This document shows positions 1 through 64,000 of a stretch of DNA of 64,000 nucleotides, one piece after another (the first letter of the stretch is position 1; each line of letters begins with the position of its first letter). The notes beneath the pieces are model-generated. The model searched no databases. It saw only the letters and a list, made by a program, of their open reading frames with translations, and had not been told where the DNA came from. This DNA is from Epithemia pelagica. Lineage: Eukaryota; Protista; Bacillariophyta. The stretch lies in the NCBI GenBank assembly GCA_946965045.2, contig OX337238.1, forward strand, positions 3,345,955-3,409,954, read 5' to 3'. The position numbers were made by a program, and so were the translations under genes.

Positions 1-147
1 TGCTCCTTTGTGGGCCCGTGCTACCTTTTGGCTATGTGGCCTGAGTTTCCTAGGAGTACCTACTCCTAGGAGTAGACGCTAATATATAATATAAAGTATG
101 ACAAATGACAAAGCCTTGGTTACTGTTATTGCATGAATACCAAATGG

Positions 148-3100
148 TCAGTCATTATTGGAAGGTTTGCGTCGTTTCCTCTCCCTAGGCGAAGGATCTT
201 GGTGCGAGGTAATATCATCTTCGTTGCACCGGCGCTCTCGTCTATTTGACAGGGCGAGGGCGCGTTCCTGATGGATTTTTAAACAAGAGATCACCTCTTT
301 TGCGACCTCTTCCATGTGACCAACCAACTGTTTGTATCTGGAATCTGTTCCGTTCAAGTCCACATAGCAACAACAACCAGGCAACCGCTTAGGTCCAGTT
401 CAAAAAGTCAAACATGAATTTTTCCTACCGGTACTTGTCCTGGAACACTTACCATAGAGGTTTTCGCCACCAATGGTACACCTATGCATGGATGGTAGTT
501 TGGTTGGAAACAAACCAATGAAATCATTGATCCATTCACTCGCATCCCGAGTACAAATTGCCGGTGTTGACGCACTCGCTGTTGCGCGACAAGGTGGAAG
601 AACCCATTGGCATCCTGGGAAGGCGTCCACTACCACTGGACTGAGAATCGAATGTGGGCAAGCCATTTCATTCCGAGCTAATGCACAGAGAAGTTCAGCA
701 ATCGGCCATTTCTTTTGGACATAATGTGTAGTCGTCACACACACACCACTCGTGCTGTTAGTACATGCGTCAACGTGGTCACTTCCGGATCTGGCTGTTG
801 TCCGGGCTTCATGGTCTTCTCTGCCACAAAAATATTGAGTGCGTTGCCGCCACCAGCCGCGTTTTGCAACTCACGCTCCAACCTGGTTACATAGTCAAAC
901 TCACGTTCTTTCCGAACTTCCCCAGCAAAAGAAATGAAAATGTCGTGTTCCGGTTTCTGGTTTTCAGAAGGAAGCTTGCCAAGCATCATCTTTGCCATCT
1001 CGATTCCAAGTCTCAAAATTTCTTGAAGTTTCTCTTTGTGATGTTCAGACAACTGTTTCAGTGCCTCTGTTCCTGCCATCTTAAGTCGTATCTTATTGAT
1101 TTTTGCAAGTACCGCCGATACTTCCAAAAGTCGTTCGCCGAGTTCGACAAAGCTCCATGACTGCATCGAATCTAACTTGGAAATCAGAGTATGCCCAATG
1201 AGAAAGGTAAGATCAAGAGATGTATCCAAACATTCCACGTCTTCACTTATTCGCGCAATAATCAGCCCAAGTAAATTGAAATTTTCTCCCAACAGCGAAT
1301 CACTATTGGACTTTGAAATGAGACTGCATTCTTGAGTTATTTCGTTGCTCGTGGCCTGATAACGACCGGCTGTTAACAACGGAACGTTGGGTCGATGAAT
1401 AGAGGAAGAAAGAGCATTTGCTTGATTTGTTCCGACATGAATGGTGTGCCATGGACGACCATCAATGGAAAGAAACAACCTCCGAAATGCTTCATCAGAT
1501 AAGGGCATGTGGGAGATAGAGAACCAAGACCATGTGGTGTTTCCTTCCAAAAAGTTACGCAGTAACGGTGCTCCCAGCTGGCCAATCTCGGTATGGGATA
1601 AATTCATACATCGCCAATCACGATTGCTATTCATACCTTCAACCAGCGCCTTGAATCCAGTGTCATTTAGATGTGTGTGCGCTAGATCAAAGATTTGCCA
1701 TTGAGGACTGTTTTGTAACAGGTCCGCAACGGCATTGGCTCCCTCCTCCCCAATGTCCAGATGACTCAACGACAAACGAACCCAATCGACATGGCCTTGT
1801 CGTCTAGATGCAAGAACGGCTGATGGCATGGAAGCACTGGTGCTGTTAATGTTCTTAGCTGATGCACCGTCACCTTGGATTGACTGGATCATTCGAAGGG
1901 CTGCGGGAAAGGTCAACCGTGGCGTGTGGTGCAGTGAAATGGTCCGAGGAATGGTAAACGGTCGACCGACACGCAGAGCCTGATTTGAAGGTAGCATGCG
2001 TAAATCCATGGATTTCCAGCAGTGTCCCAAATACTCTGCCACTTCCAGGGCATCGGTTGCTTTGTCATGACGGGTCAGGAATACATTGGAAATGGTATCT
2101 GCCGTCACTCCAATGTCGTCTGGATGGTTCTCTAGCAGAAAGGGCAGGTGCTGAATTGGATTCGTGCCACGCTTGTACGGAAACCACAGCACCAGCGAGT
2201 TCCAATTCTTCACCAACCGTTGGAGGATGGCTGGACCAAACTTGAGCCACGACCCAATTTCGTACAATCCTACATCTAATACAAACCGTTCCCAGCTTGG
2301 TGACGTTTTTAGTAGATTGGCCAACATTTCCACACCTTGGTCTGGAGTGCCATAAGGGAGACTCAAAATAAAATATTTCCAAGACGTCTGCCCACGGAGA
2401 CCCTTGGCCACTATGTCGACATGTTTTGTCTTGTCCAAATCCAGATCAAACACTCGCCAGACTGTATTGCCATGCAGTGAGTGGGCAACGGATCCCAGTC
2501 CTCCATCAAAATCAAAATGAGATGGGCATTTATAGCGACATGTTTCAGCATTGATTGCAACGCAAGGCATATGACAATGCTTCCAATTCACAGTCGTCGA
2601 TCAGAGCTGGCTTATCAAGTAGTGAGCCCTCAAGCTGAAATGATTTCCATGTCTTATTTTCACTCAAGGCTCCGCACAAGGCTTTGACTCCATTCATAGA
2701 GGAAACCAGTACGCACCAGAAGCTGAATATCTTCCAGTGGGAGTTTTGCTGGAGTGCTTCTGCCAGAGTTCTTATTGCTTCATCTTGAAGATTTGTACCA
2801 AGCACCAGCGACTGCCAAACATGATTATGGCTCAAAGCGCCAGCCAGTGCTTTCAATTCACTCGATCCCCAATCGCATATCCTCAACTCTACCCAGGACG
2901 GATTTGCATTGAGGGCACTCGCCAACCGAACCGCCGTTTTGTCGTCCAGGGCTTTTACTTCACCCAATGCTATCTCGGGATTTGGTGTGGTCGTTTGGAC
3001 GAATGCCCGGACGAGCGCTTCAATACCCACGTCACCAATATTCGTATCGGTGAGATCCAGATAGAACCAATCCACATCAGCACGTCCTCTGCCCCTGACG

Positions 3101-3194
3101 TTTTTATTCAAATCGAGAATGGCGGATTGCATTCGTTCATTTCATGGTTGTTTCCCTCCATTGTCGTTTCTGGAAGAGACATGGTGCGGTCCAT
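148..3194 (-). pseudogene. LRR-helical-TIR gene, copy 1 (disrupted)
   Basis: ORFs 2545-3132 and 735-2591 carry RI-like 28-aa LRRs (N..W..f.l......G..aL..aL). A helical segment follows, then a TIR domain (HDIFISFAGE...NIFVAEKTMKPG...VVCVTTTHYVQKKWPIAELLCAL) that continues in 400-744, with a likely last segment at 148-384. Lesions versus the paralogs: a 2-bp loss near 2545 (tgctgaaaca vs tgctgggaaaca on the minus strand), a 1-bp loss near 746 (acacacacaccact vs acacacacaaccact in copy 3), and a ~100-bp deletion near 3125. The exact splicing of the 3' end is unresolved. Confidence 0.8.
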
Positions 3195-4041
3195 TGACTT
3201 GTAGAGGCCGAAAGTCGTTGTCGTCGTCGTTTTAATGAGAGAGTATTATGCGAAAAAAAGATCTTGTGTTGGTACCGCCGTTCCAACTCAGCGGGGAACA
3301 TGTGTGTGAGTACAGTCCTCTCTATTCTGATGAGTATGCGAAGCGCGAGGAATCCTTGATGGGTCGCAACCTGCAACCTCCTGTAAGGGGGTTCGGATTC
3401 TCAGACAGACAGTGTCAGTTCTGTGTCGTCATCTACAGCATCGGATACAGTGATGCTTACATGTGACACAAAACGCGACGCAGAAAAGAAGAGTAAAGAG
3501 ACGAGAAAAATCTGGGGTGATTGTTCGACGGCCAACAGGAGACGATGTCCGTCTTTGCCATGGTCGACGAGACAATACAACAACACGATACACGATGGAC
3601 GTTCTCATATCTCTCAAGTTCCAAGTTCCAAACCACCAGCAAATGGCCTTGATCGTTTGTATTGCTGGAGTTCTTCGGGAGAGGCACCACGAAACACTGT
3701 GTACTACTAGGACGACGCATCCCGAACATTATACATGGCGACAAAAGTGACCGACAAGGACAGGCAACCGTGTCATGCTGATGGACTCCAACGATTGACC
3801 AGCAGTATACTAGCAGGATGGAACAACAAGAGCAGTGCCAACAACAACAACTTGATCGAAGCAACTGTCACGATTGTCTCGTGACAAAAGCTCCTACACC
3901 TCTTTGGTCCATCCATTTCGTCAAGTCAGTCGTGCTTCCAGTCCGCAAACATCAGAATTACAACAGCAGAGCAAACCTACGTGCCTCTTACAAGACAGTG
4001 TCTCGATCCCCATAAATTCGCTGCAGTCATTGTGTGGAACC

Positions 4042-5235
4042 ATGAGTAGGACACTAAAAGAACGAGCATGGCAGTCGGGCCTTGTCTTATCTGACGAGGC
4101 ACCCGAGTGGAATTTCGAGGACTGGCCTCCTCTTGAGGGTCGATGGCGTTATCGTCATGCTACGGTTGTACTTGATCATCCCGATCAAGACAATAACATC
4201 AACAACAAGAGACAAACGGTCGTCGTGATGGGCGGAAATACACAAGACTTAGTCTTAACCAACTCCGTTCTTGTAATGAATTTATCAGAATCAAACAAGC
4301 AGTGGCGAGAAGGGCCACCCATGAACAAGATTCGTGAAGGACATGCCAGTGTTGTGTGCAATAAAGGTGTCTACGTGATGGGAGGATACACTAGATATTC
4401 AAGTTTGGATTGTATTGAACAAATAAATGCCACCGATTTGCTCCAACCATCTTCGACATCAAGCAGCTCGAAGAAGAGCCATTGGACAACATTGACATGT
4501 CGCTTATCAACGAGACGATCAGGATGTTGTGCTGTTGCGGTTCACAACCGATACATCGTTGTAATGGGTGGCTATTACAATGGTCGCTATTTGTCGTCGG
4601 TGGATATTGTTGATACCAACAATCACATTGTCACTGCTGGACCAAGCATGACTGTTCCTCGATCATACTGTGCCAGTGCGGTCATTGGACACCGCATCTT
4701 TGTCGTTGGAGGTCGTTATGGGCATGCCTTTCTTGACTCGGTGGAGTATTTGGACTATGCAACACCCTGTGACAAGGATGCGACAAAAAAGGAGATAGGC
4801 TCGACGTTCATATCTTTCTCGTCCACTTGGATCACTCAGTCGGAGTTGGTGCTTTCCAATGCACGAAGTTCTTATGCAGTGGTTGCGATGGGATCCTGTC
4901 TGGTGGTGGCGGGAGGATACGAATCATCCGTGGAGGTCTTGGATACGCATCACAACCGCATGTGGAATCTCCCACTATTCGGAATTGACCGTGCTGGCTG
5001 CAGTGTAGTGACTGTTGCCAATCAAGTTGCCGTGGTTGGTGGATATCGCAATCCTACCTGTGCGACATTCCCATTAATGGACAAGAATACGTGGTGTTTT
5101 CGCCGTCTCTGTGAGCAGCAGCCCAACAGATGGTATCATTGTCGAGAAAGATCGGGTAAGGGTAACGGAGATGTCAATGTAACATCGTGGACCATCTCGA
5201 CATCCATTCTTAAGCGATTAAAAACCAATACTTGA
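4042..5235 (+). CDS. Kelch-repeat beta-propeller protein K1
   Basis: Six GG-containing Kelch blades (VVVMGG, VYVMGG, IVVMGG, IFVVGG, LVVAGG, VAVVGG). ATG chosen at 4042 because it aligns with the MT(T/R)TLKEQAW start shared by all paralogs. Confidence 0.9.
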   Translation: MSRTLKERAWQSGLVLSDEAPEWNFEDWPPLEGRWRYRHATVVLDHPDQDNNINNKRQTVVVMGGNTQDLVLTNSVLVMNLSESNKQWREGPPMNKIREGHASVVCNKGVYVMGGYTRYSSLDCIEQINATDLLQPSSTSSSSKKSHWTTLTCRLSTRRSGCCAVAVHNRYIVVMGGYYNGRYLSSVDIVDTNNHIVTAGPSMTVPRSYCASAVIGHRIFVVGGRYGHAFLDSVEYLDYATPCDKDATKKEIGSTFISFSSTWITQSELVLSNARSSYAVVAMGSCLVVAGGYESSVEVLDTHHNRMWNLPLFGIDRAGCSVVTVANQVAVVGGYRNPTCATFPLMDKNTWCFRRLCEQQPNRWYHCRERSGKGNGDVNVTSWTISTSILKRLKTNT

Positions 5236-5654
5236 TGGAGGATGGAACTTGAAATGTACGGCCACAAACTTTATCATGACCATTATACTCTCGAACAAAA
5301 AAGGAGATCGGGTCCATCCTAAGTTAAGTTGTCAATCATACAGGTTAATGAAAAGCTCTAAAGCACTGTACCTATACGGAGTGGCTTGCTACGTCGAAAA
5401 AGACATTACTCTATTAGACCGCTTTCAAAGAGCAACTCCTAGTTTGGTCGGATCCATGCACCATGATCAGCTATCCGTGTAGTAGATAATGAGATGATAC
5501 AGCGTCCGCCATGGCACTGTTGTCTTCTGCAAACCTGCGGATATCTGGCAACCACTCTTGGATGAATGGCCATGGTACCGTTCCCTCTTGTGCTGTTGAA
5601 AAATCTCTGGCCTTGATCAGAATGAATCATCTTTGAATGGAAGATGACTGTCTT

Positions 5655-6325
5655 TCATGGTCTCGTTGAATCATTTAGACAAAGAAGGAGCGGCCTAAAC
5701 AGTGTCTCTTCAAGTGATGGCACATGACGAACAAGTGACGTTTCGACCATGACCTGATAGTTGTGGGACAGTCGGTGGGGCCATGGATTCGTAGCAATGG
5801 CTGGATCCGACAGCAGCCAACACAGTTTGTCTTCGTTTCGTTTTCGTTGCAATGGCAGCAGTGCAAAGTATACTTCCCCTGTTGCAGGCAGGACAGGTTT
5901 ATCGTGGGTCGTCGTCGATTCCTCTTCCTTGGTGTCAATGTCTCGTTGTGAAGGAACCACCTGTTGCAGGCAAGACAGGTTTATCGTGGGTCGTCGTCGA
6001 TTCCTCATTCATGGTGTCACTGTCGTTGTGGAGCAACCAATCCGTCGACGCGGTACAAATATTGGTGGTGCTACGACTCCCAAGACTATGCTTCTGGTGG
6101 ACCTTGTTCCGACAAGGCAACTGTGTTTTGGAAGTCGTCATTTGATGGTGATGCATCGATCGACCTGTTGTGCAAGAGACGATTGTTCTTGTTGTTGGTG
6201 TTTGGCTGCTGTTGGTGGATCAGGGATTGTGATTTTTCACTTCTTGTCGTCATCCTTGATGAAAGAGATAGACGATTCGTATAGTTGGTGTTGTTTGGAT
6301 GGATCAAGGCGATTCTTGTTGTCAC
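5655..6325 (-). pseudogene. Frameshifted small gene with possible PWWP/Tudor-like C-terminus
   Basis: The frame 5655-6008 (GEVYFALLP...KLCWLLSDPAIA...SLVRHVPSLEE) is conserved with 22701-23117. An internal ~82-bp tandem duplication lies at 5881-6006. The domain call is by eye only. Confidence 0.4.
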
Positions 6326-7558
6326 TGTTGTCCACTTCTGATGGTTCTTCGTGGTGGAAATCGAGCATGGATGGTTTCTGCTTCTATACTTTGGTTTTGT
6401 TATTGGTTACACCACTCCACCACGACAATCTTTGTACCTCGAGCTAATCGGCAGAATCAGCAAGAAGCGACAACAAGCACAAGAGGGGCTATATGACAAA
6501 CTCCCCGAACAAAACCTTGCCACGAGCAGGACAGGAATGTTGATTGATTGTCAAGTCTGGCTTCTCTTATTTGTCGTGAAATCCTCATCAAGTTTGGCTC
6601 TATTTTGGCTGTAGGTCCTTTTGCCGGAACCTCTGACACATAAAACTCTTGTACGTTCTCGACCCCAGGTGGATCCAAACGACGACTCCGCTGGTCTACC
6701 TTTTGTTCCTTGAACTCTTGTGGTTTTCAATCGAGACGACAAGTTCACCCATTGGCAAATGTAGCACCGGTCCTGACTCCCACCGTCGCGAACGGAGGCC
6801 ATTGAGCCAGTGCGATATGCGGCCGTCTGCACAATCATTGAACCGCATGCGCGAGCATTGCTGACAACCAGCGCAGACGGCACGAGACGGATTTGGCTCT
6901 CCCAAAAAGACCATGATTGATGGAGTCGGTATCAATACTGGCATAGGAGACCAACCTTTGCGGTCCAACCACATCCACGTGACATTCTCGAAAGCGATCC
7001 AAAGAAGACGACTGCAGGCGTCTGCTGCTAATGCAACACGAGAAGCAAGTCAGAATGGGATGAATGACATCATTTTCCTTCTGGTCCATCATGTCGTCGG
7101 ATTCTCGTCTCTGTGTGATTGTACTTGTGGCCTTGCTTCTTTCACTATACCCGATGAGTGATGCCCATTCGAATCATTGGATCAAGAAAGCAAGAAGACC
7201 ACTCTCTTGCAACATCTCTCTGTTGAAGTTGTTGTCGTTGTGAACAGACTGTATAGGACCAAGGGAAGAATTGTGTGGAAATTAGGGATTGTCAATCTGT
7301 GGACCTATTCATCATACAAAAGGACCTCTTCATCACAAATGCTGTCACTCTCTCCCTTTCGTCGTCGACCAAAAGATACTTTTTGGGGCTTGTCATGAAA
7401 TCTATGTGCGATTGATTTCTCTTCACCATCGTACGCAGGACAGGCACACCTTACGGTCTCCAGACGCAAAAAAAGCAAAGCGCTTCCACGCGTTGCTCTC
7501 AAAAATACTTTCTCTCGTGCTGCCATTTCTTGTCAACGTATTAGTAAAGCGCTGTACC

Positions 7559-8788
7559 ATGACAACGTTACAGAAAGAACAAGCATGGCAGTCGGGCCTT
7601 GTCTTATCGGACGAGACAGCAGAGTGGAATCAAAATGACTGGCCTCCACTTGTGGGTGGATGGCGTGCAGGTCATACTTCGGTCGTACTTGATCACCCCG
7701 ATACGGACGGCAACGACAACAACAACAACAACAAGAGACAAACCGTCGTCGTGTTGGGTGGATACCAGACAGTTCAAGGCGCGCTCGATTCCATTCTTGT
7801 ATTAAACTTGGCAGAATCAACCAAGCAGTGGCGAGAAGGGCCACGCATGAACCAGAAACGTTCTGGACATGCCACTGTTGTGTGCAACGGTGGCGTCTAC
7901 GTCATGGGAGGCTACAATGGAAGCTCAGTATTTGATTGTATCGAACGAATTGACGAAAATGATTTGCTGCTATCACCTTTAACAACAAACATCATCACAC
8001 ATGCGAGTAATTGGACGACATTGACATGTCGGTTATCATCTGGACGACATGGGTGTTGTGCTGTCGCGGTTCACAACCGATACATCGTTGTAATGGGTGG
8101 ATACAGCGATCGTTATTTGTCGTCGGTGGATATTATAGATACAAACAGCCACACTGTCATTGCCGGACCAAGCATGATTGTTCCACGACAATGGTTTGCC
8201 AGTGCGGTCATTGGTCACCGCATCTTTGTCGTTGGAGGTCATAACGATAATGGCCATCTTGACTCGGTGGAGTATTTGGACAATGCAACACCCTGTGACA
8301 ATGATGCGACAAAAAAGGAGATAGGCTCGACGTTCATATCTTTCTCGTCCCCTTGGATGACTCAGTCGGAGTTGAGGCTTTCCAATGCACAAAGTTCTTG
8401 TGCAATGGTTGCCGTTGGATCTTGTCTGGTGGTGGCTGGAGGATGGAGCAATTCAACGGTGGAAGTCTTGGATACGCACCACAACCGCGTGTGGAATCTC
8501 CCACCATTCGGAAATGACTACAATGACTGCAGTACGGTGACTGTTGCCAATCAAGTTGCCGTGATAAGTGGCTGGGGAAGTCCTACCTGTGCGACATTAC
8601 CACTACTGGACAAGCATACGCGGTGTTTTCAACGACTCTTTGACCAGCAGTTCAACATATGGTGTCTATTTCGGGAAGGAAGGAATATCCAACATGCTGA
8701 TAACTCGCCTTTCCCCACCTGGACATCAGATCGTAAACGAGCAAGGCCCCACACGCACCGTGGTGATGAAGTTTTGGATGAAACTTGA
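7559..8788 (+). CDS. Kelch-repeat protein K2
   Basis: Same six-blade pattern; ATG at 7559 (MTTLQKEQAW); intact ORF ending in TGA at 8788. Confidence 0.9.
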   Translation: MTTLQKEQAWQSGLVLSDETAEWNQNDWPPLVGGWRAGHTSVVLDHPDTDGNDNNNNNKRQTVVVLGGYQTVQGALDSILVLNLAESTKQWREGPRMNQKRSGHATVVCNGGVYVMGGYNGSSVFDCIERIDENDLLLSPLTTNIITHASNWTTLTCRLSSGRHGCCAVAVHNRYIVVMGGYSDRYLSSVDIIDTNSHTVIAGPSMIVPRQWFASAVIGHRIFVVGGHNDNGHLDSVEYLDNATPCDNDATKKEIGSTFISFSSPWMTQSELRLSNAQSSCAMVAVGSCLVVAGGWSNSTVEVLDTHHNRVWNLPPFGNDYNDCSTVTVANQVAVISGWGSPTCATLPLLDKHTRCFQRLFDQQFNIWCLFREGRNIQHADNSPFPTWTSDRKRARPHTHRGDEVLDET

Positions 8789-10546
8789 AATTTGCAACGT
8801 ATTGCATGTATGTCCTAACATTAGCGGAACTATATAGCATTATCATTTTACTCTCAAACAGTAGTTGGATTGTTTTCTTCATGGCATTGCGAACTATAGA
8901 GATATCATGTACACCGTTGTACTAGTAGAAAATGAAAGTTACACCATCCGGCATGAAACCGCAAACAGGAGTGGAGCCAGGCCTCGGGTAGATGTTCATG
9001 GTACCATGCCTCTCTGTGCTGTTGAATGGGTCGAGTTATCATGCTGTGGAAGATTATATGGCTACGTGCCCGAAACAACATGGCGCAGCGACTTATTTGG
9101 ACGGTCATCTTCGTTCCGACCATGCGTTTAATTGTGTAGAGTCCGGTCCTTCTATGGCTAATGCCTGCGTAAGAGGGCAGTGCCCCGTCTTTCGATGCTC
9201 GTGGCGGTTTTGGGTGACAGGACAATTGCGAATCCTTTGGAATTTTTCACACCGACGTGTTCGATATTTCCTCCAATACAGCAACTATTCTATATCATGA
9301 GGTCGGTAATTTGCTCGCAATGGACCGAAAGGCAACACGGAATCGAGTCTCGTCGTTGCCACACCACAACCTTCCGAACTACGAACGCAGCCACAAATGA
9401 AGAAGTACCTCAATTGGACGAAACTGCTGACGGCGCTATTGCCGTGGAACCGGCTGTGTTCAATTCCATCTTGGAAGTCGGAGCATTGACGGCGGCGACG
9501 ACAACGACAACGAATTAGGAAACCTCCACCACCGCTATTCCCTGTCGCACTATTGCTCGTTCGAATGCTAATGCCTGGAAACAAGCTGCTCCCCATCGCG
9601 ATGTCTTTCCCTCAATGACAGTTCGCCAAACCTTGTTGCACGATTATAACACTGTCGAGCAGCAGTGTTGGACTTCGATCACTACCGCATTTAAGCCTCG
9701 TACCGAACTCAGCAGTATCAACAACAAAACCACGACCACGAATGGCGCCGATCATGTCTTGGCTGTCGTCTAATAGAACTTGTTCTTGTTCTTCTTCGTT
9801 GGATTCTGGTTCTTGGTGGTGCGAATCTTCGTCTGGTCGATGTGGAAGGGCGATGGGACCCTTTCCCATAATCGATTCTTCACCTGTTGATTCTCCCGTG
9901 TCGGGTGCATGACGTAACCGTGTCGATTCAAACGACGATTTCCCCGATGACCCTTGTACATGAAATCCTCGACAAGGCCCACAGAGCTGCAACATCGGAT
10001 CGAGCCGAGTAAAAGGCCACATAGACCACCAAGGTAATCGCAGTGCCACGGAGCAGCCACCATTGGGTGTCATTTGTAACCATCGAGAGTTGTCGCATCT
10101 TTATGTGGAGATTTGCTGTCCGTAGATTGGAGCGATTCGAACTTGCAAACTCTCTTGCGCTCCTCGATCTATGTTGGCAACCGCCATTGTTTCCCAATGT
10201 TGGGGCTGATCCTGGGCCTCGCAATTCAATTGTCACGGATTGAAGGAGGCCACTTGATGGTTGTTGTCCTCAATCATCGCTTCTTGAAGAGACATGTTGG
10301 TGAAATTGATTGTTAAGGTCAAGTCGTCGTCGTCCTCATCTTCGCCGTCATCGTGGTCGATGCGACGATGTAATCCCCAGCGGGGGTGAGGAGTCGGGTC
10401 GTATGTGTGTCGTGCTTTTGGTGTTCTAACTAATATTTCACGAATTCTCAAGACTACCTCCCGCTGGGAGTTAGTCATGGACGTGCACTAAAGCCTGTAC
10501 CTACAATCTTTATGACAGTAAAAGATACTAGGTAGTAACGCTAGGA

Positions 10547-11606
10547 ATGTTTTGTGGCGCACAACGAACAACGGGGTCGACGACAATGGACGATGTGGAA
10601 TGTGGACGGCCATATCTCAAGTTCCAAGTTCCACCCCACCACCATCACAACATGCACTGCGCAACTTTACAGCAATCGATACCGCTCGAGATGACTTTTG
10701 ATGGTTACAAGAACGAGGTTGCAATGATCAACCGTGGAACAAGAGCAGTGTCAACAACAGCTCAATGGCGCATCATGGGATCGATTTGCCGACCGATTGG
10801 CTTTTTCGGACGACACGGTGGCCAGTGTGGCCCGACAATTGCAGCGTTGCATCAATCAAATCTTGTATGAGGACTCCGAATTAGAGATGGAACCTGTGAC
10901 AGACAACAATGAGGTCGAGTTGCAGGGCTATATGCCACCACGTTGGTGTGGAAAACACCCTTTGAGTCGTTGTACCTCCACAACAAGAAACCCAAAACAA
11001 CCAACATGAATCCATTGGAGGCGTTGAGACAGTGTTCCTTGTACGATTTTAAGCGTGTCGATGTCGCCCTTACAGCTGGTCGACCACTCCCCAACGACAC
11101 GTATAAGAAGATCCACGTCCTGTGGGCAATGTCGTTGCTTCTCGGTCGACTCGGTATGCGTAAGGAACCAACAACCAGACAGACTGAAGATCATTCAACA
11201 AACAACAACAAAACATCACCTTCGTCACTGTTACGGGGCATTCTCCGCTTACGCTTCAAGGCCTGCAGCAACTCGATTGTCCTTTGTGTCATCTTTCTTC
11301 TTGTTCTTGGAAAAAATATTACAAGGACTCTTCTTGTCTCGACCACAAATGTTCCACTTGGTCTGCAAAGTCACACGGTGGCCACCTCTTCTTGTTGGCA
11401 CCCACCAACAAATTGCAGTTCTACTACTAGAGGAGATTGGAAACAAACCTTGGTGCAGGCACTGTCCATCCAGCCATTGGGTTCTGCAAGTCGAAAGGAT
11501 GATGGAGGAGCACGCACATGCCCGCGTTTGGCAAAGCTCCGACAATGACGGAAACGAGAGACGTATTGCTGGGATTCTTTGCGAGAGGCACCACGATGCA
11601 CTGTGA
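10547..11606 (+). pseudogene. Fragmented gene of unknown family
   Basis: Protein-like segments lie in shifting frames (e.g. MNPLEALRQCSLYDFKRVDVAL). Homologous DNA recurs near 3590-3850 and 39050-39500. Confidence 0.3.
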
Positions 11607-12713
11607 ACTACTCGGACGACGCATTCCAACACTTCCACGGTACTCAGAACAGGAATGGGTGATCTTCTTCATTGCGTGGCTACGGTCACGATTTGTCTCG
11701 TGCCGAAAGCTGGTGGGAGGTGGACAGTGCGGAGTGGCACACGAGATCAAAACACTTGAATTGACCGGTCTGCAAGCCTGAATGACCGATGCGAAAGGCG
11801 TGGAATTGTTCTGCAAGGGAATGGTCGGCGGTGGCCAGTACACGGGTGGAGGCCAAGAGCAACCAGAACAAGAACGACCAGAACAACGAGTTGCACCAAA
11901 GCCCACGAAACGGACAATGTTTCATCACCACCATCATGCTGCTTTCCCTGTTTCTTGGTTCGAACGAGAGACTGCGACAACCCCCCAGTCAATTCGAATC
12001 AACAACAATTAGATGATGACAATGATGCGAGACATTGGTGTTTGACCGCATCGTCTCGTTCCATCTAGTTTGTTCCGGTTTGGGTGTTGGTTCTCTGGTG
12101 TTTTGTTTTCCTTCTCCCAGCAAGCCCAACGAGACGACACTGCGTCACATCCTCCCCAACATCTACTATTGCCCTCACAATTGCCTGATTCAATGACTGG
12201 TGGGGAGTGGGGGAAGATGACTGTGATTCCGCACGATCACTTTTGTCCGTGACTGGTTGGGAAAGGTCGTCGATTCGGAAGAAGAGAACTAGAAAGGTAG
12301 CTACTCTAGCTAGAGGAATCTCCACGTGGACCAGGGACAGGAGCTCTCAGAACAGTTGCGAATCGATCGTAACAACTACTATGTATCCGAAAAAGGGAGA
12401 ACGATACCTTCTTCTTCGTCCCAGCACCAAAGACTGGTTCCTAGCACGCACAGTCGCAACAACACCACTGAGCGAGGGTGATGCTGCAGCGTACAATATA
12501 TGGCATGAGGTAGCGATAAAACCGGCCAAGAAAACATGACATTCGCAAAAGACGACATAAGAATGACAATGACAATAGATTGACGACCACAACGATCCTG
12601 ACGACCACACGTGGAACCAAATCACCTCACGATGGTGGCCAAGAGGATTTGACGCGAGACTGCGAGTCCTCCCTTTTAGCAACAATCCCAACGACAATGC
12701 ATGGCTTGATACC

Positions 12714-13186
12714 TGTTCAAAAGATCTACGTAATCGTCCGGGAATGGACCCGGGACTCCCATTCGGAAGTAGGAGATCGGCCGAAGAAAAGATGAGCATC
12801 ATTCCTCTTGAGAATTTGTCCCTCAAAGGACAAGAACGACGGGCATCCAAACAAGATGCTCACGAACGATACAACAAAGACAACGCGTCATCGTCATGAG
12901 CGTTTAGAAGTGACAAACCGGCCCAATTCAACTGATACAGGCCAAAAGAATAACTGGCATTGCCTAAAAGGAACAACGGCCAAGAACGGGCAGGAGACAC
13001 CCATTTAGGAAAACAAGATCGATGGACGATTGAACTATCGCCCAACCATCGACTCAACGCATCAAAAGGAAAGACCTCAACGCCTTAGGCTGCAACACGC
13101 TAGATTAACCAAATAAACTCACAACTTAACTTCGTTTACACGGGTTGAGCTCTTTCTCTTTTACCTACGGTAGGGAGAAAACAACA
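12714..13186 (+). repeat. 5' LTR
   Basis: Identical to 18574-19046 except one substitution seen (attcctcttg vs attcatcttg). Confidence 0.97.
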
Positions 13187-13200
13187 CGCTTCCTCTGCGC
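13187..13200 (+). promoter_or_regulatory. Putative primer-binding site complementary to the tRNA-iMet D-arm
   Basis: CGCTTCCTCTGCGC directly abuts the 5' LTR. Its reverse complement GCGCAGAGGAAGCG matches eukaryotic tRNA-iMet nt 10-23 (GCGCAGCGGAAGCG) at 13 of 14 positions. Confidence 0.6.
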
Positions 13201-13236
13201 TGTTAACAGCTTACACGTTGTCACTCAAGAATCACC

Positions 13237-14490
13237 ATGGCCGCGAACTTCGCTCTATCTCCAGCCCACGCCAACGCCAATCAAGTGATCAACTTCACGA
13301 CGGCAGGAGGCGCCAAGTTTTACAAGCAAGCGACACGTGGATTGTACGATGGTGGTGACCTCTACGACCTCAACGCAGAAGGATTGAAGACGTTCCTAGA
13401 TACCTTGCAGGATCGGATCGTGGAACAGAACTGGACGTCTATCTTTTCGATTCCAGAAGCAATCGCCGCTCCAGCAGCAAACCTTCGTAACTTGACGTCC
13501 GAATACGGTCGCGTCTCTCTTCAACAAGTCCGAGCCTTCGTCGACCACTACAATGGGCAGAATCGTCAGACGCAGAACTCATACATGGCCTACACATGTA
13601 TCATGGCTTCACTTACCAAAGACGCAAAGGCACAAGTGAATATTCGACGCGAAGATTTTACGATCAATGGCCGCGGAGCTGGACCTCTCCTTCTCAAGGT
13701 TCTCGTCTCGCTTGCTCATGTGGACACGGAAGCCACGGTTATGGTACTCCGTCAACGCCTGGCCGACTTGCACGTGTACATTATGGACATCAACGCGGAC
13801 ATCGCCAAGTTCAATTTCTATGTGGACGAAACCCTTCGAGCCCTCAACGCGCGCGGCGAGCAAACTCTGGACCTCCTTCCCAACCTTTTCAAGGCGTATG
13901 AAAATGTGAACGACGATAACTTTCTGGAGTTTATCCGTCGCAAGAAGAACGCATATGAAGAAGGTGACAATCCGGGATTGACCCCGCGCCAACTTATGAC
14001 ATTGGCACGCACCAAGTATCAGACCTTGATCAAGCAAAAGAAATGGCAGGCGCTCTCGGCACGTGACCAGAAACTGATCGCTCTCGAAGCATCCGTGAAC
14101 AAACTCAAGGACTCGAAACGTAAGGCAGTGCAGACGGACCAAAAGAAACAGTCAGCAAAAGTGAAGACGGACAAGACTACGGACACCAACAAGGGATGGC
14201 TTACGATTGGTCCCAAGAGCGGGCAACCGGAGGTTAAAGAAGTTAACGGCAAGACTTGGTATTGGTGCAAATGGCACCAGAAGTGGTCAACTAACAAGAA
14301 TCACACGTCTGCGACATGCAACGGACGTGGTCTTACCGGAGACAAGAAACGCGCTTATGACGAAGCTCACGGGACTGGTGACGGTGGAAGTCAAGCTGAT
14401 TCATCTACCCCAGGACTCCGCCTAGCAAGTGCCTTAGCTAACCTGTCTCCAGACGACGAAGAAGATGATGATGACAGCAACGACGAGTGA
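13237..14490 (+). CDS. gag: copia Gag
   Basis: A 417-aa ORF inside the LTR element with a C-terminal zinc-knuckle-like motif WCKWHQKWSTNKNHTSATC. Confidence 0.85.
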   Translation: MAANFALSPAHANANQVINFTTAGGAKFYKQATRGLYDGGDLYDLNAEGLKTFLDTLQDRIVEQNWTSIFSIPEAIAAPAANLRNLTSEYGRVSLQQVRAFVDHYNGQNRQTQNSYMAYTCIMASLTKDAKAQVNIRREDFTINGRGAGPLLLKVLVSLAHVDTEATVMVLRQRLADLHVYIMDINADIAKFNFYVDETLRALNARGEQTLDLLPNLFKAYENVNDDNFLEFIRRKKNAYEEGDNPGLTPRQLMTLARTKYQTLIKQKKWQALSARDQKLIALEASVNKLKDSKRKAVQTDQKKQSAKVKTDKTTDTNKGWLTIGPKSGQPEVKEVNGKTWYWCKWHQKWSTNKNHTSATCNGRGLTGDKKRAYDEAHGTGDGGSQADSSTPGLRLASALANLSPDDEEDDDDSNDE

Positions 14491-14539
14491 CAACCAAACC
14501 CGGGGTGGTTCCCCGGGCTGCTTCAAGACATCAAGCAGC
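14488..14539 (+). promoter_or_regulatory. Putative stop-codon readthrough signal
   Basis: TGA, then an 8-nt spacer CAACCAAA, then the stem CCCGGGG/TGGTT/CCCCGGG (14499-14517), then a second stem CTGCTT/AAGCAG. Gag and pol are in the same frame with no other stop between them. Confidence 0.7.
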
Positions 14540-17500
14540 TCATATACACAGTATTAGTGACGATCGTGTTATCAGGTTATACTATACTGTGTTTCGAGCT
14601 ATGGTCCCCTAGACGAACTACCATCGACTACTGGCTAAAGACCGCAAGCAACGCATGCGACCAGATGGCGACTACTATGGCGACCGCAATCAAGACGAAG
14701 AAGAAAAGACGACTCGACCATGGTAAACTACGACGACGGAGGAAGATGACCGGACTCCTAAGAGCATTATGCATGGTGACGATTCTTACTTCAACAACTG
14801 GATTAGTATCCAACAGAGCGGCCCATGACGTCGGATTCGATACCGACAGCCGCAAAGTACTCATCGACAACTGTGCCACTGCGTCCATCACCAACGACAT
14901 CAACGATTGTTGCACGAAACCAGTCAAGATTAAGCGACGAGTGAAAGGAGTGGCCGGGACGTTCCACCCAGACATTTACGAGACGACGATACGATGGGAT
15001 ATCGAGGACGACGATGGGAAAATACATACAATCACGCTTCCCCGATCATTCTACATCCCATCAACGCCGACGCGACTCTTGTCTCCACAACACTGGGCTC
15101 AAACCGCAAAAGACAACAAACCTGTACCGAGAGGGACTCGATGCACAACATATGGTAACAGTATCGAACTCGTGTGGGGACAAGGACACTTCAAACGAAC
15201 AGTGCCGCTCAACAAGAAGGGATCAAACGTTGGAGAATTCACAACGGCCCCAGGCTATACACGATACGAGACGTTCTGCAAGAAAGCGGGCACAACGATC
15301 GAACAAGAAGATAACAAACCACTGTTAGCTCACAACGCGAATCTTATCGAAGACGACGACGAGTCCATCATTGAACGATCTCCAGCAACGGTCGGAGAAG
15401 ACGAATCGACAGACGACGAGAGTATTTTCCAAAACGACAATCTCGACGACGAGGAAAATGAGAAGTACTTTCCGAGTAGAGATGTACCGATGACTACAGA
15501 ATTTCTCATCGGTCCGAATGAAACGGTACACGTGATCCCCAACGAAGAAGAACGACTACCCGAGAGTCCAACGCTAGAGTTACTCAGGACTCACCACCGT
15601 ATGGGACACCTCTCTATGGCTAAGATCCAATCAATGGCACGTCAGAGTATACTCCCAAAACGACTGGCTAACTGCAAAATACCTGTTTGTACAGCATGCA
15701 TGTACGGAAAGGCGACCAGACGCCCATGGAGAATCAAGGGTCATCGAGGTACATTGGACGTCATGACGTCACCAGGACAATGCGTATCCGTGGATCAAAT
15801 GATATCCAAGACTCCAGGGTATATAGCCCACTTACGAGGGACTCCAACACGGGACCGATATAAGGTGGCTACTATCTTTGTGGATCACTATTCAGGTATA
15901 GGTTACGTTCACTTGCAGAGAACTACATCGGCAAAAGACACTATAGAAGCTAAAGATCGATTCGAAGCATGGGCCGATACGCATGGAGTTGCAATTCGTC
16001 ATTACCATGCCGATAACGGTATCTTCGCTGACAACAAGTTCCGAGAAGCCGTCCAAGCGAAAGGCCAACGCCTTACCTTCAGCGGGGTCAACGCACACTT
16101 CCAGAGCGGTATGGCCGAACGCCGCATTCGGGACCTACAAGAATCAGCACGAACCATGCTAGTTCATGCACAGAGACGCTGGCCGTCCACCATAACGACG
16201 AACCTATGGCCCTACGCCATAAGATACGCCAACGACATGTTCAACGAAGCACCTATGAAGAAACAGAAAGACAAAACTCCAATGGAGTTATTCACTGGTT
16301 CAACAGTTCGGTTCAATACAAGACTAGCCCATACGTTCGGGTGTCCCGCTTACGTGCTTGACAACAATCTCCAGAGTGGAACACCTATCCCGAAATGGTC
16401 AGAACGCGCTCGGGTTGGCATTTTCTTGGGATACTCTCCGCAACATTCTAGAACCATTGGGCTTATTCTATCACTATCATCCGGATTGACGTCACCTCAG
16501 TTCCATGTGCAGTACGACGACGCTTTCGAAACACTAAGGGCGAGTTTTGGAGAAGCCCCGCCAGTATCACAATGGCAGTACAAAGCAGGATTTACGAAAA
16601 GAGCCCCACGAATGAGGGAGACAGCAAGTGTACCTCAACTCGGAAGCACAGCGACGTCACCAAGGAGAACAAGAATTGCAAACGACGTGCCGCATGACAA
16701 CGACGTATCACATAATGAAGAACCGTCCTCGGACACTATGCATCCTACCTTAGATGAGGGAGAAACGCTACCCCAACATGAGGGAGCTAGGCGGTCGCAA
16801 CGTACAACCCGTCGGACTCAGAGGTATCAGGACTATTTGACATCGCTACAAGACGAAAACGACGCCATTGCAGAATTAGCTATCACTGCTAAACCAGCGA
16901 TTACGGTCAAGACAGCCCAAGCAAACAGTAACCCAGATGTAATGTACTGGCATGAAGCTATGAAACAGAAGGATCGAGAAGAGTTCATCAAAGCCGCTCA
17001 GAAAGAAGTACAAGATCATAGCGACAATGGCCTATGGGAAGTTGTCAAAAGGAAGGATATTCCGAAAGGAGCATTGATTTCACGCGGAGTATGGAGCTGT
17101 GTTCGAAAACGAAGACTCAAAACAAGAGAAGTCTATAAATGGAAATCAAGGCTCGCTTACGACGGGTCTATGCAAGAAAAGGGAGTCAACTACTGGGAAA
17201 CATATGCCCCAGTTATTCAATGGCCGGTCGTCCGTTTTGTCTTAACTATGGCACTTACTCAAGGATGGCATATCAAGCAAGTTGATTACGTCTTGGCGTA
17301 TACGCAAGCAGTGGCGGAGACCGACATGTACATGGAGGCGCCAAGGAGCTTTACATTCGACACCAAAGGCAATCAACGAGCCGAGGATTACGTGCTCAAA
17401 ATCAAACAAAATTATTACGGCCAGAAACAAGGAGCCCGAGTATGGAACCAGCACTTGGTCAAGCGGCTGAAAGACGTGGGTTTCCAACAGAGTGCATATG

Positions 17501-18546
17501 ATGAATGCCTCTTTTACCACGGAAAGTGCGTGTACATTTTGTACACTGATGACTCTCTCTTGATGGGCCCAGACCAAGACGAGCTAAACAGGTTGATTGT
17601 CACAATGGAAGAAAGTGGATTGAAGATGACGTACGAGGACGGAGTAAATGATTTTCTCGGAGTCAACGTTGAAAAGAAAGACGATGGAACCATCCATTTG
17701 ACCCAACCACATTTGATCGACTCGATCCTCCACGACCTTCACTTGGTCGACGAAACAACCAAGACAAAAGACACACCGGCACCCACAACGGTACGACTAA
17801 GACAAGATCAGGACGGGAAGCCTTTTGACGGACACTTCCATTATCGAGCCGCAATAGGGAAACTGAATTTTTTGGAAAAGAGCACTCGGCCAGATATCAG
17901 CTTCGCCGTTCACCAATGTGCAAGATTTTGTGAGAATCCACGAGCGATACATGGCAAAGCAGTAAAACACATTGCACGTTACCTTGCTGCCACAAAGAAG
18001 AAGGGGATCATCCTCAACCCAGACGAGACACAGTCGTTCCAAGTCTTCGCAGACGCCGACTTCGCAGGCAATTTCAATAAGCTGGACCACCCGAATCGGG
18101 ACATGGCACGATCGAGAACAGGGTTTGCAGTCATCTATGCTGGTTGTCCCATCCTGTGGCAATCCAAATTGCAGTCAGAGATCGCATTATCAACAACGGA
18201 AGCCGAGATTATAAGCCTCTCGCATGCATTACGTACCGTGATCCCATTGATGTCCATCACTCGAGAGATGAAGGAATTGGGTTTCCCAGTACTATCCACA
18301 ACGCCACAAGTCCACTGCAAGGCATTCGAAGATAACAGTGGCGCTGTGGAATTAGCAACAGTACACAAGTATCGCCCTCGAACACGATATCTCTGCACCA
18401 AGTTGTTCCACTTCAAATCTTTTGTGGAACGAAAGGAAATCGAGATCCTCCCATGCGCGACAGACGACCAGACGGCAGATATCTTCACAAAATCTCTTAG
18501 TACGACGCCCTTCGAGAAACACCGCAAGAAACTTCAAGGATGGTAG
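14491..18546 (+). CDS. pol: copia Pol (protease, integrase, RT, RNase H)
   Basis: LIDNCAT protease motif, HHRMGH...CTAC zinc finger, integrase D-D-E (VSVDQ, HADNG, AERRI), RT (YKWKSRLAYDG, LYTDD) and RNase H (FADADF, EAEIISL, FEDNSG). Confidence 0.95.
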   Translation, partial: QPNPGWFPGLLQDIKQLIYTVLVTIVLSGYTILCFELWSPRRTTIDYWLKTASNACDQMATTMATAIKTKKKRRLDHGKLRRRRKMTGLLRALCMVTILTSTTGLVSNRAAHDVGFDTDSRKVLIDNCATASITNDINDCCTKPVKIKRRVKGVAGTFHPDIYETTIRWDIEDDDGKIHTITLPRSFYIPSTPTRLLSPQHWAQTAKDNKPVPRGTRCTTYGNSIELVWGQGHFKRTVPLNKKGSNVGEFTTAPGYTRYETFCKKAGTTIEQEDNKPLLAHNANLIEDDDESIIERSPATVGEDESTDDESIFQNDNLDDEENEKYFPSRDVPMTTEFLIGPNETVHVIPNEEERLPESPTLELLRTHHRMGHLSMAKIQSMARQSILPKRLANCKIPVCTACMYGKATRRPWRIKGHRGTLDVMTSPGQCVSVDQMISKTPGYIAHLRGTPTRDRYKVATIFVDHYSGIGYVHLQRTTSAKDTIEAKDRFEAWADTHGVAIRHYHADNGIFADNKFREAVQAKGQRLTFSGVNAHFQSGMAERRIRDLQESARTMLVHAQRRWPSTITTNLWPYAIRYANDMFNEAPMKKQKDKTPMELFTGSTVRFNTRLAHTFGCPAYVLDNNLQSGTPIPKWSERARVGIFLGYSPQHSRTIGLILSLSSGLTSPQFHVQYDDAFETLRASFGEAPPVSQWQYKAGFTKRAPRMRETASVPQLGSTATSPRRTRIANDVPHDNDVSHNEEPSSDTMHPTLDEGETLPQHEGARRSQRTTRRTQRYQDYLTSLQDENDAIAELAITAKPAITVKTAQANSNPDVMYWHEAMKQKDREEFIKAAQKEVQDHSDNGLWEVVKRKDIPKGALISRGVWSCVRKRRLKTREVYKWKSRLAYDGSMQEKGVNYWETYAPVIQWPVVRFVLTMALTQGWHIKQVDYVLAYTQAVAETDMYMEAPRSFTFDTKGNQRAEDYVLKIKQNYYGQKQGARVWNQHLVKRLKDVGFQQSAYDECLFYHGKCVYILYTDDSLLMGPDQDELNRLIVTMEESGLKMTYEDGVNDFLGVNVEKKDDGTIHLTQPHLIDSILHDLHLVDETTKTKDTPAPTTVRLRQDQDGKPFDGHFHYRAAIGKLNFLEKSTRPDISFAVHQCARFCENPRAIHGKAVKHIARYLAATKKKGIILNPDETQSFQVFADADFAGNFNKLDHPNRDMARSRTGFAVIYAGCPILWQSKLQSEIALSTTEAEIISLSHALRTVIPLMSITREMKELGFPVLSTTPQVHCKAFEDNSGAVELATVHKYRPRTRYLCTKLFHFKSFVERKEIEILPCATDDQTADIFTKSLSTTPFEKHRKKLQGW

Positions 18547-18573
18547 CATCATCTTTCCCCGTCCGTGAGGGAG

Positions 18574-19046
18574 TGTTCAAAAGATCTACGTAATCGTCCG
18601 GGAATGGACCCGGGACTCCCATTCGGAAGTAGGAGATCGGCCGAAGAAAAGATGAGCATCATTCATCTTGAGAATTTGTCCCTCAAAGGACAAGAACGAC
18701 GGGCATCCAAACAAGATGCTCACGAACGATACAACAAAGACAACGCGTCATCGTCATGAGCGTTTAGAAGTGACAAACCGGCCCAATTCAACTGATACAG
18801 GCCAAAAGAATAACTGGCATTGCCTAAAAGGAACAACGGCCAAGAACGGGCAGGAGACACCCATTTAGGAAAACAAGATCGATGGACGATTGAACTATCG
18901 CCCAACCATCGACTCAACGCATCAAAAGGAAAGACCTCAACGCCTTAGGCTGCAACACGCTAGATTAACCAAATAAACTCACAACTTAACTTCGTTTACA
19001 CGGGTTGAGCTCTTTCTCTTTTACCTACGGTAGGGAGAAAACAACA
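18574..19046 (+). repeat. 3' LTR
   Basis: Copy of 12714-13186. Confidence 0.97.
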
Positions 19047-20119
19047 GATACCTTGGCCTTTCTGTCGCCCGAACAAGTCCAAATCGATCCGAGAGCCGAT
19101 CTTTTACCCTCGGCCATTGAAAGTGGTGCTTGTTTGGTCCGAACTATAGAGACGAATCGAGCAGAACAAGAAAACGGAGATCCTCAACGACCAGCTCACA
19201 ACGCTTTGGTCCGTCACAGCAAATCCTTCTTTGCTCCCTGTGGAATGCAACCCAATACGAGTAGGAATCGTGAATGTTGTTGTATATGTGGCGCAACGGA
19301 ATCCGCAAGACAGATATCCTTGCACATGGTGTATTCGTATGAAAAACGGTACAAGTGGCGTCCACGAACAACCACAAGGGAGTTCCAAAGGATGCAAGTA
19401 CAAGAAATTGCAATCATGAGAAAACGTTGAATGCTGCCCTTGCCTTTTGTTCATTGTCGACTGAGCATGCGACACTTGCGCAAGACTGTGGTCCCTGACC
19501 GGGAAGTGTATCGTGGATCGCTCATAGCAAAGACTCCACAGTCGTCGTGGTCGAAAGTCAACTGCGACGTTGACGGTCCAAGGAAATGACTGGCGCGGCT
19601 TCCTTCACACCACAACGTGTATTTCACTGCAGAGAGATACGATTCCTTGGGCCGCCGTTCGTGCATCCAGGAACTGACTAGAGGTTCTCAGGCTGGTTTG
19701 ATTGGGCGTCTTTCGAGAGGCAAGATGTCCTTTTCGTGCTGAAGTACCGTATTCCGTTACTGTTGCCACGATCGCTCCAAGCTACGGCAAAACTGATACC
19801 ATTCCACCAGCATTCTCTGAGGAACACCGATGGTGAAACCATTTCCAATGTGCATTGATACGCAATGCCTCCATCCAATTCACAGTCGTCAACAGTCCGG
19901 GTCCCCGAAGTTGCATCCGATCCATGTCTTATTGACACGCGCGGCTTTGATCAAGGCTAGAGCGCTCCATTCAAAGAATAAAACTGAACCACGTCCCAGA
20001 GCACGAATTCGGTCACTTGGACAACGAAGGAACATGATGATCATGCGCCTCCAATCTTTTGGCTGTGTGTCATGCATCCTATGTGCGATCAACACTCTGG
20101 CTCAAATGCTTCCACGCGT

Positions 20120-20862
20120 TACCCTCTAGCGGGGGTGGTTTCGAGATTGAAGTTTCTGTGAACCACCCCCATACCTTTTTCCTGGCTCCTGTCGCCCGGC
20201 ATATCTCATTCCTTCCACCGCGATAACAACACGACAATCAAACTTTGTCGTTGCTGGTGACCTCCTACGGCCACCCCATCATGATCCGACCATCACATGC
20301 TTCATATTGGTACCATGGCAGTGCATTGTGAGGGGCATAGTGCATGCGGGCCATTCTAGGAAATGACCAATACAGTGACGCTGTAATACGGCACAATAGG
20401 AGACTATGATGGCGTGAAAAAAAATGAGAGTTGCTGTTTTGCTATCCATACACTGTGTAGCTACTACTGTGATGTGTATTGTGTACCAATAGGTGTCCAA
20501 ACAATGCAAGATAAGAGCCATATAGTCCCTTTGAGTTGCTTCGTTCGAAATGGCAAGACGTCGCGTCCGTTCCTGTGCCACGAGGCATGGCGCCTATGAG
20601 TCTGATGCATAACAGCCTTAACCTTTAAACTTTGGTGATGCAGATGTATTCTACACTATTGGTTTGAGGTCTATGACGGGGAAGACAGGTTTGAAGAGTC
20701 CAAATAGGTGCACAACAACCTGTGCAACACCATGGTCCGTGTTGTTATCGTGGTGGAGGAAATGAGATATGCCGGCCGACTGGAAACAGGTTATTTCTGG
20801 CAAATAGGTATGGGGGTGGCTCAGAGAAATTACACCCTCTAAGCCACCCCCGCTGGGGGGTA
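20120..20862. mobile_element. Non-autonomous MULE/Mutator-like element
   Basis: 57-bp imperfect TIRs (10 mismatches) beginning TACCC, a 10-bp TSD TTCCACGCGT at 20110-20119 and 20863-20872, and no transposase ORF. Confidence 0.8.
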
Positions 20863-21024
20863 TTCCACGCGTACGAGAGAAGCTATTACGCTCCAGCGAA
20901 AGTGATTTTTTTATTTAGGAAAAACAGTGTATGCTCACAACAGAACCCTGGATCTTCACCGCTGGGGGTGAGTCCGAACCCATCATCAATCACAGAGCAT
21001 CCGCTGCAGTCATTGTTTGGAACC

Positions 21025-22212
21025 ATGACCACGACACTGAAAGAACAAGCATGGCAGTCGGACCTTGTCCTACCGGACGAGACAGCAGAATGGGATGAAA
21101 ACGATTGGCCTGCTTTTCTGGGAGGAGCGCGAGAGTATCATGCTTCGGTCGTACTTGACCATCCCGAGACGGAAAACGATAGCAACAACAGGGGGCAGAC
21201 GGTCGTCGTGTTGGGAGGATATCAAACAGGCCAAGGCGAGCTCAATTCCATTCTGTTATTGAATCTGGCAGACCAAAACAAGCAGTGGCGAGAAGGGCCA
21301 CCCATGAACAAGAGACGTGCTGGACATGCCACTGTTGTGTGCAACGGTCGCGTCTACGTCATGGGCGGATTCAATCGAGTAACTTTGGATTGTATTGAAC
21401 GAATCGATGCCAATGATTTGCTACAATCATCCTTAACAACAACCACCACGCATGAGAGTCATTGGACGACATTGACATGTCGATTATCGACGAGAAGAAA
21501 TGGATGTTGTGCTGTTGCGGTGCATGATCGATACATTGTTGTAATGGGTGGCTGTTACAACCATCGCGATTTGTCGTCGGTGGATATTATTGATACCAAC
21601 AATCACATTGTCACTGCTGGACCAAGCATGACTGTTCCTCGATCATACTGTGCCAGTGCGGTGATTGGACACCGCATCTTTGTCGTTGGAGGTTGTTATG
21701 GGCATGCCTTTCTTGACTCGGTGGAGTATTTGGACTATGCAACACCCTGTGACAAGGATGCGACAAAAAAGGAGATAGGCTCGGCGTCCATTTCTTTCTC
21801 AGCCACCTGGACCACTCATTTGGAGTTGAGGCTTTCCAATGGACGAAGGTCTTGTGCAATGGTTGCCGTCGGATCCTGTCTGACTGTGGCGGGAGGATGG
21901 GACAATTCAACTGTGGAAGTTTTGGATACGCACCGCATCCGCGTTTGGAATCTCGCTGGAGTTCAAGAACAACGTTGGGGCTGCAGTATGGTGACTGTTG
22001 CCAATCATGTTGCCGTGATTGGTGGATGGGACAATCCTACCTGTGCGACATTTCCACTACTGGATAAGCATACTTGGTGTTTTCGTTGTCTCTGTGAGCA
22101 GCCTCGGAGGGAATGGTATTATTGTCCAGAAAGATCGGGTAACGAAGATGTTAGTGAAATAGCCTGCACCATCTCGACATCCGCTCTTAAACGATTGAGG
22201 ACCAATACATGA
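21025..22212 (+). CDS. Kelch-repeat protein K3
   Basis: Intact six-blade ORF; ATG at 21025 (MTTTLKEQAW). Confidence 0.9.
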   Translation: MTTTLKEQAWQSDLVLPDETAEWDENDWPAFLGGAREYHASVVLDHPETENDSNNRGQTVVVLGGYQTGQGELNSILLLNLADQNKQWREGPPMNKRRAGHATVVCNGRVYVMGGFNRVTLDCIERIDANDLLQSSLTTTTTHESHWTTLTCRLSTRRNGCCAVAVHDRYIVVMGGCYNHRDLSSVDIIDTNNHIVTAGPSMTVPRSYCASAVIGHRIFVVGGCYGHAFLDSVEYLDYATPCDKDATKKEIGSASISFSATWTTHLELRLSNGRRSCAMVAVGSCLTVAGGWDNSTVEVLDTHRIRVWNLAGVQEQRWGCSMVTVANHVAVIGGWDNPTCATFPLLDKHTWCFRCLCEQPRREWYYCPERSGNEDVSEIACTISTSALKRLRTNT

Positions 22213-22700
22213 TGGAGGATGGCACTTGAAATGTTCAACAGGTTGCACGGCCATGAGCTTGGCAACTATATCATGACCATTATACTATCGTACAAAACAG
22301 GACATCGTGTCCATCCTAAGTTACGCTGTGAATCATTTAAGATTATGAAAAGCTCTAAATCACTTTAACCATGCACGAGTGGCTTGCTCTGTCGAAAAAG
22401 ACATTACTCTAGTTTTACTTTAGACTGCTTTCAAAAAGCAACTCCTAGTTTGGTTTGAAGGCTCCACCTTCTATAGAAGATGACCGCACATGAATTTCCT
22501 TCTGACGCCATGGCGTTTGTGGCAGTCGGATCCATGCACCATGGTGAGCAATCGTGTAGTAGATAATGAGATGTCTGCAAACCTGCGGATATCTGGCAAC
22601 CACACTTGGATGAATGGCCATGGTACCGTTTCCTCGTGCTGTTGAATACTCTCTGGTCTTGATCAGAATGAATCATCTTTGAATGGAAGATGACAGTCTT

Positions 22701-23117
22701 TCATGGTCTCGTTTCAACTCTAAGGCAAAGAAGAAGCGGCCTGAATTGTCTCTCTTCAAGTGATGGCATATAAAGAACAAGTGACGTTTCGACCATGACC
22801 TGATAGTTGTGGGACAGTCGGTGGGGCCATGCATTGGTAGCAACGGCGGGATCCCACAGCCAACACAGTTTGTCTTCGTTTTGTTTCCGTTGCGATGGTA
22901 GCAGTGCAAAGTATACTTCCCCTGTTGCAGGCAGGACAAGTTTATCGTGGGTCGTCGTCGATTCCTCGTTCTTGGTGTCAATGTCTCGTTGTGGAGCAAC
23001 CAATCCGTCGACGCGGTACAAATATTGGTGGTGTGCTACAATTCCCAAGACTGTGCTTCGGGTGGACCTTGTTCCAACAAGGCAACTGTTTTGGAAGTCG
23101 TCATTTGATCCACCCAT
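22701..23117 (-). CDS. Small ORF or exon with possible PWWP/Tudor-like domain
   Basis: GEVYFALLPSQRKQNEDKLCWLWDPAVA...SLVLYMPSLEE; paralog of 5655-6008. The true 5' end is not determined. Confidence 0.4.
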   Translation of the reverse strand: MGGSNDDFQNSCLVGTRSTRSTVLGIVAHHQYLYRVDGLVAPQRDIDTKNEESTTTHDKLVLPATGEVYFALLPSQRKQNEDKLCWLWDPAVATNAWPHRLSHNYQVMVETSLVLYMPSLEERQFRPLLLCLRVETRP

Positions 23118-24508
23118 TGTGATGATGATGCATCGATCGACCTGTTGTGCAAGCGACGATTGTTCTTCTTGTTGTTTGGCTGCTATTGGCGGATCAGGAA
23201 GCGCGATTTTTCACTTCTTGTCATGATCCTTGTTGAAAGAGACGGACGATTGTTACAGTGGTGTTGTTCGGATGGGTCAAGGCGAATGTTGTTGTCACTG
23301 TTGTCCACTTCTGATTGTTCTTTGTAGAAATCGAGCATGGGTGGTTGCTACTTCTGTACTTTTGTTTTGTTATTGGGCGTGGAAGTGGGGAAACCGACAA
23401 GTTTTACACACCACTCCACCAAGGCAATATTTTTACAGCAGAATGAGCAAGCGACAAAAAAGCACAAGCGAGGCCCCAACAAAGCCTTGTCACAAGCAGG
23501 ACAGGAATGTTGATTGATTGTTCATTGTCAAGGCTGGCCTCTCTTATGTATCGTGAAATCTTTATCTAGTTTCACTCTTTTTGGCTGGAGGTCGTTTTGA
23601 CGTAACAAAACTCCTGTACGTTCTCGACGCAACAGGTGGATTCAAGCGACAACTACCCCGGTCCACCTTTTGTTCCTTGCACTGTTGTGGTTTTCCATCG
23701 AGACGACAACGTCACCCACTGGCAAATATAGCACCGGTCCCTTGGTGAACAGAGGCATCACGTCTGCCACAATCATTGGACCACATACGCGAGCATTATA
23801 CTGACAACCGGCGGAGACAGCACGAGACGGTTTTGGCTCTCCCAAAAAGACGATGATTGATGGAGTCGGTATCAATCATGACATAAGGGACCAACCTTTC
23901 CGGTCCAACCACATCCACGTGACATTCTCGAAAGCGGTCCAAAGAAGACGAATGCAGGCATCTGCTGCTAATCCAACACGGGAAGCGAGTCTAAATGGGA
24001 TGAACGGCATGTTCCTTCTGGTCCATCATGTCGTCGGATTCTTGTTTTTGTGTAGTTGTACTTATGGCCTTGCTGCCTCCACTATATACCCGATGCATTC
24101 GAATCACTGGATCAAGAGAAGACCACTCTCTCTGTTGTTGTTTGTTGTCGTTGTTGTGAGCAGTCTGTAGGACCAAGGGAAGAATGGTGTTCCATAAATG
24201 GCGTTGGACGAGAGATGACTCAGAACTAGGGATATCTACCCAGTGGATGTTGGATTGTCGATCTGTGGACCTCTTCATCACAGATTGGGATGTCGATCTC
24301 TCTCCCTCGTCTCGTCGTATCTTACACAGCAAAAGATACTTTTCTTGGGGCTTGTCATGAAATATATGTGCGACTGATTGTCCTTCATCATCGTACGCAG
24401 GACAGGCACAACTTTCCTGGTCTCTCCTCTCCACGCAAAAAAGCTCATCGCTGCGATTCTCAATTGCAAAGCTGTCATTGCTCGTCGACGTTGTCAAGCG
24501 CCGTGACC

Positions 24509-25645
24509 ATGACAACGACACTGCAAAAGCAAGCATGGCAGTCGGGCCTTGTCCTGTTAGACGAGACACCTGAATGGAATTTCGAGCACTGGCCTCCTCT
24601 TGTGGGTGGATGGCGTGGAGGTCATACCTCGGTCGTACTGAATCATACCGATAACAACCAAGAACAAACCGTCGTCGTGTTGGGTGGACATCGAACAGGT
24701 CAAGGCGAGCTAGATTCCATTCTTGTATTAAACTTGGCAGAATCAAACAAGCAGTGGCGCGAAGGGCCACGCATGAACCAGAAACGTGATGGACATGCCG
24801 CTGTTGTGTGCAATGGAGGCATTTACGTGATGGGAGGAGACAATGGAGCACCTTTGGATTGTATCGAACGAATTGACATAAAGAATTTGCTACATTCACC
24901 TTTAACAACAAGCAACAAACATGAGAGGCATTGGACAACATTGACATGTCGGTTATCAACGCCACGATGGGGATGTGGTGCTGTCGCGGTTCACAACCGA
25001 TACATCGTTGTATTGGGTGGACGCAGCAATCGTTATTTGCCGTCGGTGGATATTATTGATACAAACAACCACCTAGTCACTGCGGGACCATCCATGACTG
25101 TTCCACGAGCATGGTGTGCCAGTGCGGTCATTGGACACCGCATCTTTGTCGTTGGAGGTTGGAACGAGCATGGTCGTGTTGACAAGGTGGAGTATTTGTA
25201 CTATGCAACACCCTGTGACAGTGATGTGACAAAAAAGGAGATAGGCTCGACATTCATCTCTTTCTTATCCACCTGGACCACTCATTCGGAGTTGAGGCTC
25301 TCCAATGCACGAAGTTCTTGTGCAGTGGTTGCCGTGGGATCTTGTTTGGTTGTGACGGGAGGATGGGGCAATTCAACCGTGGAAGTCTTGGATATTCACC
25401 GCAACCGCGTATGGAATCTCCCACCATTTGGAAATCACCGTGTTGGCTGCAATATGGTGACTGTTACAAATCACGTGGCCGTGATTGGTGGATGGGAGAA
25501 TCCCTCCTGTACAACATTACCACTCCTGGATAGGAATTCGTGGTGTTTTCGTCGACTTTGTGAGCAGCAGCCCAATGGATGGGAGCATTCTCTTGAAGGC
25601 ACGGGTATCCGAGACGCTGATATCTCACGCTTCTTCAACTCGTAA
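24509..25645 (+). CDS. Kelch-repeat protein K4 (short C-terminal tail)
   Basis: Intact blades. A small deletion relative to K7 causes a stop at 25645, before the KRAR tail. Confidence 0.88.
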   Translation: MTTTLQKQAWQSGLVLLDETPEWNFEHWPPLVGGWRGGHTSVVLNHTDNNQEQTVVVLGGHRTGQGELDSILVLNLAESNKQWREGPRMNQKRDGHAAVVCNGGIYVMGGDNGAPLDCIERIDIKNLLHSPLTTSNKHERHWTTLTCRLSTPRWGCGAVAVHNRYIVVLGGRSNRYLPSVDIIDTNNHLVTAGPSMTVPRAWCASAVIGHRIFVVGGWNEHGRVDKVEYLYYATPCDSDVTKKEIGSTFISFLSTWTTHSELRLSNARSSCAVVAVGSCLVVTGGWGNSTVEVLDIHRNRVWNLPPFGNHRVGCNMVTVTNHVAVIGGWENPSCTTLPLLDRNSWCFRRLCEQQPNGWEHSLEGTGIRDADISRFFNS

Positions 25646-25959
25646 ATGAGCAAGGCCAAATTCATGCCAAAATGATAGAGGGAATGATGAAACCTAGCCG
25701 TTTATTTCTCGAGTGGTGGACTTGTTTTCTACATTCGATTGCAATCCTACCACCTCGTATTAAGTGTTTACTCAAAAGTAGAAAGAACCTGTTGCAAGAA
25801 AGAAGGTGCTTGTTTGTTGTCAAGGAACGACCCAATTTGTGTACCTCTACAAGTGGTACTACGCTCCGGCCATTACCTGTTACCTGTCAGTTGTGGGACA
25901 GTGCCACCACCGTGACAGTGCAGTTGTGAGACCAATTCTGCACTTTGTGGTGGCATCAT

Positions 25960-28500
25960 GGCTCTCTAGATTGGTAGCTATGGCAGGGAGGCAACCAACC
26001 GATGAGAGGAGCAGGAACAGAAGCACGCCAAGCCGAAACCTTGTTGGACCTGATGTTGTCCGCTTCGAATGGTCCTTCCTCGAAAGATGACAATGGGTCG
26101 AGTTTGGATAGAAGTAAGGAGGGAGGACCGTATCATATCCAATTCCGACATGATGGCCAAGAACAGGTTGTCCCTTTCAGGGGAGTCTCCACGCTCCAAT
26201 CGCAATGCCTTCTTCCACCTGCTGTTGCATGTGAATCGCAATACGTTGCTGCACTTGTCATGTGATGTCAAGCCGGAATGGCCCAATGGAGATGACGAGT
26301 CCAAGAGGAACCCACCAAATCGAATCGAGGGTCGTGCCAATTGTCGCAATGGACAAGAACGAAAACAAGGAATCGAGTCTCGACATTGCGACGAGACAGA
26401 CAGGCCACCTCCCCCCACAACTACTTTCTGTCGCAGCATTGCTCGTTCAATTGCTCATGTCTGGAAACAAGCCGCTCCCCATCGCAATGTCTTGCCCCTC
26501 AATGCCAGTTCCGTCGAAACCTTGTTGCACAATTACGACAACACTGTCGAACAGCATCAGTGTTGGACCTCGACCACTACATCCTTTGTGCCGCGCACCG
26601 AACTCAGCAGCAGCACCAACAACACAACCACGACAACGAATGCCGCAGGTCATGTCTTGGTCATTATGGAAGCCTTGCCACCCCCACCGTATAAATGGAT
26701 GGTCGTGTTGGAACACGAGTCGCCCGAGGCGGTTGTGTGGTCGAATGGTTTTGCTCGTCGGTGTCGGAATGGCGAAATTCGTGTGTCTGCTTCTTGTTTA
26801 TCGTGGAATCGCCCGACCATCTGTGGCTCGCTTATCACACTGATCGGGTGGAAAGTGGGTCGCTTCGACCTTTGGTGCAATCACCACAACGCTGTCCCTG
26901 GTGTGCACCAGACACCAACACGCTATGTATCAACCACTCATGTGTGTGGCTTCTGTGGTCGCCCCAGCCAATCCTGTTAGTATCAAAAGTATAGCTCATT
27001 GTAAACTAATACATTGTCACCCGTGTTGTGGATTTGATGGTTCTTGTTGTCGTCCTTGTTTGGACTTTGGACCATGGGTCGATGGTCGACTTGTATGCAA
27101 GCACAAAAGCAGCAGAGTGTCAGGAATGATTGATGCTTTTCCACTTTCCTCATCCTCCTCTTGAGAAGAACGGCTATTGTTTCCGTTGAAAATTGTCGTG
27201 GGTCGCTGGATTCCTCGATTCTCGTGTATTGTAGTCTCCAGGGAGCGACGGCTCCAGACAGCGGCCACCTCCATGGCCATTTGTTGTGTTTGTGGTGTCA
27301 CTGGTCAGAATGACTCCCCATCGAGAGCTTTCGTATCTTCTGGGATTTGAATTCTGTTTGCTTCAAGAGATTCGAACGTGCGGGCTCCAGATCGCGCGGG
27401 ATTTTGGACGAAGTGCTCCTTTGGTCTGCTAGCCGTGCTACCTTGTAGCTATGAGGTGTGATTTTCGGAGGGCAAAAGTAACGCTATAATCTATGGCACA
27501 TTTAGTATGACAAAACCTGTGGTTGTTGTCCATCTAAAAGTTTGTACCATCCAAGAGAGCTGGTTACATGGCATACTTTGTACGCACCTTGGAATGTGGT
27601 TGTTTGTATTCGGACTTGGTTTGTAACAAGCAAAAGCTATGCTGTTCCATCCATCAGGACGCGACATGCAGCTCTTGTTTTGGAACCTGGCTCCTCGTTG
27701 CCTTAGCGACAGCCATGATATTGAATGTATACCAAATGGTCAGTCGCTATTGGAAGGTTTGCGTCGTTTCCTTTGCCTTGGTGAAGGATCCTGGTCCGAG
27801 GTAATCTCATCTTCGTTGGACCGGCGCTCTCGTCTATTTGACAGGGCGAGAGCGTGTTTCTGATGAATTTTGAAACAAGTGACTGCCTTTTCTGCAACCA
27901 CCTTGACGTGACCAACCAACTGTTTGTATCTGGAATCTGTTCCGTTCAAGTCCATAGTAGCAACAAAAACAAGACATTCGCTTAGGTCGAGTTCAAGAAG
28001 TCACACATGAATTATTCCTGCCGAAATTTGCGCTGCAACACTTACCATACACATTTTCGCCAGTGATTTCACAAATTTGCATGGTTGGTAGTTGGGTTGG
28101 GAACAGACCACTGAAATGATCAAGCCACTTGTTGGCGCTTCTACTAATAGGTCTATCAATTGGGTTCTTTGGCGAAACTAGAAGTGACGCACTCGCTGTA
28201 GCGGGAGAAGACGGGAGGACCCAATGACATCCTGGAAAGGCATCCACAATCACTCGACTGACACCCGTCCAGGGGCAAACAGTCTCGTTCCGCGCCAAAG
28301 CACACAATAGCTCAGCGATACACCATTTCTTTTGAACATAGTGTGTCGATGTCACACAAACCACGACTCGCGATGTAAGAGCGTTCGTCAACATGGTTAC
28401 AAGCGGATAAGATTGGTGTCCGGCATGCATTGTTTTTTCTGCCACAAAGATATTGAGTATGTTGCCACCACCAGCCGCGATTTGCAACTGATCCTCCAAA
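25960..28500. repeat. Segmental duplication, copy 1 (partner ~49190-50562 plus 53705-54840)
   Basis: Constant offset of 23220 before the Harbinger insertion (26069/49289; 27345/50565) and 26365 after it. Near-identical over about 1.3 kb. Confidence 0.9.
26002..26980 (+). pseudogene. Unknown gene family copy (frame change near 26110-26130 or unmodelled splicing)
   Basis: The 303-aa frame 26069-26980 is nearly identical to 49289-50200. A diverged copy lies at 59124-60520, with fragments near 9500-9770, 46000-46290 and 63030-63130. Confidence 0.45.
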
Positions 28501-31170
28501 CTCCGAGCGACCGGATGCCAACAACAACGGGCGGTTGGGCGACCTGTATTGAATTGATTCCCATGTTGGACTAGTATGTGTGATCCCTGCGACCGCCTGT
28601 GCTTCTAGGTGCGGTTGATTGCTAACTCCATACCAGACTGTGTAGGTAGTTCGTCTCACATTTTTATACTACAGTGTACGACCGGAAAGTAGTTTCGTGC
28701 GAGTCGCGCGGCTTCCCTCTCGTGTGTGACACTTGTGTGACACTTGTGTGACACTTTGCGACATGGCTTCCAGGAAATCCTCACTACCTACACAGCTTGA
28801 TAGGGAGTAAGTTTACTACTTCCCTGTGTCTCGCCGTCCTCTCGCGTCGGGCGCGCCCGGCTTGTCGGGAGAATGACTCGACGGGCAATTGTCTTGTCGG
28901 GCGTGCGCCCTCCTCGACCATTGCCCTCCTCGTCATTCTACCCTCCGCGCCCGGCGGTCCCTCCTTGAAAGGACTCGACACCGGGAAGTATTAATACTAT
29001 GGCTTACATCATAGGTAAGCCAATTGACGTTCTTTTTTAATGCTTTCGAAACCTGTTTCATATCATGATCCGACATGTTGGTATTTCCAACATCAAGCAA
29101 ACGCCACCCGGAATTTTGCTGCAATGCCGTGGACAGGGAAATCGCACCATCGTCCCCAACATCAGTATGTGCCAATCGCAAGTGTCGCCAGGCCTTTGAT
29201 GTACTCAGAGCTTGTAATAACGCACTGAGACCAAGATCGGACATGTTGGTGAACCCGAGATCAAGAGTATGCCACGAATGACGCGCAATACCCCAAACCA
29301 AGTTGATCACTCCTTCACCAGTGACCATTGGCATGTTGGAGACGGAAAAACTTGACCACGCGGTGTTACGAGACAACGCCGTTCCTAAATCACGTGCTCC
29401 CTGGGGGCTGATCTTGATACGAGACAGATTCATGCAACGCCAATTCGGATTGCTATCCATCCCATTGACCAGCGCTTGTACACCAGTATCATCAAGATCT
29501 GAATCGGTCAGGTCCAAGATTAGCCAGTTGGTGTTCTTTAGGAACATGTCAGCAATGGCATTGGCTCCTTTATCGCCCAAATGTTTCAGGTCACTAAGAG
29601 ACAAGCGAGTCCATTGCGCACTGCCTCGCTGTGTAAATGTAGTCAAAGTGGATGTCATGGTGCCGTCACTGTTTTGTGTCGTTGCACAACCATCTTGGAT
29701 GCTATGAATCAATCGCCGCGCTCCTTGAATAGTGATTGAGGTGCCATGCAGTGAAATGGTTCGCGGAATGGTAAACGGTCGACCAACCCGGACCCGGAAA
29801 GGCCCGTTCCAAGGCACCATGCATAAATCCATAGACTGCCAGCATTGTCCCAAATACTCTGCCATTGATAGGGCATCGGTTGCTTGGTCATGATTTGTGA
29901 GGAATGCATTGGAAATGGTATCTGCCGTGAATCCAATTTCGTCCGGATGGTTCTCTACTAGAAAGGATAGGTCCTCAATGGGGTTGTCAATCATCGAGCC
30001 TGGAAACCAAAGCACCAACGAATTCCAATGCTTCTCCAACCGTAGGAAAATGGCTGGACCAACCTCGAGCCACTGCCAAATTTCATCCAATCCTACATGT
30101 AAAACAAACCGTTCCCAGCTTGATGAGGTTTGTAACAGATTGGCCAACATTTCGACCCATTCGTCAGGAGTCTCAAGAGGAAGAAATAAGATAAATTATT
30201 TCCAAGACGTTTGTCCACGGAGACCCTCGGCCACTACTTCGACATGTTTTGCGTTGAGTAATTCCAGATCAAACACTCGCCAGACTGTGTTGCCCTCCAG
30301 TGAGTTGGCAACGGATACCAGTTCTCCATCAAAATCAAATGGACATAAATAGTGAAATGTTTCCCAGCATTGATTGCGACGCAAGGCATGTGACAATGCT
30401 TCGTCGATCGGAACCCGTGTACCTTCTGGTGGGCCCTCAAGTTGGAATGATTTCCATGTCTTATTGACACTCAAAGCTTCGCACAAGGCTTTAACTCCAT
30501 TGACAGAAGGAAACTCCACGTATTTGAGCTTGAAGTTGGTCCATTGGGTATTTTGCTGCAATGCTACTGCCAGTGCTTCAACTCCTTCATCTTCAAGTTC
30601 CATATTAAGAAGTATCATGTTCTGCCAAACATGATTGTTGTTCAAAGCCCTAGCCAGTGCTTTCCATCCAGTCGATCCAAAATTGCATTCCTCAATCGAA
30701 AAGGTCTTCCAAGACGGATTTGTATTGAGAGCATTCGACAACCCAACCGCCGTTTCGTCGATTAGGTCTTTTACGAGACGCAATTCTAGCACGGCATTTG
30801 GTGTGGTGGTTTTGGCGAATGCCCGGGCTAGGGCTTCAATGCCCACGTCACCGATATCCGTATGAAGGATCCGCAGATTGGACCAATCTATACCATAGCG
30901 TCTTTTGTCCCTGAAGTCTCTTTCCAAATCGAGAATGGTTTGTGCAGTGCGGTCGGTGGCTTTGGTGTTGATTAAGATTGGCAACCATCGTTCCCTAAAG
31001 TGCTCCACCATACGTTGTTTCATGTTGGGGCTGATCTGGGTGCCTTTCAATTACCACGGATTGCATTCGTTCATTTCAGGGTTGTTTCCCTCCATTGTCG
31101 TTTACGGAAGAGACATCTTGCGGTCCATTGGATGGATGAGGTCGAAAGTCGTTGTCGTCGTTTTAATGGG
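27740..31170 (-). pseudogene. LRR-TIR gene, copy 2 (disrupted)
   Basis: LRR ORFs 30196-31050 and 28933-30150 are in one frame, separated by TAA where copy 1 has TAT (TSWK*FIL vs TSWKYFIL). Another in-frame TAA lies just 5' of the ORF start at 31050. The helical segment and the start of the TIR are replaced by a foreign segment at 28503-~28995. The TIR remainder is 27993-28499. Confidence 0.85.
28503..28995. mobile_element. Unclassified insertion A with terminal rod-like hairpin
   Basis: Absent from LRR-TIR copies 1 and 3 (junction ctccaaact|ccgagc vs ctccaaact|ggtgac in copy 3). Contains 3x GTGTGACACTT (28724-28756) and a fold-back at 28817-28990. The right boundary is approximate. Confidence 0.55.
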
Positions 31171-31755
31171 TTCTTGATCCACGGAGAGCAAAAAAAAAGA
31201 TCTTGTGTTTGTACCGCCATTCCTACTCAGCGGGGAGCATGTGAAAGACTAGAATCTTATGTATACTGAAGTGCATGCGAAGCGCAAGGATTCATTGGGG
31301 GCGCAACCTCTTGCAAGTGGGTTCGGATTCTCAGTAAGCCAGTGTCACTTCTGTGTCGTCATCTACAGCATCCGATACAGTCTCAGTTACATGTGACAGA
31401 AAAGAGGAGGATCCGACGATAAGAAAAAGAAGGTGACTGTTCGACGACCAGACACCAGACGACAGAACCACGTCCTCTCTTTCTCTCGTCGTCTGACGAC
31501 AATGGGCGAAATGGACGAACAAGAAAGAAAACAAGAACAACGACGTGAACTACAATCCGGACGACCCAAACACCATCCAAGCCAACGGAGGGAGTCCACT
31601 ACGTACCTGAGAGCCCGCGTCCGATGGTCACGCCTAGGGGGCGAAACGCGGACCCGCCATGGGTTTTTTTGGCTGCAAACCGAACTCCCATGGTCCACCC
31701 ACGACCGAAATGCCGATCCGGCGCAACCGCACCCCCGCCAATCGGGACAAAACAC

Positions 31756-34700
31756 ATGAATCGCATGGCGAACCAACCTATGACCATGCAAACGCTCCAT
31801 GGTCTGAGGAAATCCAAACCAAACGACCACGACGGCATACAGGCCCACCATGGTGCCCAAAAGGCCCAAAAGGCCCAAAGAAAAACCCCGGAGTCCAACA
31901 CCAACGGTCATACGCTCCCCACTCCAGCGACACGCCACAGCCAAACCGACACCCACACGAGGCAGGAGGAAAACAACCAACCAGGACCCGCCTCCAGGCC
32001 AGCCCACCAACCAACAAACCGTCCTCAACCACCAACCAATCAAACCGGCACCAAACATTCGATGAACAGGAAAAGACACGACGCTACAGCCGTCCACCTA
32101 CTCCCCGGCCAACTTCAACACCCGGACAACACCACGGCACCAAGAGCCGCAACAAGAACCACCGCCACCCAGACCGACCCACCGACACTTGTCGGCATCC
32201 AAGGACACATCCCAGATGGACCGAACCGAGCACCCAACAAGGGAAGACAACCGGCCAGTCATTTGCGAGCAATGAACGGTCATAGTCATAAAGCCAAGAC
32301 ATCGCAAGAAACGAACAACGAAACCATCCTCACAAAAAATACGAAAACCAAGAGTTTTCCCCAGATTCGAACACCACCAGCACCCAGCAGCAACAACGCC
32401 GACAACAACCCACCAGCATCAACCATGCAAGTCCACTCCAAGCCCTCCTCCGGCCGCCGTCAGTCACGTGCCAAATCGCAAGGCCCAGCCAAACCCTTCT
32501 CGTACAACGACTCCACCACCATTACCGCCATCACCCCTGAACGCCGCTCCCTCATCAACAAAACCAAAACCATCGCCCAAGAAAACAACAAACAAAAAGA
32601 AACAATGATTCCGACCGAAAACCATAAAAACAAAACCCAGAAAAATGCAGCCCTCACCATGAACATCGATCCAAACCACCAACAACACGAAGAAGTCGAA
32701 AACCACGACGACACCGAAGCCAACCCAGACACCGGCATGCAGCAGGACAACGACAACAACCACGCCCAGGAGCACAACGGCGCCAGCCACGAAAACAAAA
32801 ACGGAAGCGAACCAGGCCTTCACGACAACCAAGGAGACCCGAACGGCCAAGCCCACAACGATGACCCCAACGACGCCGACCCGGCAAACAATGAGACGGA
32901 GGAAGAAGAAATGAACGACGACGCCCAAACCAACACGGCAGCCAGCCCCTCCAACCCTTACCGCACCCTCAAGCAACCCCAAAAGCGCGCCCCTTCCCCA
33001 GAACCGGCGATGCTTATCCACCTACACGTCATGGTCAACCACAATCCGAACCCGCAAGCGGAATCGGCTCTGCCCCGTCTTACCGAACAAGCGGTCAAAG
33101 ACCACTTGAACCAGGTATTTTTCCACCACAGCAAGCGCGAAGAGCCCATGTGGCTTCAAGTGCACAAAGCTGAATTCATTGAAACCAAACAAGCTGGACG
33201 CCCGAGCTTCCGCCAAAACGACCAACAGCGTCAACGCAACAACAACGGACATGTATCATCCTTCCATGTCACCTTGTCCCCCGCCCCCGCCAACGACGCC
33301 TTCGACACAGAAGTTTTCCGCGAACAAGGCCTTCGGTGTGTGCTACAGATGTGGCACCGTCACAAGAATGACGACTTCTCCCACGACGATTTCGGCGACC
33401 CAAGCATCCTGCGGAACGGAACGCCACAATCCAACCCAACCACCAACCCGCGCTGGGACCAATACAACGTGTACCTCCCAGCAAACAACAACAGGACCAG
33501 CGACACCTTCGGGATGGTTGTTGGGATTCCAGCACAAGCCATTAAACACCGTCGGGCGGCACAGGACTTGACGGCAGCAATTCAGCACTCCCTCCGAGCC
33601 CATCTTCCACGCAAGCTGGACTGGACGGCCTTCTTCGACCACATCGGGTGCCGATCCGGAACCTTTAGTGGAGAACTCAAAAGCAAACAAAGAGGACAGG
33701 TCCCCGTCGTCTACATCACGGCCTCGTCTCGGGCCAACTTCGAACTGCTATTGCGCAGTTACAATGCATTCACAGCAGCCAACAGGGACACCGACATCAT
33801 GTGGCAAGACAACAAGATCCAACTTATTCCGATGCCCAAAACCCAAACGAATCGAACAACGACGTTGGAAACAATTAAAGACATTGACCAATTCTTTGGT
33901 TCAAGCGTCAAGATCCGCCTCCGTCCGATCAACACAGAAGCAACGGACGGCGATTGGAAACAACTCAAAACAATGGACGAGTACATCGCCGTATTCCCCG
34001 AATACGACAATGAAGATCCGGACCCCATCTACTACACATTGATCATGCGAAAGACACCGGACACACACCACTTGACCACCAATACAATCCGCACGCATCC
34101 AGGATTCCCGACTAATATCCTGCTGCCTACTCTGGCCGCCGTGGCGGCAACTCCTCCGCGGCAACCAAGCACCAACCAGGACACACCGACATCCTCCACT
34201 CACACCAACAGGCTCATCGCCTTCGCAGACCGACTACTACGACGAAAGACCAACTTGGCAGAGGACCACAACCACCAACCAACAACATCAACCAGAGCTC
34301 GCAACACTCCACCAGGCACACCGCCTCCGACAAAAAGAACCGCCACCCACTTTTCAGACGACGGCAATGACGACGACGAAGATCCTTACAACGACGGCAC
34401 AGACTGGACACAGGTCGCGACAAACATGGACCACAGCCACCAATACAATCGGCTCGCACACAAACCTGCGCAAAACGACGACCGCAAACCACCGGCACAA
34501 CAAAACAGCTTTTCCGCCCTCGCAGAAGATGAACACTCCCACAACAACAAACGCCACCACGACGAGGACGACGTGGACAGAATGGAGACGGAAGAAGACA
34601 ACGACGACGCACACTCCCAGTCTCTCATCCCCCCGGACGATCTCGACGACAACGAGGCCCATCCGCAATACTCCGCACCAACAGGACACGAAATAGCACT

Positions 34701-34914
34701 GATCATGCAGTACGTCCGCAACAACAAACCGTCCCGCACCGCAGAGATGCGAAAATACCTGCAACAAACGAAATCATTCGCGAATGATACCGACGCGGAA
34801 GACGCCTGGCGCTATGCTCAGTCTCTGGTTCAGACTAGCAGCTCCAGCGTCGCCGGCTCCCGCACCGGCCATGTGGTCCCGCATGCAACATGGGCCAAAG
34901 AGCAAAATGAGTAA
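31756..34914 (+). CDS. Retrotransposon ORF1 (low-complexity termini, globular core)
   Basis: Open frame 31624-34914; first ATG at 31756; Q/N/T/D-rich ends. No recognisable family by eye. Confidence 0.75.
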   Translation: MNRMANQPMTMQTLHGLRKSKPNDHDGIQAHHGAQKAQKAQRKTPESNTNGHTLPTPATRHSQTDTHTRQEENNQPGPASRPAHQPTNRPQPPTNQTGTKHSMNRKRHDATAVHLLPGQLQHPDNTTAPRAATRTTATQTDPPTLVGIQGHIPDGPNRAPNKGRQPASHLRAMNGHSHKAKTSQETNNETILTKNTKTKSFPQIRTPPAPSSNNADNNPPASTMQVHSKPSSGRRQSRAKSQGPAKPFSYNDSTTITAITPERRSLINKTKTIAQENNKQKETMIPTENHKNKTQKNAALTMNIDPNHQQHEEVENHDDTEANPDTGMQQDNDNNHAQEHNGASHENKNGSEPGLHDNQGDPNGQAHNDDPNDADPANNETEEEEMNDDAQTNTAASPSNPYRTLKQPQKRAPSPEPAMLIHLHVMVNHNPNPQAESALPRLTEQAVKDHLNQVFFHHSKREEPMWLQVHKAEFIETKQAGRPSFRQNDQQRQRNNNGHVSSFHVTLSPAPANDAFDTEVFREQGLRCVLQMWHRHKNDDFSHDDFGDPSILRNGTPQSNPTTNPRWDQYNVYLPANNNRTSDTFGMVVGIPAQAIKHRRAAQDLTAAIQHSLRAHLPRKLDWTAFFDHIGCRSGTFSGELKSKQRGQVPVVYITASSRANFELLLRSYNAFTAANRDTDIMWQDNKIQLIPMPKTQTNRTTTLETIKDIDQFFGSSVKIRLRPINTEATDGDWKQLKTMDEYIAVFPEYDNEDPDPIYYTLIMRKTPDTHHLTTNTIRTHPGFPTNILLPTLAAVAATPPRQPSTNQDTPTSSTHTNRLIAFADRLLRRKTNLAEDHNHQPTTSTRARNTPPGTPPPTKRTATHFSDDGNDDDEDPYNDGTDWTQVATNMDHSHQYNRLAHKPAQNDDRKPPAQQNSFSALAEDEHSHNNKRHHDEDDVDRMETEEDNDDAHSQSLIPPDDLDDNEAHPQYSAPTGHEIALIMQYVRNNKPSRTAEMRKYLQQTKSFANDTDAEDAWRYAQSLVQTSSSSVAGSRTGHVVPHATWAKEQNE

Positions 34915-37900
34915 CCAAGAAATCCTTCCTCCGAGACACTGCCCGGTGCCCGACTGCCCATGGCAAGTGCCTCCACAATCCAACAAACCACATGCGTCCC
35001 TCAAGGAGCATCTCATCACCACCCACGGGGAAACAAACCCCTCCGACTACATGACCACCAAATACTGCAGCCAACATGGGTTCCACTTGTGTCAAGAATG
35101 TGACACACCGACGACAATATTCACAACACAAGGACACCTAAGAACACACATAACAAAAAAACATACTAGAAGTAAAACAAACATGCAACTAGTCCTTACA
35201 ACCTACCGGAATACAACGCCAGAGATCGAAAACAACTGGAAGCAAAGCCTTGCCTTCCTGAACCAACTTCGCCCAAGCCCGCCCCCGTTCAGACGGTCCA
35301 TATGGCACAAGACCAAACCCCCACTCAGGTCAGAATTTTATGTCACGTATAACAACGTGATAAAATGGGTCCTCGAATCAACGCCGACGTTGGCCCCAGC
35401 AATCCTCCGTGATCACACACTACCCAAACACGACACCGACTCCAGCCCCTTCTGGAAGCTTTTGCTCCTCCTGGAACCATTACTGTTGGCCCCCATCCAA
35501 AACACCGTCCACTTGACATACTCCAACGCTTTCCGTGCCAGACTTTCCCTGCTCAAAACAGGAAGAATCGAGGAACTCTACAACACAATTTGGCACCCAA
35601 CACCACTGCCGCTTCAACCACAAAACAGACAACACAAGAAAAAACGACAACAGAAACAACGACTGAACACCCACAGCGACGGTCCAAACCTTCCACAGTG
35701 GAGACTCACCGCGGCCCAACACACCGCCGACCTGGGAAACTACCGAGCAGCACTCAAAAGACTGACGACGAATACTCCAACAGCAACCTTAACCCCACCA
35801 AGAATTGCAAGATGTCAGACAGAACTTTTCCCAAAACGACGACAACCACCACCTGGTACACGAGCACAAGGCCACACCAACTTACCGCCACCAACAAACC
35901 AATACCTGAAGCTCGAAGACAACATGACCGAACTAGCACTCCGACAAATGAAACCCGGAACGGCATCGGGACCGTTCGCCACATGCACAGACATACTAGC
36001 CGCAATGGCATTACATCGAACAACACGAGCGAAAGACGCCACCAAGCCATACTTCGGAAACATAAAAGCTCTTCTCCAACTGGTGGTGACCGCTCAGGTA
36101 CCTCCACCGATACAAACATTGCTTGCCAGCAATTATTTCTTGGCGCTGCACAAAGACATCACCAACCCAGAAAAATTACGACCGATCGGAATTGGAACGG
36201 CGATTCGAAGAGTTGCCGCCAAAACAGCTCTCGTCCATATGACGGACGACATCACGCCACTTCTCCTCAAGGGCGGACAATATGGGATCCAAATCCCAGG
36301 CGGGGTCGACTTTGTCGCCCAGACAACCGCCATGGCGGTCCGGGAATACATCGACAAACACACAGACAACCAAAACACACCAACCGACGATCACAATGAC
36401 GACCAAAACAACACAAAAACAGCAACAAACTCCCCAAGCCGAGCTCTGATTTTGCTTGACTTGACTAACATGTTCAATAACGTGTCGCGCACCGAAGCAC
36501 GACGAATTCTCTTGTCAGAGGACGCGACTTGCCCCCTAGTCCCGATCTTTGACCTTCTTACCAACCATCCTTGCGACTCGTGGTACTTCAACGAAAACCA
36601 CGAACCACATACACTGCAACAAGAAGAGGGATTCCCACAAGGGTGCCCACTTAGCCCATTGTTCTCGTGCTTAGTCCTTCTAGCACTCACGAACCAGTTA
36701 AACAAAGAACAAGCAAAACGTGCATCAACAAGAAAACAGTCAGGAGACATCGGAGACGATAACAAAGGTGGTGTCGCTCATACGGCCTCGATAATGGACG
36801 ACACATCCGTTTGTCTACCTCATTGTGACCTACCTTGGTTCCTCTCCCGCTTCCAAGAGCTTGGAGCTCCGCTCGGGATCATCCTCAATCACTCCAAAAC
36901 CAAAATATTAACAACGACCACCGGCAACACGGCCTGCGACACATTGCCCCGCCGAGCACAACAAAAAGTCCAGGAAGCACTATCCTTCCTCTGCCCCGAA
37001 GAACCAGAACGGGCCGAAATCACCACAGGAGTCCGTTTCCTCGGACAGCCCATCGGCTCCCACGTTTTTGCCAAACAATACATCAGAGAACGGTTAGACA
37101 AACTGGTCGACACAATGGATCGCATCAGCCAACTCCAAAACTTACAGACACAACACACGCTGTACAAATTCTCTTTGGTTGCATCAATCATGCATTTGCT
37201 CCCATCCGACATCACCCTTGCCAATCCCGCAGGCGATCAACGATCAACAATGTGGGACAGCGACACCACGAGACGAACCGACAAACTGACAGCACGCTTC
37301 CTCGCCCGTCTCACCTCCACCAGAGACACGGACGTCAACGAAACAGCGATAATTATTGCGTCACTCCCTCAACGCCTAGGAGGCCTTGGTTACCAAATGG
37401 CCTCCTCCGCAGCATACCCGCGATTTCTCACTCAGACCGTGAGAGCCATCAAACTTGCGTCGTCCACAGACACACCAATTCCACACGTCCACAGCCGGCC
37501 CTTCCTCAACTGGGAAGACTCCACCACATCAACCATGACCAAATTCCGTAAAGGCCTCTCGCTTTTTGCCCACGAACTGGCAGACAAAGCTCTTTATACC
37601 CCATCTCGGTATGACAAACACACACACAACAGTATGATGAACCACATCATGAGAGAACACGCAATCGCAAGACTGTTCACGATAACAGACGCCAACCAAC
37701 GCATCTTCTTACCTTCATTGCTCTCCCCACTCACAAGCATGGTCTTTTCTCTGCCGTTGACAGCCTCCGAATTCCGACTTGAGAACGCGGTCTTCAAAAC
37801 GGCAATGAAGAGAAAATTACGTCTACCAGTTTTCTCCCAAGACCCCAACCAACCGGCTCCTCATTCTTGCAAATGTGCCAAGAAAACCATACTCGACGCA

Positions 37901-38821
37901 CACGGGGACCACTTGTTTTCGTGCAGCGCCGCCTCAAAGACTCCCCTATCGAACGCGATCAGAGACACCCTTTTTGATGTCCTGCGCCAAATAGCACCCG
38001 CAGCAAAAACAGTGGACACAAGTCTGGATGTCCATATAGAACCGCCTGGATTGGCTCCTCAGCACAACCGAAACATCCGACCGGCGGACGTCGGTATGCT
38101 CCTTCGACAACCACACCGAAACCAGCACTTTCGATACGCCGCTATCGATATAACAGTCCCCCCTCCACAGAAACCACTGCCCATCCTGGACCCGTCTGAC
38201 CACGAAAACATTGCCTGTATGGCCTCCAAGACGCACCAGGACGCAGCGCGTGACAAATTCTGCCGAGACCCCACCACTGCACAACACCTCTACGACAACG
38301 GGGTATACCTCCTCCCCTTTACGGTCGATCACCTCGGAGGCTTAGGTTCTTTCGCTGAACACCTGCTTTTCCCCAGTGAACACCAACCACACCTCTTTCA
38401 TCCGGGCAAACCGCCCACGTGGGACGACCCACACTTCGGAAAAAACAGTCTTCGCAGCAGTGCACACCCACAAGCCTTCGCACTCTTTCAGGAAACCACT
38501 CACGCCCCGGCCAATCTTCTCACCGCAGCCAACAAAGAGACAAAAAGATTTTGCTACCCAGAAGCCCATCTATACTCAATGGGTCACTTTGCCAAGGCAT
38601 CCCTCAGCCACGCCATCGTCACAAGCTTGGCAATCCATGTCAACAACCACATGACAGCCATCCACCAATATCACACCGCCCGACAGAAACGAACAACCCA
38701 ATTGCAAAATCTTTCACGGCCATTTTTTGCACCTATAACTCCAATATACTCCCCGGCCAGCATGGAACACTACATGCCCACCGCGGCAACCGCCCCACTT
38801 CTCTGCGAACTCGCCGCTTAG
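34907..38821 (+). CDS. Retrotransposon ORF2: 2x C2H2 zinc finger, RT, CCHC and restriction-like endonuclease
   Basis: CPVPDC...H...H and CQEC...H...H fingers, LRPIGIGTAIRR, GFPQGCPLSP, IMDD, CKC...HLFSC, and RPADV...AAIDITV. Confidence 0.93.
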   Translation: MSNQEILPPRHCPVPDCPWQVPPQSNKPHASLKEHLITTHGETNPSDYMTTKYCSQHGFHLCQECDTPTTIFTTQGHLRTHITKKHTRSKTNMQLVLTTYRNTTPEIENNWKQSLAFLNQLRPSPPPFRRSIWHKTKPPLRSEFYVTYNNVIKWVLESTPTLAPAILRDHTLPKHDTDSSPFWKLLLLLEPLLLAPIQNTVHLTYSNAFRARLSLLKTGRIEELYNTIWHPTPLPLQPQNRQHKKKRQQKQRLNTHSDGPNLPQWRLTAAQHTADLGNYRAALKRLTTNTPTATLTPPRIARCQTELFPKRRQPPPGTRAQGHTNLPPPTNQYLKLEDNMTELALRQMKPGTASGPFATCTDILAAMALHRTTRAKDATKPYFGNIKALLQLVVTAQVPPPIQTLLASNYFLALHKDITNPEKLRPIGIGTAIRRVAAKTALVHMTDDITPLLLKGGQYGIQIPGGVDFVAQTTAMAVREYIDKHTDNQNTPTDDHNDDQNNTKTATNSPSRALILLDLTNMFNNVSRTEARRILLSEDATCPLVPIFDLLTNHPCDSWYFNENHEPHTLQQEEGFPQGCPLSPLFSCLVLLALTNQLNKEQAKRASTRKQSGDIGDDNKGGVAHTASIMDDTSVCLPHCDLPWFLSRFQELGAPLGIILNHSKTKILTTTTGNTACDTLPRRAQQKVQEALSFLCPEEPERAEITTGVRFLGQPIGSHVFAKQYIRERLDKLVDTMDRISQLQNLQTQHTLYKFSLVASIMHLLPSDITLANPAGDQRSTMWDSDTTRRTDKLTARFLARLTSTRDTDVNETAIIIASLPQRLGGLGYQMASSAAYPRFLTQTVRAIKLASSTDTPIPHVHSRPFLNWEDSTTSTMTKFRKGLSLFAHELADKALYTPSRYDKHTHNSMMNHIMREHAIARLFTITDANQRIFLPSLLSPLTSMVFSLPLTASEFRLENAVFKTAMKRKLRLPVFSQDPNQPAPHSCKCAKKTILDAHGDHLFSCSAASKTPLSNAIRDTLFDVLRQIAPAAKTVDTSLDVHIEPPGLAPQHNRNIRPADVGMLLRQPHRNQHFRYAAIDITVPPPQKPLPILDPSDHENIACMASKTHQDAARDKFCRDPTTAQHLYDNGVYLLPFTVDHLGGLGSFAEHLLFPSEHQPHLFHPGKPPTWDDPHFGKNSLRSSAHPQAFALFQETTHAPANLLTAANKETKRFCYPEAHLYSMGHFAKASLSHAIVTSLAIHVNNHMTAIHQYHTARQKRTTQLQNLSRPFFAPITPIYSPASMEHYMPTAATAPLLCELAA

Positions 38822-39699
38822 AAGTTCCCCCAAACACTAGAGCGTAAAATAAGAAATATAAAACAGAAAAAAATGGACCGACTGGGACGGTGTGTTCGCG
38901 TCCATCTCTCCCAAGCTTTTCAACCATCCGATGAATTGCGAAACTACTCTACAGCAATCGTTCCGCCGTCCTTACCATACTTACATGTGAAACAATACGA
39001 GACAGAAAACAAGAGCCAAGAAAATCTGGCCAAAAATCTGGCCAACGTTCTGGTGCACGATGGACGGCCATATCATCACAACATGCATTGCGCAACTTTG
39101 CAGCAATCGTACCGCCACGCCACATCATGGATGCCATGACTTTGGACGCTTTTCGCCGAACGAGTTTGCAATGATGTTGACAGCTCGGTCGACGAACTAC
39201 GACTGATATGTACATGATGCGTAAGGAACCAACAACCAGACAGACTGTGGAGCCTTCATTGCATGGTTGTATAATCCAACAACGACAACAGAACATCACC
39301 TCCATCACTGTTACGGGCATTCTCCGCATACGCTTCAAGGCCTGCAGCAACTGGATTGTCCTGTTTTAACAATGGCGGAAAAGAGAGACTTATTGCTTTG
39401 CCAGTACCACGACAACGACAGGGCACCGGTGATGCTGGACTCTGACCATTGATCAGCAGTACTAGCATCAGGATGGAACAACATAAGAGCGGTGCAAATC
39501 ACAACAGCTCGGTCGAAGCAACTGTCACGATTTGTCTCGTGACGAAAGCTCCTACCCCTCTTTGGTCCATCCATTTCGTCCAGTCAGTCGTGCTTCCAGT
39601 CCACACCCATCAGCATCACAAGCGCAGAGCAAACCTACCTGCCTCTTACAAGACAGTGTCTTGATCCCCATAAATTCTGAAGTCGAAAGGTTTGCAACC

Positions 39700-40899
39700 A
39701 TGACCATGACTCTGAAAGAACAAGCATGGCAGTCGGGTCTTGTCTTATCGGACAACACAGCAGAATGGAATGAAAACGATTGGCCTCCTCTTGAGGGTGG
39801 ATGGCGTGACTATCATGCTTCCGTCGTACTGAATCGTACAGATAACAACCAAGAACAAACCGTCGTCGTGTTGGGAGGTTACAGACAAGCCCCAGGTGCC
39901 ACGGATTCCGTTCTTGTATTGAATCTATCGGACCCAGACAAGCAGTGGCGAGAAGGACCATCCATGGACAAGACACGTGCTGGACATGCCGCTGTTGTGT
40001 GCAATGGCGGCGTGTACGTGATGGGAGGATACAATCGAGTAACTTTGGATTGTATTGAACGAATCGATGCCAATGATTTGCTCCAACCATCTTCGACATC
40101 AAGCAGCTCGAAGAAGAGCCATTGGACGACATTGAAATGTCGTTTATCAACGCCACGATGGGAATCTGGTGCTGTTGCGGTTCACAACCGATATATTGTT
40201 GTAATTGGTGGTTATGACGGTAGTCGAACGTTGCCGTCGGTGGATATTATTGATACCAGGCACCACACTGTCACTGCGGGACCAATCATGGCTGTTCCTC
40301 GATCATTTTGTGCTAGTGTGGTCATTGGTAACCGCATCTTCTCCGTTGGAGGCCAAAACGAGACTGGCCGTCTTGACTCGGTTGAGTACGTGGACTATGC
40401 AACGGCCCGTGACAATGATGAGACAAAAAAGGAGACTGGTTCAACATTCATTTCCTTATCCTCCACCTGGACCACTCATTCGGAGTTGAGGCTTTCCAAT
40501 GCACGAAGTCCTTGTGCAGTGGTTGCCGTGGGATCTTGTCTGGTTGTGGCGGGACGACCCAGTCGAACCATCGAAGTCTTGGATACGCATCACAACCGCA
40601 TGTGGAATCTCCCTGGACTGCAAGAAGAACGATGGGGCTGCAGTATGGTCACTGTTACCAATCACGTTGCCGTGATCGGCGGATGGTACAATCCGACCTG
40701 CGCGACATTGCCACTAATGGACAAGAATACATGGTGTTTTCGTCGACTCTGTGAGCAGCAGCCCAACGGATGGCGCCAGCTCCGGGATGGAATGGATATC
40801 GGACATGTTCCTATTTCACGCTTTTCCACCTCGACATCAGCTCATAAACGAGCAAGGCGCGATACACGCCGTGGTGATGAAGACAAGGATGAAACTTGA
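39700..40899 (+). CDS. Kelch-repeat protein K5
   Basis: Intact six-blade ORF; ATG at 39700. Confidence 0.9.
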   Translation: MTMTLKEQAWQSGLVLSDNTAEWNENDWPPLEGGWRDYHASVVLNRTDNNQEQTVVVLGGYRQAPGATDSVLVLNLSDPDKQWREGPSMDKTRAGHAAVVCNGGVYVMGGYNRVTLDCIERIDANDLLQPSSTSSSSKKSHWTTLKCRLSTPRWESGAVAVHNRYIVVIGGYDGSRTLPSVDIIDTRHHTVTAGPIMAVPRSFCASVVIGNRIFSVGGQNETGRLDSVEYVDYATARDNDETKKETGSTFISLSSTWTTHSELRLSNARSPCAVVAVGSCLVVAGRPSRTIEVLDTHHNRMWNLPGLQEERWGCSMVTVTNHVAVIGGWYNPTCATLPLMDKNTWCFRRLCEQQPNGWRQLRDGMDIGHVPISRFSTSTSAHKRARRDTRRGDEDKDET

Positions 40900-43800
40900 A
40901 GCGGGCATCACGTTGCATTAATGTCCTACAATGGTGAAACTATCATATAATCATTTTGATCTCAAACAGTTTCTTATTATCTGATACCTGTGGAATTATC
41001 ATGTGAATCATGTCATATGGCATGTCCGGGAGAACGCGACTGGTCCGAAACAATGTTATGGATTCTGTGGAGTTTTGCTCTGTGTTGAGTGCTATTGTCG
41101 TATTGTTGTGGGCAGTCCCTGCGGTATTTCTCCGTTGCGAGTAATACTTCCTCGCACCACCCGTTTCCATCCTCAGAATGCATAATCTCCTTGTCCACAT
41201 GACAGGGAGACACTCTCGTGACTGGAGACAGACCGAGGCGCGCTATGCTCGGAGCTACCGGATCTAACCCAGCATCCATGACGGTGAGCGTTTGCTGTAG
41301 CTACGGTTGATTGTTTTCTTGCCGTGACAAAGTGGTGACCGGAACAGGGGTCAATGCTTCGGACGTTAATGGAAAAAAAGGGTTGTGGGCAAGTAAAAGT
41401 CTGGGAAACCTTGTGTAGGACCGCCTGAACACCCACACTATGTTCCCGAGCGAGTGGAATTCAACACCCACCAAGAATCGGACATCTACACCATGGCCAA
41501 ATCGGATGCCAGGTCAGCGAGACGTTTTACCTGGAACACGGCAAACTCAAAAGGTTCGGTGATGATTGTCAGTTAGAACCCAAAAACGCGCGGTGGAATT
41601 TGACCAATTCGATTAGTACCCAATGTGAGATCTTGTCCATCTTGCTTCTGGGCGGTGAAGAGAGCGGCGTAGCATCCCAATTCCCGAGTGCCGCATGGTC
41701 TTCAGCGGTATTCAATCGTGCAACAATGTGTGGCGGCTATATAGCATATTCTCCAGTGTTTGAAAGTCGCTGCTGGCATCAAGTTGCAGATGGGTCCACC
41801 GGCAAACACGATATGCATCCAAACGTTCAGCGTCGTCTTTGAAAACGGTCATTGGTTGAAAGATATTGAAAGAGATACCGACAAAGAAGAACCAATGTCA
41901 CGCCTGTCCAACGAGCAAGGGTAGCTTGAGAGGTCACTATTACATTACCGCTCCGACCTCAGCCACTGAAAGAAAATTCATGCCTTTGCCCGCTCTTGTA
42001 CACAACGTCTTGGTGTGGTTGTTCTTCCTCATGGTTGTCCCACAAAGATCGAATGCTTACACCGGGGCGAATACTGGTGGGAGGAGGACAGTGCGGAGGG
42101 GCACACGAGATCAAAACAATTGAATTGACCAGTGTTCGAACGAATCGATATGACGGATGCGAGAGTCATGGAATGGTTCTGCAAGGGAATGGTCGGCGGT
42201 GGCCAGTACACGGGTGGAGGCCAAGAGCAACCAGAACAAGAACGACCAGAACAACGAGTTGCACCAAAGCCCACGAATCGGACAATGCTTCATCACCACC
42301 ATCATCCTGCTTTCCCTGTTTCTTGGTTCGAACGAGACTGCGAAAACCCCCCAGTCAATTCGAATCAACAGCAATTAGATGATGACAATGATGCGAGACA
42401 TTGGTGTTTGACCGCATCGTCTCGTTCCATCTAGTTTGTTCCGTTTTGGGTGTTGGTTCTCTGGTGTTTTGTTTTCCTTCTCCCAGCAAGCCCAACGAGA
42501 CGACACTGCGTCACATCCTCCCCAACATCTACTATTGCCCTCACAATTGCCTGTTTCAATGACTGGTGGGGAGTGGGGGAAGATGACTGTGATTCCGCAC
42601 GATCCCATATCCGTGACTGGTTGGGAAAGGTGCGTCGGAAGAAGAGAAACGAGTAATTTGGGGGGGGGGGGGGTTACAGTGAGTGCACCCTGGATCTTCA
42701 CCGCTGGGGATAAGTCCGAACCCATCAGCAATCACAGGTTCCAAAAACGCCCACGATACTCCCAAGAAGGATGCGTGCTCTTCTTCATCGCGTTGATACG
42801 GTCACGATTTGTCTCGTAACCCATCCATTTCGTCAAGATAGTCGTCGTGCTTCCAGTCCACACCCATCAACATCACAACGAAAGGAGCAGAGCAAACCTA
42901 CGTGCGTCAAGACAGTGTCTCGATCCCCATAAATTCTGCAGTCATTGTTTAGAACCATGACCACGACACTGAAAGAACAAGCACGACAGCGGGCGTTGTC
43001 TTATCGGACGAGCCACCTGAATGGAATCTCGAGGACTGGCCTCCTCTTGAGGGTGGATGGCGTTACTATCATGCTTCGGTCGTACTGAATCCTACCGATA
43101 ACAATAAGGAGCAAACCGTCGTCGTGTTGGGCGGATATTAACCAGGTCAAGGCGAGCTAGATTCCATTCTTGTCTTAAACTTGGCAGTATCAAACAAGCA
43201 GTGGCGCGAAGGGCCACGCATGAACCAGAAACGTGACGGACATGCCGCTGTTGTGTGCAATGGAGGCATTTACGTGATGGGAGGAGACAATGGAGGTTCA
43301 GATTTGAATTGCATGGAACGAATCGACGCCAATGATTTGCTTCGATCATCTTTGACAACCACCACCACGCATGAGAGCAGTTGGACGGCATTGACATGTC
43401 GCTTATCAACGCATCGATTTGGATGTTGTGCTGTTGCGGTTCACAACCGATACATCGTTGTAATGGGTGGCCATAACAACGATGGTTATTTGTCGTCGGT
43501 GGATATTATAGATACAAACAACCACACTGTCACTGCGGGACCATCCATGACTGTTCCACGACAATTTTGTGCCAGTGCGGTCATTGGCTACCTTTATCAC
43601 TCGTCGTCGTGCCCTTCCCCACTCACTGAGGAGTGGGTCACTCGCCACACTCACACAACCTAAGCCCCAAAACTTACTGTAAATGGACATTTTTATTTCG
43701 TGTAGTAATGTAGAATAGCCCGGGAAAGGAAAAAGTAGGTGTTGGTTGTTGGTGCATCATTCGGAGTGGGAAATTGGGAACATTGACTCTAAGTATTCTG

Positions 43801-44100
43801 TTTGAGTATTTAAAGAACAAGCACGCCTCGGAGTTTGATTGGCATGCAATAAATGTTGGAGGAATGATAATCCGACATTGAGCGTTAAAAGTCATCCGAT
43901 ATGGTTGTATGTGATCCCTTAAGTGACGGGGTTATTTACAAGGGATTAAAGATTACCTAGTGCGCCATCATGTGCAGGGCCAGCGTAAGTCTGTAAGACT
44001 AATTAGGCTCACGACTACTAAGTATACATTAAGAGTACCGATCACTTAGGAAGACCGAAAAATACCAAAGGCGCGCTGGCACGACTCCTCGTGACAAAGG

Positions 44101-44310
44101 ACTTTAATAGCCCCGGGGGACTCCTCGTCGCAGGGCGCTCCTCGTGGCTTAACTCCTCGTCGGGCAATAGCTTCTCGTCGTGGACTGCCCCCTCAATCCG
44201 CTTACGCGGATCTCACAAGGGCAGTCCACTCCTCGTCGCTATTGCCCTTCTTGGAGCTAAGCCACTCCTCACACCCTAGCTCCTCCTCGTCCACCCTCAG
44301 CTATTAAAGT
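44101..44310 (-). ncRNA. Candidate structured RNA (rod with GNRA apical loop)
   Basis: Six or more nested stems. On the minus strand the apical loop is GUAA, and two A-C mismatches of the plus strand become G-U pairs. Confidence 0.45.
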
Positions 44311-44311
44311 A

Positions 44312-44881
44312 CTCCCTCCTGAAAGAAAATACTTCACGTTTTTTTTTGGTTATTTTAGTCGCATAAAAAGATTACGTAGGATCTGGTACAACTCTACAGG
44401 AGGACGGCCGGCTCATTCGGAGTATAAAAATTTTAGAATAATATGGGGGAACATATTGGTTGACATGCGTGAGTCTACACTATTATAGGAAAAGTACAAC
44501 TTTTGTGTGCGACGAGTGAGCAGAACCATGGCCAAAGGTGCCGTCGTTGACCATGGAATTCAGCATGGAAATGGCACGAATCTTGTCAGTTGCACGCATA
44601 TTCCTACTCTTTTATGCCTCGAGGGGCCGCCCTGAAGAGGACGTGTTTGGAGCCGCCATAGAAGTGTCAACCGGTGGGCTCTGAAGACCGATGCTCAAAA
44701 TCACGCCTTTTGAACAATCGTATCTCGTTCCAAAGCAAGAATCGAACATATAAATAATACACCAATATAGAGCTAATAAGTAGGGCTTTCTAACAAAAAA
44801 AAATTTATGGAAAAAGGACGTTCGCTCGTGAAAATATCGCTTTTTTGGTAAAATCGTGAAGTATTTTCTTTCAGGAGGGAG
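44312..44881. mobile_element. Stowaway-like (Tc1/mariner) MITE
   Basis: Perfect 27-bp TIRs CTCCCTCCTGAAAGAAAATACTTCACG (44312-44338 / 44855-44881) flanked by TA on both sides. Confidence 0.92.
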
Positions 44882-47328
44882 TAGATTTACCACCGCATTT
44901 TTGTCGTTGGGGGGCAAAACGATGATGGCCATCTTGACTCTGTGGAGTATTTGGAGAGAAAAGATGACACTTTGTCTACAGTCATTCCCTTTTCGTCTAG
45001 TTGGATCACTCATTCGGAGTTGAGGCTTTCCGAACTTCGAGGTTCATGTGCAATGGTTGCTGTGGGATCGTGTCTGGTGGTGGCGGGTGGACAAGGCCAT
45101 TCAACCGTGGAAGTCTTGGATACGCGCCGCAACCGCGTTTGGAATCTCCCACCATTCGGAAATCGCCGCGATGACTTCAGTATGGCGACTGTTGCCAATC
45201 AAGTTGCCGTGATAAGTGGTTTTGGCAGTCCTACCTGTGCGACATTACCACTACTTGACAAGCATACGTGGTGTTTTCAACGACTCTGTGAGCAGCAGCC
45301 CAACAGATGGTGTCTTTTTGGGGAAGGAATGAATATCCAACATGCTGATATTTCACCCTTCTCCACCTCGACATCAGCTCATAAACGCGCAAGGCCCAAT
45401 ACACGCCGTGGTGATGAAGGGAAGGATGGAACTTGAAATTTGCAACATATTGCATGTATGTCCTAACAATAGCGGAACTTTAGCATTATCATTTTACTCT
45501 CAAACAGTAGTTGGATTGTTTTCTTTATGACATTGCGACCTATAGAGATATAATGTACACTGTTGTACTAGTAGAAAACGAAAGTTACACTATCCTGCAT
45601 TACACCGCAAACAGGAGTGGAGCCAGGCCTTGGATATAGATGCCCATGGTACCATGCCTCTCTGCTGGTGAATGAGTCGAGTTATCTTGCTGTGGAAGAT
45701 TATGGTTGCGTGCCTGAAACACTTGGGCGCAGTGACTCGTTTTGGACGGTCGTCTTCGTTCCGACCATGCGTTCAATTGTGGGGCCCGGTCTTTCTATGG
45801 CCCATGCCTGCGTGTGAGGACAGTACCCCGTCTCTCGGTGCTTGTGGTTTCGGGTGACAGGACATTTGCGATTCCTTTGGAATTTGTGACACCGTCGTGT
45901 GTTCGATATTTTCTCCAATTCGGCAATTTGCTTGCGTCGATCCAGCAATCAGTCTCTCCGTAGTGGCTCGTTGACAGTCCATGGGTATCGGTCCATGGGG
46001 ATCCACAAGAAAAATCACAGTGCGCAAAGTTATGTCTTGCCCTTCAATACCAGTTCCGCCGAAACCATGTTGCACGATTGCGACACTGTCGAACAGCAGT
46101 GTTGGACGTCGACCACTATACAACATTTGTGCCTCGTACAGCGCCAACAAAACCACGACCCGCGCCGATCATGTCTTGGCTGTCGTCTAACAGCAGTGTT
46201 GGACCTCGATCACTACCACAGTTGAGTCTCGTACCGAATCAGCAGTACCAACAACAAAACCACGACCACGAATGCCTCCGATCATGTCTTGGCTGTAGTC
46301 TACTAGAACTTCTTGTTGTTCTTCTGCTTCGTTGGATTCTGGTTGGTTTTGCTGCCTTGTCGTTCCACACCAACAACCAGCTTGAATCTTTGTATGTAGA
46401 CTTGAAAGGGCGATGCGACCCTTTCCCACAATCAATTCTTCACTAGGGAGTCGAATTGCGTTCCGTACTTCGATCCGTAGTACTGGAGGAAGATTCTCGT
46501 TCCCGTCCTAGTGTTCTCCTTTCTTTGTTGTTTGTTACACTAGGACTCCTGTTGCGAATCGAAAACCAAGGGGCGATTTCTAGCTTGTTGCGATGAAAGT
46601 TGTCATTGAGTATGGTGTTCTTCTTTTGTCCAGTGTGACAGCGACAAATGCGGCTTGGTTGTTGTACTTTTGATATGGGATTCCGTCGAGGTTTCTTTCC
46701 TGGCTTGCGCTGTTGCGGCGACACTTGATGCTGCGTTTCATCCAATGGACATTTGGCAATCGGCTGCCACGACCAGGACTTGGTAGTCGACGATACTGGA
46801 CTGGAGGAGCACTTCCCACATACAAGTCCAACGCCAAAAGAGAGACACGTCTTCACACCGTCGTCAGATCGGTCCATGGAGATCCACAATAACAGTTTGC
46901 AGAGTACAAAGTATAGCCACTTTCCCATGGCACTATCACGGAGGAAGGAAAAAAAGACCATGGCTGTGCTGCGGCATCCCCACCCACCACCTCGTGTCCA
47001 AGTATGGCTTGCTGGATTGTCCATGCGAGCAAACAAACGGCAAACATCTGGATTCTAAATGACAGCACTTGTGGTGCATACATGAGTATAACACTTTGGT
47101 CCTCCACTGTTGCACGTCTAGTGGAGGAGGACAATCTTTGTTAAAAAAAGCACAATAGTGGCCGTATGGTGCTGATTGCTGATTTTATCGTTTCAATGGA
47201 TCTTAAAGCGATCCAAAGAAGACGAATGCAGGCGTCTGCTGTGAGCTAATGCAACACGGGAAGCGAGTCAGAATGGGATGAATGACATGTTCCTTCTGGT
47301 CCATCATGTCGTCAGATTCTTGTGTTTG

Positions 47329-47364
47329 GTACTTGTACTTGTACTTGTACTTGTACTTGTACTT
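47329..47364. repeat. (GTACTT)6 microsatellite
   Basis: Six tandem hexamers; paralogous flanks near 7120 and 24055 have a single copy. Confidence 0.9.
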
Positions 47365-47706
47365 GTGGCCTTGCTTCCTTCACTATATACCTGATGAGTG
47401 ATGCCCACTCACATCATTGGATCAAGAGAGGACCACTATGTTGGATTGTCGATCTGTGGACCTCTTCGTCATAGGAGGACCTCTTCATCACAGATTGGGA
47501 TGTCGATCTCTCTCCCTCTCGTCTCGTCGTAAAAGATACCTTTTCTTGGGGTCATGAAATCTATGTGCGATTGATTGCCCTTCATCATCGTACGCAGGAC
47601 AGGCACAACTTTCCTGTCTCCACACATCACTCTCTCTCCTCTCCTCGCTGCGAAAGCTCAATTGCAAAGCTGTCATTGCTCGTCGACGTTGTCAAGCGCC
47701 GTGACC

Positions 47707-48915
47707 ATGACAACGACACTGCAAAAGCAAGCATGGCAGTCGGGCCTTGTCCTGTTAGACGAGACACCTGAATGGAATTTCGAGCACTGGCCTCCTCTTG
47801 AAGGTGATTGGCGTTCTCGTCATGCTTCGGTCGTGCTGAATCGTACCGATAACAACAAGGAACAAACCGTCGTCGTGTTGGGAGGATATCGAACAGGCCA
47901 AGGCGAGCTAGATTCCATTCTTGTAATGAATTTAGCGGAATCAAACAAGCAGTGGCGAGAAGGGCCGTCCATGGACAAGAAACGTGGGCATCATGCCGCT
48001 GTTGTGTGCAATGGCGGCGTCTACGTGATGGGAGGATACTCTGAAGGTTCATGTTTGAATTGTATCGAACGAATTGATGCCAATTATTTGCTGCAATCAT
48101 CTTTGACAACCAGCATCACACACGAGATGAACTGGACGACATTGAATTGTCGCTTATCAACGCCACGATCAGGATGTTGTGCTGTCGCGGTTCACAACCG
48201 ATACATCGTTGTAATGGGTGGCTACAACGGTCGTTATTTGTCATCGGTGGATATTATTGATACCAGGAACCACACTGTCTCTGTGGGACCATCCATGAAT
48301 GTTCCTCGATTTTGTTGTGCCAGTGCTGTTATTGGACACCGCATCTTTGTCGTTGGAGGTTGGAACGAGCATGGTCGTGTTGACAAGGTGGAGTATTTGT
48401 ACTATGCAACACCCTGTGACAGTGATGTGACAAAAAAGGAGATAGGCTTGACATTCATTTCTTTCTCACCCACCTGGACCACTCATTTGGAGTTGAGGCT
48501 TTCCAATGCACGAAGATCTTGTGCAGTGGTTGCCGTGGGATCTTGTCTGGTTGTGGCGGGAGGATGGGGTTCAACCGTGGAAGTGTTGGATACGAACCGC
48601 AACCTCGTATGGAATCTTCCACCATTCGGAAATGTCCACAATCATCGCGAAGGCTGCAATATGGTGACTGTTGCCAATCAACTTGCCGTGATTGGTGGGT
48701 GGAGCAATTCGACCTGTGCGACATTACCGTTAATGGACAAGAATTCGTGGTGTTTTTGCCGTCTCTGTGAGCAGCAATCGAACGGATGGTATTATTCTCT
48801 TAAAGGTATGGGTATCCGAGATGCTGATATCTCACCCTTTTTCACCTCGGCATCAGCTCGTAAACGAGCAAGGACCAATACATGCCAAAAAGATAGAGGG
48901 CATGATGAAACTTAG
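47707..48915 (+). CDS. Kelch-repeat protein K7
   Basis: Intact six-blade ORF; ATG at 47707. Confidence 0.9.
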   Translation: MTTTLQKQAWQSGLVLLDETPEWNFEHWPPLEGDWRSRHASVVLNRTDNNKEQTVVVLGGYRTGQGELDSILVMNLAESNKQWREGPSMDKKRGHHAAVVCNGGVYVMGGYSEGSCLNCIERIDANYLLQSSLTTSITHEMNWTTLNCRLSTPRSGCCAVAVHNRYIVVMGGYNGRYLSSVDIIDTRNHTVSVGPSMNVPRFCCASAVIGHRIFVVGGWNEHGRVDKVEYLYYATPCDSDVTKKEIGLTFISFSPTWTTHLELRLSNARRSCAVVAVGSCLVVAGGWGSTVEVLDTNRNLVWNLPPFGNVHNHREGCNMVTVANQLAVIGGWSNSTCATLPLMDKNSWCFCRLCEQQSNGWYYSLKGMGIRDADISPFFTSASARKRARTNTCQKDRGHDET

Positions 48916-49221
48916 CCATTTATTTCTCGAGTGGTGGACTTGTTTTCTACATTCGATTGCAATCCTAGAACCTAGTATTAAGTGTTTACTCAAAAGTAGA
49001 AAGAACATGTTTCAAGAAAGAAGGTGCTTGTTTGTGTACCTATACAAGTAGTACTACGCTTTGGCCAATACCTGTTACCTGGAGGTTATGGGACATTGCC
49101 ACCACTGTGACTGTGCAGTCGGGAGACCAGAATCGGGTACTTTGTGGTGGCATCATGGCTCTCTAAATAACACAGAGCGTCGTCCATGGATTGGTAGCTG
49201 CGGCAGGGAGACCACCAACCG

Positions 49222-50200
49222 ATGAGAGGAAGATGAACAGAAGCACGCCAAGCCGAAACCTTGTTGGACCTGATGTTGTCCGCTTCTAATGGTCCTTCCT
49301 CGAAAGATGACAATGGGTCGAGTTTGGATAGAAGTAAGGAGGGAGGACCGTATCATATCCAATTCCGACATGATGGCCAAGAACAGGTTGTCCCTTTCAG
49401 GGGAGTCTCCACGCTCCAATCGCAATGCCTTCTTCCACCTGCTGTTGCATGTGAATCGCAATACGTTGCTGCACTTGTCATGTGATGTCAAGCCGGAATG
49501 GCCAAATGAAGATGACGAGTCCAAGAGGAACCCACCAAATCGAATCGAGGGTCGTGCCAATTGTCGCAATGGACAAGAACGAAAACAAGGAATCGAGTCT
49601 CGACATTGCGACGAGACAGACAGGACACCTCCCCCCACAACTACTTTCTGTCGCAGCATTGCTCGTTCAATTGCTCATGTCTGGAAACAAGCCGCTCCCC
49701 ATCGCAATGTCTTGCCCCTCAATGCCAGTTCCGTCGAAACCTTGTTGCACAATTACGACAACACTGTCGAACAGCATCAGTGTTGGACCTCGACCACTAC
49801 ATCCTTTGTGCCGCGCACCGAACTCAGCTGCAGCACCAACAACACAACCACGACAACGAATGCCGCAGGTCATGTCTTGGCCATTATGGAAGCCTTGCCA
49901 CCCCCACCGTATAAATGGATGGTCGTGTTGGAACACGAGTCGCCCGAGGCGGTTGTGTGGTCGAATGGTTTTGCTCGTCGGTGTCGGAATGGCGAAATTC
50001 GTGTGTCTGCTTCTTGTTTATCGTGGAATCGCCCGACCATCTGTGGCTCGCTTATCACACTGATCGGGTGGAAAGTGGGTCGCTTCGACCTTTGGTGCAA
50101 TCACCACAACGCTGTCCCTGGTGTGCACCAGACACCAACACGCTATGTATCAACCATTCATGTGTGTGGCTTCTGTGGTCGCCCCAGCCAATCCTGTTAG
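49222..50200 (+). pseudogene. Unknown gene family copy (duplicate of 26002-26980)
   Basis: Near-identical to the copy at 26002-26980 at an offset of 23220. Confidence 0.45.
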
Positions 50201-50744
50201 TATCAAAAGTATAGCTCATTGTAAACTAATACATTGTCACCCGTGTTGTGGATTTGATGGTTCTTGTTGTCGTCCTTGTTTGGACTTTGGACCATGGGTC
50301 GATGGTCGACTTGTATGCAAGCACAAAAGCAGCAGAGTGTCAGGAATGATTGATGCTTTTCCACTTTCCTCATCCTCCTCTTGAGAAGAACGGCTATTGT
50401 TTCCGTTGAAAATTGTAGTGGGTCGCTGGATTCCTCGATTCTCGTGTATTGTAGTCTCCAGGGAGCGACGGCTCCAGACAGCGGCCACCTCCATGGCCAT
50501 TTGTTGTGTTTGTGGTGTCACTGGTCAGAATGACTCCCCATCGAGAGCTTTCGTATCTTCTGGGAGATGGGGTAATCCTGAGCAGGTCGCTACCTTACCA
50601 GTCAGATACTGACTGTGACCTATAGGAGTTACCGAACGCTTTTTCTGAATAAAGAACACTCTAGCGACAAAAGATGATATACTGACTGCTAGTACTATTA
50701 AAACCCACCACCACCCGGTTCTTAACCGCTACATATTTGTACTG

Positions 50745-51683
50745 CTAGTCATCTTCCACTTCGATCTGAAACACTTTCGCCTCACCATTTTCAATCTTCA
50801 TCTGAACCAGATTCACCACTGCTCCAAACACCTTGTGATGCCCATCCAGATCTCCTCTGTATTTTTCCTTTAAGATATTGTAATGTTTCAGTAAATTGTT
50901 GACAGTTTCATGTCTCGCCCTGGCGTCAGCCATCATCTTGTCTTGATAGTCATTTCTTCCAGTAGGTGTGACAAAGTAGCATCCAGAATCGTTGTAACCA
51001 CCATCAGCAATCACTTTCTCATTCGGTAGTAGCTCTTGAACAAGCCAGTCTCTGGCAATCCGTAGGTCTGGCCAAGCGCCACAAGGGAATGCACCATTCC
51101 ACCACACTATCCAGCCAGTTTTCAGGCAGATTCCCACCTCATACCTCACACCTGCTCCCTTAAACTTGTGCGAGTACCATTTTGGATCAAAAGGTGACGG
51201 CTCCAAAATCCTGAAGTCAGTACCATCCAAACTAATGAAACAGACCTGTCCAGGTACACAACAATCAAACCTATTTTCCCATGCAATCTGTTATAAGAAC
51301 AACAGCAATGGTCAGACATGAGGAGGACGACTTCATGGCAGATTCATGTAGGGCCGTGTACTTACATAATTAAGACCACTATACAACAAATTTACAAACA
51401 CTTTGACCCATTTCCTGTAGGTCTTCCTCGTTGTTTTGGCTATTGAGACCATAACATCCTCTGTAGCATAGACTTTCAGAAAAGCCAGTGTCCACAACAA
51501 ATGACGAGGCGATGCACCTTTGGGCAATGAACTGTCGAGTTCATCCCACACATGAACACAGAGCAAAGGAGACATTCCAAAGTAAGAACGAAAAGCACGT
51601 GAGAAATCAAGTGAGTGTGAGTGTCTTGCTCTACCAAGCATTGGCAGAGCCGAGTTGATGAATGTTCGTTGTGTCACCAACAT
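50745..51683 (-). CDS. Harbinger DDE transposase (exons 51683-51366 and 51287-50745)
   Basis: A 78-bp GTAAG...CAG intron joins ...SGLNY|IAWENRF...SLDGTDFRI in frame. The catalytic triad lies in DGTD, ADGGY and HETVN. Confidence 0.88.
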
Positions 51684-52021
51684 GGTGGGAGAAAACCGCT
51701 TAGGAAAATTTATGTTTGCTCAGTGTGTGTCGCAATGCTGACCACACCTTTACTCTGATTTCGGTCTGTCTGTGTGTAGTACTGTCAGTTCATTGGAACA
51801 GGTTTTTTGGAATTTCATCACGTTCATTTGATTGGCTGGTCAGTTGAGCAGCGACACTAAACTTTGTACTGTTCTACATATAGTGACCAATTCAAATTCG
51901 TGTCCGGTCATTGGAACCGGCCTGGAACGGTGCAGAAATCGATTCAAAAATCGTTTTCATTCAAAAACTGGAATTTCTGAATGGCCCTACCTCGCCAACA
52001 TCCTATTACTTTCTACATCTT

Positions 52022-52246
52022 AAGCGACCCACATATTGCCCTTATCTTGGGTTAACTGTGGGTCGCTTGATTATATCATTTGAACCACTAGAAAGTGTCC
52101 TGGGTCGGTTTTGAAAAAACGACCTGGCTCGAAAAAATCGACCCAGCTCGTTTTTTTAAAACCGACCCAGGACACCTTATAAGTGCCCAATTCACTTGGA
52201 CGAACGACCCACGGTTGACCCAAGGTAAGGGCAATACGTGGGTCGC
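52022..52246. repeat. Nested palindrome between the two divergent transposon genes
   Basis: 28-bp arms at 52095-52122 / 52148-52175 with 1 mismatch, flanked by two mutually inverted hairpin units at 52022-52068 and 52205-52245. Confidence 0.85.
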
Positions 52247-52439
52247 ACTACTTTCAGAATTGGAGCCAAATTGGGCATGGCCTCCTCGATTGAAAAATGG
52301 AGTCCATGATGAAAACCGACCCAGTCCGGATTTTGGTGAACTGTTTTTAGGGTCATAATTAGTTTTCGTGCGAACAGACCAGTCTGGTTTTGCACTCCCT
52401 CGCGCTTTTGTTTTACGTACTAATAGTACCTATACTCCG

Positions 52440-53512
52440 ATGACCAGGTCTGGCCGCAACACTTTGGGCGAGGGTGCCCTACTTTCGTGGAATTCGAAGT
52501 CAACAGATGCCGAATTCCTTGACAAAATCGTGTCAGAAGGCTTGATTCTGGAGAGCGCCACACCCAAATCTGTGTGGTTGGAACACGCTGTTTTCCAAAA
52601 GTACAAATTGGAATCATTCAGGTCGGCACTCAACAAAGCCAAAAGAAAATACCAACTCCACTTGAAGGATCAACATGAGAGAGAGACTGGTCATGAGTTG
52701 TTGGGTCGTGGTGAGACGGCCCCATCTATGGATGGAAAGGTAAGGAACCCCAATGATGGAGATCTCAAACCAGCTCCTTCTTTGTTTGGGTCGTCCAAAG
52801 GACAAGGTAAGTGCAAGTGTACACTGTTTGTTTGATTGTTGAGTCACTGTCCTTACCTGTTGTGGTTTATTGTCTTTTATGACCAGGTGTTACTGCCAAG
52901 GTCGCTCCTGAGTCCGTCGTCAGTGACGATGCTATGGTGAAGAAAAGGGCGGCAGCATCCATGCCATTACAGGAGACACTACAGGTACAACTACAACAAA
53001 AGAGGAAAAAGACGAATGAAGAAGACAGTGGTAATGACATGATGAGGAATTGGGAGCCTCCTCATGTCTTGACACAGTGGGTCGACGACAAGAAACAGCG
53101 TCATTTGGTGATTTTGGTGGTGTTGCCTACAGGTATTGCACATGAAGACACAACAAATTGCTTGATTGAAGTGGATCCGAGCCAGCTACAGGTACATGTG
53201 AAGGTAATTTGGCCTGACAACGCAACTCATATCCATTATCTAACCCAACACATGCACAGAGAGTGGCATGTCGAGGAGAAAAACCTACGAATGAAACTTG
53301 CTTTGGAAGACGCCATGAATCAGATGCGAAAAAGAGAAACAGACTTTGTCAGGTCAAAGTTTTCTCTTTCTCTTCCTTTCATGGTCCAAAGCAGGTTCGA
53401 CTACGAATTTATGTACGACACAACAAACGGATTCAGAGCGTTGTTGATTTCCCTACATGAGCCGGACGCACAATTTGAAGGCGGCATGAAGCACAAGATG
53501 GTGCGTCTGTAA
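52440..53512 (+). CDS. Harbinger ORF2 (exons 52440-52806 and 52887-53512)
   Basis: A phase-1 GTAAGT...CAG intron joins the two ORFs into ~330 aa. The N-terminal W...L..G.I...PK.V...F..Y...F...L region is a plausible DNA-binding helix bundle. Confidence 0.75.
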
Positions 53513-54104
53513 ATTAATGTAGTATGATTTGGGGCGGTTGCAAAAACCGGGTGGTGGTGGGCCTAAATCTTTCTATTAGTTCTCTATTTGTCCATGTTCA
53601 TAGTTTATGCTATAGTACATCGATTAAGCGTTCTGGTCGTGTTCCGTTTTGTAGTCAGACTTTGCCTGGAATGACAGCGAGCTGCTCAGGATTACCCCAG
53701 CTCCCTGGGATTTGAATTCTGTTTGCTTCAAGAGATTCGAACGTGCGGGCTCCAGATCGCGCGGGATTTTGGACGAAGTGCTCCTTTGGTCTGCTAGCCG
53801 TGCTACCTTGTAGCTATGAGGTGTGATTTTCGGAGGGCAAAAGTAACGCTATAATCTATGGCACATTTAGTATGACAAAACCTGTGGTTGTTGTCCATCT
53901 AAAAGTTTGTACCATCCATGAGAGCTGGCTACATGACACTCTTTGTACCCACCTTGGAATGTGGTTGTTTGTATTCGGACTTGGTTTGTAACAAGCAAAA
54001 GCTATGCTGTTCCATCCATCAGGACGCGACATACACCTCTTGTTTTGGAACCTGACTCCTCGTTGTCATAGCGACGGTCATGATATTGCATGCGTACCAA
54101 ATGG

Positions 54105-55060
54105 TCAGTCATTCTTGGAAGGTTTGCGTCGTTTCCTTTGCCTAGGCAAAGGATCAGGCAAAGGATCCTGGTGCGAGGTATAATCTTCGTTGCACCGGCG
54201 CTCTCGTGTAGTTGAGAGAGCGTGTTCCTGATGGATTTTGAAATAAGAGATCACCTCTTTTGCGACCTCTGCCATGTTACCAACCAACTGTTTGTATCTG
54301 GAATCTGTTGCGTTCAAGTCCGCATAGCAACAACAACCAGGCAACCGCTTAGGTCCAGTTCAAGAAGTCACACATGAATTTTTCCTACCGGTGTTGTCGG
54401 GAAACACTTACCATAGACATTTTCGCCACCAATGGTACACCTATGTATGGACAGTAGTTTGGCTGGAAACAAACCAATGAAATCATTGATCCATTCGCTC
54501 GCATCCCGAGTACAAATTGCCGGTGTTGACGCACTCGCTGTTGCGCGACAAGGTGGAAGAACCTATTGGCATCCTGGGAAGGCGTCCACTACCACTGGAC
54601 TGAGAATCGAATGTGGGCAAGCCATTTCATCCCGAGATAATGCACAGAGAAGTTCAGCAATCGGCCATTTCTTTTGGACATAATGTGTAGTTGTCACACA
54701 CACAACCACTCCTGCTGTTAATACATGCGTCAACATGGTCACTTCCGGATCTGGCTGTTTTCCGCGCTTCATGGTTTTCTCTGCCACAAAGATATTGAGT
54801 GTGTTGCCGCCACCAGCTGCGATTTGCAACTGATCCTCCAAACTGGTGACGTAGTCAAACTCACGTTCTTTCCGAACTTCCCCAGCAAAAGAAATGAAAA
54901 TGTCGTGTTCCGGTTTCTGGTTTTCAGAAGGAAGCTTGCCAAGCATCATCTTTGCCACCTCAATTCCAAATCTCAAAATTTCTTGAAGCTTCTCTTTCTG
55001 GTGATCAGACAAGTTTGTCAGCGCCGCTGCCCCAGATATCTTAAGTCGTATCCCATTGAT
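54105..55060 (-). pseudogene. LRR-TIR gene, copy 3 (5'-truncated: TIR plus end of the helical segment only)
   Basis: HDIFISFAGEVRKEREFDYV...KKWPIAELLCAL. Homology to copy 1 ends at about 55060, where Kelch 3'-end DNA begins. Confidence 0.8.
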
Positions 55061-57529
55061 TCTAAAGGTCCAATTCTCAAAGTGGTGATGAAGGGAAGGA
55101 TGAAGCCTAGATGTTTGTTTTCAAGTCATTGACTTGTTTTCTTCATTCGATTTCAATACTAGAACCTTGTAGGTAGTTACTCAAAAGTAGAAAGAACATG
55201 TTGCAAGATAGAAGGTGCTTGCTTGATTTCAAAGCTGTGGAAAGAAGGACCAAATTTTTTTGTCTCTACAAGTGGTAGTGCCACCACCGTGCTTGTGCGG
55301 TCGTGAGACTAGAATCTGGGGCTTTGTGGTGGCATCAGGGCACTTTGTAGGACACAGAGTCACCGTCCATGGATCGGTAGGTATATGGCAGGGACACCGA
55401 AATCCGACAGTGGTGCATTCCAGAGAGGACGAGTTTCGCATCGATCTCGTAGCCAAGGGCAATACGGTTTGTCGCCATTTTGTGTCCACTACGATTGAGT
55501 AGTGAAGAGTACTTTTAGTGTTCGTGACCGGGCAAATTCAGGCATGTTTTTTTGACATTGTGGTTGCCGTGACTGTCAAGGGTGCGCCATCCTGTCTTTC
55601 TTGGCTTGGGATGCTGTAGCTACGACACAATTTTGCTGTGGACCACGACCATTGGTGGATCATTTGTTACCATCCAAACAATACTTGAAGAACACCGAGG
55701 GAGAGTCTCCGCAGTAATTGGTTGTGATATTGGTGGACTTCTTGTCTGGTTTGAGTAAATAAGCATGTGAAGTCCTGGCGGTTCTTGCCGCATCGGCTTG
55801 TTCCTCTTGTGGTTGGTTCCTCCTTGTTGGAGCGACAAATCACTCGACGCGGGAAAGGTAGTGGTGGTGCTACTGTGTCAGTCGTTTCAGTCTGGGGTGC
55901 TGGTGGACCGTGTTCCAAAATAACCAACTTGTCGTGGTAGTCGTTCTTTGGTCCACACCAATTGCCGATGATCGATCGAGACCAATCATTCACTACTATT
56001 GGATATTGCGAGAAGGAGGGCAAAACGGGATGCCTGTTGTGCATCCGACGATTGTTGTTGTTGTTGTTGTTTCGGTCCTGTTGGTGGATCGGGAATCATG
56101 ATTTTTCTTTTCTTGTCATGCTCCTTGATGAAAGAGCAGGATGGTTGTTCTTGCTGTTGTTGTTTGGGTGTAATTGGTTGTTCTTGTTGTACGTTGTCGT
56201 CAACATATCGTAGTACAATCAAGTGACTGCATTGTCTTTGCTCTTTTCCTCCACGAACCACATCTGCTCGTGCTCCATGTTTTGGCTTGGTTCATGGTCG
56301 TGGTCGATGAATCCGACAAAAGGACGAAAAGGAGGAGTAACAGCACGACTGGCGAAACCTTGCGGACCCTGTAGTCCGCTTCTCTGATAGTTCTCTTTGG
56401 AAATCGAGCATGGTTGGTTGCTGCTTCTCTACATTCCTCGTCGTCATGTGAAGAACGAATGATTGTTGATCGAGCAAAGACGGAATGGAACTGTCGTTGA
56501 GAAGCAAGGGGAAGCAACCAGTCTCTCGACTGGCACTACCAGGTCGACAGTTGTTCAATGGAACTTGCTGTGGGTGCCTCTTGTCGTCTGTTGTTGGTTC
56601 AAAAATGCATCCCGGTACCTTATTCTCGCCTTTGGAGGAACGGGAAGCAACACTGCAAGAAGCGCCAGAAATGTTCTGGCAATTGGGCTGTCAATCTTGT
56701 TCATCCGTTCGTCGGAGCTACTAGCTTCATTTTTGTCAGTGTCCTTCTCTTCGTCCTGTTTGCCGTGTTCTGACTGGCTAGCATGTATGATGGTACTGCA
56801 TCGTTTGTTTTGGGGGATCTGATGTCTAGTCATTCCAGATCTGAGTTCTGCAATGGGAACCGCCAATTTGCTCATTCCTGAGAATTTGCGATTCTTGTCG
56901 CCGTCTTGTCTTATGAGTTCAGTCACTCTATCTTGTCGATGAACGGACTTCTCTTCAGGCTCGATACTAACATATACTCTTGTTTGTGCTCTTACTGCCT
57001 TGTCTCCTCAAATGCAGGCGTCTTCTGCTGTTGCAACAACGAAAGCGACTCAAAATGGGATAAATGACATGTTCCTTCTGGTCCATCTGGTCGTCAGATT
57101 CTCGTTTTGGCGTAGTTGTGCATGTGGCCTTGGCTCCGTCACAAAGCAATGCCCATTCGAATCATTGGATCAAGAAGTCAAGAAGACCACTCTCTGTTGT
57201 TGTTGTTGTTGCTGTCATTGTGAACAGTCCGCATGACCACGGGAATAATGGCGCTCCAAAAAAGGCTTTGGACGAGAGATGACTTGGAAACTAGGGATAT
57301 CGACCCAGTGGATGTTGGATGTTGGATTGGCCATCTGTGGACCTCTTCATCATACGAGGACTCGTCGTATCCTAAAAAGCACAGCAAAAGAAACTTCTTG
57401 GTACTTCTTGGGGCTTGTCATGTAATCTATGAGCGATTGACTTCCCTTCACCATCGTACGCATGACAGGCACAGCTCGCGTTGCTTAAAGCTGTCATTGC
57501 TCGTCCACGTTGTAGAGCGCCCCGTGACC

Positions 57530-58743
57530 ATGACAACGCCACTGAACGAACAAGCATGGCAGTCGGGCCTTGTCCTGTTAGACGAGACACCTGAATGGAA
57601 TTTCGAGGACTGGCCTCCTCTTGTGGGTGGATGGCGTGCAGGTCATGCTTCGGTCGTACTGAATCATCCCGATACGGAAAACGAGACCAACGACAGGCGG
57701 CAGACGGTCGTCGTGTTGGGAGGATATCAACAAGGCCAAGGCGATGTCAACTCCGTTCTGCTATTGAATCTGGCAGACCCAAACAAGCAGTGGCGAGAAG
57801 GGCCACCCATGAACAAGAAACGTGCTGGACATGCCACTGTTGCGTGCAACGGTGGCGTCTACGTCATGGGAGGTCGCAATACAACATCTTTGGATTGTCT
57901 GGAACGAATTGACTTGAATGATTTGTTTCAATCATCTTTGACAACAAGTAGCACACGTGCGAGCCATTGGACGACATTGACATGTCGATTATCAACGGGA
58001 CGAGTGGGATGTTGTGCTGTCGCGGTTCACAACCGATACATCGTTGTAATTGGTGGCTACAATAATCGTTATTTGTCGTCGGTGGATATTATAGATACAA
58101 ACAGCCACACTGTCATTGCCGGACCAAGCATGATTGTTCCACGGCAATGGTTTGCCAGTGCGGTCATTGGTCACCGCATCTTTGTCGTTGGAGGGTCTAA
58201 TGAGCATGGCAATCTTGCCTCGGTGGAGTATTTGGACTTCGCAACACCCTGTGGCAATGATGAGACAAAAAAGAGACTGGTTCTACATTCATTTCTTTCT
58301 CACCCACCTGGACCACTCATTCGGAGTTGAGGCTTTCCAATGCACGAAGTCCTTGTGCAATGGTTCCCGTGGGATCTTGTCTGGTGGTGGCGGGAGGATG
58401 GAGAAATTCAACCGTGGAAGTTTTGGATACGCACCGCAACCGTGTGTGGAATCTCCCACCATTCGGAAATGACCACAATGGCTGCAATATGGTGGCTGTT
58501 GCCAATCAAGTTGCCATGCTTGGAGGATGGTACAATCCATCCTGTGCGACATTACCACTTCTGGATAGGAATTCGTGGTGTTTTCGTCGACTCTGTGAGC
58601 AGCAATCGAACGGATGGTATCATTCTCTTGAAGGTATGCGTATCCGAGATGATGATTTCTCACCCTTCTCCACATCGACATCAGCTCGTAAACGAGCAAG
58701 GCAGAATACGCGCCAAAATAAGAAAGGGTCTGATGAAACATAG
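57530..58743 (+). pseudogene. Kelch gene K8 with a -1 frameshift
   Basis: gacaaaaaagagact vs gacaaaaaaggagact in K5 near 58273; both halves match the Kelch consensus. Confidence 0.82.
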
Positions 58744-59123
58744 CGGATTTTGTTCTCGAGCGGTTGACTCGTTTTCTACATTCAATTGTAATCCTAGGAC
58801 CTAGTAAGTGTTTACTCAAAAGTAGAAAGAACACGTTGCAAGTGGAGGTACTTCTTTGTTGTCAAAGGCTGGAAGGAACGATCCGACTTGTGAAATGACG
58901 CGACAAGAATCTGGTGCTTTTTCGCGGCATCGTGGCACTTTACACCACCCAAAGTCGTCGTCCATGGATTGGTACCTGTGGCAGCTAGGGCAAGAACCGA
59001 CAGTGGTGCATTCCCAAAAGGAAGAGTTTCGTCCAACCTCTCGATTTGGCTTTGGTTTTTGGTTCATGGTATCGTGTTTGATGAATCCGACAAGAGGACG
59101 AGACGGGTGGATCCAAAGGTCCA

Positions 59124-60520
59124 ATGATGAGAGGAGCAGGAGCAGGAGCAGAAACACGACCAGGTGAAACCTTGTTAGACCTGATGTTGCCTGATGCTGA
59201 TGGTTCTTCCTCGATATTTGACAATGGGCGACTTTTGGATGGAAGTAAGGAGGACCGTTTCATGTCTAATTCCGACATGACACCAAGAACGGGTTGTCCC
59301 TTTCAGAGGAGTCATCGCGCTCCAATCGCAATGCCTTCATCTAGCTGCTGTTGCATGTGAATCACAATACGTTGTTGCACTTGTCATGTGATGTCAAGCC
59401 GGAATTGCCCAATGAAGAGTTCGACAACGACGATGACAAATCCACAAGGGCGGCGGTCCAACCACCAACCACAGAGGAGACGGCCGATAATGACGATGTC
59501 GCCTCGTCGTTGAAAGTGCTAGGAATGTTGGTGGAATTGGCCCCTGAATTGCCTTAGAAGCGCAATACTCTTGAGATTTTTCCGATTCATTTGGCCTGTC
59601 AAGCCCATGCGACCGAATGTGTTCAGCTCTCAAGACGGAACCCGATTACCAGGGGCCTACACCTTGCAACTCGAACAGCCACGATCCAAACCCCTGCAAC
59701 ATTGTAATCGACGTGGTTGTCTCGTCCGAATGAGATTTCGTCTCGTCAGGACAACAGTTGCAACAAGGACAGTATCCCTCCAGGCCCAAGAGGAACCCAT
59801 CAAATCGGATCGGTCGTCGTGCCAGTTGTCGCAATGGACCAGCAGAACGACAACAAGGAATCGAGTCTTGTTGTTGCCACACCACATCCTCCCCAACAAC
59901 CAACGCAGCCACAAAAGAAGAAGGCCGTCATCTTTCATCCTCCTGACATACCTCTTTCCTGTGGCATTGACGACGACGAGTTAGGAAACCTCCACCACCA
60001 GTACTTCCTGTCGCAGCATTGCTCGTTCGATTGCTCATGCCTGTAAACAAGCTGCTCCCCATCGCGATGTCTTGCTCCTCAATGCCAGTTCCGCCGAAAC
60101 CTTGTTGCACGACAACAACACTGTCGAACAGCACTGTTGGACCTTGACCACTACATCCTTTGTGCCTCGTACCCAACTCAGCAGCAGCACCAACAACACA
60201 ACCACGACAACGAGTGCCACCGGTCATGTCTTGGCCATTATCGAAGCCTTGCCACCCACATCGTATGAATGTTTGGTCTTGTTGGAACACGAGTCGCCCG
60301 AGGCGGTTGTGTGGTCGAATGGTTTTGCTCGTCGCAGTCGGAATGGCGCAATTCGTGTATCTGTTTCTTGTTTGTCGTGGAATCGCCCGACCGTCTGGCT
60401 CGCTTATCACACTGCTTGGGTGGAGGGTGGATCGCTCCGACTTTTGGTGTAACCACCACAACGCTGTCTCTTGTGTGCACCATGACGACGACGACCAGGA
60501 CGATGCCACCAAGGAGGAAT
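59124..60520 (+). pseudogene. Diverged copy of the unknown 303-aa family
   Basis: Shares ETLLDLML, NTLLHLSCDVKPE and LEHESPEAVVWSNGFARR with 26002-26980, in broken frames. Confidence 0.45.
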
Positions 60521-61224
60521 GAAGCAAGACCGTACAGGGGTTCTTGGTCAAACCATTCATGTGTGTGGCTTCTGTGGTCATCCCAGCCCATATTTGGAGG
60601 AAACTCTCTTGTTGTTTGTTGTCGTCCTTGTTTGGACCATGGGTCGATTTGGGAATGGAAACAAAAGCAGCAGAGTGTCAGGAATGGTTGATGCTTTTCC
60701 ACTTTCCTCATCCTCCTCTTAGAAGAACGGCCATTGTTTCCGTTGAAAATTGTAGTGGGTCGTGTGATTCTCGTTTATTGTAGTCTTCAGGGAGGAGCGA
60801 CGGCTCCAGACAGCGGACACCTCTCCATGGCCATTTGTGTTTGTGGTGTCGTTGGTCGGAATGACTCCCCATCGAGAGCTATCATGACTCAGAAAGTAGA
60901 GATATCTACCCAGTGGATGTTGGATTGTCGATCTGTGGACCTCTTCGTCATAGGAGGACCTCTTTATCACAGATTGGGATGTCGATCTCTCTCCCTCGTC
61001 TCGTCGTATCTTACAGAAAAGATACTTTTCTTGGGGCTTGTCATGAAATCTATGTGCGACTGATGCCAGCACGCCCTTCATCATCGTACACAGGACAGGC
61101 ACAACCTTCCTCCACTCTCTCATCTCCTCTCTCCACGCAAAAAAGCTCGCTGCGAAAGCTTTCACGCGTTGCTCAATTGCAAAGCTGTCATTTCTCGTCG
61201 ACGTTGTTGTAAAGCGCCGTGACC

Positions 61225-62436
61225 ATGACAACGACACTGAAAGAACAAGCATGGCAGTCGGGCCTTGTACTTTTGGAAGAGACACCTGAATGGAATTTGG
61301 AGGACTGGCCTCCTCTTGTGGGTGGATGGCGAGAGCGTCATGCTTCGCTCGTACTCGACACGGACAACGATAACAAACACAAGAGACAAACTGTCGTCGT
61401 GTTGGGAGGATATAAACAAGGCCAAGGCCATACCAAGTCCGTGCTTGTATTGAATCTAGCAGACCCAAACAAGCAGTGGCGAGAAGGGCCACCGATGAAC
61501 AAGGCACGTTCTGGACATGCCGCTACTGTGTGCAACGGAGGAGTCTACGTCATGGGAGGCTACAATGGAAGCTCAGTATTTGATTGTATCGAACGAATTG
61601 ACGAAAAGGAGTTGCTGCTATCACCTTTAACAACAAACAGCATCACACATGCGAGCAATTGGACGACATTAACTTGTCGATTATCAACGCAACGATGGGG
61701 ATGTTGTGCTGTCGCAGTGCACAACCAATATATTGTTATGATGGGTGGCTACAACGGTCGTTATTTGTCGTCGGTGGATATTGTTGATACCAGGAACCAC
61801 ACTGTGATTGAAGGACCATCTATGACTGTTCCACGACAATTTTTTGCCAGTGCGGTCATTGGTCAGCGCATCTTTGTCGTTGGAGGCGGTAACGAGAATG
61901 GCGATCTTGACTCGGTCGAGTATATGGACTACGCAACCCTCTGTGACAATGATGAGGCAAAGAACAAGACTGGTTCGAGATTCATTTCCTTCTCGACCCT
62001 TTGGACCACTCATTCGGGGCTGAGGCTTTCCAATGCACGAAGGTCTTGTGCGATGGTTGCCGTGGGATCTTGTCTGGTTGTGGCGGGAGGATGGCACAAT
62101 TCAACCGTGGAAGTCTTGGATACGCACCGCAACCGCGTGTGGAATCTTCCACCATTAGATAATCACCGCGAAGGCTGCAGTCTAGTGACTGTTGCCAATC
62201 AAGTTGCCGTGATTGGTGGACTCCGCAATCCTTCCTGTGCAACATTACCACTACTGGATAGGAATACGTGGTGTTTTCGTTGTCTCTGTGAGCAGCAATC
62301 GAACGGATGGTATCATTCTCTTGAAGGTGTAGGTATCCAAGATGATGATATCTCACCCTTCTCCACATCGACATCAGCTCGTAAACATGCAAGGCCCAAT
62401 ACGCACCGTGGTGATGAAGGGAAGGATGGAACTTGA
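61225..62436 (+). CDS. Kelch-repeat protein K9
   Basis: Intact six-blade ORF; ATG at 61225. Confidence 0.9.
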   Translation: MTTTLKEQAWQSGLVLLEETPEWNLEDWPPLVGGWRERHASLVLDTDNDNKHKRQTVVVLGGYKQGQGHTKSVLVLNLADPNKQWREGPPMNKARSGHAATVCNGGVYVMGGYNGSSVFDCIERIDEKELLLSPLTTNSITHASNWTTLTCRLSTQRWGCCAVAVHNQYIVMMGGYNGRYLSSVDIVDTRNHTVIEGPSMTVPRQFFASAVIGQRIFVVGGGNENGDLDSVEYMDYATLCDNDEAKNKTGSRFISFSTLWTTHSGLRLSNARRSCAMVAVGSCLVVAGGWHNSTVEVLDTHRNRVWNLPPLDNHREGCSLVTVANQVAVIGGLRNPSCATLPLLDRNTWCFRCLCEQQSNGWYHSLEGVGIQDDDISPFSTSTSARKHARPNTHRGDEGKDGT

Positions 62437-63414
62437 AATTTGCAACGTATAGCATGTATGTCCTAACATTGGCGGAACTATAGCATTCTTATTTTATTCT
62501 CAAACAGTTGTTGCATTGTTTTCTTCTTGGCATTGCGACCTATAGAGATACCATGTACTTCGTTGTACTACCTAGTAGAGAACGAAAGTTACAACATCCG
62601 ACATGACACCGCAAACAGGAGTGGAGCCAGGCCTTGGGTAGATGTCTATGGTACCATGTCTCTCTGCTGTTGAATGGGTCGAGTTATCTTCCTGTGGAAG
62701 ATTATGGTTGCGTACGTGAAACACTAAGCTCAGCGACTCGTTTGGACGGTCGTCTTCGTTCCGACCATGCGTTCAATTGTCCTTTTATGGCCCATGCCTG
62801 TGTGAGAGGACAGTACGCCGTCTCTTGACGCTTGTGGTTTCGGGTGACAGGACATTTGCGAATCCTTTGGAATTTGTGACACCGTCGTGTTCGATATTTT
62901 CTCCAAATACAGCAACGATACTTTATCATGAGGTCGGCAATTTGATTGCATCGATCCAGCAATCAGTCTCTCCGTAGTGGCTCGTTGACAGTCCATGGTT
63001 ATCGGTGCATGGGGATCAACAAGAACAATCGCAGTGTGCAAAGTTATGTCTTGCCCCTCAATGCCAGTTCCGCCGAAACCTTGTTGCACGATTAGCACCA
63101 ACAAAACCACGACCCGCGCAGATCATGTCTTAGATCCTCTAGTCATGAGCGCCCACGAAGAACGAAAAACCTATGGATGCAAAACACAGGGATAGAAAAA
63201 AATAGATCAGAGCCATATATATACCAGTGGTTCTGTGTCGTTACTTTCGGTATCCAAAAACTTCTCGATGTGTGGTCTGCGACTATCACGATTTTTCTCT
63301 ATCCATCGATTTCGGCAAGTCAGTCGTGCTTCCAGTCGGCACCCATCAGAATCACAGGAGCAAAGCAAACAGTATCTCGATCATCATAAATTCCGCAGTA
63401 AAACGTTTGGAACC

Positions 63415-63540
63415 ATGCCGACGACATTGAAAGAACAAGCATGGCAATTGGACCTTGTCCTACCGGACGACACAGCAGAATGGAATGAAAACGACTGGCC
63501 TCATGCTTCCGTCGTGCTTGATCATCCCGATAAAGACAAT

Positions 63541-63581
<41 letters not shown>

Positions 63582-64000
63582 GAGACAGACGGTCGTCGTG
63601 ATGGGAGGAATTCAACAACGCCGAGGCTATGTCAATTCCATTCTTGTATTGAATCTAGCAGAATACAATAAGCAGTGGCGAGAAGGGCCACCCATGAACA
63701 AGGCACGTTATGGACATGCTGCTGTTGTGTGCAATGGCGGCGTCTACGTCATGGGTGGAGACCAAAGAGTCGGCGAGTCTTTGGATTGTATCGAACGAAT
63801 CGATGTCAGTGAATTGCTGCAATCATGTTCTACATCAAGCATCACACACGAGAGCCATTGGGCGACATTAACTTTTCGATTATCAACAGGGCGATGGGGA
63901 TGTGGTGCTGTTGCAGTTCACAACCGATACATCGTTGTAGTGGGTGGCTACAGCAATCGTTCTTTGTCGTCTGTGGATATTATTGATACCAGGAACCACA
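63415..64000 (+). CDS. Kelch-repeat protein K10 (partial, runs off the window)
   Basis: ATGCCGACGACATTGAAAGAACAAGCATGG start, open to the window end, an in-frame deletion in blade 1, and (AAC)13 at 63541-63579. Confidence 0.85.

Follow-up and report, generated by a model that had tools for sequence, protein, structure and literature searches.

A diatom locus of tandem Kelch genes and LRR-TIR copies that looks like an innate-immune receptor locus

The innate immunity of protists, microalgae included, has hardly been charted. The locus described here, from the diatom Epithemia pelagica, carries a Kelch gene array interleaved with LRR-TIR copies, and it raises the question of whether the two families form an immune-like receptor cluster of linked sensors and effectors, as the original prediction had it. 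The window, meaning the whole 64,000-nucleotide stretch that was analysed, was matched to contig ctg1236l of ENA assembly ERZ21939226. The locus has the look of an innate-immune receptor locus of a new kind. The best explanation overall, which we rate as evenly balanced between right and wrong, is that the window belongs to a birth-and-death locus specific to its lineage, where most Kelch genes are intact and the LRR-TIR units are defunct copies whose working paralogues lie elsewhere in the genome.

Gene content of the window

The window contains 10 Kelch genes, all of them intronless and on the plus strand, together with three LRR-TIR copies on the minus strand and at least four kinds of transposon. 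The features are listed below with the evidence for each.

433 to 3138, minus: LRR-TIR pseudogene A (tblastn of the intact paralogue P0122 in three frame segments; sequence)
4042 to 5235, plus: Kelch gene 1, intact, 397 aa (Pfam Kelch_1 3.5e-30; ORF and start)
7559 to 8788, plus: Kelch gene 2, intact, 409 aa (Pfam Kelch_1 2.7e-31)
12714 to 19046, plus: Copia LTR retrotransposon with 473-bp LTRs that are 99.8% identical (RVT_2 and gag_pre-integrase; LTR pair)
21025 to 22212, plus: Kelch gene 3, intact, 395 aa, identical to P0001 (Pfam 3.7e-36; exact gene call on ctg1236l)
24509 to 25645, plus: Kelch gene 4, intact, 378 aa (Pfam 5.9e-31)
28032 to 31101, minus: LRR-TIR pseudogene B (tblastn; Pfam LRR_6; TIR at 24.5 bits on the ORF at 27993-28499)
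31400 to 39300, plus: retroelement with an RVT_1 ORF (34784-38821) and a 1096-aa ORF without family (Pfam; strong strand skew)
39700 to 40899, plus: Kelch gene 5, intact, 399 aa (Pfam 5.8e-30)
42821 to 45403, plus: Kelch pseudogene 6 (tblastn pieces at 42689-43591 and 44885-45403; translation; inverted repeats)
44310 to 44883, strand not assigned: MITE-like element with 34-nt terminal inverted repeats, 97% complementary (inverted-repeat search)
47707 to 48915, plus: Kelch gene 7, intact, 402 aa (Pfam 1.6e-34; blastn)
50748 to 51290, minus: PIF/Harbinger-type transposase remnant, DDE_Tnp_4 (family match)
54371 to 55063, minus: LRR-TIR fragment C (tblastn; 88% identical to P0122)
57530 to 58710, plus: Kelch pseudogene 8 with a frameshift near 58270 (tblastn in two frames, 57509-58279 and 58267-58710)
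61225 to 62436, plus: Kelch gene 9, intact, 403 aa (Pfam 1.3e-34)
63415 to 64000, plus: Kelch gene 10, open at the window end (translation)

The predicted ten intronless plus-strand Kelch genes were borne out by tblastn, Pfam, and translations. Seven are intact, with ORFs of 378-409 aa, two are broken, and one is cut by the window end. Kelch_1 Pfam E-values in the window proteins range from 1e-27 to 1e-36. Pseudogene 6 has lost its start, has an in-frame stop, and carries a 1.3 kb insertion at 43588-44890 that contains the MITE. Blade 1 of gene 10 has gained a poly-Asn stretch and lost a short segment. The nearest paralogue of gene 2 lies on ctg1300l (dS 0.075), and an upstream region is common to genes 5 and 1 (blastn).

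The three minus-strand LRR-TIR copies are present as predicted (tblastn), but all three are pseudogenes. Each was compared with the intact paralogue piece by piece. Copy A has two frameshifts, one near 2504-2551 and one near 740 in a GT run. In copy B, the reading frame is interrupted by a stop at 30196-30198 and shifts near 28500, and about 160 aa are missing. Copy C is truncated at the 5' end; it retains the last 232 aa (part of the linker and the TIR) and contains a Trp-to-stop change. Because all three copies are dead, this stretch itself cannot form a working sensor/effector pair. The TIR call inside the window is marginal in Pfam and is confirmed by intact paralogues elsewhere. Kelch gene 1 and copy A are arranged head-to-head.

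The frequent pseudogenisation that had been claimed is therefore seen in three of three LRR-TIR copies and two of ten Kelch copies. Recent duplication applies in part. The Kelch copies are mostly old (77-85% DNA identity, median dS 0.39), and the youngest internal duplicate, 24267-27345 against 47477-50565, is 90% identical (blastn). Kelch gene 7 falls within this duplicate. Four of five predicted transposon classes are supported, the fifth being a candidate repeat with a 303-aa ORF and no family match. The RVT_1 retroelement is inserted between LRR-TIR copy B and Kelch gene 5, and a 68% identical copy occupies the equivalent relative position in another array (L002).

The LRR-TIR family and its linkage to Kelch arrays

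The LRR-TIR family has about 13 members. About 18 RNI-type LRRs come first, a helical linker follows, and the TIR is C-terminal. Intact paralogues match Pfam LRR_6 and TIR/TIR_2, with TIR scores around the gathering score. Plant TIRs (AtTIR, Roq1, L6, RUN1, and RPS4) are the best matches to a TIR-region profile, which also matches bacterial TIR structures with the Glu aligned. The putative catalytic Glu aligns with the Glu of the plant W-C-L-x-E-L motif and is invariant in 11 sequences. A Glu in a W-x-x-x-E-L helix is the sequence mark of TIR NADases and signalling TIRs, and NAD+ cleavage is a prediction for this family. The TIR domain has an omega of 0.21-0.35 among copies with dS reaching above 1, indicating purifying selection on the intact copies. 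No NB-ARC or NACHT match was found in the LRR-TIR proteins with Pfam, and a Walker A motif is absent too. Neither a signal peptide nor a conserved hydrophobic or clear membrane segment was found in these proteins, which are predicted to be cytosolic, with LRRs of the cytosolic RNI/NLR type. The full-length structure prediction was poor (pLDDT 45). PADLOC returned only a weak TIR-like match, and a JGI metagenome scan returned a single contig of 2.3 kb (L008), on which a TIR-only ORF is 35% identical.

The two families were said to recur together, and all seven further LRR-TIR loci that were fetched have a Kelch gene within 10 kb, in three arrangements. In the first (L002, L003, L004, and L006), the LRR-TIR gene lies within a Kelch array on the opposite strand. 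In the second (L009), tandem Kelch-then-LRR-TIR pairs lie on one strand at an array edge; this locus includes a truncated LRR-TIR copy. In the third (L005 and L007), the LRR-TIR gene lies 5-8 kb from a single divergent Kelch gene with housekeeping genes around. The other LRR-TIR matches are on contigs that carry the Kelch family too. One array picked by its Kelch gene alone (L010) has a decayed LRR-TIR relic inside, and another locus (L011) has Kelch genes without LRR-TIR. At L005, a bacterial-type AdoMetDC gene adjoins an aminopropyltransferase gene, a pairing that hints weakly at a diatom; fusion proteins with an aminopropyltransferase domain have been described in diatoms (PMC12803844).

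Two further ideas on the linkage were rejected. A dedicated partner Kelch lineage beside each LRR-TIR gene does not exist, as the LRR-TIR-adjacent Kelch genes are not a clade. Nor is the LRR-TIR unit a mobile element whose 3' end is sharply defined at position 124 of the window, as other copies are homologous beyond there.

The strongest alternative to joint action is that the linkage is historical only. Kelch genes would have diversified for reasons of their own, for example as adaptors or decoys of another pathway, and an LRR-TIR gene that once landed in an array would have been co-amplified and eroded by unequal crossing-over. The mixed ancestry of the adjacent Kelch genes fits this account. 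So do the frequent death of LRR-TIR copies (the three in the window, the L010 relic, and the truncated L009 copy), the ratio of about 500 Kelch to about 13 LRR-TIR genes (about 40 to 1) with Kelch genes also found alone, and the mosaic structure of the paralogous blocks. New LRR-TIR copies arise by local duplication inside arrays, so the linkage may be largely inherited rather than selected, and the truly independent juxtapositions are perhaps two or three. Against this account, purifying selection acts on intact LRR-TIR genes, whose catalytic Glu is conserved between lineages at dS above 1, and a Kelch neighbour is retained in all three arrangements. In addition, homology between L005 and the array copy L006 is restricted to the 3.6 kb LRR-TIR unit, yet the L005/L007 copy has as its neighbour, amid housekeeping genes, a Kelch gene that is very divergent. 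We regard purely historical linkage as a substantial possibility that falls somewhat short of probable.

The Kelch family and its variable face

In one assembly, the Kelch family comprises about 500 clusters at 90% identity. A word search gave 507 matches, the best 120 of which are 62-88% identical and spread across about 23 contigs. An exhaustive search gave 139 clusters (50% identity) at E<1e-30. All 20 of the sampled clusters are restricted to that single assembly. The proteins are stand-alone, about 400 aa, and encoded by intronless genes in head-to-tail tandem arrays. They consist of a six-bladed propeller with a conserved scaffold and short conserved N- and C-terminal tails.

The protein of Kelch gene 3 (P0001) was used for AF2 modelling. 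Residues 36-345, most of the propeller, were modelled with high confidence, and the whole-protein mean pLDDT was 75. The best Foldseek matches of the model are the Kelch domains of KLHL12, KLHL20, KLHL3, and Keap1, with a target-normalised TM-score (TMt) of about 0.8. The motif (a Gly-Gly doublet and conserved Tyr/Trp/Arg) and the modelled six-bladed fold place the window proteins in the Kelch-repeat beta-propeller superfamily. No BTB, BACK, or F-box match was found with Pfam in eight window proteins, and the N-terminal extension before the propeller is only about 35 aa. With nothing beyond short conserved tails on either side of the propeller, a link to a cullin ligase is not evident.

Hypervariable positions number 2-6 per blade and lie in the D-A and B-C loops of all six blades, directly after the conserved Arg (D-A loop) and after the Gly-Gly doublet (B-C loop). 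The most variable columns have an entropy of up to 3.45 bits (17 residue types) beside invariant columns, with an equal period in the six blades. The substrate pocket of Keap1 is built from the D-A and B-C loops (PMC12314335). As pairwise Nei-Gojobori estimates, which are near saturation and ignore recombination, dN/dS is 1.06 at pre-chosen loop codons against 0.37 in the rest of the propeller, and loop values near 1 could also reflect relaxed constraint. At 21 sites defined on independent paralogues (cross-validated), dN/dS is 1.50 against 0.20 at conserved sites. The propellers bear the signature of a diversified binding repertoire.

Relaxed constraint throughout would make the arrays decaying repeats or transposon cargo and the loop variability neutral drift. 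The overall pairwise dN/dS of about 0.5, the transposon-rich arrays, and the star-like family tree are compatible with such decay, but full ORFs are kept in seven of nine complete Kelch copies at the median dS given above, and the scaffold has a dN/dS of 0.20-0.37 with many invariant structural residues. Variability is limited to matching loop positions in every blade, and no transposon hallmark was found flanking the units. Decay and drift are thus quite improbable. An assembly artefact, in which metagenome assembly made the repeats by collapsing or duplicating haplotigs or by chimeric joining, deserves hardly any credence: contig pairs about 90-92% identical occur (L005 and L007) and many 90%-identity clusters hold two members on different contigs, but the window copies differ by 10-25% in DNA, with distinct flanks and transposon insertions, and the shared architecture is seen on more than 10 long contigs.

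The proposed system and known receptors

Tandem paralogues, pseudogenes, and apparent diversifying selection on a binding surface, the genomic features of a birth-and-death immune receptor cluster as an operational class, are all present at the locus. The reading as an immune-like cluster with a linked sensor/effector system holds in part. The families recur together, the Kelch binding face is diversified, and the TIR keeps its catalytic Glu; on the other side, the LRR-TIR copies of the window are all dead, the adjacent Kelch genes are no distinct lineage, and Kelch genes also occur alone (L011).

The main reading, with the even odds given at the start, assigns putative roles to both families. 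The Kelch propellers would act inside the cell as a set of binders whose ligands are varied and probably non-self, and the LRR-TIR proteins would be a near-invariant signalling or executioner arm with a TIR NADase activated by oligomerisation. A common partner, possibly the LRR domain, would most obviously be contacted through the conserved Kelch tails. Copies would be created and destroyed by unequal crossing-over and recombination. In its fullest form, the proposal is a two-component innate immune system in a protist. A stand-alone Kelch sensor that binds a pathogen ligand would use its conserved tails to engage the LRR of the linked, NTPase-less LRR-TIR protein, and the outcome would be TIR NADase signalling or the death of the cell. 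We judge this fullest form unlikely.

Among known systems, the fungal NLRs whose WD40 propellers are hypervariable (Podospora het-e/het-d/nwd; PMC4986451, PMC12222747) resemble the Kelch family in several ways. Both have an intracellular beta-propeller as the recognition module, diversifying selection on a few binding-face positions per repeat, and a large birth-and-death family, rich in paralogues that recombine with one another. In the fungal proteins, one chain carries the propeller together with a NACHT NTPase and an effector domain, whereas the Kelch propeller here stands alone without an NTPase, and LRR-TIR, the candidate effector, is encoded by a linked gene of its own.

Plant TNL clusters and sensor-helper NLR pairs are likewise tandem birth-and-death loci with pseudogenes, transposons, and head-to-head pairs. 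Their TIRs are the closest in sequence to that of LRR-TIR, and the catalytic Glu is present in both. The plant order is TIR-NB-LRR; here, the LRRs are of the RNI type and precede the TIR, and NB-ARC is absent. The hypervariable module is the LRR in plant TNLs and the Kelch propeller here.

The BTB-Kelch proteins of the Keap1/KLHL type and the plant F-box-Kelch proteins share the six-bladed propeller, and the variable positions here correspond to the substrate-binding D-A/B-C pocket of Keap1. Those adaptors carry BTB-BACK or F-box domains, unlike the window proteins. Toll-like receptors have a signal peptide, an extracellular LRR, and a membrane helix, none of which is seen in LRR-TIR.

The TIR proteins of Gephyrocapsa huxleyi linked to virus resistance (PMC12489294) are similar to LRR-TIR in that they are cytosolic, have the catalytic Glu, come from a microalga, and have a proposed antiviral role. 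No NBS/LRR partners or Kelch arrays are reported for them, and the evidence there is from expression, and here from sequence. TIR-based antiviral systems in microalgae were undescribed before that study, according to its authors (PMC12489294).

Literature searches for an expanded or hypervariable Kelch family in diatoms, or for a Kelch family linked to LRR/TIR genes, came back empty, as did a search across all organisms. To our knowledge, the variable-receptor problem has so far been seen solved by LRRs (plants, animals, and lamprey VLRs) and by WD40/ANK/TPR repeats (fungal NLRs). Hundreds of Kelch propellers diversified on the binding face would be a new solution to this problem. Their physical link to an NTPase-less LRR-TIR suggests a separable sensor/executor design. 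If the two-component reading is true, the receptor architecture would be unlike NLRs, TLRs, and any described algal system.

Gene copies and repeats of the window

The window lies within contig ctg1236l (281,380 bp) of ENA assembly ERZ21939226 and has a GC content of 45-54%. It holds the ten Kelch copies noted originally, every one on the plus strand (Pfam, tblastn and translations). In seven of the ten, the ORF is intact and intronless, spans 378-409 aa, and begins with M-T-T-T-L-K-E-Q-A-W. The three LRR-TIR copies noted (A, B and C) are present on the minus strand, each of them damaged. The frequent pseudogenisation noted originally was borne out, with two of ten Kelch copies and all three LRR-TIR copies broken. 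Broken LRR-TIR genes were queried as separate pieces and never joined. Features are listed below by window position.

433-3138, minus strand: LRR-TIR copy A, two frameshifts
12714-19046: Copia element, LTRs of 473 bp that are 99.8% identical
28032-31101, minus strand: LRR-TIR copy B, in-frame stop, approximately 160 aa deleted, one frameshift
31400-39300: RVT_1 retroelement
42821-45403, plus strand: Kelch pseudogene, start gone, in-frame stop, gene split by a 1.3 kb insertion
54371-55063, minus strand: LRR-TIR copy C, 5'-truncated to part of the linker and the TIR, Trp-to-stop change
near 58270, plus strand: Kelch pseudogene, one frameshift
63415-64000, plus strand: Kelch copy 10, extends past the window end

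DNA identity among the Kelch copies is 77-85% with a median dS of 0.39. Most of the duplications are therefore old, and the recent duplication originally proposed does not apply to them. Kelch copy 10 contains approximately 14 Asn codons in a row in its first blade loop, and approximately 10 residues are missing from its first D-A loop region.

Four kinds of transposon are supported where five classes had been claimed: the Copia element, the RVT_1 retroelement, a DDE_Tnp_4 remnant, and a MITE with terminal inverted repeats of 34 nt. The near identity of the Copia LTRs marks a very recent insertion, and no further copy of this element was found in the rest of the loci fetched. Strand skew is extreme in the RVT_1 retroelement, where AT skew reaches 0.45 and GC skew is about -0.3. 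A copy 68% identical to it is found at 2330-8258 of L002, an LRR-TIR locus on a different contig, and likewise separates an LRR-TIR from a Kelch gene. A repeat with a 303-aa ORF lies between Kelch units at 26069-26980, 49289-50200, and 59988-60482, and also at L002 14281-14731 and L003 5333-5799. The ORF has no family match. Copies of the repeat are 88-90% identical, above the identity of the Kelch genes, which points to what is probably a young non-autonomous transposon.

The Kelch family and its variable loops

By word search, the Kelch family comprises 507 clusters at 90% identity. The best 120 of these are 62-88% identical and come from approximately 23 long contigs, all within this assembly. 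Because a lineage-specific claim depends on relatives being absent elsewhere, an exhaustive search was used, and it returned 139 clusters (50% identity) under E 1e-30. All 20 clusters looked up are ENA-only, and so are the housekeeping proteins encoded nearby. The family tree is star-like.

The structure predicted by AlphaFold2, with 106 paralogues as alignment input, is a six-bladed propeller (residues 36-345) with disordered tails. Among solved structures, its fold comes closest to the Kelch domains of KLHL12, KLHL20, KLHL3, and Keap1. No BTB, BACK, or F-box domain was detected by Pfam in the window Kelch proteins.

Column entropy over the 106 paralogues is strongly periodic. Variable positions reach 2.3-3.45 bits with up to 17 residue types, occur in all six blades, and flank invariant structural residues. 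They can be sorted into two sets: one or two positions directly after a conserved Arg in each D-A loop, and positions +1 to +6 past each Gly-Gly doublet, which form the B-C loop. Two dN/dS tests were made on 17 Kelch genes with DNA sequence. Loop codons preset from the motif gave 1.06 versus 0.37 elsewhere in the propeller, and 21 sites defined from paralogues outside the test set gave 1.50 versus 0.20 at conserved sites. These are pairwise Nei-Gojobori values near saturation that ignore recombination, and the strong contrast between loop and scaffold falls short of proving positive selection. In Keap1, substrates bind in a pocket made by the D-A and B-C loops (PMC12314335); thus, the canonical binding face of the family is diversified while the scaffold and tails are conserved.

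The LRR-TIR family and its Kelch neighbours

The LRR-TIR family has approximately 13 called proteins or fragments, all from this assembly. Intact members (P0122, P0123, P0124, and P0133-P0135) are approximately 930-1160 aa in length and contain, in order, two RNI/NLR-type LRR blocks, a helical linker, and the TIR. There is no Pfam match to NB-ARC or NACHT, and the proteins lack a Walker A motif, a signal peptide, and a conserved membrane segment. The best profile matches of the TIR region are the plant TIR structures AtTIR, Roq1, L6, RUN1, and RPS4, and an invariant Glu of the family aligns with the catalytic Glu of plant TIRs. The intact genes are under purifying selection, with omega of 0.21-0.35 in the TIR and 0.40-0.78 in the N-terminal LRR block. 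Among the LRR-TIR genes of L002, L003, L004, and L006, the dS of a given pair varies three- to four-fold by domain (for example, 0.30 for the N-terminal LRR versus approximately 1.0 for the C-terminal LRR plus linker). Such inequality within a pair indicates domain-level recombination or gene conversion among paralogues. An unrelated metagenome contig from JGI (L008, Ga0210366_10013622) carries at 183-1004 a 273-aa ORF of helical linker and TIR that is 35% identical to those parts of the family, including the motif H-Y-V-Q-K-K-W-P. No LRR is visible on this short contig.

Linkage was sampled at seven further LRR-TIR genes with 10 kb flanks each. The co-location seen in the window extends to all seven, which have Kelch neighbours in three arrangements. 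In L002, L003, L004, and L006, the LRR-TIR gene is within an array on the strand opposite to the Kelch genes, like the window. L009 has Kelch-then-LRR-TIR tandem pairs on one strand at an array edge, adjoining ordinary genes; its LRR-TIR is more divergent (39% identity) than any other member. L005 and L007, a syntenic pair, each carry the LRR-TIR among housekeeping genes, 5-8 kb away from one divergent Kelch gene that has 33-41% identity to the Kelch family of the arrays. What L005 has in common with the array copy in L006 is limited to the LRR-TIR unit of 3.6 kb. LRR-TIR matches left unfetched are on contigs that carry the Kelch family too. Two control loci were picked by Kelch gene alone: in L010, the decayed remains of an LRR-TIR lie between Kelch genes, on the strand opposite to them, and L011, with its Kelch genes dispersed among housekeeping genes, has no LRR-TIR.

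L005 and L007 (ctg1362l and ctg1347l) are syntenic over approximately 16 kb at 90-92% DNA identity, housekeeping genes included, and many 90%-identity protein clusters have exactly two members on separate contigs. Two diverged haplotypes, subgenomes, or strains seem to be present in the assembly. Between the single Kelch and the LRR-TIR of this pair is a 1400-aa ORF (L005:3625-7827 and L007:4324-8526, both minus strand) whose N-terminus has a hydrophobic segment resembling a signal anchor. The two loci share 78% identity in this ORF, which has no Pfam or PADLOC match. At L005 19219-21407, a bacterial-type AdoMetDC gene (PF02675) is immediately upstream of an aminopropyltransferase gene, with both on one strand. 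The pair resembles the fusion proteins of diatoms that are believed to synthesise long-chain polyamines and is the one hint, a weak one, at the diatom-like genome named originally; fusions with an aminopropyltransferase domain in diatoms are described in a passage of PMC12803844 citing Michael 2011.

Comparison with known systems and interpretation

Fungal NLRs with hypervariable WD40 propellers (PMC4986451, PMC12222747) are the closest analogue in logic, plant TNL clusters in TIR sequence and cluster dynamics, and Keap1/KLHL Kelch domains in fold. Each class differs in a defining feature: the locus proteins have no NTPase, unlike TNLs and NLRs; no signal peptide or membrane helix, unlike TLRs; and no BTB or F-box domain on the Kelch, unlike BTB- or F-box-Kelch adaptors. 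We read the locus as a birth-and-death immune-like receptor cluster with unusual parts. Literature searches found neither a stand-alone Kelch repertoire described as hypervariable nor one linked to LRR-TIR genes.

From the persistence of the linkage, we infer a putative functional coupling of the two families. Several points speak against it: Kelch genes outnumber LRR-TIR genes approximately 40 to 1, LRR-TIR copies often die (as all three did here), LRR-TIR-adjacent Kelch genes do not form a clade, and local duplication by itself retains new copies within arrays. A purely historical linkage is a possible, if somewhat doubtful, explanation. The immune-like repertoire reading, within which coupling is plausible and unproven, is held with middling confidence. 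Under the repertoire reading, the Kelch propellers of this birth-and-death locus would be a diversified set of intracellular binders, the LRR-TIR proteins would supply a conserved TIR component for signalling or execution, and the conserved Kelch tails may be a docking element.
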